Below are positions 1-32,000 of a stretch of DNA of 32,000 nucleotides, one piece after another; position 1 is the stretch's first letter; every line of letters starts with the position of its first letter. The notes under the pieces are model-generated. The model saw only the letters and a list, made by a program, of their open reading frames with translations, had not been told where the DNA came from and made no database searches. A program made the translations under genes and the position numbers. Where the stretch lies: the NCBI GenBank assembly GCA_022826945.1, contig JAJDTY010000023.1, forward strand, positions 115,390-147,389, in the 5' to 3' direction. Source of the stretch: Candidatus Binatia bacterium (GTDB lineage: Bacteria; Desulfobacterota; Binatia; Bin18).

Positions 1-360
1 GATACCTGCTTTGACCCCGTCCTGGTTAATATACACGATGAGGTCGAGGCCGAGTTCGTGTCTGATGTAGGTATCGCGGAAGGTGATCATCTCCCGGAAT
101 TTCCAGGTCGTATCGATATGCATCAGGGGGAAGGGGGGCTTCCCCGGCGCAAACGCTTTCCGAGCCAGATGCAGCATGACCGCCGAATCTTTACCGATGG
201 AGTACAGCATGACCGGATTGTCGAACTCAGCCGCCACCTCACGAATGATATGAATACTTTCAGCCTCAAGATAATTGAGATGCGTGAGGGAATAGGAATT
301 CTTTTCATTCGAGGCGGGCTGAGGCCCACGGGGCTCCACGTCTCCTCCTTCCTCAATCAT
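1..360 (-). CDS. cysD: Sulfate adenylyltransferase subunit 2 (CysD), first 120 codons; the rest lies beyond the left window edge
   Basis: Open-ended, so absent from the ORF track. My reverse-complement translation from ATG (360..358): [120 protein letters not shown]. The block [51 protein letters not shown] is the CysD N-terminal hallmark. The ATG overlaps the stop of the upstream ORF (353) by 8 nt. Confidence 0.9.
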
Positions 361-1105
361 GGGCCGGTGTCGAGCAGACCGAGCAGTGCGGGTTCTTCTC
401 AACCACCTGCTCGGTGCAGTGAAACGCCGGAAATGTATACGCCAACAGTTTTGGCGGGCTCTCCGCCTCGGGCTGAAGGATGATCTTCAGGGCTTCGGTA
501 ACGAGTTGGGTACCCAAGAAGAACGCGTATGGAGAAAAGAGGAAATATGCCCTTCCTCGATCGGCAGATGCGGGATACGTTTCCTCTTTACCGCGGGCCG
601 GAGAGTCAAGCGGACCTCCAGCTCCTGAGAAAAGACAGCGCAGGCAGGGCCGGGCAGCCCTGTCACCCCGACTTACGAATAAGCGGGCGTTTTCTCCGCT
701 GGCCGCTCCCCACACAAACGGCTTGTGCTGAGCGTACCACCCATCGTGCAGCGCATCCGTTGTTGCCAGGACCAGATCATAGTGGTGAGGTGGTTGTTCG
801 TCCTCATTCGGATGGGTCACAATGGTACAATCAGGATTCAGACGCCTGAGTACGTGTGCCACCGGTTGCTCATCCGGTCCCAGGGATTGCTCCGCAAGAA
901 CGGAAAAGATCTGAGCGGCTTTAGCCCGCGCCACGCCAATAGTCCCAACGCCGGCAGCGACGAGATAAAAAAGCGCAGCGGCGGCGAGCAGCCCGTCCCC
1001 GTCAACGTACACCTGACCCTGAAGAATTTTTTCCTGCCCCTTTCCGCCGACCTGGGGCAGAATGATTTGTCGGCTATAGCGTTCGATCTGGACGTCTTCG
1101 AGCAT
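353..1105 (-). CDS. ThiF/MoeB-family E1-like protein with degenerate nucleotide-binding motifs (predicted non-catalytic paralogue)
   Basis: ORF track 353..1105 (250 aa). The N-terminus [22 protein letters not shown] and two CxxC pairs (CLRC, CSVC) are colinear with MoeB/ThiF. The Gly-rich loop reads VDGDGLL instead of GxGGxG, and the DxD...SNLxRQ and GTDN segments are missing. Carries an in-frame palindromic repeat (535-590). Confidence 0.75.
535..590 (+). repeat. Palindromic repeat family X, copy inside the E1-like CDS (in frame)
   Basis: AAAAGAGGAAATATGCCC-TTCCTCGATCGGCAGATGC-GGGATACGTTTCCTCTTTA. Arms and centre align with the other six copies. On the coding (minus) strand it encodes [20 protein letters not shown]. 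Confidence 0.8.
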
Positions 1106-1185
1106 GGGGACTTCTCAAGCCTCTATGAGTCCATTGAGTCTTTGGGGTCTTTTGGGTCAAGACTCAACGGACCCCAATGTCTCTG

Positions 1186-2196
1186 TCACGCTGCACCCTC
1201 TGCCCGAGCGTTGGCCTGCCGCTGATTATACTCTTTCCAGCCGATCCACAGATTGGTGCTGAGATACTTGTCTCCGAAGTCCGGAAAAAGCGTTACCACC
1301 ATGCCCTGATCGATCTCACGGGCCACCTGGAGCGCCGCCCACATCGCCGCGCCGGATGACTGGCCAACCAATACTCCCTCTTCCCGACCAAGCCGATATA
1401 CCGTTTCATAGGCGTCTTCAGTTGAGACGCTGATTTTTCGGTCCAATTGCTCTTCATGGTAGATGCCCGGCACAATGGAGCTGTCCATATGTTTCAGCCC
1501 CTCAAGGCCATGAAAGGCGTCATCCGGTTCAACCCCAACAATCTGAATGTCCGCGTTTTTCTCCTTCAGGTAGCGTCCGGTTCCCATCAGGGTACCGCCG
1601 GTCCCCATGCCGGCCACAAAGTGAGTGATCTGCTCTTTTGTCTGCCACCACAGCTCCGGCCCAGTTGTCTGGTAGTGGGCCAGCGAGTTGTGTGGATTGA
1701 AGTATTGATCCGGTTTGAAATAGCGCTCGGGATGCTCCTGCAGCCGCTCCCGACACAGTTCCAAAGCTCCGTCCGAGCCGTCCATGGGGCTACTGAAAAT
1801 CATCTTTGCCCCATACGCGGAGATAATTTTTTTCCGCTCTATACTGACGTTGGCCGGGATGCACAGCTCGACCGGATAGCCCAGCACGGCGCCGATCATG
1901 GCCAATGCAATACCAGTATTCCCAGAGGTGGAATCGAGAATGATCTTGTCCGGAGTTAGCGCGCCGTTTTCGATTCCTTTTTGGATCATGCACAGCGCGG
2001 GACGATCTTTGACCGATCCACCCGGATTGAAACCCTCGAGTTTGGCATAAACCCGGACACTAGGCGCAATGTCCGTACTCAGCCGGGTAATTTCAAGCAG
2101 CGGCGTATTCCCAATCAGGTGAAGAACGGACGGAACACGCAGGGGACCTGCTGGGGGTGGTCCCTCGGTCGGAAAAAGAGCAAACGTGTCCAGCAT
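1186..2196 (-). CDS. cysM: PLP-dependent cysteine synthase, CysM type (likely CysO-thiocarboxylate dependent)
   Basis: ORF track 1186..2223. Motifs GNTPLLEI, YAKLEGFNPGGSVKDRPA (PLP lysine), GTGGTLMG. ATG 2196 lies 7 nt after the cysO stop. The track start 2223 is a TTG overlapping cysO by 20 nt (alternative start). Confidence 0.85.
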   Translation of the reverse strand: MLDTFALFPTEGPPPAGPLRVPSVLHLIGNTPLLEITRLSTDIAPSVRVYAKLEGFNPGGSVKDRPALCMIQKGIENGALTPDKIILDSTSGNTGIALAMIGAVLGYPVELCIPANVSIERKKIISAYGAKMIFSSPMDGSDGALELCRERLQEHPERYFKPDQYFNPHNSLAHYQTTGPELWWQTKEQITHFVAGMGTGGTLMGTGRYLKEKNADIQIVGVEPDDAFHGLEGLKHMDSSIVPGIYHEEQLDRKISVSTEDAYETVYRLGREEGVLVGQSSGAAMWAALQVAREIDQGMVVTLFPDFGDKYLSTNLWIGWKEYNQRQANARAEGAA

Positions 2197-2203
2197 TTCT
2201 TCT

Positions 2204-2485
2204 CTATCCAGAGCCTCCGGCAATAGCAGGCACGATAGACACTTCGTCGCCCTCGTTCACCGGCGTATCCAGGTTGTTAATAAAACGAATGTCTTCACCA
2301 TTCACAAAGATATTGACAAAGCGACGGACTTCGCCGGCCTCGTCACACAACCGTTCTTTAATCCCAGGATGATTACTCTCTATATGATCAACCAAGGCCC
2401 CAACCGTGGCTCCATCGGCCGAGACTGCTTCCGCGCCGCCAGTAAAGCGGCGTAGCGGGGTTGGGATACGGACCTGAGCACTCAT
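2204..2485 (-). CDS. cysO: ThiS/MoaD-type sulfur-carrier protein (CysO-like) ending ...AIAGGSG
   Basis: ORF track 2204..2512. I moved the start to ATG 2485 (MSAQVRIPT...), which has GGAGGGAG 5 nt upstream. ~93 aa of beta-grasp carrier size with a C-terminal Gly-Gly motif, sitting between an E1 and cysM. Confidence 0.8.
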   Translation of the reverse strand: MSAQVRIPTPLRRFTGGAEAVSADGATVGALVDHIESNHPGIKERLCDEAGEVRRFVNIFVNGEDIRFINNLDTPVNEGDEVSIVPAIAGGSG

Positions 2486-2575
2486 GTTCACTCCCTCCTG
2501 ATTCAGAATCACTCATCTGCTTTTTCTAGCTTCTACTGTTACGTTTTTGCTTCGGTCTGACAATCACCCTGTCCG

Positions 2576-2629
2576 AAAGAGGCAACGTATCCAGCATCTC
2601 GTGTCTAGTGGAGGACACGTTCCCTCTTT
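2576..2629 (-). repeat. Palindromic repeat family X, intergenic copy (E1 stop to cysO start)
   Basis: AAAGAGGCAACGTATCC-AGCATCTCGTGTCTAGTGGA-GGACACGTTCCCTCTTT. 15 of 17 arm positions pair. The centre is the reverse complement type of the TCCAATAG... centres. Confidence 0.85.
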
Positions 2630-2633
2630 ATGC

Positions 2634-3398
2634 TCAGAGCACAGGACAGCGTCTTTCCAACTCATAGGCTTCGGGCCGGATACTCGTAATCGTCTGCTGC
2701 GTGCCGCACAACGGACAATGCGGGCTCGGGCGTACCCGGACCTCTCGCCAGCGTAAGGCCAGGGCGTCATAGGTGAGCAGGCGATCGGTGAGCAGTTCTC
2801 CTTCCCCACTCAGGTATTTCACCGCCTCGGCAGCCTGAACACTTCCCAAACTGCCAGCCAGGCTGCCAAGGATGCCGGCCTCCTGGCAGGTGGGGTTCTC
2901 ATCGGGATGGGGCGGAACGGGGAACAGGCAGCGCAAACACGTCGTTTGCCTCGGTAAGACCGTCAGCGCCTGACCGTGGAACCGCACGATGCCGGCGTGA
3001 GAAAGCGGTTTGTTGAGCAGCACGGCACCGTCATTGATCAAAAACTTTGTGGCCACGCCGTCCGTTCCGTCAATAATAAAATCGTAGGCGGCAAAGATAT
3101 CCGCGAGATTCCCCGCATGCAGCCACTCGTTATAGGTCACCACTGTTATCAAGGGGTTGAGTTGCTGAATTTTTTCCCTGGCCGAGTCGACCTTTGGCTT
3201 TCCGATATCCGGGATAAAGTGCAAAATTTGCCGTTGCAAGTTTGATAGCTCGACCCGGTCCGAATCCACCAGACCAATCGTTCCCACCCCGGCCAGGGCG
3301 AGCGTCAATGCCGCCGGAGAGCCCAGGCCGCCGACGCCGACCACCAGGACTTTCCCCTCACAGACGCTCTTTAGAATAGGAGATGCGGCGCGTTTCAT
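2634..3398 (-). CDS. MoeB/MoeZ/ThiF-type adenylyltransferase (E1) lacking the N-terminal RYxRQ helix and lacking a rhodanese domain
   Basis: ORF track 254 aa. Motifs VLVVGVGGLGSPAALTLALAGVGTIGLVDSDRVELSNLQRQILH, IIDGTDG, CLRC and CPLC zinc pairs. An in-frame TAA sits three codons upstream of the ATG, so no longer N-terminus is possible. Confidence 0.85.
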   Translation of the reverse strand: MKRAASPILKSVCEGKVLVVGVGGLGSPAALTLALAGVGTIGLVDSDRVELSNLQRQILHFIPDIGKPKVDSAREKIQQLNPLITVVTYNEWLHAGNLADIFAAYDFIIDGTDGVATKFLINDGAVLLNKPLSHAGIVRFHGQALTVLPRQTTCLRCLFPVPPHPDENPTCQEAGILGSLAGSLGSVQAAEAVKYLSGEGELLTDRLLTYDALALRWREVRVRPSPHCPLCGTQQTITSIRPEAYELERRCPVL

Positions 3399-3420
3399 GC
3401 TGTCTTATTTTCCCAATAGA

Positions 3421-3452
3421 ATAAAAAGCCTCTTCCCAAGAGGAAAGAGGCT
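3421..3452 (-). terminator. Intrinsic terminator downstream of the BamD-like gene
   Basis: Minus-strand RNA reads AGCCUCUU-uccucuuggg-AAGAGGCU followed by UUUUAU. Plus-strand arms are 3427-3434 and 3445-3452. It begins 35 nt after the stop at 3487. Confidence 0.7.
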
Positions 3453-3486
3453 CGGCTACGCACGCTCTCTGCCTAGGCGACAGGTC

Positions 3487-4986
3487 TCATTCGTCCTCAA
3501 ACTCAAAATCTATTTCCTCGATATCGATACCCAGAACGGCCTCTCGTCCGGTGCTGAGTGCGACATCTCCGTTCGTGAGGGCGTCGGAAGAGGCTGCTTC
3601 CTCATCTATTATTTCAGCGTATTCAACTCCTGACTCACTCAGCTCAACCGGCTCACTCTGCTCGACTGCGGCAACCGCCTCGTCGTCCTCAGCCTCTTCT
3701 GCCTCGGCCACCTCCGTACCGACTTCAACCTCATCGTCGATAGTTGTGTCCTCGACTGCGGCAATCTCTTCAACGACATCCTCGGTCTCTTCTTCAGCCT
3801 CCAATACCCCAGCGGCTTCCAATGCTTCCGCGTCTTCCTCAAGCGCACTAGCGTCGTCCTCAATGTCAAGGGTGAGGATGTCAGCGTCAGAAAGATCAAT
3901 GTCGTCCTCGTCGGAGACATCCTGCTCGGTCAGTTCCAAGGGTCCGAGATCGTCTGTCTCAACGTCGAATTCCAGCTCCTCAATGTCGGGCGTCTCCAGA
4001 GCCGCCCGCTCTGCTTCCAAGGCCTCCAAGTCTACTTCCCGATAATCATCGCCCACTTCGTAGGACCGGTCATCGTCAAAGGCGTCATCCAGGGCCCGCT
4101 CTTCCTGCTCGGCCTCTTTTTCTGCTGCTAGTCTTTCTGCGTCCGCTTCCGTTCGGGCGAGGCGTTCTGCCTCTTCCTGTTTTTTCAACTCGGAGACGAG
4201 CAGCAGCAAGGGATCGACTCCGGCAACAAGTAACCCGTCCGAGTCGGTCGCCTCGTCCTCCGGGTCGTCCTCTTCCGCATTGGGGGCCTCGCTATCCGCT
4301 CTCCGTGCAGACTGAGCGCGGGCCGCCAGCTCGGCCAACTCGACGTTACCCTCTTCGTTCAAAATCTGTTCGAGCCGACCCAGGGCTTCCACCGTGGCAT
4401 CCGTCTCGGAGTATTGCTCAATCAGGCTGCGCAGGCGTGCTTTTGTGGCGGTAAGATTGCCACGCTTCTCGTTGAAGTTCGCCACCATCAATTCGTGGGC
4501 CGCTAGGATATCACGCGCCGATTTGCTTTTTTCCTCAGCCTGGAGGACGAAGGCACTTTCTGGATACCGATCTATCACCTCTTGAAAAAATCCGTCCGCC
4601 CGGCGTGTCACTGCCTGATCGCGATCCTTGGAGCGAATCTGGCTATAGTTCGTAATGCCGAGAAAATACTTGACAAACGGCATATGCCTGCTGGTCGGAT
4701 AGGCCCGCTCAAAGTCCTTAAAAGCCGCAACGGCTTCGGCGTAATTTTCTTCCATAAACAGCCCATAGGCCGTTTTGAGCTGGGCTTCCTCAGCGTACGG
4801 GTTGAGCGGATATTGATCGAGCAACTCCCGATACTGATCGGAAGCCCCCAGATAGTCCTCATCCGTGAAAGACTCGGTTGCCTGCTGATAATATTCTTTG
4901 GCCGAGGGGCGTCTGAGGGTTGCCGAGCATCCCCATACGCCCACCAGAAGGAGGCTCAAGCATAAGACCCAGATTCGTTCGAACAT
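3487..4986 (-). CDS. bamD: BamD/YfiO-like TPR outer-membrane lipoprotein with a ~270-aa D/E/A-rich C-terminal tail
   Basis: Lipobox LLLVGVWGC at residues 12-20. TPR-like N-terminal ~230 aa (QYPLNPYAEEAQLKTAY, FERAYPTSRHMPFVKYFLG, VIDRYPESAFV). Residues ~231-499 are low-complexity acidic sequence. Confidence 0.65.
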   Translation of the reverse strand: MFERIWVLCLSLLLVGVWGCSATLRRPSAKEYYQQATESFTDEDYLGASDQYRELLDQYPLNPYAEEAQLKTAYGLFMEENYAEAVAAFKDFERAYPTSRHMPFVKYFLGITNYSQIRSKDRDQAVTRRADGFFQEVIDRYPESAFVLQAEEKSKSARDILAAHELMVANFNEKRGNLTATKARLRSLIEQYSETDATVEALGRLEQILNEEGNVELAELAARAQSARRADSEAPNAEEDDPEDEATDSDGLLVAGVDPLLLLVSELKKQEEAERLARTEADAERLAAEKEAEQEERALDDAFDDDRSYEVGDDYREVDLEALEAERAALETPDIEELEFDVETDDLGPLELTEQDVSDEDDIDLSDADILTLDIEDDASALEEDAEALEAAGVLEAEEETEDVVEEIAAVEDTTIDDEVEVGTEVAEAEEAEDDEAVAAVEQSEPVELSESGVEYAEIIDEEAASSDALTNGDVALSTGREAVLGIDIEEIDFEFEDE

Positions 4987-5101
4987 TGTTCTGCACGCTA
5001 GAGGATTTCCGCAAGGGTTTCAATGTACCCGCCGCTGCGTACTGGCGAGAGGACAAGGGGCCATCGCGCCACACCGGAACGCGCGGGTACGCAGACGGCG
5101 G

Positions 5102-7300
5102 CTACCCTTCAAAGGGCTGTAAGCCGTCTAGATCGGGCTCTCCCTCGACGGGCATCTGGGCATCGGACTGGGCCTTGGTAAATTCGTACAGGCGCTGCTG
5201 AGACCGAACAGGGGCGAGCGGGTCGGGCTCTACCCGCCTGGAGCGCCCGTCGGGTAGGATCGTGCGGGCCTTGACTGTGTCGGCCAGCTGAATGCTGAGT
5301 ATTTCAAAAAGCTGGGCCTGGATATGGGGATCAAGGATGGGAAAGGCGACTTCGACGCGGCGGTCCAGATTGCGTGGCATCCAGTCGGCGGATGCCAGAA
5401 AATACTCGGCATCGCCATCATTATGAAAGTAAAATATGCGGGCGTGTTCGAGGTAGCGGTCGATAATGGAAATCACCCGAATCCGTTCGGATATGCCCGG
5501 CAGTCCGGGCCGCAGGCAGCAAATGCCACGGATGATAAGATCAATCTCCACCCCCGCTTGGCTGGCCGTGTATAGCTCCTCAATCATGGCCGCGTCAACC
5601 AGACTGTTGATCTTGGCAATGATTCTGGCCGGCTTGCCCTCCAGGGCGTGTTCTGCTTCGCGCCGAATCCGCTCAATCATCCCCTCCCGCATACTCGTGG
5701 GAGCGACCAGGAGGTGATGAAACGTCTGCGGACGGGTATAGCCGGTTAACAAGTTGAACAGGTCGGTGAGATCGTCGCCAAAGGACTCGCGGCAGGTAAA
5801 GAGACCGAAGTCGCCGTAGATGCCGCTCGTATTCACATTATAGTTACCGGTCGCGAGGTGGCAGTAGCGACGGATGCCACCATTCTCACGCCGTACCACC
5901 AGACACGCCTTGCAGTGCGTCTTATAGCCGACCAGCCCATACACCACATGGGCGCCAACCTCTTCGAGCGCCCGCGCCCAAGTAATATTGGCCTCCTCAT
6001 CAAAACGGGCCCGGAGTTCGACCAGGACAGCCACTTCTTTACCCGCTTCTGCGGCCCGCGTGAGTGCCTGGGCAATGGGTGAGGTTGGACTGACCCGGTA
6101 GAGGGTCATTTTAATGGCCAGGACATTCGGGTCGGTCGCGGCCTCTTCCACAAAGCGCATCACCACATCGAAAGACTGGTAGGGATGGTGCACCAGGATG
6201 TCGCCCTCCCGAATGGCACTCCACATGTCCGGCTTTTTCTCACAGGCCGGGACCTGCAGGGGTGTCCACGGTTGGTCTTTATGCTGCGGCAGGTCCACGG
6301 CTCCATAGAGCTGGAACAGGTCGGTAAAAGCGGTGAAACCCTCACCGGCGTACAGGTCTTCGGGGTGCAGGTCGAGTTCATCAATAAACATATTGAGGAC
6401 GGCCTGCGGCAGGTCGGAGTCGTATTGTAGCCGTACCGCGGTCCCCATGCGCCGGTCGCGTACACTCTCTTCGATACTCGTCAGCAGATCTTCGGTTCGG
6501 CCGAGCGCCAGGGCCGAGTCCGCGTCCCGCGTCACCCGGACGGCATGACACGACAGGATCTCATAGCCGTGATACGGGCGGGGCAGGTACAGCCGAACCA
6601 CATCTTCGAGCAGGATAAAGATATGCTTGCCAGCTGGAGCCGGGAGCGCAATAAAGCGCTGGACGACTTGGCTGGGGATATGGACGACAGCCAGTTTGGT
6701 CTGGGGCAGACGCGAAGTCCCGGCCGAGCGCAGGGCCGCGACCAGACACAGGGCGCGATTGCCGAGATGGGGAAAGGGATGGCCGGGATCAATCGCCAGC
6801 GGCGTGACAACCGGCAGCAGGGTCCGCCGAAAGAAGTCTTCAAGAAAATGACTTTGCTCGGCATTCAACTCTTCCGGGCGGGTAATATGAATTCCCTCCG
6901 CCTCCAGTTGCGGCTGAATGGTCTCCAGAAACCCTCGGTGTTGTTCCTCGGCCAGCTCATGGACCCGTTTTGAGATAGCGGTCAGTGTCTGGGCCGGTGT
7001 CATGCCATCCGGACCAGCCTCCAGGTCGCCCTGGACAATCCGCCGCTTGAGCCGCGCCACGCGGACCATGAAAAATTCGTCCATATTGGCACTGAATATG
7101 GCCATGAACTTGACGCGTTCGAGCAAGGGGACACTCTCATCGAAAGCTTCCTCAAGGACGCGTCGGTTGAATTCGAGCCAGGACAACTCACGGTTAATAA
7201 AAGGCTTGTCTTCCATGCAGATACCGCCGTCAAGAGGAAACGTGTTCTCCTCTCCAATGATAGAGAGGTACTGAACTCGTTTCCTCTCTCTATCAGACAT
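5102..7300 (-). CDS. ppk: Polyphosphate kinase 1
   Basis: ORF track 732 aa. FINRELSWLEFNRRVLEEA at the N-terminus and the VGYKTHCKACLVVRRE catalytic-His region. The homologous part starts at Met29 (ATG 7216). The first 28 codons are repeat-derived (see findings). ATG 7300 has GGAG 10 nt upstream. Confidence 0.9.
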   Translation of the reverse strand: MSDRERKRVQYLSIIGEENTFPLDGGICMEDKPFINRELSWLEFNRRVLEEAFDESVPLLERVKFMAIFSANMDEFFMVRVARLKRRIVQGDLEAGPDGMTPAQTLTAISKRVHELAEEQHRGFLETIQPQLEAEGIHITRPEELNAEQSHFLEDFFRRTLLPVVTPLAIDPGHPFPHLGNRALCLVAALRSAGTSRLPQTKLAVVHIPSQVVQRFIALPAPAGKHIFILLEDVVRLYLPRPYHGYEILSCHAVRVTRDADSALALGRTEDLLTSIEESVRDRRMGTAVRLQYDSDLPQAVLNMFIDELDLHPEDLYAGEGFTAFTDLFQLYGAVDLPQHKDQPWTPLQVPACEKKPDMWSAIREGDILVHHPYQSFDVVMRFVEEAATDPNVLAIKMTLYRVSPTSPIAQALTRAAEAGKEVAVLVELRARFDEEANITWARALEEVGAHVVYGLVGYKTHCKACLVVRRENGGIRRYCHLATGNYNVNTSGIYGDFGLFTCRESFGDDLTDLFNLLTGYTRPQTFHHLLVAPTSMREGMIERIRREAEHALEGKPARIIAKINSLVDAAMIEELYTASQAGVEIDLIIRGICCLRPGLPGISERIRVISIIDRYLEHARIFYFHNDGDAEYFLASADWMPRNLDRRVEVAFPILDPHIQAQLFEILSIQLADTVKARTILPDGRSRRVEPDPLAPVRSQQRLYEFTKAQSDAQMPVEGEPDLDGLQPFEG
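7232..7290 (+). repeat. Palindromic repeat family X, copy at the 5' end of the ppk ORF
   Basis: AAGAGGAAACGTGTTC-TCCTCTCCAATGATAGAGAGGTACT-GAACTCGTTTCCTCTCTC. 14 of 16 arm positions pair. Confidence 0.8.
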
Positions 7301-7388
7301 CAGGTCTACGCTCCGAAAACGATAGATATAAGCGCAGCGTGCTGCAACCCCAGGGGGATTTTACACCGATACGAGTTCATAGGAGCGA

Positions 7389-7481
7389 GAGGGAGGGGCG
7401 CTGGTAGGGCGTGTGATCCTTGGGGAGGGAGATCGACACTACGCCTGCCAGCGCCAGGGGGAAGGATAACACCTTCTCTCC
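7389..7481. repeat. Tandem intergenic repeat R, copy 1 (ppk-mgtE spacer)
   Basis: GAGGGAGGGGCGCTGGTAGGGCGTGTGATCCTTGGGGAGGGAGATCGACACTACGCCTGCCAGCGCCAGGGGGAAGGATAACACCTTCTCTCC. It aligns with 7559-7650 and is followed by the hairpin TCTCTCC-TATC-GGAGAGA-TTTT (7475-7496). Confidence 0.75.
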
Positions 7482-7491
7482 TATCGGAGAG

Positions 7492-7533
7492 ATTTTACCG
7501 AAGAGTGACAGGTCGGTGACAGTCTGGTTATAC
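7492..7533 (-). promoter_or_regulatory. Pho-box-like triple heptamer plus -10 candidate, oriented toward ppk
   Basis: Minus strand reads GTATAAC-CAGA-CTGTCAC-CGAC-CTGTCAC (7533..7505, 11-bp phasing), then 7 nt, then TAAAAT (7497..7492). Matches the enterobacterial Pho-box form CTGTCAT-N4-CTGTCAY. Confidence 0.6.
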
Positions 7534-7558
7534 ATGCGGCATCGGGGTTCAAGATATT

Positions 7559-7650
7559 GAGAGGGGGCGCTGCCAGGGCGTGTGATCCTAGGGAGGCGGA
7601 CCAACATTGCACCTAGCAACGCCAGGGGGAGGGACAACATTTCTTTTCTC
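7559..7650. repeat. Tandem intergenic repeat R, copy 2
   Basis: GAGAGGGGGCGCTGCCAGGGCGTGTGATCCTAGGGAGGCGGACCAACATTGCACCTAGCAACGCCAGGGGGAGGGACAACATTTCTTTTCTC. Roughly three quarters identical to copy 1 by eye. Confidence 0.75.
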
Positions 7651-7666
7651 TATGTTTCCCTCTTGT

Positions 7667-7706
7667 ATGACACCATTGTGACTCGCTGATGAAAAATGTG
7701 TGACAC
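7667..7706 (-). promoter_or_regulatory. Array of four Pho-box-like heptamers with 11-bp phasing
   Basis: Minus strand reads GTGTCAC-ACAT-TTTTCAT-CAGC-GAGTCAC-AATG-GTGTCAT (7706..7667). These are the same heptamer types as in the porin and receiver promoters. No convincing -10 lies downstream. Confidence 0.5.
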
Positions 7707-7804
7707 TGCTAGGTTGCACCCGTTCAGGACGCTCTCATCTCATTCCAGGCCATTCATCTTTTGCGATTTGGCAGCTACAGTTCGGACGAGAAGCGATACG
7801 ACGC

Positions 7805-9202
7805 ATGGAAGCACAGACGACATATCCACCGGTTGCCGCGGCCTCTCCTCAGGGTCACCCGCAACCGCCTTCCCTCGAACATCTCGTCATTCAGGCCGAG
7901 CTGGGTCACGACGAGATGGTGCGGACGGGGATAGCCGCCTTACATCCGGCGGATACCGCAGAGTTATTGAATGTGCTGGAAGAGCCTGAGGTGAAGTTTA
8001 AGGTGTTTGGCTTTCTGGCCGTACCGCAAGCAGCCGAAGTCTTAAGTCTCGTTTCCGCACACACCCAAGACGATCTTGTTGAACGCTTGTCGGATGACGG
8101 GCTCGGGGACCTGATCGAATATCTTGACTCTGATGATGCCACGGACTTGCTAGCCTCCCTCTCGGCCCGCCGCGCCAAAGCTATCCTCGACGAAGTACCA
8201 CAGGACCTGTCCGATGAGGTCACGCAACTCTTGCGCTATCCCGAGGATACGGCTGGCGGGATCATGCAAGTCGAGTATATGGCTGTGTCCCAAGGGACGC
8301 GTATCGACCAAGCCACTGAGATGATTCGCAGCCGGAGCGATGAAATTCCGGATATCCACAGCGTCTTTATCGTCAATAACACCAATCGCCTGGTCGGCGT
8401 CCTCCCCCTCCGAAAGTTTATTCTCGCCCGCTCGGCCGATCTTGTCGAAACCGTCATGGACCAGCAGGTCATTTCGGTTCGGGCGGACCTGGACCAAGAA
8501 CAGGTCGCCCAGATGTTCAAGAAATATGACCTGATCTCTTTGCCCGTGGTTGATAGCGCGGGGTGCTTACTCGGGCGTATTACGGTCGATGACGTGGTTG
8601 ATGTCATGGAGGAGGAGGCGACGGAAGACATTTATAAGCTTGCCGGTCTGGATGAAGAGGAAGAAGTGCTGGACTCGCCCTGGCAGTCCATCCGTCTTCG
8701 TTTGCCCTGGCTGGCACTCAATTTGGTGACCACCACGCTGAGCGCCCTTGTCATTGCCTTTTTTGAAGGAACGATTCAGCAAATTGCCATTGCTGCGGCC
8801 TTTATGACGATTGTCGCGGCCCAAGGTGGGAATGCTGGCGTGCAAACACTGACCGTCATCGTTCGGGGTATCGCGCTGGGGGAAGTCCCGCTGACCCAAA
8901 CCAAGCGAGTGTTAGTCAAGGAACTGACTATCGCGCTGGGCAATGGTCTGGCTCTTGGTGCTGCGGCTGGCGTTGTTGCCTACCTGTGGAAGGGCGATGC
9001 CACACTGGGGATCGTGCTGGCGCTGGCGCTGCTGGCCAACTTGATCATTGCGGCGTTTGTCGGGAGTGTGGTCCCTCTGACTCTCCGCCGCCTGGGTGTT
9101 GACCCGGCGGTGGCCTCAAACGTGTTTGTGACAGCCTGTACCGATATTTTTGGCTTTTTGTCTTTTTTGGGCATTTTAACCTTGTTCTTACAATTTATCT
9201 GA
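7805..9202 (+). CDS. mgtE: Magnesium transporter MgtE
   Basis: ORF track 7700..9202. MgtE N-domain, tandem CBS region (HSVFIVNNTNRLVGVLPLRKFI; YDLISLPVVDSAGCLLGRITVDDVVDVMEEEATED) and a C-terminal TM domain (GGNAGVQTLTVIVRGIALGE). I moved the start to ATG 7805 (MEAQTTYPP...), because 7700-7706 belongs to the heptamer array and the upstream 35 codons have no MgtE counterpart. Confidence 0.85.
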   Translation: MEAQTTYPPVAAASPQGHPQPPSLEHLVIQAELGHDEMVRTGIAALHPADTAELLNVLEEPEVKFKVFGFLAVPQAAEVLSLVSAHTQDDLVERLSDDGLGDLIEYLDSDDATDLLASLSARRAKAILDEVPQDLSDEVTQLLRYPEDTAGGIMQVEYMAVSQGTRIDQATEMIRSRSDEIPDIHSVFIVNNTNRLVGVLPLRKFILARSADLVETVMDQQVISVRADLDQEQVAQMFKKYDLISLPVVDSAGCLLGRITVDDVVDVMEEEATEDIYKLAGLDEEEEVLDSPWQSIRLRLPWLALNLVTTTLSALVIAFFEGTIQQIAIAAAFMTIVAAQGGNAGVQTLTVIVRGIALGEVPLTQTKRVLVKELTIALGNGLALGAAAGVVAYLWKGDATLGIVLALALLANLIIAAFVGSVVPLTLRRLGVDPAVASNVFVTACTDIFGFLSFLGILTLFLQFI

Positions 9203-9243
9203 AAGGGTGACACAAGCGTCCCTTCCGTCGTGTAAGGAAGTCT

Positions 9244-9972
9244 ATGCAAAGAGGAAATGCGTCCGGCATCTCAGGTCTATTGGAAGACCCGTTTTCTCTT
9301 TGTGCCGCATCCCTGCTTATGGCGGCCATCAGTCTTTGCCTCATCGGCTGCTCTGAAACCCTGATCCCAACTCTTCCGCCGGCATCAACCCATACGCCCG
9401 TGGCTCAGCTCGCCCAAGAGGGAAAGCTGGACCCGGACGGTATCTGGTCGGACGACAACCAAGCCATTGAGTTTTCTGTTCCCGCGGAACAACTTGCCGC
9501 CCTGGTGATCCAGGCCGCAAAAACCGAAGGCTGGCACGCACGCGATACGGTGAATAAATATAAACCTCACCCCCTTTCTCCTCCTGAAGGGAGGAAGGGC
9601 GACACGTATTTCGTTCATCTGTTGAACCCGTTCGAAGAGCACTGGTTCGGGTATGCGCAACACGACATCATGATTTACACCACACAGGGGAGGAGCGCGG
9701 TCCAGGTTTCGGATGGAGGGCCGATTGGTGGAGACGATGAAAGTGCTCTCCCACGCACGCTTCTGGACCCGGTTCGGGAGCATGTTCAGGCCTATTTGGC
9801 CGGTCGCCCGCTTACGGTCCGAGAAAAGCGTCAACTCCGCGAGGCCGCGCTCGCTCACCCAGAACGCCTCCCAGAGGAGCGTCTGAACGATATTAAGCGT
9901 CTGCGCGACCAGGGTTATCTCAACGCCGAAGAATACGAACGGAAACGGGCAGAAATTCTGAAATCATTGTAG
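9244..9972 (+). CDS. Hypothetical lipoprotein with a C-terminal SHOCT domain
   Basis: Lipobox SLCLIGC. C-terminus ERLNDIKRLRDQGYLNAEEYERKRAEILKSL is SHOCT-like. AAGGAAG lies 4 nt upstream of ATG 9244. Codons 2-20 are repeat-derived, so the true start is uncertain (next ATG 9319). Confidence 0.6.
   Translation: MQRGNASGISGLLEDPFSLCAASLLMAAISLCLIGCSETLIPTLPPASTHTPVAQLAQEGKLDPDGIWSDDNQAIEFSVPAEQLAALVIQAAKTEGWHARDTVNKYKPHPLSPPEGRKGDTYFVHLLNPFEEHWFGYAQHDIMIYTTQGRSAVQVSDGGPIGGDDESALPRTLLDPVREHVQAYLAGRPLTVREKRQLREAALAHPERLPEERLNDIKRLRDQGYLNAEEYERKRAEILKSL
9248..9302 (-). repeat. Palindromic repeat family X, copy at the 5' end of the lipoprotein ORF
   Basis: AAAGAGGAAATGCGTCC-GGCATCTCAGGTCTATTGGAA-GACCCGTTTTCTCTTTG. 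The centre is nearly identical to that of copy 2576-2629. Confidence 0.8.
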
Positions 9973-10091
9973 GGGCAGGCAGGCACCTATCAATTTCTCT
10001 AATAATAGAAATTCGCATAATTCAGGCTGAGTTATCTTCCCAAGCCGGTTTGTTCGTGCTATGAAATCCCTCATACTGGTTATGAATACAG

Positions 10092-10174
10092 GCATACATA
10101 GCTGAGTTCTCCCCGACTCAGCGTGTATCGAGGCCCGCAGGTTTCCCCTCCTTTTTCCTGCGGGCCTTTTTTGT
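10092..10174 (+). repeat. Hairpin plus intrinsic-terminator module Y, copy A (candidate small RNA or terminator cassette)
   Basis: GCTGAGT-tctcccc-GACTCAGC (10101-10122), then GGCCCGCAGG-tttcccctccttttt-CCTGCGGGCC-TTTTTT (10132-10172; perfect 10-bp stem, T6). About 88 percent identical by eye to 15696-15777. Confidence 0.7.
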
Positions 10175-10277
10175 TTCCTACGGATGACAGGACAACGACG
10201 CCCGGAAGATAGAAATATAACAAAAAGCGATAATCCAGATGAGAGCGCCTGGGGAGTGCATACTCTGGCTCTGTCCC

Positions 10278-10295
10278 GTGTCATAGAAGTTTCAA
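10278..10295 (+). promoter_or_regulatory. Weak Pho-box-like pair upstream of the PlcP-like operon
   Basis: GTGTCAT-AGAA-GTTTCAA. The first heptamer is 6/7 to CTGTCAT and the second is TTTTCAC-like. The nearest -10-like hexamer (TAACAT, 10314-10319) is 18 nt away, which is farther than expected. Confidence 0.3.
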
Positions 10296-10340
10296 CCTCA
10301 AGAGACTCCAGCGTAACATGCGCTCCTTATACTCAGCCCC

Positions 10341-11156
10341 GTGGTACGAGGTATTGCCAGCCGGCCAACCGGCCTGAAGCGGTCCGGCCAGTCCTCGCGG
10401 CTCTTCATCCCGCCGCTCAAGCCGGCCTTCCCCCGCCCGGTCACCACCTTGCCCGTCGAGCGGCGGGTCAGGGCCACCGCCGTCGATACGCTGATCGTCT
10501 CCGATGTGCACCTCGGAACCGAGGTGAGCCGGGCGTCCGCCCTGCTTGCCACGCTCAAGCGCTCGACCTTTAACCGGCTCATCCTGCTCGGCGACATCTT
10601 TGACGAGCTGAACTTCGCTAAACTCCACCCCGGTCACTGGAGCCTCCTCTCTCATGTTCAAAAGTTGGCGGTACCCCGAAGTGGGATTGAGGTGGTCTGG
10701 GTCGAGGGAAACCATGATCGGCTGCTATCCAAAGTGATTCGGACTTTTCTTGGTATTCCGATCTACAAACGGTATGAATGGGTCCATAGAGGAAAAAAGT
10801 TGCTGGCCCTGCATGGTCATCAGTTTGATACCTTCATCACCCGCTATCCGTATATTACCGGCTCCGCGGACCATCTCTACCGAACCATCCAACGTATTGA
10901 GCCGCGTCACTACCGCTTAAGCCGTCTCCTCAAGCAGAACAGCAAAACATGGCTCCGTATCTCCGAGCAGATCGCCTGGGGAGCATTATCGTATGCAAAA
11001 AAACGGGGCGCGACCCAGATTTTCTGCGGGCACACGCATTATCCCATGTCGCAGCAATCTGCCGGAGTGACGTACTATAACGCGGGTTGCTGGACAGAGA
11101 CACCGGCAACGTTCATCACAGTGAGTGATTGTGTGGCATTGCGCGAGTGTATGTAA
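10341..11156 (+). CDS. Calcineurin-type metallophosphoesterase, LpxH/PlcP-like
   Basis: Motifs SDVHLG, LLGDIFD, EGNHD, LHGHQFD, CGHTHYP. The track start is GTG 10341; TTG 10449 (12 codons before TLIVSDVHLG) is an alternative. No clear SD for either. Confidence 0.75.
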   Translation: MVRGIASRPTGLKRSGQSSRLFIPPLKPAFPRPVTTLPVERRVRATAVDTLIVSDVHLGTEVSRASALLATLKRSTFNRLILLGDIFDELNFAKLHPGHWSLLSHVQKLAVPRSGIEVVWVEGNHDRLLSKVIRTFLGIPIYKRYEWVHRGKKLLALHGHQFDTFITRYPYITGSADHLYRTIQRIEPRHYRLSRLLKQNSKTWLRISEQIAWGALSYAKKRGATQIFCGHTHYPMSQQSAGVTYYNAGCWTETPATFITVSDCVALRECM

Positions 11157-11191
11157 ACGAACAGGCCATTCCATGGAAGGACGGCATCGGC

Positions 11192-13510
11192 ATGCTGGAT
11201 GAGATAGGACAGGAATGGCTCGCCTATTTTGGCGGAGACTCGACAGCTCTATGGACGTTTGCTCTGGAAGATATCCGGCTTGGTCTCGGGCTCGCGGCGG
11301 GTGGCTTAATAGCACTGTCGATTGGACGCCGGCTTAGGACTGGACTGGTGACCCTTCGCGCCGCGGCCTTCGTCCCCTTCTTCTCTCGGTTTCTGTCCAA
11401 ATGGGTCAAGTCATACGATTATTCGGACGAGGAATTCTTTCGCGCAGATGGGGCGGAAGAGAAGTGGATACCGCCTCGTAAACATGCCCTTACGCGGTTG
11501 GCGGCCTATTTTCAGGCATATCATACCCAATCGATTGCATGGGGGAATGCTATCCGTGACAGCTTTTCCGACTTACGCTTTACCGACGCCAACCGGGTTC
11601 CTTTCCCTTTCATGCGTGTCGTCCGCGAGAAGTTTAACCTGTGCTCAGTAGTGACTGCCTCGGATGGCCCGAAGTTGTGCGATCTGGACGAACATTGGAC
11701 ACTTGATGTGAGCGGATCCTATGGTGTCAATGTCGCAGGCTTCAACCGCTATAAAGAGTGGCTGCAAAAGGGCTGGGAGCATGTGAAGGACCTGGGGCCA
11801 GTGCTTGGACCGCTACATCCGCTAGTGGCGGATAATGTGGCCATGCTCAAGTCTATTTCAAAGCTTGACGAAATCTCCTTTCACATGAGCGGGACCGAAG
11901 CAGTTATGGCTGCGGTTCGCCTCGCCCGATTTAACACACGGAGAAAGCTGATCGTCTGCTTCTCGGGTGCCTATCACGGCTGGTGGGATGGTGTGCAGCC
12001 GGGGCTAGGCAGTGAGCGCGACCTCAGCGACTGTCTGACTCTCAAAGACATGCACCCGGCTTCGCTCAATGTATTACGAAGGCGAGCACAGGAGATTGCC
12101 GGTGTTCTGGTAAATCCAGTGCAGTCATTTCATCCCAACTCACCCCCACCCAGCGATGCCGTCCTGCTGACCAGTGCCGTTCGTGACGCAGTCGGAAAAA
12201 CACACGACGAGCACACACCCTACGCGGCCTGGCTACATCAATTACGGGAGGTGTGTACCGCCAATAACATTCCTCTGATTTTTGACGAGGTGTACACCGG
12301 CTTTCGCCTCGCTCCAGGTGGAGCCCAAGAATACTTTAGCGTTCAGGCGGACATGGTGGTGTACGGTAAGACCGTTGCCGGAGGGATGCCTATTGGCGTG
12401 GTGTGCGGCACGGCCGCTCTCATGCGGCGCTTTGATCCTGCGCATCCTATGCGCATCGCGTATGTCATCGGGACGTTTTCCGCCCATCCACTGGTGATGG
12501 GGACCATGTACGAGTTTTTATGTTGGGTGACCCAGCCCGCCACCGCCACGCTCTACGCTCAGGCATCCCGACAGTGCAGCCAATGGGCTCGGGAAACAAA
12601 CCAAAAACTTGCGGACACCGGGCTCCCGGTGCGAATTGTACATCTCGTGACAGTCTGGACAGTGCTCTTTCAGGAATCAAGTCGATACAACTGGCTCCTG
12701 CAATACTATCTGCGTGCTGAGGGCCTGACCTTAAGTTGGGTGGGTACCGGGCGTTGTTTAAGCAGCCTTGACTTTACCCGAGCAGACTATAGGGAGCTTC
12801 AAGCCAAGCTGTTCGCTGCGGCGCTGAAGATGAAACGCGATGGATGGTGGTTAAGCGAACACGAACAACCGGGAAGGGAGAAAAGAATGCGGTCTCGTCT
12901 GGTGCGGGAAATGCTCGGCAGTCTGGTACAGGTCCCCCGACCGATAAAAAGTTTTTACGCAGAGGTCATGCGGCGGAAAAAAGATGACCATGTCGCTTCG
13001 CATAGCAATGCGGTTAATCAATTTTTTCATATTCTGAGTTCAAGTGTCTTTCTGTACTGCTATGTGCTGCTGTTTTCGGATTTGACGACGGCAGTCTGCT
13101 GGAGTCTGGCTGCGCTTCTGGTGCGGCAGGTCGGGCATGCGCTCATCGAACCGCCGTGTCACGACAAAGAGACCCTGCTCTTGGGCTTCAACACACGCAA
13201 CAAGTCGCTCATCGTTACCGGCTATGTGCTGATCCCGGTACTGCATATGGGCTCTGCCGGGGACTGGACGCTGACCTTCCTGAGCAGCCAGCTTGCGAGC
13301 ATTGCACACCACTGGTTTGTCCTCACCCTGCTGGTGGTGACCGGACGTGTGGCCTATCTCATCTGGGCGCACGATTTTCGGATTTCCATGATCTGGTTTA
13401 TCAAACTCATCACCGACCCCCTGACTGATATTATGGCCTACTCCCCCCGCTATCTGCGCCCCTGCCGGGTCCTGCTCCCGCCCTACACTCGTCAGCACCA
13501 GAATCAGTGA
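11192..13510 (+). CDS. Fusion protein: class-III (HemL/GSA-aminomutase-like) PLP aminotransferase plus a C-terminal Mpo1/DUF962-like polytopic membrane domain
   Basis: ORF track 11129 (TTG)..13510. I prefer ATG 11192 (GGAAGGA 10 nt upstream). Motifs SGTEAVMAAVRLAR, AYHGWWDG, DEVYTGFR, VYGKTVAGGMPIG (PLP Lys). From ~residue 600 (track numbering) DDHVASHSNAVNQFFH is followed by several hydrophobic helices. Confidence 0.7.
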   Translation: MLDEIGQEWLAYFGGDSTALWTFALEDIRLGLGLAAGGLIALSIGRRLRTGLVTLRAAAFVPFFSRFLSKWVKSYDYSDEEFFRADGAEEKWIPPRKHALTRLAAYFQAYHTQSIAWGNAIRDSFSDLRFTDANRVPFPFMRVVREKFNLCSVVTASDGPKLCDLDEHWTLDVSGSYGVNVAGFNRYKEWLQKGWEHVKDLGPVLGPLHPLVADNVAMLKSISKLDEISFHMSGTEAVMAAVRLARFNTRRKLIVCFSGAYHGWWDGVQPGLGSERDLSDCLTLKDMHPASLNVLRRRAQEIAGVLVNPVQSFHPNSPPPSDAVLLTSAVRDAVGKTHDEHTPYAAWLHQLREVCTANNIPLIFDEVYTGFRLAPGGAQEYFSVQADMVVYGKTVAGGMPIGVVCGTAALMRRFDPAHPMRIAYVIGTFSAHPLVMGTMYEFLCWVTQPATATLYAQASRQCSQWARETNQKLADTGLPVRIVHLVTVWTVLFQESSRYNWLLQYYLRAEGLTLSWVGTGRCLSSLDFTRADYRELQAKLFAAALKMKRDGWWLSEHEQPGREKRMRSRLVREMLGSLVQVPRPIKSFYAEVMRRKKDDHVASHSNAVNQFFHILSSSVFLYCYVLLFSDLTTAVCWSLAALLVRQVGHALIEPPCHDKETLLLGFNTRNKSLIVTGYVLIPVLHMGSAGDWTLTFLSSQLASIAHHWFVLTLLVVTGRVAYLIWAHDFRISMIWFIKLITDPLTDIMAYSPRYLRPCRVLLPPYTRQHQNQ

Positions 13511-14052
13511 ACGCGGTGAGTATCTGGACCTTTTTGGTTGTCGCTTTTGTCCTGAGCCTGGAACGCTTGTGCTATGCCTGGGTCTGGCGACATACCGACA
13601 TCTTTCGAGAACTGTGCACCCACCCAATGGTGACAGTCTTTGGACAGCCTATCGATGTGTTACGGAAGCTTTTTTACGGCTTTAAGGGGGTACAACTCGG
13701 GGTGTTCCTCTGGTGGTGTGTCGTGTACGGACAAGAATCGAACAGCTTGGCGAGTAGCGATACGGCAGCGCTTGGTGGCGGAATGATTCTTATCGTTGTC
13801 GGACAACTGCTCAACTTTATGGTGTTTTACCGCTTGGGCAAGGTTGGTGTATTTTACGGGAACAAGTTGGGCTATCCGATACCCCGCTGTTCCCTGTTCC
13901 CCTTCTCGATACTCCGCCATCCTCAATATATTGGAGCGGTTGCCTCCATCTGGGGCTTTTTTCTGGCCATGCGCTTTCCGCATGACGACTGGTACTTATT
14001 GCCCGTCCTTGAAACCGTCTACTATGCCTGGGGCGCGTATCTCGAGCGGTAA
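13507..14052 (+). CDS. PEMT/ICMT-family membrane methyltransferase (phospholipid N-methyltransferase-like)
   Basis: 181 aa and polytopic. C-terminal FPFSILRHPQYIGAVASIWGFFL matches the PEMT/ICMT SAM-binding region. The GTG start overlaps the upstream stop (GTGA). Confidence 0.65.
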   Translation: MNAVSIWTFLVVAFVLSLERLCYAWVWRHTDIFRELCTHPMVTVFGQPIDVLRKLFYGFKGVQLGVFLWWCVVYGQESNSLASSDTAALGGGMILIVVGQLLNFMVFYRLGKVGVFYGNKLGYPIPRCSLFPFSILRHPQYIGAVASIWGFFLAMRFPHDDWYLLPVLETVYYAWGAYLER

Positions 14053-14053
14053 C

Positions 14054-14605
14054 GTGTTTGTACTCGCTAGAAGATTCCTGCTTTGCACTCAAAGGCCAGC
14101 ACGCCCCGGCCTGTTTGTACTGGGGGTAGTACTCTGCGCGTGCGGGCTCCTGCCACGGCTGAGCCAGGCTGGCATCTTCGGTATCTGGGCACCCAAAGAT
14201 AATCGGGTCCAAGTCCAACTCTTTCCGTGTCGAGATGCAGTGTGTGGAAAGATCGTGCGGTTGCAGGAGGACGGGCAGACACCGGCGTGCCAACGACTCG
14301 ATCGAGAAAATCCAGACCCGGACAAACGGAGGCGCCGAGTACTGGGACTACAGATTGTGAACGGTTTTCGGCAAGCACACCCTCACCTGCCGACTGATCG
14401 GGAAATTCGTTGGGTTGGCGGGTTTATCTATAATCCGGACACCGGTGACACGCTGGGTGATTCGATTTTCAGCTATCAAATGGAACTGGTGACGGCCGAT
14501 ACACTGACGATTGGCTTCCAAGATTGTTGGCTGAGTTGTGCAGGAAACAGGACCTGGCAGCGCGTACACGCACCAGAACCCAGCCCAACCTGTCCCGATC
14601 TATGA
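14054..14605 (+). CDS. Secreted DUF2147-family protein
   Basis: Track ORF 13796..14605 overlaps the previous gene. In-frame GTG 14054 gives a signal-peptide-like N-terminus (FVLARRFLL...VLCACGLLPRLSQA). Also GIWAP...CGKIVRL...DRENPDPDKRRRRVLGLQIV...WVGGFIYNPDTGDT...TWQRV, which is DUF2147-like. Confidence 0.6.
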   Translation: MFVLARRFLLCTQRPARPGLFVLGVVLCACGLLPRLSQAGIFGIWAPKDNRVQVQLFPCRDAVCGKIVRLQEDGQTPACQRLDRENPDPDKRRRRVLGLQIVNGFRQAHPHLPTDREIRWVGGFIYNPDTGDTLGDSIFSYQMELVTADTLTIGFQDCWLSCAGNRTWQRVHAPEPSPTCPDL

Positions 14606-15624
14606 GAATCGCGATTATTACCGATGCCTGGCATCCCCAAGTCAATGGTGTCGTGCGGACGCTGGCATACACGAGTGAGCAACTCGAAGCAGCCGGGCAT
14701 CAGGTTCTTTGTATCACGCCACAGGCGTTTACCACTTATCCCTGCCCGACGTATCCGACCATTCGCCTTGCCCTCTTCCCACAGAAAGGTGTTGGACAGA
14801 AGCTGACTGCGTTTCGCCCGAACGCCATCCACATTGCAACGGAAGGACCGCTCGGGCATGCAGCCCGCAGGCTGTGTCGCCAATGGGGGCTGCCCTTTAC
14901 TACCTCCTTGCATACCCAGTTTCCCGAATACATTCGAGCACGCTCCCCTATCCCAGTACGCTGGTCTTATCGATACCTCCTCCACTATCATAACCGCGCT
15001 GTGCGCACTTTTGTCCCAACACAGTCCATGCAAGAGCGGCTGCAGGCCCGTGGTTTTCAAAACCTGCACATATGGTCTCGTGGGGTTGATACCACCCTCT
15101 TTCGTCCACGGCCGAAATCGTTTCTTTCAAGGGCCCGTCCCATCATGATGTATCTCGGACGGGTTGCAGTCGAAAAGAATATTGAGGCGTTTTTGAACCT
15201 CGATATACCAGGTTCAAAATATGTCGTCGGCGACGGCCCTGACCTGCCGAAACTCCGCGACCATTATCCGGACGTCTTTTTTGCCGGACAGAGGCTGGGA
15301 CAGAACCTTGCTGCCTATCTCGCTGCTGCGGATGTGTTTGTCTTTCCGAGTCTAACTGACACGTTTGGACTTGTCTTGCTTGAGGCACTGGCCTCTGGAG
15401 TGCCAGTGGCGGCCTTTCCTGTAACTGGCCCCTTAGATATTGTGCAGCAAGGAAAAACCGGGATTCTCGATACCGACCTGCGCCAAGCTATTATTGGAGC
15501 GCTCCGGCTGAACCCGGCTGACTGCGTCGTTTTTGCCAGGCAGCACTCATGGCAAAAGTGCACTCAGCGGTTTCTCTCCCTCCTGGAGCCATTTGAAGAA
15601 CCCTGCTGGCCAGTCGCCTCCTAG
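14602..15624 (+). CDS. GT4-family (GT-B) glycosyltransferase, Agt/SqdX-like
   Basis: ATG 14602 overlaps the upstream stop (ATGA). MRIAIITDAWHPQVNGVVRTL, GRVAVEKNI, FVFPSLTDTFGLVLLEALASGVPVAA. Confidence 0.8.
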   Translation: MRIAIITDAWHPQVNGVVRTLAYTSEQLEAAGHQVLCITPQAFTTYPCPTYPTIRLALFPQKGVGQKLTAFRPNAIHIATEGPLGHAARRLCRQWGLPFTTSLHTQFPEYIRARSPIPVRWSYRYLLHYHNRAVRTFVPTQSMQERLQARGFQNLHIWSRGVDTTLFRPRPKSFLSRARPIMMYLGRVAVEKNIEAFLNLDIPGSKYVVGDGPDLPKLRDHYPDVFFAGQRLGQNLAAYLAAADVFVFPSLTDTFGLVLLEALASGVPVAAFPVTGPLDIVQQGKTGILDTDLRQAIIGALRLNPADCVVFARQHSWQKCTQRFLSLLEPFEEPCWPVAS

Positions 15625-15695
15625 AGAGCAAGCGACCCGTGTGTACCGCCACTGGAGACCGAAGCCAGCACCTACTCTTGCAATATTGAGAATAT

Positions 15696-15777
15696 GTATA
15701 CATTGCTGAGCTCTCCCCGGCTTAGCATGTATCGAGGCCCGGAGGTTTCCCTCCTTATTCCTGCAGGCCTTTTTTGT
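15696..15777 (+). repeat. Hairpin plus terminator module Y, copy B
   Basis: GCTGAGC-tctcccc-GGCTTAGC (15705-15726; one compensatory T-A to C-G change and one G-U relative to copy A), then GGCCCGGAGG...CCTGCAGGCC-TTTTTT (15737-15775; two stem mismatches). Confidence 0.65.
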
Positions 15778-15875
15778 ACTTCTATATTTTGCATCCTTTG
15801 TCCCGTCTCATCCGTCTGTATAAACAGATTGCGTATTATTCGGAGAGAGAATACATAACAGCGAAGGAGGAGCGG

Positions 15876-16595
15876 ATGAAAATTGTCAGCTTTAAAACGT
15901 GCCCTTTTGTTCAACGCGTCACCGCCCTGCTGGAGGCTAAGCATGTTCCGTACGATGTCGAATATATCGACCTCAGCAAGAAGCCGACGTGGTTTCTCGA
16001 AGCCTCTCCGAACGGCCAGGTGCCGATTCTGATAACAGATGACGACCAGGTACTGTTCGAATCCGATGCGATTGTCGAGTACCTCGATGAAACGACAGGA
16101 GACCCCATTACCGCCAACGATCCGGTCAAGAAAGCCCAAGACCGCGCCTGGTCCTATCTGGCGTCAAAGCATTACCTGCCGCAATGCAGTGCGCAACGCA
16201 GTACGGATGAACAGACACTGGAGGAAGGCCGAACAACATTAGGCACGGCTTTCGCAAAAATAGAATCTCGGCTTGGAGAAGATACATACTTTAATGGAGA
16301 TACTTTGGGTATGGTGGATATCGCTTGGCTGCCCTTGCTCCATCGCGCCGCGATTATCGAACGCTATACGGACTTCGACTTTCTCGGGGCATTTCCAAAA
16401 GTGAAGCGATGGCAGGAAGCCATACTGGCAACAGGAATTGCCGGAAAGTCGGTTGCTGAGGATTTTGAGAGCCGATTTACCGCATTTTACTTGGCGGATA
16501 CGACCTATCTCGGCCAGCTCGCAAAAAAACAATCCGGAACAGCCTGCTGTGGACCAACGGAATGTCGCGAGGAAGACCTCGCGTGCTGCGCATAA
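15876..16595 (+). CDS. Glutathione S-transferase-like protein (thioredoxin-fold N-domain with a CPF motif) with a Cys-rich C-terminal tail
   Basis: ATG 15876 preceded by GAAGGAGGAG. MKIVSFKTCPFVQRV...PNGQVPIL...LFESDAIVEYLDE (GST N-domain). The tail is GTACCGPTECREEDLACCA. The track start 15774 would overlap the upstream terminator. Confidence 0.7.
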   Translation: MKIVSFKTCPFVQRVTALLEAKHVPYDVEYIDLSKKPTWFLEASPNGQVPILITDDDQVLFESDAIVEYLDETTGDPITANDPVKKAQDRAWSYLASKHYLPQCSAQRSTDEQTLEEGRTTLGTAFAKIESRLGEDTYFNGDTLGMVDIAWLPLLHRAAIIERYTDFDFLGAFPKVKRWQEAILATGIAGKSVAEDFESRFTAFYLADTTYLGQLAKKQSGTACCGPTECREEDLACCA

Positions 16596-16758
16596 CCACC
16601 AGGACTGTGGCCCGCGCGTACTCTCAATACTGAGAATATGCACAGTTCATGCAGATGTCTTTGCTCTGTAATGTCAGTGTCATATTCTTTGGCTTAGGTC
16701 ATATGGCCTGAGTTCTTCCCCTTTGGACTCCGTTTTCTTTCAAGAGTAGAGTACACTA

Positions 16759-18006
16759 ATGGCAACAAAACCGTCTCCTTTTAAGCCGTCGCAGGGGCTG
16801 AGTGTTTTTGAGCGCTACCTCACCGTCTGGGTCCTGTTGTGTATTGCGGTGGGTATCGGTCTGGGGAGTGTCGCACCGGGTATTGCGACCTTTCTCGACG
16901 GGCTTTCCTTATATGTTGGCGACGCGCCGGTGGTCTCGATTCCGATTGCGATTTGTCTGTTTTTCATGATGTACCCTATCATGGTCAAAATCGACTTTGC
17001 CGAGGTCATTCGAGCGGGGAAAAGTGTCCGTCCGGTTGGACTTACCCTGTTTGTCAATTGGGCCATCAAACCCTTCACCATGTATGCGATTGCCGTGCTG
17101 TTTCTCGGGACCTTCTTTCTTGATTTAATAGGCCCGGATGCCGTTGACTACGTTAAGATGCCGTTCGGTCTCAATCTGCCGGTGGGGTCGTCTTACGGCT
17201 CTGGAACCGTCGTACTGATTGACGGCATCAAGATGTTGGAGGTGCCGCTGTGGCGCAGTTATCTGGCCGGCTGTATCCTGCTGGGCATCGCGCCCTGTAC
17301 GGCCATGGTTCTGGTCTGGGGCTATCTGGCCAAGGGGAATGACGGCCTGACGCTGGTGATGGTCGCGATTAATTCCCTGACCATGCTCGTCCTGTATGGT
17401 GTGCTGGGTGATGTCCTTCTCGGGATCGGCCGTCTGCCCGTCCCCTGGCAAGCCCTGCTGCTGTCCATTGGCGTGTACGTCGCTCTTCCACTGGTGGCGG
17501 GCTATTGCTCTCGTCAGTGGATCATGCGGACCAAAGGCGAACAATGGTTCCGTGAGCGGTTTCTGCACTTTCTCACGCCGGTCACCATTAGCGCTCTGCT
17601 CATCACCCTGGTCCTGCTGTTCTCTCTTAAAGGCGAAATGATTCTGTCCAATCCGCTGATGATTGTCTGGATTGCGCTTCCTCTCTTCATTCAAACAGTC
17701 CTTGTTTTCGCCCTGGCGTACGGACTGGCGAGAGTCCTCAGACTGTCGTACCAAAATGCGGCCCCAACCGCGCTCATTGGGGCCTCCAACCATTTCGAGG
17801 TTGCCATTGCCACGGCAACCATGCTGTTCGGGCTGTCATCCGGAGCCGCCCTAGCGACCGTTGTGGGTGTGCTCATCGAGGTTCCGGTGATGCTGCTGCT
17901 GGTGCGCTTCTGCCAACGCACCGAGGGCTGGTTTACCTCGACCGCCCCCGCTCCTGCCCAGGACCTGTCACCCCAGCCCGGCCACACTACCGCCGTCAGC
18001 AAGTGA
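16759..18006 (+). CDS. acr3: Arsenite efflux permease, ACR3 family
   Basis: 415 aa and polytopic. The N-terminus [23 protein letters not shown] and the overall pattern are typical of ACR3. Adjacent to arsC. Confidence 0.85.
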
Positions 18007-18028
18007 GCGCCGTCCCAGCAACCTGAGC

Positions 18029-18445
18029 ATGAAGCGCCTGCGCGTTTTATTCCTCTGCACGCATAACTCGGCTCGAAGCCAAATGGCTGAGGGACTTTTA
18101 CGGGCGCACGGTCCGGCACGTTTCGAGGTTGCCAGTGCAGGGACCCAGGCGACACGCGTACATCCACTGGCGATCCGAGCCATGGCCGAACTTGAGATTG
18201 ACATCTCCGGCCAGCGATCAAAAACCCTGGACCGATTTGTCAACGTCCCTTGGGACTATGTGATTACCGTATGCGATAACGCCCGCGAGCACTGCCCGGT
18301 CTTTCCCGCAGCCGCTCATCGCCTGCATTGGAGCTTCGCCGATCCCTCTCAGGCCCACGACACGGAGCAAGAACAACTCCGTACGTTCTGTCACGTTCGA
18401 GATGCCATAAGACAGCACCTCCAGGCGTGGGTTGCCCGGCTCTAA
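18029..18445 (+). CDS. arsC: Arsenate reductase, LMW-PTPase (thioredoxin-coupled) type
   Basis: VLFLCTHNSARSQMAEG (CX5R P-loop) and the downstream Cys pair in VITVCDNAREHCP. Confidence 0.85.
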   Translation: MKRLRVLFLCTHNSARSQMAEGLLRAHGPARFEVASAGTQATRVHPLAIRAMAELEIDISGQRSKTLDRFVNVPWDYVITVCDNAREHCPVFPAAAHRLHWSFADPSQAHDTEQEQLRTFCHVRDAIRQHLQAWVARL

Positions 18446-18497
18446 GGGCAGCAGTGTCACAGCTCAACCACTTACTCTCCCATCGAAAATCATTATT

Positions 18498-18542
18498 TTT
18501 TCACAGGCTTTTCATATTCCTGCAATCTCGAATTCCTACTAT
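18498..18542 (+). promoter_or_regulatory. Pho-box promoter of the receiver gene
   Basis: TTTTCAC-AGGC-TTTTCAT-ATTC-CTGCAAT (18498-18526, 11-bp phasing), exactly 10 nt, then TACTAT (18537-18542). AAGGAGGGA (18557-18565) follows, with a TTG start at 18574. Confidence 0.6.
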
Positions 18543-18573
18543 CCCCCTCTGGCCGTAAGGAGGGAACATACTG

Positions 18574-18988
18574 TTGAAAAAAGTTCTGGTAGTGGAAGAT
18601 GAGCCCAGCACCGCTCATCTAATTGCCTATAATCTGGAGCAAGTGGGCTACCGCGTCGAAATCGCCGAAGATGGAGAGCAAGCCTGCGCACGGGTCGAAT
18701 CCTTTGGACCCGACTTGGTGACGTTAGACCTCCTGCTGCCGCTGAAAAGCGGCTGGCAGGTCCTGGAATGTATCCGCTGGCATGCGGATGCACGCGTCCG
18801 TCAGGTACCGATTATTGTGGTGAGTGCTCTGGCTTCTCAGCGGCAGCAATAAAGAACTACAACATAGCGGCGTACACCACTGTTTAAGCAAGCCATTTTC
18901 CATTTCCGAACTCTGTCTACTTGTCCACCGGCAGCTCTCTCCTGCCCTGCATAAGTCAGCACACCCAGGCTATCAGGCAAACGGATAG
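18574..18988 (+). pseudogene. Single-domain CheY-like response regulator interrupted by a +1 frame change at ~18850
   Basis: Frame 1 (18574-18852): MKKVLVVEDE...DLVTLDLLLP...PIIVVSALASQRQQ-stop. The +1 frame (18851-18988) continues KELQHSGVHHCLSKPFSISELCLLVHRQL..., i.e. the alpha4-beta5 (KPF)-alpha5 part of a receiver domain. Confidence 0.65.
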
Positions 18989-19080
18989 ATTATATTCATC
19001 CTCCGCATTTGACGAAATTCTTTTTCATATTCAGCATCTTACATTTCATACGACGGATTCTGGCAGACGCCTGTCCAAGA

Positions 19081-19136
19081 TTTTCACACATTCATAACGG
19101 CCCTGTCACTTTCTTGTAACAGCCCGAACTTATCCT
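19081..19136 (+). promoter_or_regulatory. Double Pho-box promoter of the porin-pst operon
   Basis: TTTTCAC-ACAT-TCATAAC-GGCC-CTGTCAC-TTTC-TTGTAAC (19081-19120), 10 nt, then TATCCT (19131-19136). Same geometry as the E. coli phoA/pstS Pho boxes. Confidence 0.7.
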
Positions 19137-19253
19137 GTTTGCCTCTGGCCCGGACGAGAGGGGGTGATCTGCGGAAACGGCATACATGCGTCAACCGAGG
19201 TACTGGAGAAACGTCAGAGCAAGAATTCAACACTGGAGGAGGAGACATACTAT

Positions 19254-20669
19254 ATGAGACGATTGGGATTAGCGTTCTGCGTCGGCCTTTTTGCGGCCGG
19301 GCTGCTCCTAGCACGACCAGCCCAGGCCAAGAATGTGGCCGCAGAAATCCTGGATATCCTCAAAGCCAATGGGCAGATCAGCGAGGAGCAGCACCGCGAT
19401 CTGATGATTAAGGCCCAAGCCGAGGATGAGAAGGTTGCAGCCGCCTCGGATTTGACTCAAAAGGTCGAAGGCTTAGAGAAAAATGTCGGCAAGAAGAACT
19501 TTCTGGCCGCCTACTGGAAGAGCGGGCTGCGGCTCGACTCGGCCGATGGCAAATTCAAGCTGAAGGTCGGCGGTCGGATCATGAACGACTGGGCCGTCTA
19601 CAGCACGGACAAGAAGGTCCGGCGACAGTTTGGCCGAATCGGCGATGGCACGGAGTTCCGGCGGGCGCGCTTCTTCATGGAAGGCAGCGTCTACGGTAAC
19701 ATCAAGTACAAGTTTCAGTACGACTTCGCCAGCTCCGATCCATTCAAGGACGCCTATATCCAGCTGAAGAAGCTCCCGATGGCCGGGAACTTTACGGTCG
19801 GCCATTTCAAGGAGCCGTTCTCGCTCGAAGAGCTGACCAGCAGTAAATACATCACCTTTATGGAGCGCTCGCTGCCCAACGTGTTCTCCAGCGGCCGGAA
19901 TCTTGGCGTGCGCTTGAACCGGGCCTTTATGGATAAGCGCGCCACTGCGGCGTTCGGCTTCTTCCGGGAAGGCAATCCGGCCGACACCAGCACGACCTTC
20001 GGCAATAGCGGGATCTACAATGCCACGACCCGGTTTACGATTCTGCCCTGGTATCAGGAAAAGGGCAGACAGCTCCTCCACCTCGGACTGTCATACCGGC
20101 ACGCGTTCCACGACAAGGGCAACAAGATTCGATGGCGTCAGCGGCCCGAAGCGCACCTCGGTCCCCGGTTCGTGGAAACCCCGAAGTTCCACATCGAGGA
20201 CGTGGACTACTTCAACCCCGAAGTGGCGCTGGTCTACGGCCCGGCCTCGTTGCAGTTCGAGTGGATGAGCGCCCTAGTCGACCGACCCTCGGGCGACGAC
20301 ATCCAGTACGACGGGTTCTACGTCTTCGGCAGCTTCTTCCTGACCGGTGAGAACAGGCCCTACAAGACCTCCAGCGGCGCGTTTGACCGAGTCAAGCCCA
20401 AGAACAATTTCGACTGGAAGGGTGGCTACGGGGCGCTGGAACTCGCGGCCCGCTACTCGATGCTGGACCTGAACGACGAGGATATGAACGGTGGTGAGTT
20501 GAGTAACTTCACCTTCGGCGTCAATTGGTATCTCAACCCCAATGTGCGCTTCATGCTGAACTACGTACGTGCGATGTTGGATGAAGATGACTGCTATTAC
20601 AAGGGTGACATGGGTGACCACTGTGGCGATGCTGATATCGTCCAGGCGCGCTTCCAGGTCGATTTCTAA
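19254..20669 (+). CDS. Phosphate-selective porin O/P family outer-membrane channel
   Basis: ATG 19254 preceded by GGAGGAGGAG. Signal peptide MRRLGLAFCVGLFAAGLLLARPAQA, beta-barrel alternation, C-terminal ...VQARFQVDF. The track start 19164 lies upstream of the SD. Confidence 0.8.
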   Translation: MRRLGLAFCVGLFAAGLLLARPAQAKNVAAEILDILKANGQISEEQHRDLMIKAQAEDEKVAAASDLTQKVEGLEKNVGKKNFLAAYWKSGLRLDSADGKFKLKVGGRIMNDWAVYSTDKKVRRQFGRIGDGTEFRRARFFMEGSVYGNIKYKFQYDFASSDPFKDAYIQLKKLPMAGNFTVGHFKEPFSLEELTSSKYITFMERSLPNVFSSGRNLGVRLNRAFMDKRATAAFGFFREGNPADTSTTFGNSGIYNATTRFTILPWYQEKGRQLLHLGLSYRHAFHDKGNKIRWRQRPEAHLGPRFVETPKFHIEDVDYFNPEVALVYGPASLQFEWMSALVDRPSGDDIQYDGFYVFGSFFLTGENRPYKTSSGAFDRVKPKNNFDWKGGYGALELAARYSMLDLNDEDMNGGELSNFTFGVNWYLNPNVRFMLNYVRAMLDEDDCYYKGDMGDHCGDADIVQARFQVDF

Positions 20670-20693
20670 AGTAATCCCTATGGAGGAGAGAGT

Positions 20694-21662
20694 ATGAAAA
20701 TGCGAAAACTACTGGCCCTGTGTGGAGCCGTGGCGCTGAGCGCCTCGGTGGCAAACGCTCAGACGATTCAGGTCGATGCCGACCTGCCTAGCTATGAAAA
20801 GGTCAGCGGCATCTCGGGCAATCTGAACAGTATCGGTTCGGACACACTCAACAACTTGATGACCCTCTGGGCCGAAGGATTTAAGAAAGTCTACCCCAAC
20901 GTGAACGTCCAGATCGAAGGCAAGGGCTCAAGCACGGCCCCCCCGGCCCTGATTGAAGCCACGGCCCAACTCGGTCCCATGTCCCGTGCTATGAAAAGCA
21001 AAGAAATGGACGAATTTGAGAAGAAGTTCGGGTACAAACCGACCCCGATTCGTACCTCGCTCGACTCACTGGCCGTCTTTGTCAACAAGGACAATCCGGT
21101 CCAGGGCCTCAACCTTCAGCAGGTCGATGCCCTCTTCTCGAAAAACCGCAAATGTGGCGCGTCCGTGGATGCTGCCACCTGGGGCGACCTGGGTCTGACC
21201 GGAAGCTGGGCCTCGGTCCCGATCAGCCTGTACGGCCGGAATTCCGCCTCGGGCACCTACGGGTTCTTCAAGAAGGTCGCGCTGTGCAAGGGAGACTACA
21301 AGGATACGGTGAAAGAGCAGCCGGGCTCAGCCTCCGTGGTCCAGGGCGTGAGCGAAGACCGCAACGGCACGGGCTATAGCGGTATCGGCTACACGACCTC
21401 GGGCGTGCGCCCCATCCCCTTGGTCAAAGAGGGCAGCGACTATGTCGAGCCTACCTATGAGAACGTGGCCAGCGGGAAGTATCCTCTATCTCGTTTCCTA
21501 TACGTCTATGTGAACAAGGAGCCGAACAAGGCGCTCGATCCCCTGACCAAGGAATTTCTCAAGTTTGTCCTGAGCAAAGAAGGACAAGAGATTGTGGTCA
21601 AGGACGGATACTATCCAATGTCTGCCAAGCTGGTGAACGAAGATCGAGCGGCCTTGGAATAA
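20694..21662 (+). CDS. pstS: Phosphate ABC transporter periplasmic binding protein
   Basis: Signal peptide ending [46 protein letters not shown]...[18 protein letters not shown] upstream. Confidence 0.9.
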
Positions 21663-21686
21663 GCGTCCCTCTTACGCACACCTTCG

Positions 21687-21741
21687 AAAGAGGAAATGTG
21701 TTCTCCAATAGCATATATAGTGCTGGACACGTCTCCTCTTT
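21687..21741 (+). repeat. Palindromic repeat family X, intergenic copy (pstS-pstC)
   Basis: AAAGAGGAAATGTGTTC-TCCAATAGCATATATAGTGCT-GGACACGTCTCCTCTTT. 16 of 17 arm positions pair (two G-U). Confidence 0.85.
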
Positions 21742-21760
21742 GTACCAGGATGAAGGAGCC

Positions 21761-21785
21761 GAAGGGCGGAGATCCTCCGCCCTTC
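21761..21785 (+). other. GC-rich stem-loop in the pstS-pstC spacer
   Basis: GAAGGGCGGAG-atc-CTCCGCCCTTC (11-bp perfect stem), extendable by AAGGAG/CTCTTT across a CC bulge. No U-tract follows. Confidence 0.6.
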
Positions 21786-21837
21786 CTCTTTATCTACCGC
21801 TTGCCCTGTTCGCAGAATAGCATAAGGTAGGTCTATC

Positions 21838-24171
21838 ATGCCGGAGACGCAGGAACGTCCATCCCAACCGTCATCGCTGCCGGCCGCAAACGGAGTGCAG
21901 CCGGTCGGTGTCCGTCTCTCGGCGACTGAAGATAAAAGCCGGCTTCAGCGGAAAAAGCTGGTTGATAAGGCCGCGACTATTCTGATCACCTTTGGTGGCT
22001 TTGCCGTTATTCTGAGTATTGCCGCCATTCTTTTTGTGATCGTGGCCGAAACCGTACCCCTCTGGAAGGCGCCAACCGCGGAGCTTGAGACCCCGCCAAT
22101 TCCGCTGACCGACTTGGTCGGCAGCGGACCCCATGCGGACGTCCTGGCGCTGGGCATCGATGAATATCGAGAAATCGCCTACACCATTACCCAGGCGGGA
22201 ACGGTTGATTTTCTCTCCCTCGCGGACAACCAACTCCTCCAGCGCTATGAGATCCAAGCTCTACAGGGGCGACAGATCACCGCAGTGCACTATCGCAACC
22301 TGACGCATACTGCTGTGCTCGGAACCGCCGACGGTGTTGTCATTCCCCTGACGATCTCCTTCCCGGTCTCGTTTGAGGGTAAGACCCGGATCAGCACGCC
22401 CAAAGTCACGGAAGACGAGGCAATCGTCCTCGACCCACAAGGCCGCGCTATTGAGGCGCTGACCTACCAGAGCACCAGTGAAGACGAGGAGAAGATGACA
22501 CTGGCCGCCCTGCTCGGTCCACGCACCCTCCTCTTCCTGTCTCGAACAGTCGAAGAATCATTCCTAGGTGAGTCTCAGGTGTTGGAACACCGCGCAGAGC
22601 TCTCAGCCGCACTGGGTGTGAACGTGACGGCGTTGACGTTAGATGCGGAACAGCGGAACCTGTTTGCCGCATTGGAAACCGGTGAAGTGATCCATTGGGA
22701 TATCCGCGACGCCGCTACACCCCAGATCAAGCCGCGCTTGCGGAGTCAAGAGCGGGCTCCCGTCCGGGCAATGGCCTGGTTGATTGGCGACCGCTCTCTC
22801 GTCATGGGCGATGACGCCGGGGGTGTGAGCGTCTGGTTTCAGGTGCGCGACCAGGATAATCCGGTCGAACTCCCCTTTCGTGAAATTCATGTGATGCAGT
22901 CCCACGACGCAGCCATCACGACCATCTCCCCTTCTCCGCGGAATAAAGGCTTTGTGACCGGTGATACCAGCGGCACGGTCCGTATCCAGTATTCAACAAC
23001 CGAAACTACCATGTTGAGCCGCGACACAGCCAGCAACTCGATTATGCAGCTCGCCTATGCCCCACGGACAAATGGTATCGTTGCCCTCAATCAAGAAGGC
23101 CAACTGTACAACTGGGCGGTTGACAACCCTCATCCCGAGATCACTCTCTCGGCCCTGTTCGGAAAGATCTGGTATGAGGGCTATGACGCTCCGGACTATA
23201 CCTGGCAGTCCAGCAGTGGAACGGACGACTTTGAACCGAAATTCAGCCTTTCTCCACTGGCCTACGGAACCTTAAAAGGAACATTTTACGCCCTGCTGTT
23301 AGCTATTCCCCTCAGCCTATGTGGTGCGCTGTACACCTCGCAGTTCATGCATCCGCGGCTGCGCAATCTCGTCAAGCCCTCGGTTGAGGTGATGGCCGCC
23401 TTACCCAGCGTCGTGCTCGGCTTTTTCGCCGGTCTGTGGCTGGCACCCTTGGTGGCCGACATGGTGCCAGCTCTATTGTTGATGTTCATCGTGCTGCCCC
23501 TGGTGACCCTGGGCGCGTCATGTGTCTGGCGGCTGCTACCCCTTGGCTTTCGCAGTAGCCTGAAACCGGGTGTAGAACTCCTGTTCCTGGTCCCACTGAT
23601 CATGCTCGCCATCTACATTTGTGTCGTGCTGAACAATCCGCTGGAGGCCGCCTTTTTCGCTGGTGATTTTCCCCAATGGCTGTACGACACCTCCGGGGTT
23701 CGGTATGACCCCCGCAACTCGCTGATTGTGGGCTTTGCCATGGGCTTTGCTGTCATCCCCATTATCTACACCATTTGCGAGGACGCTTTTTCCAACGTTC
23801 CTCAGCATCTGATTTCAGGGTCGTTAGCGCTGGGAGCGACGCGGTGGCAAACGGCCCTGCGGGTCGTGCTGCCAACGGCCAGCCCCGGTGTATTCTCGGC
23901 CATCATGATCGGCTTTGGACGGGCGGTCGGGGAAACCATGATTGTCCTCATGGCCACCGGTAATACGCCCGTCATGGACTTTGATCCCTTTACCGGCTTC
24001 CGCGCCTTATCGGCGAATATCGCTGTGGAAATCCCGGAAGCACCCCACGGCGGGACGCTCTACCGTATCCTCTTCCTGGCTGCTTTGTTGCTCTTTATTC
24101 TAACGTTTCTGGTCAATACCGCGGCGGAAGTCGTCCGCCAGCGCTTACGAGATCGCTATGGCCGCATCTAA
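21838..24171 (+). CDS. pstC: Phosphate ABC transporter permease PstC, long form with a ~400-aa extracytoplasmic insert
   Basis: 777 aa. One N-terminal TM helix, then a large soluble region with repeated beta-propeller-like motifs, then a C-terminal permease core with GATRWQTALRVVLPTASPG (EAA loop). Confidence 0.85.
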   Translation: MPETQERPSQPSSLPAANGVQPVGVRLSATEDKSRLQRKKLVDKAATILITFGGFAVILSIAAILFVIVAETVPLWKAPTAELETPPIPLTDLVGSGPHADVLALGIDEYREIAYTITQAGTVDFLSLADNQLLQRYEIQALQGRQITAVHYRNLTHTAVLGTADGVVIPLTISFPVSFEGKTRISTPKVTEDEAIVLDPQGRAIEALTYQSTSEDEEKMTLAALLGPRTLLFLSRTVEESFLGESQVLEHRAELSAALGVNVTALTLDAEQRNLFAALETGEVIHWDIRDAATPQIKPRLRSQERAPVRAMAWLIGDRSLVMGDDAGGVSVWFQVRDQDNPVELPFREIHVMQSHDAAITTISPSPRNKGFVTGDTSGTVRIQYSTTETTMLSRDTASNSIMQLAYAPRTNGIVALNQEGQLYNWAVDNPHPEITLSALFGKIWYEGYDAPDYTWQSSSGTDDFEPKFSLSPLAYGTLKGTFYALLLAIPLSLCGALYTSQFMHPRLRNLVKPSVEVMAALPSVVLGFFAGLWLAPLVADMVPALLLMFIVLPLVTLGASCVWRLLPLGFRSSLKPGVELLFLVPLIMLAIYICVVLNNPLEAAFFAGDFPQWLYDTSGVRYDPRNSLIVGFAMGFAVIPIIYTICEDAFSNVPQHLISGSLALGATRWQTALRVVLPTASPGVFSAIMIGFGRAVGETMIVLMATGNTPVMDFDPFTGFRALSANIAVEIPEAPHGGTLYRILFLAALLLFILTFLVNTAAEVVRQRLRDRYGRI

Positions 24172-25840
24172 TTCTTCGGCGCCCGCAGCGTCGCACGTAT
24201 CGAGGGGGGGTATGTTCAAAGGCTTTCTACGCAGCGGTGACCCGTTCATCTGGCTGACAGGGGGAACCCTGGCTTTCAGTCTGCTCATGATCGCTGCCTT
24301 AATCTGGATCGTGGGGGCCAACGCACTTGGGTTCTTTTGGCCCGACCAACTCAGGGCCGTTGACCTTCAGGGCGGGCAAAAGCTCCTGGGGTCGGTCCGT
24401 GCCCAAGAGGTCATTCCGCAGTCGGTCGGCGACGGCCAGGAACAGTACCGGACGCAGTTCCAGGTCGCCAACCGTGACCTGTACGGTTCCGATTTTCGCT
24501 GGGTGGATGACAGCCTGATGACCGGGCATGCGTTTCCGGAGCAGGCGATTTATTTGGAACGGTATGAATGGGGTCCGTTTTTTGGCTTTCTCACCACGGT
24601 GCGACAGGACGGCGAAATCGTAGCCGAGGGCTTTGACCAGGCTTGGCCAAAATTCCTCGAACTCCATGCCAGGACCCAAGCTACGCTCGATAATATCCAC
24701 ATCATCGAAAAGAAAGACATCGGGGATATTAACTACGAGCTCGAACAACTGCGTATTGAGGTCAAGCGGACGCAACGCAAGGAGACTGACCCGACCCGGG
24801 CCGCCGGAAAAATCGCCGTTCTTGAGGAGGATATGGCCTCCTGGCGACAGGCCTATGAGGAAAAGGCCCAGGAACTCACCGCGTTATACCAGGAAAATTC
24901 GCGCTATCACATTACTGTGCAGGACATTAACGGCAAAGAAAAAGAGCTGGCGATTGCCGGCGTGGTGCGCGGCTTTCTGCCCAATAATATGAACCGGCTT
25001 GAACGCTTCGGCCTGTATGTCGCGCGCTTCTGGGAATTCTTTTGGGAAGACCCGCGCGAGGCAAACACTGAGGGCGGCGTGTTCCCCGCCATTTTTGGGA
25101 CGGTCATGATGGTCATCATCATGAGCATTGTGGTGGTCCCTTTTGGCGTGGTCGCCGCCCTGTATCTGCGCGAGTATGCCAAGCAGGGTCCCCTGGTTCG
25201 CGCCGTTCGGATTGCGGTCAACAACCTCGCCGGTGTGCCCTCGATTGTGTTTGGCGTTTTTGGCCTTGGATTTTTTGTGTATGCGATCGGCGGAACGCTG
25301 GACCAGCTCTTCTATCAGGATTCTCTCCCTACCCCGACCTACGGTACCGGCGGGATTCTGTGGGCCTCGTTGACCTTAGCCTTGCTGACCGTCCCGGTGG
25401 TCATTGTGGCTACCGAAGAATCGTTGTCCGCCATCCCAATAGAGTGGCGGGAGGGCTCATTAGCGCTTGGCGCGACCAAGTGGGAGACCCTGCGAAAAAT
25501 CGTTATTCCCGGCGCGCTGCCAGGCATCTTGACAGGGACTATTCTGGCTATGGCCCGCGGTGCCGGGGAAGTCGCTCCGCTGATGATCACCGGTGTTGTC
25601 AAACTGGCCCCGACCTTACCCGTTGACGGCCACTGGCCGTTCTTTCACCTGGAACGGAAATTTATGCATCTGGGGTTTCATATTTACGATGTCGGTTTTC
25701 AGTCGCCGAACGTCGAGGCGGCCAAGCCCATGGTCTTCATGACGACCCTGCTGTTGATTGTGATCGTCATCGCCTTGAACCTGGCTGCGATTGCGATTCG
25801 GAACCGTTTACGCAGCCGCTTACGCTTTGGCGCCTTTTAA
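24158..25840 (+). CDS. pstA: Phosphate ABC transporter permease PstA, long form
   Basis: 560 aa. One TM helix, a ~270-aa soluble insert with a coiled-coil-like stretch, and a permease core with [20 protein letters not shown]. Overlaps pstC by 14 nt (alternative ATG 24212). Confidence 0.85.
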
Positions 25841-25853
25841 AGGGAGAGTGAGT

Positions 25854-26711
25854 ATGGAAAGCCAGGGAAAATCTCCAGTCGGCCATGCCGTGACCTTGCC
25901 GCCACGATCGGCTTCGGGCAACGGCCATGACCCCACGGCACTCGGCACGCGTGACACCGTAGAAATCGAAATCCGGGACGTCTGCCTCAGCTACGACGGC
26001 AGGACCCAGACCCTCAAGCATATCGATATGGATATTGCCAGGGGCCAGGTAACGGCCTTCATTGGTCCGTCGGGCTGTGGCAAGTCCACCCTGCTACGCT
26101 GCCTGAACCGTCTGAACGACCTGATCGATGGCTGTACGACCAGCGGTAGTATTATCGTGGGCGGTATCCAAATCCTCGATCCTACGCTTGACGTCACCGA
26201 ACTGCGCAAACGGGTTGGTATGGTGTTCCAAAAGCCAAACCCCTTTCCCAAAACGATCTATGAAAATGTCGCCTACGGGCCGCGCGTACTCGGTATTCAC
26301 AATAAGGCGCAGCTTGATGATATTGTCGAGAAGAGCCTGCGTAGCGCCGCCCTCTGGGAAGAAGCCAAGGATCGGCTGCATGACAATGCGCTGGGTTTAT
26401 CCGGTGGCCAGCATCAACGCCTGTGCATTGCCCGGACCATTGCGGTTGAGCCGGAAGTCGTCCTGATGGATGAGCCCTGCTCCGCTCTGGACCCGATTGC
26501 CACGACAAAAATTGAAGAACTTATTCATGAGCTGAAAAAGCAGTATACGATTGTTATCGTCACCCATAATATGCAGCAGGCCGCACGAGTCTCGGATTTC
26601 ACCGCTTTTCTGTATTTGGGTGAGTTGATAGAGTTCGGAAAGACCGAAAAATTGTTTACCACCCCGGAAAAACAGGCAACCGAAGACTATATTACCGGCC
26701 GATTCGGCTAG
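25854..26711 (+). CDS. pstB: Phosphate ABC transporter ATP-binding protein
   Basis: ATG 25854 with AGGGAGAG upstream. GPSGCGKST (Walker A), [25 protein letters not shown]. Confidence 0.9.
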
Positions 26712-26724
26712 AAGCGGAGGCCTT

Positions 26725-27480
26725 ATGCCACTTCATACGGATAGCCAGTACGAAGAAGAACTTCAGCAGCTTCGGGCCAAGGTGTTGGAAATGGGCGGAC
26801 TGGTTGAAAAGCAAATCGGGGACGCCTTTACCTCGTTCGTCGAGCGCGACTCGCAGACCGCCCACGAGGTCATAGAGCGTGACCATATGGTCAACTATCT
26901 TGATGTTGCCATTGATGAAGCCTGTATCCGCCTGCTCGCCCTGCATCAGCCGGCCGCTCGGGATTTGCGCTTTATTACCACCAGTCTGCGAATTTCCACC
27001 GACCTTGAGCGCATCGGCGATATTGCCGAGAATATCTGTGAGCGGGCGATCGAACTCAATCAGGAAGCCCCCCTCGCCCCACGGCCGGAATTACCCGAAA
27101 TGGCCGAGGGCGCCCGGGCCATGCTGCGCGACAGCCTCGACGCGTTTTTGCAGTCCTCCTCTGATGTCACTGCCGCCCCCGACACGCGCATCTCCCTCGG
27201 AGATAAACTCAGCGATTTTGTGGCCGAGGCGCCCGACCTCGCCCTGAGTGTATGCCAGCGCGATGACCGGATTGATGATTTAACCGCTCAGATTTTCAAC
27301 ACCATGCTGTCTCAGATGCGGCGGGAACCCGAATACGCCAGCCGCACCATGCGGATATTGTTTATCGCCAAATACCTTGAGCGGGTTGCGGACCACGCCA
27401 CCAATATCGCCGAGATGGTGATCTATCTGGCAAAGGGCAAGAGTATACGCCACATCTCGCCCTTACCCGAGTCAGTCTAA
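26725..27480 (+). CDS. phoU: Phosphate signalling regulator PhoU
   Basis: 251 aa. Duplicated PhoU repeat with DLERIGD and YLERVADHATNIAE motifs. Confidence 0.9.
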   Translation: MPLHTDSQYEEELQQLRAKVLEMGGLVEKQIGDAFTSFVERDSQTAHEVIERDHMVNYLDVAIDEACIRLLALHQPAARDLRFITTSLRISTDLERIGDIAENICERAIELNQEAPLAPRPELPEMAEGARAMLRDSLDAFLQSSSDVTAAPDTRISLGDKLSDFVAEAPDLALSVCQRDDRIDDLTAQIFNTMLSQMRREPEYASRTMRILFIAKYLERVADHATNIAEMVIYLAKGKSIRHISPLPESV

Positions 27481-27493
27481 AACAGAGGAAGTT

Positions 27494-28294
27494 ATGGCGG
27501 GACAACAGCAGACAGCGGAGGTAGCGGGAAGAGGAAACGCGTCCTCCAATAGACCTGCAGATACTGGACATGCTTCCTCTTTGGCCAAGCGGAAAGTGCT
27601 GATCATTGAAGATGAAAAAGATATCCGCGACCTGGTTCGATACCATCTGGAAACCGAAGGTTTTACCGTTCTCGAAGCGAGTGACGGCGAAGTGAGCCTG
27701 CATCTTGCCGCTACCGAACGGCCGGCGCTTATTATTCTCGACCTCATGCTGCCCGGCCTGTCCGGCCTTGAGGTGTGTCGAACGTTGCGCGCACAGGACA
27801 AGCTGGCCACCGTCCCAATTCTGATGCTGACGGCGCGCGCCTCCGAGGTTGATAAGATCCTGGGTCTCGAAATGGGGGCGGACGATTATATGACCAAGCC
27901 CTTCAGCCCGCGTGAACTCGTCGCTCGGGTCAGGGCGGTCTTGCGTCGGACCTATGGGCCGCCGGCGGATCAGCCGCATCAGATGTATGTCTGTGGTCGG
28001 CTGCAGATCGATTACGATACCTACGAAGTAAGGCTCGATGGCAATCCGCTCGAACTAGGTCTGCGCGAGTTTGAATTGCTTAAATTTTTCGTCCAGTCCC
28101 CGAACCGGGTTTTCAGCCGGACCCAAATCCTTGATCTGGTGTGGGGGCATAACGTCTATATTGAGCCCCGCACGGTCGACGTCCATATCCGCCGTCTGCG
28201 GAAGCGCATCGAACAAGATGACGCCAACCCGAGTCTGCTGCTGACCGTGCGTGGGGTTGGGTATAAATTTAATCCGGAGGCGCTCGAGACCTAA
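27494..28294 (+). CDS. phoB: OmpR-family response regulator PhoB
   Basis: KVLIIEDEKDIRDL...LIILDLMLPGLSG...MLTAR...GADDYMTKPFSPRELVARV plus a winged-helix C-terminus (LTVRGVGYKF). The first ~30 codons are repeat-derived. TTG 27581 (MAKRKVLIIEDE) is an alternative start. Confidence 0.9.
   Translation: MAGQQQTAEVAGRGNASSNRPADTGHASSLAKRKVLIIEDEKDIRDLVRYHLETEGFTVLEASDGEVSLHLAATERPALIILDLMLPGLSGLEVCRTLRAQDKLATVPILMLTARASEVDKILGLEMGADDYMTKPFSPRELVARVRAVLRRTYGPPADQPHQMYVCGRLQIDYDTYEVRLDGNPLELGLREFELLKFFVQSPNRVFSRTQILDLVWGHNVYIEPRTVDVHIRRLRKRIEQDDANPSLLLTVRGVGYKFNPEALET
27529..27582 (+). repeat. Palindromic repeat family X, copy at the 5' end of the phoB ORF
   Basis: AAGAGGAAACGCGTCC-TCCAATAGACCTGCAGATACT-GGACATGCTTCCTCTTT. 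Encodes (G)RGNASSNRPADTGHASS(L). Confidence 0.8.
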
Positions 28295-28329
28295 TCGCGC
28301 AGCTACCGGATACAACACGGCCCGTTCGT

Positions 28330-29865
28330 GTGAGAGATAATATTACCTTTGCCGTTCTGTTTCCGGTCGGCCTCGCTCTGCTGGCCCTGCTCCATCTCCT
28401 TTTGCTCTTTCCCTCGGACGCACGGCCACAGTGGATCTGGTACGGAGCCCTTGTCTGTGGTCTCGGTGCGCTGGGCATTGCATTGCGTCAGCGCACACAG
28501 TTCCGGCGACGTTTGAACGCACTCAGTGCCTTTCTGGAGGTGGTCCCGGATCGCGCCCCGCCACCCGCTCTTCCTGTCCGAAAAAACGACCTGTTGGGTA
28601 CCATTGAATACCAGCTCTCCCGACTCTTCACCACGCAAAGCCAACACCTTCAGCAGCTCCAAGACGAGAAGAAAGAACTTGAAGCCCTGCTCCACAGCAT
28701 GGCGGAAGGCATTGTCGTCATTGATCCGCATGGCAACATCGTACGCTGTAACCCGGCCGCGTTGCGCCTGTTTGGTTTGGACCCCACGGAAGACTGGCAG
28801 GGCCGGCCCTTTCAGGAATTTTCCCGCCACCCGGTTCTACACCAGCTTTTGTCCACCGAATCGGCTGAGGGCGTTACCAAGGAAATCGAAGTTGAGGACC
28901 GGGAGCCACGACAGCTCGCCGTAAGCGTCTTGCGTCTGCCCCAGAGCGGAGGATACGGGACGCCTCAGGAAAGTCAGCCGACAACCGGCGGACATGTATT
29001 AAGCTGTCACGATCTGACCCCGATCAAACAGCTCGAATCCATCCGGGCCGACTTTGTAGCCAATGTGTCGCACGAACTCCGCACCCCGCTCACCGCGATC
29101 AAAGGCTATGCGGAAACCCTGCTCACGGGTGCCCTCCACGACCCCGAGCACGCGACCCGCTTCCTCACGATTATTGACCGGCACTCGGAGCGCCTCAGCC
29201 GCCTCATTGACGACCTGCTGACTTTATCCAACCTGGAATTGGGGCAGACCGAGCTTCACCGGAAGGAACTCCATATTCCTGAACTCGTCCAGGAAGCGTT
29301 TGATATGCTACAGGAGAAGGCCCAGCGGGGGCAGGTCATCCTCTCTCAACATACCCCGTCCGCCCTCCCCACTGTGAGGGGAGACCGGGACCGCCTGCAT
29401 CAAGTCCTGATCAACCTGATCGACAATGCGGTCAAATATACGCCCGCCCAGGGCCGGGTCTCGGTCACCGCGGAACTGCACACCGCGCGCGACGGCACAG
29501 GAGAGCCACTGGCATGGTGGGGACATTCCGCTTCGGCGGAGTACGCTCGTGAGGCGCGTGATGCCAGTGCCCTTGATGTCACGGGCAACGGCGCTCAGGA
29601 CTGGCTGGAGATTGCCATAGCCGATACCGGCTGTGGTATCCCGGAGGCCGATATTCCGCGTCTGACCCAACGTTTTTATCGGGTGGATAAAGCCCGTTCC
29701 CGCGAGCTGGGGGGAACGGGCTTGGGGCTGGCCATTGTCAAACATATTGTGATGGCCCATAACGGCGCACTTCGGATCGAGAGTCAGGTCAATCACGGAA
29801 CCATAGTGCGGGTCGCCCTGCCGTTGACGCTCCCTTCGTCGGAGCACACTGCCCAGACTTCTTAG
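28330..29865 (+). CDS. phoR: Phosphate sensor histidine kinase PhoR
   Basis: GTG start. Two N-terminal TM helices, a PAS-like region, HisKA FVANVSHELRTPLTAIKGY, and HATPase_c DTGCGIP...GGTGLGLAIVKHIV. Overlaps the cca stop by 4 nt (convergent). Confidence 0.9.
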   Translation: MRDNITFAVLFPVGLALLALLHLLLLFPSDARPQWIWYGALVCGLGALGIALRQRTQFRRRLNALSAFLEVVPDRAPPPALPVRKNDLLGTIEYQLSRLFTTQSQHLQQLQDEKKELEALLHSMAEGIVVIDPHGNIVRCNPAALRLFGLDPTEDWQGRPFQEFSRHPVLHQLLSTESAEGVTKEIEVEDREPRQLAVSVLRLPQSGGYGTPQESQPTTGGHVLSCHDLTPIKQLESIRADFVANVSHELRTPLTAIKGYAETLLTGALHDPEHATRFLTIIDRHSERLSRLIDDLLTLSNLELGQTELHRKELHIPELVQEAFDMLQEKAQRGQVILSQHTPSALPTVRGDRDRLHQVLINLIDNAVKYTPAQGRVSVTAELHTARDGTGEPLAWWGHSASAEYAREARDASALDVTGNGAQDWLEIAIADTGCGIPEADIPRLTQRFYRVDKARSRELGGTGLGLAIVKHIVMAHNGALRIESQVNHGTIVRVALPLTLPSSEHTAQTS

Positions 29866-31184
29866 GGCTGCTGCCAGTTTTGGTGCACCCAGGAGAGCGC
29901 GGCCTGTCGGGTGCGCACCCGGCCTTCGAGCTGGGCCTCCTCCAGCGCTCTCAGGATGGTGGAGAACTGCGGACCAGGCTGAAATCCGAGCTGGATCAGG
30001 TCCCGGCCATTCAACAGCCGGGGCGGACGCAGTTCCTCAGGGTCGAGCGCGAGCAGTTTTTGACGGCAGAAGGTATACGCCTCAAGATTGCCGTGCGACG
30101 CCAGGGCGTCCAGGCGGGCGAGGTCCAGCAGCTCTCCAATACCGTCGAGGCGTAGAAAGCGCTTGAGCGTTGCTGCTCGCATGCGGGGTGCGTCCAGCAG
30201 CCGCAGGTGGTTTTTGACGAGAAAGGCCACCCGCTCCCAGGTTGCGCGTGAGCGTTTCAGACGCTGACAGATATCGATCGCCATCTCCGCACCGGACTCG
30301 CAGTGGCCGTGAAAGGTGATGCGCTCTCCGGCCCGCTGCTGGCAGTGGGGCTTGGCGATGTCATGGAGCAGCGCGCCCAAAGCCAGGCTCTCGTTCGGCT
30401 GCTCAAGGGCATCGAGCTGGTGCAGAACTAATAGTGTGTGAACAAATACATCGCCCTCGGGATGAAAATCGGGCGACTGCGCCACCCCGCGTAGCGCCAG
30501 GACTTCGGGCAGTACGGTCGCCAGCAGGCCCGAGTCCGCCAATAGCTCCATCCCTGAGCGTGCGCCGCCCTCGGTCAGGAGTTTCACCACCTCGTCGCCG
30601 ATGCGCTCCCAGGCCATGTCGGTCAGCGTCGAAGCGATTTGGCCAATGGCGCGCCAGGTCTCGGGCTCGATAGCGAAGCCTAACCGGGCAGCGAAGCGGA
30701 CGGCCCGCATCAGGCGTATGCGATCTTCGTGAAAGCGGGCGGCCGGCTCTCCAATGGCCCGAATGATTCGGTTGTTCAGGTCCGCCTGCCCGCCCACATA
30801 ATCGATGACCGTGTCGGTCAGTGGGTCAAAGAATATGCCGTTAATCGTGAAATCACGTCTTAGCGCGTCCTCCCGGGCGGTGCTGAAGCAGACCGCTACC
30901 GGGTGACGACCGTCGTTATAGGCCCCATCCGCCCGAAACGTCGCCACCTCATAGGGAACGCCCTCCAGGACGACGAGGACCACCCCGAACTGCGCCCCGA
31001 CCGGAATCGTCTGCGGAAATATCTTCTGGACCTCGGCGGTCCGGGCATCCGTGGCGATATCGAAGTCTTTGGCCTGAATGCTCAGCAGGCGATCTCGCAC
31101 GCAGCCGCCGGCAAAATAGGCCGTATAGCCATGCCGGTGCAGCGTCTGCACAATCGTCCTGGCCTGTTCCTCCCGCTGGCTCAT
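29862..31184 (-). CDS. cca: CCA-adding tRNA nucleotidyltransferase / poly(A) polymerase family with an HD domain
   Basis: Start placed at ATG 31184: MSQREEQARTIVQTLHRHGYTAYFAGGCVRDRLL...DFDIAT...; RDFTINGIF; HD region FHPEGDVFVHT...LLHDIAKP. The upstream 245 codons of the track ORF are antisense to murF. Confidence 0.85.
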   Translation of the reverse strand: MSQREEQARTIVQTLHRHGYTAYFAGGCVRDRLLSIQAKDFDIATDARTAEVQKIFPQTIPVGAQFGVVLVVLEGVPYEVATFRADGAYNDGRHPVAVCFSTAREDALRRDFTINGIFFDPLTDTVIDYVGGQADLNNRIIRAIGEPAARFHEDRIRLMRAVRFAARLGFAIEPETWRAIGQIASTLTDMAWERIGDEVVKLLTEGGARSGMELLADSGLLATVLPEVLALRGVAQSPDFHPEGDVFVHTLLVLHQLDALEQPNESLALGALLHDIAKPHCQQRAGERITFHGHCESGAEMAIDICQRLKRSRATWERVAFLVKNHLRLLDAPRMRAATLKRFLRLDGIGELLDLARLDALASHGNLEAYTFCRQKLLALDPEELRPPRLLNGRDLIQLGFQPGPQFSTILRALEEAQLEGRVRTRQAALSWVHQNWQQP

Positions 31185-31280
31185 ACGCGTATGGTGACAC
31201 GCCGCGCCTGGGAGAGCAATGGAACGCAGTGACCCTGGACGCTTGCGACGCCTAGGCCGCCTCGATAGAGTTGGCCCATT

Positions 31281-32000
31281 GTGGGAGTTGCACTCTACGC
31301 GCACGATATCTGTACCGCCACTAGAGGAAAGCTCAGGTGGGGTCGCCCGGACACGCTCTTTACCTCGGTCAGCATTGATTCGCGTCACATCGCTCCCCGG
31401 GCGCTGTTCGTCCCGCTCGCTGGCGAACAGGTCAATGGGCATCGTTATATTCCGGCTGCGGTGGAGGGAGGTGCGGCTGGCTTTCTTTTTTCGCCGTCTT
31501 TCCTGGAAAGAGCAAACGTGTCCTCCAACAACATGCAGATGCCAGACACGCTTACTCTTTTCGTGCCGCCGGACGGGGCCACCGGCATTGAAGTCGCCGA
31601 CCCGCTGCAAGCTCTCCAAGCCCTCGCCACCTGGCACCGCCAGCGGCTGTCCGCGCGGGTAATTGGGATCGCTGGCAGCAACGGCAAAACAACGACTAAA
31701 GAACTGATGGCCCAGGTCTTTACCGCTCAACGACCCACCCGGGCGACCCAGGGAAATCTGAATAATCACATCGGTCTGCCCCTGACCCTGCTGCGCGCCG
31801 CGTCGGAAGACGCCTTCCTGGTCCTGGAAATGGGGACGAGCGGTCCCGGAGAGCTCACCCTGCTGGGCCGCTTCGCACAGCCCCACATTGGTGTCATTAC
31901 CTCCATTAGCGAAGAACACACCGAGACGCTCGGTGACTTGGCCGGGGTGCTGGCCGCCGAAACCGAACTCCTGTCTGCGCTACCGCCCGACGGGGTGGCT
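31281..32000 (+). CDS. murF: UDP-N-acetylmuramoyl-tripeptide--D-alanyl-D-alanine ligase (MurF), N-terminal 240 codons; continues beyond the right edge
   Basis: Open-ended, so not in the track. My translation in the frame of 31281: (V)GVALYAHDICTATRGKLRWGRPDTLFTSVSIDSRHIAPGALFVPLAGEQVNGHRYIPAAVEGGAAGFLF...RVIGIAGSNGKTTTKELMAQVF...GNLNNHIGLPLTLL...LEMGTSGPGEL. An in-frame TAG at 31266 makes GTG 31281 the first possible start. Confidence 0.85.
   Translation, partial: MGVALYAHDICTATRGKLRWGRPDTLFTSVSIDSRHIAPRALFVPLAGEQVNGHRYIPAAVEGGAAGFLFSPSFLERANVSSNNMQMPDTLTLFVPPDGATGIEVADPLQALQALATWHRQRLSARVIGIAGSNGKTTTKELMAQVFTAQRPTRATQGNLNNHIGLPLTLLRAASEDAFLVLEMGTSGPGELTLLGRFAQPHIGVITSISEEHTETLGDLAGVLAAETELLSALPPDGVA
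31507..31561 (+). repeat. Palindromic repeat family X, copy inside murF (in frame)
   Basis: AAAGAGCAAACGTGTCC-TCCAACAACATGCAGATGCC-AGACACGCTTACTCTTTT. Encodes LERANVSSNNMQMPDTLTLF. Confidence 0.8.

Follow-up and report, generated by a model that had tools for sequence, protein, structure and literature searches.

A 32,000-nt stretch of a Candidatus Binatia metagenome contig, analysed at its full length (the window), carries a palindrome of 54-55 nt in seven full copies and a truncated one, which raises the question of whether this is a dispersed DNA repeat or a conserved protein motif, and of how copies that fall within genes are tolerated. The arm GGACACGTTTCCTCTTT, allowed three mismatches or fewer, matched the window 15 times against 0.11 expected and a maximum of 2 in shuffles; these matches correspond to both arms of each of the seven copies plus a solo arm at 2175-2191. 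A covariance model of the family, with 107 members as input, recovered exactly the seven full copies (E 3.5e-16 to 1.9e-8) and nothing further, and matched the truncated copy weakly. A sequence-only reading of the same DNA had proposed seven copies and a half copy, and all eight coordinates proved correct within 1 nt. Counting G.T pairs, 14-16 of the 17 arm positions are paired. The description of the centres as a single family read in either orientation was also accurate (forward in the copies starting at 536, 7231, 21687, 27528 and 31507; reverse in those at 2576 and 9248).

Genomic setting of the copies

Two full copies and the truncated copy are intergenic in the window. The full copy at 2576..2629 (minus strand, 54 nt, centre reverse, 68.7 bits under the covariance model) lies in a sulfur-carrier operon identified with Pfam, between the moeB/thiF stop (2634) and the ThiS-like start (2512). 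The truncated copy, at 2175..2205 on the minus strand, consists of one arm (1 mismatch) and the start of the centre, equivalent to model positions 24-54 in nhmmer; it starts at the stop codon of the ThiS-like gene (2204-2512, minus; Pfam ThiS) and extends into the 5' end of a cysK/M-type ORF (Pfam PALP) whose start codon is uncertain. The other full intergenic copy (21687..21741, plus strand, 55 nt, centre forward, 56.4 bits) occupies the pstS-pstC spacer, with a GC-rich hairpin at 21761-21785 just after it. In the pst spacer of locus L100 a copy lies on the far side of the same hairpin, which points to an independent insertion.

Further copies were sought beyond the window, as the sequence-only reading had proposed, and many were found. 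A pattern scan of species-representative genomes returned at least 115 stretches and, among the matches listed, all fell in about 17 Binatia MAGs, one of which carries the label Thermodesulfobacteriota. About 1 Mb of loci contained 198 copies. Tiles selected because they contained one copy had additional copies at about 0.07 per kb, and the window and L004 had 0.22-0.28 per kb; these densities imply hundreds of copies per 5-Mb genome.

The copies had been described as lying mostly inside reading frames. In the window, five do fall within mechanical ORFs, two of which are probably upstream ORF extensions (ppk and a lipoprotein gene). At family scale the description does not hold, with 144 of 185 copies (about 78%) intergenic, although at least 11% lie deep within genes; the intragenic range, about 11-19%, is approximate because the gene calls came from a crude home-made coding score. 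The degenerate copy at 7231..7289 (plus strand, 59 nt, centre forward, 39.8 bits), near the minus-strand ppk gene, is placed 14 nt upstream of the ppk ATG at 7216, within an 88-nt insertion absent from L013. In the alignment of filled and empty ppk sites (L101, L013), the orthologous start in L013 aligns to ATG 7216, and PP_kinase_N begins at aa 34 of the long ppk ORF; the coding status of this copy is ambiguous because an upstream ATG at 7300 is also in frame. The full copy at 9248..9301 (minus strand, 54 nt, centre reverse, 57.7 bits), with the end of mgtE (9202) on one side, most likely sits in the 5' untranslated region of a SHOCT lipoprotein gene, the signal peptide of which (MAAISLCLIGC) begins at 9319; the segment 9240-9984 is missing from the syntenic locus L101.

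Copies read as protein

Two window copies are certainly coding and in frame (murF and a ThiF-like gene), a third, in the phoB tail, is probably so, and two are ambiguous. The full copy at 31507..31560 (plus strand, 54 nt, centre forward) lies inside murF (start 31281, continuing beyond the window end) and is read in frame 3 as ERANVSSNNMQMPDTLTL. These 18 residues are absent from 13 orthologous proteins (60-91% identity), and comparison with the unoccupied sites in L004 and L031 shows a difference of exactly 54 nt and no duplication. In the N-terminal tail of a phoB-type response regulator (ATG 27494; receiver domain from aa 35), the full copy at 27528..27582 (plus strand, centre forward) represents a net 54-nt in-frame insertion that is common to L004 and L005. 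In L031, where the site is empty, the sequence reads MAVHQQPAEAAESKRKVLIIED, and both the ATG and the ribosome-binding site are unchanged; the tail copy is probably coding. In the ThiF-like gene (353-1105, minus; Pfam ThiF), the copy at 536..589 (plus strand, 54 nt, centre forward, 43.9 bits) is read in frame as aa 172-190. Repeat-derived peptides occupy the loop after the CLRCL motif in close Binatia orthologues, with none at 48% identity; in the AF2 model, loop 162-190 has a pLDDT below 50 and no secondary structure, the model being weak as a whole (mean pLDDT 62). Separately, murF was called as split fragments in the low-coverage assembly L002.

Elsewhere in the family, Pfam domains span the insert in mnmG (two copies), MltA, a CoA-transferase, the Mo subunit of xanthine dehydrogenase, an FAD monooxygenase and MrpA. 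Together with the in-frame copies of murF and the ThiF-like gene, these cases uphold the earlier claim that the element tolerates translation. Among the deep intragenic copies, 15 of 21 are 54 nt long and most are read in frame 3; the intragenic minority persists across species.

Several copies are translated, and their commonest reading, RGNVSSNRHEMLDTFPL, recurs across different proteins, as would be expected of a conserved peptide motif or a chance similarity instead of a DNA repeat. However, proteins draw on at least four different frames of the same 54-mer DNA and on either orientation, most copies are non-coding, and the arm count is far above expectation. The proposed comparison of orthologues with and without the insert yielded murF proteins that lack the 18 residues, and empty sites in murF, phoB and ppk. 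The peptide-motif explanation is refuted and has virtually no probability left, in agreement with the claim of the sequence-only reading that this is a dispersed DNA repeat of MITE/REP type and not a conserved protein motif.

Insertion, folding and candidate mobilisers

At murF and phoB, orthologous sites with and without the copy differ by exactly 54 nt. No target-site duplication was found at three resolved sites, and direct flank matches of 2-6 nt across 185 copies were at chance level. Many sites have received the element as one discrete unit of exactly 54 nt, and related species differ in their insertions. Near-perfect 17-bp terminal inverted repeats, a small size without coding capacity and presence or absence that differs between sites are all features of a classical MITE, a deletion derivative of an insertion sequence whose terminal repeats would be recognised by a DDE transposase. 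Such an origin is nevertheless improbable given the missing duplication, both at the three sites and in the 185-copy statistics, and the length of 54 bp, at the very small end of the MITE range. Moreover, neither a longer element with the same ends nor an arm pair enclosing a gene was present in about 1 Mb of loci, and only eight solo arms were found there.

The architecture and the mostly extragenic location of the 54-mer fit the description of REPINs (PMC3337134). A REPIN in the strict sense would be a REP doublet whose copying depends on a dedicated, single-copy RAYT (a Y1 HUH transposase) encoded in the same genome; the lack of a target-site duplication is in keeping with this, and RAYT genes do exist in Binatia (Pfam Y1_Tnp, 3.5e-10; homologues named RayT). 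However, RAYT loci from three Binatia lineages (L015, L121/L122 and L123) are flanked by arrays of a different GC-rich repeat, GGGAGYGCGGGCKTCC..., and no 54-mer occurs within 4 kb of these three loci. GTAG is the conserved 5' tetranucleotide of E. coli REPs, and neither it nor another conserved flanking tetranucleotide is present in the consensus arm AAAGAGKAAACGTGTCC and its flanks. A share of at least 11-19% of copies in genes is also unusual for REPs. A strict REPIN is unlikely, though not far-fetched.

The consensus runs from AAAGAG[T/G]AAACGTGTCC through an asymmetric centre of 20-21 nt to GGACACGTTT[A/C]CTCTTT, with two 17-bp inverted arms that each hold an ACGT-centred near-palindrome, GGAMACGTKTCC. 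Arm cells are paired in 95.3% of cases, positions 7 and 48 covary (T-A in 56 against G-C in 36), and the hairpin formed by the consensus has a folding energy of -17.3 kcal/mol (z = -9.1). Copies in the window have decayed, with folding energies of -7 to -16 kcal/mol. Wobble-type mismatches across the family are symmetric (117 G.T against 98 A.C), so that neither strand is preferred for folding, and the centre is flipped between the arms at orthologous sites. As an 18-codon unit, the element is open in five of six frames (G-type) or three of six (T-type). Binatia also have a composite repeat, about 150 nt long, in which the 54-mer is one module alongside further small hairpins and inverted repeats on the outside.

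A Shine-Dalgarno and anti-Shine-Dalgarno role for the two arms, as raised by the sequence-only reading, is contradicted as a feature of the family by position 7, where roughly half of the copies have T (AAAGAGTAAA; T-A in 98, G-C in 59), by a spacing to start codons that is not fixed, by the G.T/A.C symmetry and by the flipped centres. An intrinsic terminator was ruled out, since no T run lies 3' of the stem, the stem base is AT-rich, convergent spacers hold a near-background share of the intergenic copies (16 of 144, or 11%, against 13%) and some copies are intragenic.

More generally, the repeat could be primarily a host cis-element, either a paired site for a putative dimeric DNA-binding protein, with each arm contributing one ACGT-centred half-palindrome, or a hairpin acting on mRNA stability or translation. 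At shared sites the element diverges by 6-7% against 11-15% for the flanks, the latter a rough value because the comparison is ungapped and some pairs are paralogous; this lower divergence could mean constraint or gene conversion, not neutrality. Intergenic copies lie in divergent, promoter-bearing spacers more often than the share of such spacers would predict (26% against 15%), and several copies adjoin start codons in the pst-pho and ppk region. Nonetheless, copies within unrelated genes, variable distances to gene starts, orientation flips at the same site, wobble pairs without strand asymmetry, the frequent T in place of a Shine-Dalgarno-like G at position 7, the exclusion of a terminator and an Rfam search without a match for the repeat combine to make a primarily host function very improbable. 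We know of no IHF, gyrase or Pol I binding for the 54-mer.

Relation to described repeats and biological meaning

We consider it likely that the 54-mer constitutes a non-autonomous, REPIN/MITE-like family of selfish, non-coding repeats of about 54 bp, specific to the candidate class Binatia and tolerated within proteins in the manner of RPEs. The RPEs are dispersed palindromes of about 100-150 bp, found between genes and in frame in unrelated housekeeping genes with the ORF kept, and nearly half intragenic in three singled-out families (PMC10969869). The Binatia element, likened to them by description, shares in-frame insertion in functional genes, here murF, mnmG (two copies), mltA, phoB and the ThiF-like gene. 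It differs in its length of 54-55 nt (18 codons), in being found solely in Binatia among the matches listed, in a lower intragenic share (about 11-19% against nearly half) and in its host, which is free-living, environmental and has a genome of roughly 5 Mb, whereas Rickettsia is intracellular with a reduced genome.

REPINs consist of two short imperfect inverted palindromes with a variable spacer, form hairpins and are mostly extragenic, the GI REPIN of Pseudomonas fluorescens SBW25 being 89 bp long (PMC3337134). The 54-mer resembles REPs and REPINs as a lineage-specific, mostly extragenic palindrome-doublet hairpin with hundreds of copies and apparent vertical persistence, but it is shorter than 89 bp, has a notable intragenic share, and the examined Binatia RAYTs carry another flanking REP. 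Correia, ERIC and BOX MITEs have terminal inverted repeats, are non-coding, vary in presence and in some cases lie within genes or are fused to ORFs (PMC10969869). The 54-mer has the same terminal inverted repeats, lack of coding capacity, variable occupancy and occasional intragenic copies; unlike them it is much smaller and without a target-site duplication, and about 1 Mb of loci yielded no parent insertion sequence. As a module of the 150-nt composite, it recalls the BIMEs of enterobacteria, which are mosaic arrangements of REPs, although the module sequences are unrelated. Chloroplast spacers have hairpin-associated small inversions, with the loop in either orientation at an orthologous site, as is the 54-mer centre between species; unlike these, the 54-mer is a dispersed bacterial repeat family that is sometimes inside genes.

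The missing duplication and the REP-doublet architecture suggest that the element would spread in trans through an enzyme encoded elsewhere, probably via a single-stranded hairpin intermediate of IS200/IS605 or RAYT type, and the inverted centres point to interaction of the arms in vivo at the DNA level. Copies within genes would survive selection only if in frame, stop-free and placed in tolerant loops or tails, which an 18-codon unit open in most frames would allow. The element would thus be largely selfish or neutral, and single copies may have been co-opted.

Selfish palindromes that survive in frame in proteins are known best from Rickettsia, and there are also reports of intragenic copies of ERIC, BOX and further MITEs; the Binatia case shows the same phenomenon with a much smaller unit, in bacteria that are uncultured, free-living and have large genomes. 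This suggests that the phenomenon is general wherever a repeat is a multiple of three and stop-free. In Binatia MAGs the repeat misleads gene callers through upstream ORF extension and can also break assemblies; it could serve as a lineage marker and as a natural set of 18-residue insertions for the study of loop tolerance. It is quite unlikely, though conceivable, that the 54-mer is the visible part of an undescribed mobilisation system, independent of the RAYT in the same genomes, that inserts hairpins without duplication, inverts loops in vivo, persists class-wide and seeds 18-residue loops in housekeeping proteins. If this were true, such a system would contribute to protein innovation in free-living bacteria instead of being junk alone.

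A palindromic repeat family in Candidatus Binatia

Allowing up to three mismatches, the arm GGACACGTTTCCTCTTT matched the window 15 times, against 0.11 expected from dinucleotide-preserving shuffles; these matches are both arms of seven palindromes and one solo arm at 2175-2191. The full copies of the repeat (hereafter the 54-mer), at 536-589, 2576-2629, 7231-7289, 9248-9301, 21687-21741, 27528-27582 and 31507-31560, pair at 14-16 of 17 arm positions when G.T pairs are counted. A covariance model built from 107 family members returned exactly the same seven copies and, weakly, a truncated copy (2175-2205) that starts at the ThiS stop codon. The arm search, the pairing and the model thus bear out the position and description of the seven palindromes in the sequence-only reading. 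According to the model, the centre is reversed in the copies at 2576 and 9248 and forward in the other five. The hairpins of the window copies are decayed (-7 to -16 kcal/mol); as DNA, the consensus hairpin reaches -17.3 kcal/mol (z = -9.1). The window itself matches a 187-kb metagenome scaffold (ENA ERZ23491282, KELL22-1 scaffold_143) at 100% identity.

The family consensus is AAAGAG[T/G]AAACGTGTCC-TCCAATAG.ACATG.AGATGCT-GGACACGTTT[A/C]CTCTTT, with a length of 54 nt in 88 of 155 copies and 55 nt in 51. Across the family, 95.3% of arm cells are paired, and covariation links position 7 to its partner (T-A in 56 copies, G-C in 36). Five of the six reading frames are free of stops in the consensus with G at this position (G-type), and three of six in the T-type, where TAA interrupts frame 1 in both orientations. 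A composite mosaic repeat of ~150 nt also includes the 54-mer as a module, set between other small hairpins with its centre in either orientation and bounded by the outer inverted repeats AACCCACCCCGG and CGGGGTGGGTT. Several copies of this composite occur per genome, for example in the comparison loci L022 (20-190), L109 (3870-4025) and L047 (6876-7040), and in ~12 other loci.

Further copies, which the sequence-only reading had proposed seeking genome-wide, proved numerous: a scan of the GTDB set (one genome per species) with a degenerate two-arm pattern found at least 115 stretches. Among the matches listed, ~17 MAGs were represented, all labelled Candidatus Binatia except one labelled Thermodesulfobacteriota. 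A family profile searched with nhmmer located 198 copies in ~1 Mb of fetched loci. Tiles picked for carrying one copy had further copies at ~0.07 per kb, and the window and its syntenic counterpart L004 reached 0.22-0.28 per kb; for a 5-Mb genome, these densities imply from several hundred up to about a thousand copies. The pattern had no match in a viral contig collection, Rfam at gathering thresholds gave no match across the whole window, and our literature search on palindromic repeats in Binatia returned nothing relevant and no paper on the 54-mer.

Copies within genes and between them

The copies in the window lie in and around a sulfur-carrier cluster (by Pfam, PAPS reductase, a ThiF-like gene, cysK/M, a ThiS-like gene and moeB) and a phosphate cluster (ppk, mgtE, an O/P porin, pstSCAB, phoU, phoB and phoR), beyond which lie the CCA-adding enzyme and murF. 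The sequence-only reading placed five copies inside ORFs; only two to three of the seven full copies are coding, those in murF and the ThiF-like gene with certainty and that in phoB probably. Comparison of orthologues with and without the insert, also proposed there, identified relatives lacking the segment for both murF and the ThiF-like gene. The copy at 31507-31560 is certainly inside murF, which starts at 31281 and continues beyond the window end; its 18 residues LERANVSSNNMQMPDTLT are absent from 13 orthologues (60-91% identity), and at the empty sites of L004 and L031 the difference is exactly 54 nt. L002 (13307-14569), an assembly of the same species at 5x coverage, has murF called as split fragments around a repeat copy.

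The copy at 536-589 is equally certain to be inside the ThiF-like gene, where residues 172-190 are the repeat read in reverse in frame 1. Close Binatia orthologues carry the same or other repeat-derived peptides (ERVNxPSNRQA, ...AGHVYSF) in the loop after CLRCL, and orthologues at 48% identity have no such peptide in this loop. The AlphaFold model leaves residues 162-190 unstructured, within a model that is weak as a whole (mean pLDDT 62). Locus L023, considered as an orthologue of this copy, was rejected since only the 60-nt repeat matches, identifying it as a subfamily member located elsewhere. In phoB, the empty allele of L031 retains both the ATG and the ribosome-binding site, 13 nt past the phoU stop, and reads MAVHQQPAEAAESKRKVLIIED; the window copy (27528-27582) is therefore probably within the gene, as a net 54-nt in-frame insertion in the N-terminal tail. 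Peptides predicted from copies in genes, if these are translated, would include RGNVSSNRHEMLDTFPL and ERANVSSNNMQMPDTL.

Whether the ppk copy (7231-7289) is coding is ambiguous: L013, which lacks an 88-nt block, starts at a GTG that corresponds in the alignment to the window ATG at 7216, 14 nt past the repeat, and a further in-frame ATG lies upstream at 7300. The neighboring ppk-mgtE spacer (7395-7639), upstream of mgtE, holds two ~77-nt direct repeats 168 nt apart, and a permissive Rfam scan of 7290-7900, including the Mg riboswitch, gave only a chance lncRNA match. The copy at 9248-9301 is probably non-coding, as the lipoprotein signal peptide starts at 9319. The syntenic locus L101 lacks the segment 9240-9984, to which this copy and the SHOCT lipoprotein gene belong, so that the repeat lies exactly at an indel boundary. 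Also missing from L101 is an island of ~5.5 kb (10083-15775) encoding a metallophosphoesterase, a 793-aa class-III aminotransferase-like protein, PEMT and a GT4 glycosyltransferase, and bracketed by an 89-nt direct repeat (10083-10171, 15687-15775) with a GC hairpin and a T run at its end. The remaining full copies, at 2576-2629 and 21687-21741, are intergenic.

Coding context across the family was assessed with an iteratively trained dicodon score, adopted in place of a simple codon-usage score that was too weak and had shadow ORFs among its training set. The dicodon score is itself crude and mis-calls some genes (e.g., the CCA-enzyme ORF merged over the murF start), such that the fractions are approximate. 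By these gene calls, intergenic copies number 144 of 185, with 36 in predicted genes; if ~88% of the DNA is coding, an assumed figure typical of bacterial genomes, copies are roughly 25- to 30-fold rarer per base in genes than outside them. Among intergenic copies there is an excess in divergent spacers (26%, versus 15% of spacers) and none in convergent spacers (11% versus 13%), and in this the 54-mer differs from terminator-type repeats.

Deep intragenic copies, with one continuous coding frame by dicodon score and at least 60 codons on each side, accounted for 21 of 187 testable copies; 15 of the 21 measure 54 nt, and most are in frame 3, reading (E/K)R[G/V]NVSSNRHEMLDTFPL. A Pfam check of ten host ORFs confirmed as real genes, whose domains span the insert, mnmG/gidA (two copies), the molybdopterin subunit of a xanthine-dehydrogenase-type enzyme, MltA, a family III CoA-transferase, an FAD monooxygenase, a HEAT-repeat protein and an MrpA-type antiporter, the last with its copy at a domain boundary. 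Several insertions within genes are common to different species.

Mobility, loop inversion and candidate enzymes

Filled and empty alleles of murF and phoB show that the copies are discrete insertions of exactly 54 nt each. In the pstS-pstC spacer, the window copy precedes a GC-rich hairpin and the L100 copy follows the same hairpin, indicating insertion at different points. This hairpin (21761-21785; GGGCGGAG-ATC-CTCCGCCC then TTCCTCTTT) is kept in L100 and lost in L004, and resembles an attenuator or terminator downstream of pstS. The downstream pstC (21838-24171) is unusually long at 777 aa, with weak matches to WD40 or beta-propeller families at residues 256-446, ahead of the permease domain; L004 and L002 conserve this long form.

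No target-site duplication was visible at the sites compared in murF, phoB and the pstS-pstC spacer; around 185 copies, flank-to-flank direct matches of 2-6 nt were at chance level and no conserved target motif was present. Of 29 groups of flank-matched copies, 7 showed inversion of the centre with respect to the flanks, including two clean orthologous cases (L096/L014 versus L111/L071, and L026 versus L079/L092). The loop between the arms has thus flipped in place, from which we infer that the arms interact as DNA. The test for strand-specific wobble pairs, a sign of an RNA function, was negative: G.T and A.C mismatches are about equal (117 versus 98), so that neither strand is favored for folding, and this speaks against a strand-specific RNA structure. 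Together with the missing duplication, the REP-doublet architecture would point to mobilization by an IS200/IS605- or RAYT-type mechanism that works on a single-strand hairpin.

An ORF screen of the 1-Mb sample (motif and phmmer) yielded a single Y1_Tnp protein (L015:172-834, minus strand; Pfam 3.5e-10), whose database homologues are named RayT. It was dropped as a lead to the enzyme of the 54-mer, as both flanks carry arrays of a different, GC-rich REP, GGGAGTGCGGGCTTCCAGCCCGCAA; the same holds at two further Binatia RAYT loci, within 4 kb of which no 54-mer was found. In these arrays, GGGAGTGCGGGCTTCCAGCCCGCAA alternates with GGCGGCCAAGATGGCCGCGCTCCCAG (L015 1-1250; L121 3955-4615; L123 3898-5264). 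This classical RAYT and GC-rich REP pair is a second repeat system in Binatia, unrelated to the 54-mer and absent from the window. Solo arms of the 54-mer numbered eight in the ~1-Mb sample, and none bracketed a gene.

Function and classification

The suggestion that one arm acts as a Shine-Dalgarno sequence and its partner as an anti-Shine-Dalgarno does not describe the family: about half of the copies have T in place of the G of GAGG, and neither the distance to start codons nor the orientation is constant. Where genomes share a site, divergence is 6-7% within the element and 11-15% in the flanks (ungapped flanks, some pairs paralogous); the lower divergence of the element may leave room for constraint or gene conversion, on which we do not lean.

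In its behavior within proteins, the 54-mer is closest to the Rickettsia palindromic elements. These are about 150 bp long (PMC10969869) and belong to another lineage, so that the 54-bp repeat is not one of them. REPINs are nearest in architecture (PMC3337134), although their defining RAYT link was not found, and a MITE would be marked by the target-site duplication that the 54-mer lacks. We file the 54-mer with other small palindromic interspersed repeats, a known class within which it is distinguished by an 18-codon unit, in-place loop inversion and the lack of any copy beside the RAYT genes examined. On the simplest reading, the repeat is selfish or neutral, with selection acting as the filter.

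What the first reader, a model, noticed from the sequence alone, without database searches (positions are those of the whole stretch)
10278..15624. PlcP-like/GT4 operon carrying three unassigned enzymes: candidate new phosphorus-free membrane-lipid pathway
Seen: 10341-11156 has the full calcineurin-type metallophosphoesterase motif set (SDVHLG, LLGDIFD, EGNHD, HGH, GHTH) in an LpxH-sized protein. 14602-15624 is a GT4 glycosyltransferase. Three genes lie between them, joined by GTGA (13507) and ATGA (14602) overlaps and a 1-nt gap (14052/14054). These are a HemL-like PLP aminotransferase fused to an Mpo1/DUF962-like membrane domain, a PEMT/ICMT-type membrane methyltransferase, and a secreted DUF2147 protein. 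Established: an LpxH-like phospholipase C (PlcP) next to a glycosyltransferase (Agt) is the module that replaces phospholipids with glycolipids under P starvation in Sinorhizobium and SAR11-type bacteria. Inference: here that module appears expanded by amination, a possible oxygenase-like domain and methylation. That would fit an aminated and methylated (betaine-like) glycolipid or another P-free lipid. The locus lies among ppk, pst, phoU, phoBR and an OprO/P porin. A weak Pho-box-like pair lies upstream (10278-10295).
Basis: partly seen in the sequence, partly recalled or inferred. Interest (0 to 1): 0.85.

Follow-up and report, generated by a model that had tools for sequence, protein, structure and literature searches.

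The report
Candidate phosphorus-free amino-glycolipid gene cassette
A five-gene cassette joins the two known enzymes that replace phospholipids with sugar lipids under phosphate shortage to a widespread, unstudied set of partners (oxygenase-like domain, aminotransferase, methyltransferase) that probably builds a nitrogen-bearing, betaine-like head group on a phosphorus-free lipid that has not been described.

Summary
Window 10341-15624 carries five tightly packed, co-directional genes. They encode an LpxH-like metallophosphoesterase, a 772-aa membrane-anchored class-III aminotransferase fused to a distant Mpo1/DUF962-like domain, a PEMT-family methyltransferase, a DUF2147 protein and a GT4.

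The GT4 has every signature and mutagenesis-defined residue of the Agt/GTcp clade of diacylglycerol glycosyltransferases. The phosphoesterase is not LpxH: it scores far below the curated cut-offs and the genome has LpxI. Relatives of it sit upstream of Agt-like, BtaA/BtaB-like or GT2/GT21-like genes, as PlcP does.

The aminotransferase plus Mpo1-like pair occurs in at least 596 species, either fused or as neighbouring genes. It usually lies next to a GT4 and to homologues of phospholipid head-group enzymes: PEMT, PmtA-like methyltransferase or phosphatidylserine decarboxylase.

A Pho-box-like site upstream matches sites before ppk, the OprO/P porin and ACR3, and is conserved in three lineages. 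The cassette is a 5.6-kb accessory block found in 2 of 28 genomes of the genus, and it is under purifying selection.

Best reading: a PhoB-controlled pathway that turns a PlcP/Agt-derived lipid into an aminated, N-methylated head-group lipid. The product is inferred, not shown. No paper describing the module was found.

The parts
10083..10171 (+). Left copy of a two-hairpin, terminator-like repeat of about 90 nt that brackets the cassette
   Evidence: It forms a direct-repeat family with 15687-15775 at a spacing of 5604 nt. The fold gives -41 kcal/mol, z = -7.1. There are two full copies and one partial copy in the genome. Genus genomes that lack the cassette join the flanks here.
10278..10295 (+). 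Pho-box-like pair of 7-mers at 11-nt spacing (GTGTCAT AGAA GTTTCAA), 46 nt upstream of the GTG start
   Evidence: The degenerate pattern gives 6 hits against 0.10 expected. All 6 lie in promoter regions: ppk, this site, ACR3, an orphan receiver gene and the porin. A stricter pattern built without this site, allowing up to 1 mismatch, gives 11 hits against 1.93 expected. TGTCAT and TTTCA are invariant in the window, G016 and L111.
10314..10319 (+). Conserved TAACAT, a possible -10 hexamer
   Evidence: GTAACAT is invariant in the three-lineage promoter alignment. Its role is inferred only.
10341..11156 (+). LpxH-like metallophosphoesterase, a candidate PlcP-type phospholipase C (271 aa; the first ~45 aa are poorly conserved)
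   Evidence: Pfam Metallophos. LpxH models score far below their cut-offs. It aligns to solved LpxH chains at only 22-24 bits. Relatives at 54-61% identity lie on the same contigs as the fusion, or upstream of DUF3419 plus a methyltransferase, or upstream of a GT2/GT21.
11192..11566 (+). N-terminal membrane anchor and conserved linker of the fusion protein
   Evidence: Alignment A1. This region precedes the stretch alignable to MycA-AMT. It is also present in the unfused homologues, which match from about residue 52-85.
11567..12793 (+). PLP-dependent class-III aminotransferase domain (MycA-AMT-like). The catalytic Lys lies in YGKTVAGGMP
   Evidence: Pfam Aminotran_3, 99 bits. PDB 6kfm E 1e-47 over residues 126-534. 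The Lys is invariant in A1. The hemL model scores 164 bits against a cut-off of 527.
12881..13510 (+). C-terminal helical membrane domain, a distant Mpo1/DUF962-like (Fe-dioxygenase-like) domain with invariant His, Asp and Glu residues
   Evidence: Alignment A2 is invariant at DDH..H....NQ..H and RQ.GH...EP. Pfam Mpo1-like is hit by 24 of 31 members. hhalign against genuine PF06127 proteins gives 90.3% probability, E 1.5e-6. The distant fused homologue P0269 scores 38.6 bits, above the cut-off of 24. The AF2 model has pLDDT 87 and is all-helical.
13507..14052 (+). PEMT-family integral-membrane SAM methyltransferase
   Evidence: Pfam PEMT, 47 bits against a cut-off of 25. It follows the fusion gene in 16 of 27 fused-type loci and.
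14054..14605 (+). Secreted DUF2147 protein, a lineage-specific accessory gene
   Evidence: Pfam DUF2147, 58 bits. It has a hydrophobic N-terminal segment. It is absent from all 80 related loci. Only 4 close homologues were found. It is present in G016 and L111.
14602..15624 (+). Agt/GTcp-clade GT4 diacylglycerol glycosyltransferase (340 aa)
   Evidence: It has GRVAVEKN at 186 and FPSLTDTFG at 248. It also has G16, G82, G85, H104, R187, K192, D253, T254, F255, G256 and E261, which correspond to all GTcp residues whose mutation abolished activity and to the His-Asp dyad.
15687..15775 (+). Right copy of the flanking two-hairpin repeat

Best explanation
The block is a PhoB-controlled lipid-remodelling cassette that makes a phosphorus-free, nitrogen-bearing membrane lipid.

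Proposed steps, each marked by its basis:
1. The LpxH-like phosphoesterase acts as a PlcP-type phospholipase C and releases diacylglycerol from phospholipids. This is inferred from family, synteny and exclusion of LpxH.
2. The Agt-clade GT4 glycosylates diacylglycerol with glucose or glucuronic acid. This is inferred from complete conservation of the catalytic and binding residues defined in GTcp.
3. The Mpo1-like membrane domain uses Fe(II) and O2 to oxidise a hydroxyl-bearing carbon of the head group, possibly an alpha-hydroxy-acid position, to a carbonyl. This step is speculative. It rests on distant homology to a 2-hydroxy-acid dioxygenase and on the invariant His/Asp/Glu cluster.
4. The covalently attached PLP aminotransferase converts that carbonyl to an amine at the cytoplasmic face of the membrane. 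This is inferred from the intact active site and from the fact that the two activities are either fused or encoded side by side.
5. The PEMT-family enzyme N-methylates the amine. Because no decarboxylase is present in this version, the result would be a betaine-like zwitterionic or cationic head group. This is inferred from family and from replacement of PEMT by a PmtA-like methyltransferase in other lineages.

DUF2147 is a periplasmic passenger specific to this lineage. The exact scaffold and regiochemistry are unknown.
For: Agt identity: all GTcp signature motifs and essential residues are present.

Not LpxH:
- The curated LpxH models are failed.
- LpxI is present elsewhere in the genome and no LpxH match was found.
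- The gene is present in only 2 of 28 genomes of the genus.

PlcP-like context of the phosphoesterase subfamily:
- It lies next to GT4-fusion-PEMT and PhoX.
- A relative lies upstream of DUF3419 (the BtaA family, from my own knowledge) plus a methyltransferase.
- Another relative lies upstream of a GT2/GT21.

Conserved module, from at least 596 species loci, 80 of which were analysed:
- Fused type: GT4 in 21 of 27 loci, PEMT in 16 of 27, phosphoesterase in 13 of 27.
- Split type: a separate Mpo1-like gene in 48 of 53 loci, a PS-decarboxylase homologue in 44 of 53, GT4 in 38 of 53, a class-I methyltransferase in 21 of 53.
- In Methylobacterium aquaticum the order is Psd | AT -> <- Mpo1-like - methyltransferase - GT4.

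The accessory enzymes are all homologues of enzymes that act on amino head groups of phospholipids: PEMT, a methyltransferase whose best NCBIfam hit is PmtA (136 bits, below its cut-off), and a Psd homologue above the TIGR00163 cut-off.

Distant fused homologues sit in lipid clusters with GT4 and Psd.

Pho link:
- The Pho-box-like site is shared with the ppk, porin and ACR3 promoters and is conserved in three lineages.
- PhoB/PstS, PhoX, PhoD, Ppx, GDPD, PhoU and phosphonate transport genes lie beside homologous clusters in other phyla.

Functional constraint: dN/dS is 0.13-0.17 for all five genes.

Feasibility of O2 chemistry: heme-copper oxidases are present in the genome.

Precedent for an oxidised lipid-linked sugar: keto-glucuronosyl-DAG has been tentatively assigned in B. 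cenocepacia (PMC13691135).
Against: - There are no expression, lipid or enzyme data for any member of the module.
- The window's own C-terminal domain is below the Pfam Mpo1 threshold. Fold searches gave no named relative.
- The closest solved relative of the aminotransferase acts on a beta-ketoacyl-carrier-protein, not on a sugar.
- Pyranosidic glucuronic acid offers no free alpha-hydroxy-acid position, so the substrate of the oxidation step is unclear.
- A GT4 was not found within 8 kb in 21 of 80 loci, and a methyltransferase was missing from many. This is partly due to contig ends.
- The Pho-box pattern was designed after I had seen the porin promoter and the candidate site, so the first count is partly circular. 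Its spacing to the putative -10 (18 nt) differs from the E. coli arrangement.
- Direct comparison with an experimentally proven PlcP sequence could not be made.
Confidence: 0.55

Rival explanations
1. There are two parallel pathways in one regulon. PlcP and Agt make ordinary glucosyl- and glucuronosyl-diacylglycerol. The fusion protein and the methyltransferase build a separate phosphorus-free aminolipid from a non-glycolipid precursor, for example a beta-keto or 2-hydroxy acyl compound, and the GT4 does not supply their substrate.
For: The aminotransferase is most like MycA-AMT, which aminates a beta-ketoacyl thioester. Mpo1 acts on 2-hydroxy fatty acids (Pfam description). The distant homologue P0269 lies beside a fatty-acyl-AMP ligase/carrier/acyltransferase protein, GpsA and FAD-binding oxidases. 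In 21 of 80 loci no GT4 was found within 8 kb.
Against: A GT4 is the most frequent partner after the Mpo1-like and Psd genes: 59 of 80 loci, and 44 of 53 loci that have at least 4 kb on both sides. It is often separated from the fusion gene by only a few bases, or lies in the same operon. Even the distant homologues P0269 and P0355 keep a GT4 neighbour.
Confidence: 0.2
2. The cassette modifies another envelope glycoconjugate (lipid A, LPS core, capsule or a hopanoid) or makes a secreted metabolite. Its position beside pho genes is incidental.
For: The phosphoesterase is LpxH-like in fold and motifs. GT4 is a very broad family. DUF2147 is secreted. Within the genus the cassette is an insertion/deletion block, so its present neighbours need not reflect function.
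Against: The GT4 carries the specific Agt/GTcp motifs, including the Asp-for-Glu substitution in FPSxTDTFG. The Pho association recurs independently in Nitrospira, Binatia and other lineages. The Pho-box-like site lies inside the cassette's own promoter. The partner enzymes are homologues of phospholipid head-group enzymes.
Confidence: 0.1
3. The phosphoesterase is the organism's genuine LpxH and the operon is housekeeping lipid A or cell-wall biosynthesis.
For: Source databases automatically name relatives 'UDP-2,3-diacylglucosamine pyrophosphatase LpxH'. The only solved relatives are LpxH chains.
Against: It scores 31 bits against a cut-off of 134 and 18 bits against 190 on the LpxH equivalog models. 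LpxI is present at 161 bits. The gene is absent from 26 of 28 genomes of the genus.
Confidence: 0.02
4. The cassette is a decaying remnant of horizontal transfer with no present function.
For: It is present in only 2 of 28 genus genomes and is flanked by direct repeats.
Against: All five frames are intact in three lineages, in the same order. dN/dS is 0.13-0.17, similar to the flanking housekeeping genes. The promoter elements are conserved.
Confidence: 0.03

Closest known systems
PlcP-Agt lipid-remodelling module (Sinorhizobium meliloti, Agrobacterium tumefaciens, SAR11 HTCC7211, Pseudomonas aeruginosa, Methylosinus trichosporium; plcP-agt-dagK in Burkholderia cenocepacia)
   Same: It pairs an LpxH-like metallophosphoesterase with an Agt-clade GT4 that has identical signature motifs. 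It has a Pho-box-like promoter site and neighbours from the phosphate regulon.
   Different: Three further genes lie between plcP and agt: the aminotransferase/Mpo1-like fusion, PEMT and DUF2147. None of the PlcP papers I read mentions an aminotransferase or a methyltransferase in the cluster. The window's phosphoesterase is only 27-29% identical to the phosphoesterases that sit directly upstream of agt in other lineages.
BtaA/BtaB pathway to the betaine lipid DGTS
   Same: It is a phosphorus-free, diacylglycerol-based lipid whose amino head group is N-methylated by a SAM methyltransferase. It is often encoded downstream of plcP. A 54%-identical relative of the window's phosphoesterase sits in just such an arrangement.
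   Different: The window has no DUF3419/BtaA homologue. Here the nitrogen would come from PLP transamination of an oxidised carbon, not from the aminocarboxypropyl group of SAM. The methyltransferase is a membrane PEMT-type enzyme.
Phosphatidylserine -> phosphatidylethanolamine -> phosphatidylcholine head-group series (Psd, PEMT/PmtA)
   Same: The partners of the aminotransferase/Mpo1-like pair are homologues of exactly these enzymes. PEMT occurs in fused-type loci. Psd and a PmtA-like methyltransferase occur in split-type loci.
   Different: No phosphatidylserine synthase is present in the window cassette, and the cassette sits in a phosphate-sparing context. The amino group would be made in place by oxidation and transamination.
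ArnA/ArnB route to 4-amino-4-deoxy-L-arabinose (my own knowledge)
   Same: The logic is the same: a uronic-acid sugar is oxidised to a keto sugar and then transaminated to give a cationic amino sugar for the envelope.
   Different: Arn enzymes act on UDP-sugars. They use an NAD-dependent dehydrogenase/decarboxylase and a DegT-type aminotransferase. Here the oxidase would be a membrane Mpo1-like domain and the aminotransferase is class III.
Aminotransferase domain of mycosubtilin synthase MycA (PDB 6kfm)
   Same: It is the closest solved relative of the aminotransferase domain: E 1e-47, aligned over about 400 residues, with the YGK lysine aligned.
   Different: MycA-AMT is a domain of a PKS/NRPS megasynthase and acts on a carrier-protein-bound beta-ketoacyl chain. 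The window protein is membrane-anchored, has no carrier or synthase domains, and is fused to an Mpo1-like domain.
Yeast Mpo1 / DUF962 family (PF06127), Fe(II)-dependent 2-hydroxy fatty acid dioxygenase
   Same: It shares the H-x5-N-x3-H and GH-x3-E motifs on the first two membrane helices.
   Different: The likeness covers only about 59 aligned columns. The window domain is longer (about 200 aa), has extra invariant residues (DDH, K..TDP..D), and is always paired with an aminotransferase.

Membership tests
Agt/GTcp clade of GT4 diacylglycerol glycosyltransferases | The two UDP-sugar motifs GRVAxEKN and FPSxTDTFG, with Asp replacing the usual GT4 Glu | tested here: met
   GRVAVEKN at 186 and FPSLTDTFG at 248. 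The motifs are as defined in PMC8231724.
Agt/GTcp clade of GT4 diacylglycerol glycosyltransferases | The His-Asp catalytic dyad and the residues whose mutation abolished GTcp activity (G16, G82, G85, R190, K195, T257, F258, G259, E264) | tested here: met
   G16, G82, G85 and H104 fall at identical numbers. R187, K192, D253, T254, F255, G256 and E261 fall at an offset of -3.
Agt/GTcp clade of GT4 diacylglycerol glycosyltransferases | Makes MGlc-DAG and/or MGlcA-DAG from diacylglycerol and a UDP-sugar | not testable with these tools
   This needs an enzyme assay or heterologous expression.
PlcP (phospholipase C of the metallophosphoesterase superfamily) | LpxH-like calcineurin-type phosphoesterase with a full metal-binding motif set | tested here: met
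   DVH, GDIFD, GNHD, HGH and GHTH are present. Pfam Metallophos. It aligns to LpxH chains over residues 50-238.
PlcP (phospholipase C of the metallophosphoesterase superfamily) | Encoded next to genes for phosphorus-free lipid synthesis (agt, btaAB, pgt), with a Pho box | tested here: met
   It lies in one operon with an Agt-clade GT4. Subfamily members lie upstream of DUF3419 plus a methyltransferase and of a GT2/GT21. A Pho-box-like site is present.
PlcP (phospholipase C of the metallophosphoesterase superfamily) | Close sequence similarity to a proven PlcP (the literature criterion is BLAST E < 1e-40 to MED193 PlcP, PMC4796936) | not tested
   No proven PlcP sequence could be fetched with the tools. 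Identity to phosphoesterases that directly precede agt in Sphingosinicella and Nitrospira loci is only 27-29% (E 1e-20 to 1e-22).
LpxH (UDP-2,3-diacylglucosamine diphosphatase) | Score above the curated equivalog cut-offs | tested here: not met
   NF003743 scores 31.1 bits against 134. TIGR01854 scores 17.7 bits against 190.
LpxH (UDP-2,3-diacylglucosamine diphosphatase) | Essential single-copy gene of the lipid A pathway, conserved within the genus | tested here: not met
   It is present in 2 of 28 genus genomes. LpxI is present in the same genome at 161 bits.
HemL (glutamate-1-semialdehyde 2,1-aminomutase) | Score above the curated equivalog cut-off; soluble protein of about 430 aa | tested here: not met
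   TIGR00713 scores 164 bits against 527. The protein is 772 aa and membrane-anchored. A HemL-sized class-III paralogue lies elsewhere on the contig.
Class-III PLP aminotransferases (PF00202) | Pfam gathering score and the PLP-binding lysine | tested here: met
   It scores 99 bits against 30.5. The invariant Lys in YGKTVAGGMP aligns with MycA YGK.
Mpo1-like / DUF962 (PF06127) | Pfam gathering score | tested here: not met
   The window domain scores 18 bits against 24. The 34%-identical full-length homologue P0269 scores 38.6 bits.
Mpo1-like / DUF962 (PF06127) | Conserved His/Asn/Glu motif pattern on the first two membrane helices; profile-level homology | tested here: met
   hhalign of A2 against A3 gives 90.3% probability, E 1.5e-6, over 59 columns that span both motifs. 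24 of 31 family members hit PF06127 at E <= 0.01.
Mpo1-like / DUF962 (PF06127) | Fe(II)- and O2-dependent oxidation of a 2-hydroxy acid | not testable with these tools
   This needs biochemistry.
PEMT family (PF04191) | Pfam gathering score; integral membrane protein | tested here: met
   It scores 47 bits against 25. Hydrophobic segments are present. Substrate and N- versus O-methylation are not testable.
Pho regulon | PhoB-binding site in the promoter | tested here: inconclusive
   The site matches a pattern shared with the ppk, porin, ACR3 and receiver-gene promoters and is conserved in three lineages. Binding and induction have not been shown. No RNA data are available.

The most novel reading that the evidence does not exclude
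The aminotransferase/Mpo1-like pair, together with its methyltransferase or decarboxylase partners, would define an undescribed and very widespread route to phosphorus-free lipids. In this route a hydroxy-acid or sugar head group on diacylglycerol is oxidised, transaminated and then tailored in place. The products would be phosphorus-free mimics of phosphatidylserine, -ethanolamine and -choline.

- The window's version has PEMT and no decarboxylase, and would give a new betaine-type lipid.
- The split version has Psd and a PmtA-like methyltransferase, and would give an ethanolamine- or choline-type lipid.

At the far end of this reading, the chemistry could relate to carboxylated choline lipids such as DGCC. 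DGCC biosynthesis was still reported as unknown in 2023 (PMC10685587). I put that specific link at about 5%.
Probability: 0.4. Interest if true: 0.88.

Novelty: new variant of a known kind. Interest (0 to 1): 0.74.

Why it matters
Replacing phospholipids with phosphorus-free lipids is a major microbial response to phosphate scarcity in oceans and soils. The known bacterial head groups are few: glycolipids, DGTS, and ornithine or glutamine lipids.

The module found here occurs in at least 596 species representatives. These include the abundant soil and sediment lineages Binatia, Rokubacteria/Methylomirabilota, Nitrospira, Vicinamibacterales and Acidobacteriaceae, as well as cultured Methylobacterium, Bradyrhizobium, Roseomonas and Sphingosinicella. 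Its genes are currently annotated as HemL, LpxH and 'phospholipid methyltransferase'.

If it makes a new amino or betaine lipid, four things follow:
- It would add a lipid class and biomarker to environmental lipidomics.
- It would correct widespread misannotation.
- It would give a first function to a bacterial Mpo1/DUF962-like domain.
- It would offer an enzymatic route to cationic or zwitterionic glycolipids.

The hypothesis can be tested directly in cultured carriers and by stepwise expression in E. coli.

Tried and rejected
- Full-length AlphaFold2 model of the fusion from the 12-sequence alignment A1: mean pLDDT 41, unusable.
- Foldseek of the good C-terminal-domain model (pLDDT 87) against Swiss-Prot models and the ESM Atlas: no significant or named match. 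AFDB clusters returned only two unnamed relatives. One of them is a 787-aa entry (B5YMK2) whose organism the tool hides. From memory I suspect a diatom, but I could not verify it, so I do not use it as evidence.
- Rfam scan of the whole window: no family.
- Sequencing runs: the DNA is held mainly by sponge and marine metagenome runs. No RNA holder is listed, so expression could not be examined.
- Ten literature searches found no paper describing the aminotransferase/Mpo1-like fusion or its cluster. This covers the searchable open-access library only.
- PDB sequence searches for PEMT and DUF2147: nothing at E <= 1.
- DUF2147 homologue search: only 4 close hits, too few for a model.
- Connected-component clustering of ORFs around the 80 loci was swamped by shadow ORFs on other frames. 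I replaced it with targeted phmmer queries.
- Look-up of the GT2-like/aminotransferase fusion P0253: not on record. The N-terminal 340 aa of P0252 gave no Pfam hit.
- One phosphoesterase relative (P0216) had no lipid genes nearby.
- No complex-prediction job was sent, because I make no binding claim.
- I considered the cassette a recent horizontal acquisition. I now think ancestral presence with repeated loss is at least as likely. A third, more distant lineage carries it at the same site. dS of the cassette genes is similar to that of the flanks.

Full report
**1. What is in the sequence**

Window 10341-15624 holds five co-directional ORFs.
- the fusion stop overlaps the PEMT start (GTGA, 13507-13510);
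- one base separates PEMT from the DUF2147 gene (14052 and 14054);
- the DUF2147 stop overlaps the GT4 start (ATGA, 14602-14605).

A 35-nt gap separates the phosphoesterase stop (11156) from the true start of the fusion gene. An alignment with eleven homologues (A1) places that start at ATG 11192, giving 772 aa.

Pfam assigns the following:
- Metallophos and Metallophos_2 to 10341-11156;
- Aminotran_3 to the fusion;
- PEMT (47 bits, cut-off 25) to 13507-14052;
- DUF2147 (58 bits) to 14054-14605;
- the GT4 domain pair to 14602-15624.

The surrounding genes are as stated: ppk (5102-7300, minus strand), mgtE, a SHOCT protein, a GST, ACR3 and ArsC, an OprO/P porin, pstSCAB, phoU, phoB and phoR.

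**2. The two 'known' ends**

*The GT4 belongs to the Agt/GTcp clade.* The biochemical study of the SAR11 enzyme GTcp (PMC8231724) defines the clade by three features:
- the motifs GRVAxEKN and FPSxTDTFG, in which Asp replaces the usual GT4 Glu;
- a His104-Asp256 dyad;
- nine residues whose mutation abolished activity.

The window protein is 340 aa, against 334 aa for GTcp. It has GRVAVEKN and FPSLTDTFG. G16, G82, G85 and H104 fall at identical numbers. R187, K192, D253, T254, F255, G256 and E261 fall at a constant offset of -3.

*The phosphoesterase is LpxH-like but is not LpxH.*
- It has the full calcineurin-type motif set.
- It fails both LpxH equivalog models: 31 bits against 134, and 18 bits against 190.
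- It matches solved LpxH chains at only 22-24 bits.
- The genome gave no LpxH match but has LpxI at 161 bits on another contig.
- The gene occurs in only 2 of 28 genomes of the genus.

Its subfamily is large, with 2053 homologues at E <= 1e-10, and is automatically named LpxH. Several members at 54-61% identity lie on the same contigs as fusion homologues, as matching contig lengths show, and as one search shows directly. One relative at 54% identity lies directly upstream of a DUF3419 protein (the BtaA family, from my own knowledge) and a class-I methyltransferase. That is the plcP-btaA-btaB arrangement described for marine bacteria (PMC4796936). Another relative precedes a GT2/GT21. A third has no lipid neighbours.

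I could not fetch a proven PlcP sequence for direct comparison. Identity to the phosphoesterases that precede agt in Sphingosinicella and Nitrospira loci is only 27-29%. The PlcP assignment therefore rests on fold, context and exclusion of LpxH.

**3. The fusion protein**

*Aminotransferase domain.* It is a competent-looking class-III PLP enzyme. The Lys in YGKTVAGGMP is invariant. It is not HemL: 164 bits against a cut-off of 527. Its closest solved relative is the aminotransferase domain of mycosubtilin synthase MycA (E 1e-47, aligned over residues 126-534). The best glutamate-1-semialdehyde aminomutase scores E 8e-32.

*C-terminal domain.* The last ~200 residues form a helical membrane domain (AF2 model, pLDDT 87). 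The domain has an invariant set of polar residues, DDH..H....NQ..H and RQ.GH...EP and K..TDP..D (A2). The evidence for its Mpo1/DUF962 likeness is as follows:
- The window domain is below the Pfam Mpo1-like threshold (18 bits against 24).
- 24 of 31 family members hit that model and no other.
- A profile-profile comparison with ten genuine PF06127 proteins from related genomes gives 90.3% probability and E 1.5e-6, across both motif blocks.
- A 34%-identical full-length homologue (P0269) scores 38.6 bits, above the threshold.

I therefore accept a distant Mpo1/DUF962 relationship. I do not accept family membership in the strict sense.

**4. The module is conserved, widespread and modular**

I analysed the best 80 with targeted searches.

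*Fused type (27 loci, 60-73% identity).* Lineages: Binatia, Rokubacteria/Methylomirabilota, Nitrospira including N. moscoviensis, Vicinamibacterales, and delta- and gammaproteobacterial MAGs. Neighbours within 8 kb:
- a GT4 in 21 of 27;
- PEMT in 16 of 27;
- a phosphoesterase in 13 of 27;
- no PS-decarboxylase homologue (0 of 27).

*Split type (53 loci, 45-50% identity).* Lineages: Alpha-, Beta- and Gammaproteobacteria and Acidobacteriaceae, including the cultured Methylobacterium aquaticum, Bradyrhizobium ivorense, Roseomonas, Pseudoroseomonas and Sphingosinicella. Neighbours within 8 kb:
- a separate Mpo1-like gene in 48 of 53;
- a PS-decarboxylase homologue in 44 of 53 (Pfam 184-192 bits, above the TIGR00163 cut-off);
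- a GT4 in 38 of 53, of which 28 are Agt-type with both motifs;
- a class-I methyltransferase in 21 of 53, whose best NCBIfam hit is the phospholipid N-methyltransferase PmtA (136 bits, below its cut-off);
- no PEMT.

In M. aquaticum the order is Psd | aminotransferase -> <- Mpo1-like - methyltransferase - GT4.

These observations lead to three inferences:
- The aminotransferase and the Mpo1-like protein are either fused or adjacent, which is classic evidence for a functional link.
- Methylation is supplied by two unrelated enzyme families.
- All the accessory enzymes are homologues of enzymes that act on the amino head groups of phospholipids (PS decarboxylase, PE N-methyltransferases).

Two very distant fused homologues (29-34% identity) again sit beside a GT4 and a Psd. 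One of them lies within a cluster that also encodes a fatty-acyl-AMP ligase/carrier/acyltransferase protein, GpsA and FAD-binding oxidases.

DUF2147 is absent from all 80 loci. It has only four close homologues, so it is a lineage-specific addition.

**5. Link to phosphate**

After reading the porin promoter I wrote a degenerate pattern of two 7-mers at 11-nt spacing. It gives 6 hits in the window against 0.10 expected. All 6 are in promoter regions and correctly oriented: two before ppk, one before the cassette (10278-10295), one before ACR3, one before an orphan receiver gene and one before the porin.

That pattern was loosened to include the candidate site, so I also ran a stricter pattern that fits only the other sites. 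Allowing one mismatch, it gives 11 hits against 1.93 expected. Ten are in promoters and one of those is the candidate.

The half-sites TGTCAT and TTTCA, a GAGACT box and GTAACAT are invariant in the promoters of the window, of the congener G016 and of a more distant lineage, L111. The sequence around them has diverged.

Homologous clusters elsewhere lie beside:
- PhoX and an OprO/P porin;
- GDPD, Ppx and a phosphonate transporter;
- PhoB and PstS in three Nitrospira loci;
- PhoU or ppk;
- ppk, ppx and PhoD.

Induction itself is untested. No RNA run holding this DNA is listed.

**6. Population genetics of the cassette**

Within the genus, the fusion gene, the phosphoesterase and the Agt-type GT4 are found only in G000 and G016. 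In five complete genomes without them, the left flank (to about window 10172-10179) abuts the right flank (from about 15787) within 13-130 nt. The block 10188-15786 is therefore a clean insertion/deletion.

It is bracketed by two copies of a two-hairpin, terminator-like element. G016 is syntenic at about 87-91% nucleotide identity. A third lineage (L111; phosphoesterase 76% identical) carries the same five genes in the same order, between mgtE and ACR3.

dN/dS between G000 and G016 is 0.13-0.17 for all five genes. For the flanking genes it is 0.06-0.13, with similar dS.

I read this as an old, functional accessory block that is often lost, perhaps by recombination between the flanking repeats. 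I do not read it as a recent arrival.

**7. How it most likely works**

Shown by sequence:
- an Agt-clade GT4;
- an LpxH-like but non-LpxH phosphoesterase;
- an intact PLP aminotransferase tethered to the membrane and to a metal-site-bearing helical domain;
- a PEMT-family methyltransferase;
- a Pho-box-like promoter.

Inferred:
- PlcP frees diacylglycerol and Agt glycosylates it.
- The Mpo1-like domain oxidises a head-group carbon to a carbonyl with Fe(II) and O2. The genome encodes heme-copper oxidases, so an aerobic lifestyle is plausible.
- The fused aminotransferase captures the carbonyl as an amine.
- PEMT methylates the amine.

Split-type clusters carry a PS-decarboxylase homologue. This suggests that the aminated intermediate is an alpha-amino-acid-like head group. 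The window's version lacks the decarboxylase, so it would keep the carboxylate and yield a betaine-type lipid.

A tentatively assigned keto-glucuronosyl-diacylglycerol in B. cenocepacia is a precedent for oxidation of a lipid-linked sugar (PMC13691135).

Weak points:
- The regiochemistry is unknown. Pyranosidic glucuronic acid has no free alpha-hydroxy-acid position.
- The nearest solved aminotransferase acts on an acyl chain.
- Not every locus has a GT4 or a methyltransferase within reach.

The main rival is that the fusion and the methyltransferase make a separate aminolipid in parallel with ordinary MGDG/GADG.

**8. Novelty**

Ten full-text searches and six papers on PlcP/Agt remodelling that I read gave no description of this module. 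Source databases name the proteins HemL, LpxH or 'aminotransferase class III'.

It is a new variant of a known kind: phosphate-starvation lipid remodelling through PlcP and a diacylglycerol-consuming enzyme. If the product is confirmed, it would be a new lipid class and a new biosynthetic logic for amino head groups.

Noticed in passing
window 10083-10171 and 15687-15775; a partial third copy at G000:C67:79546-79586: A two-hairpin, terminator-like element of about 90 nt (fold -41 kcal/mol, z = -7.1) brackets the 5.6-kb cassette as a direct repeat. Genus genomes without the cassette join the flanks at this point. It has no Rfam family.
   Followed up: partly
window 7505-7533, 7667-7706 (minus strand), 16666-16683, 18498-18526, 19103-19120: Phased arrays of Pho-box-like 7-mers lie upstream of ppk, ACR3 (arsenite efflux), a 93-aa orphan receiver-domain ORF (18574-18853) and the OprO/P porin. 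This suggests a PhoB regulon that also covers arsenic resistance.
   Followed up: partly
L045-L093 (split-type loci), e.g. L075:6967-12488: In Alpha-, Beta- and Gammaproteobacteria and Acidobacteriaceae the module is unfused. It comes with a PS-decarboxylase homologue (44 of 53 loci) and a PmtA-like class-I methyltransferase in place of PEMT.
   Followed up: yes
L112:529-12368 (contig of P0269) and the contigs of P0355: Very distant fused homologues (29-34% identity) lie with GT4 and Psd. In L112 they also lie with a fatty-acyl-AMP ligase/carrier/acyltransferase protein, HAD, GpsA and two FAD_binding_4 oxidases. This looks like a different lipid cluster built around the same pair.
   Followed up: partly
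AFDB cluster hit B5YMK2: A 787-aa AlphaFold DB entry matches the C-terminal domain at its residues 565-754 (TM 0.61, 21% identity), which is the same architecture as the fusion. The tool hides its organism. If it is eukaryotic (from memory, possibly a diatom), the module would reach beyond bacteria.
   Followed up: no
window 21838-24171: PstC is 777 aa. It carries a region of about 190 residues (256-446) that gives weak WD40/beta-propeller Pfam hits ahead of the permease domain.
   Followed up: no
window 7378-7472 and 7562-7650: Two similar G-rich elements of about 90 nt lie in tandem in the ppk-mgtE intergenic region, upstream of mgtE. The first folds better than shuffles (z = -3.8) and the second does not (z = -0.9). 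Neither matches an Rfam family.
   Followed up: partly
window 9244-9972 and 9247-9309: The SHOCT-domain gene is present in some genus genomes and missing in others. A stretch of about 55-60 nt at its 5' end recurs many times in every genus genome searched.
   Followed up: no
G016 (L097), about 400 nt between the flanking repeat and the cassette promoter: G016 has an extra segment here with a possible small membrane ORF on the opposite strand. It also lacks the ArsC gene that the window has at 18029-18445.
   Followed up: no
P0253 (1189 aa) and P0252 (872 aa): Some relatives of the aminotransferase carry long N-terminal extensions. In P0253 the extension gives a weak Glycos_transf_2 hit (22.4 bits, just under the cut-off), a possible glycosyltransferase-aminotransferase fusion.
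   Followed up: partly
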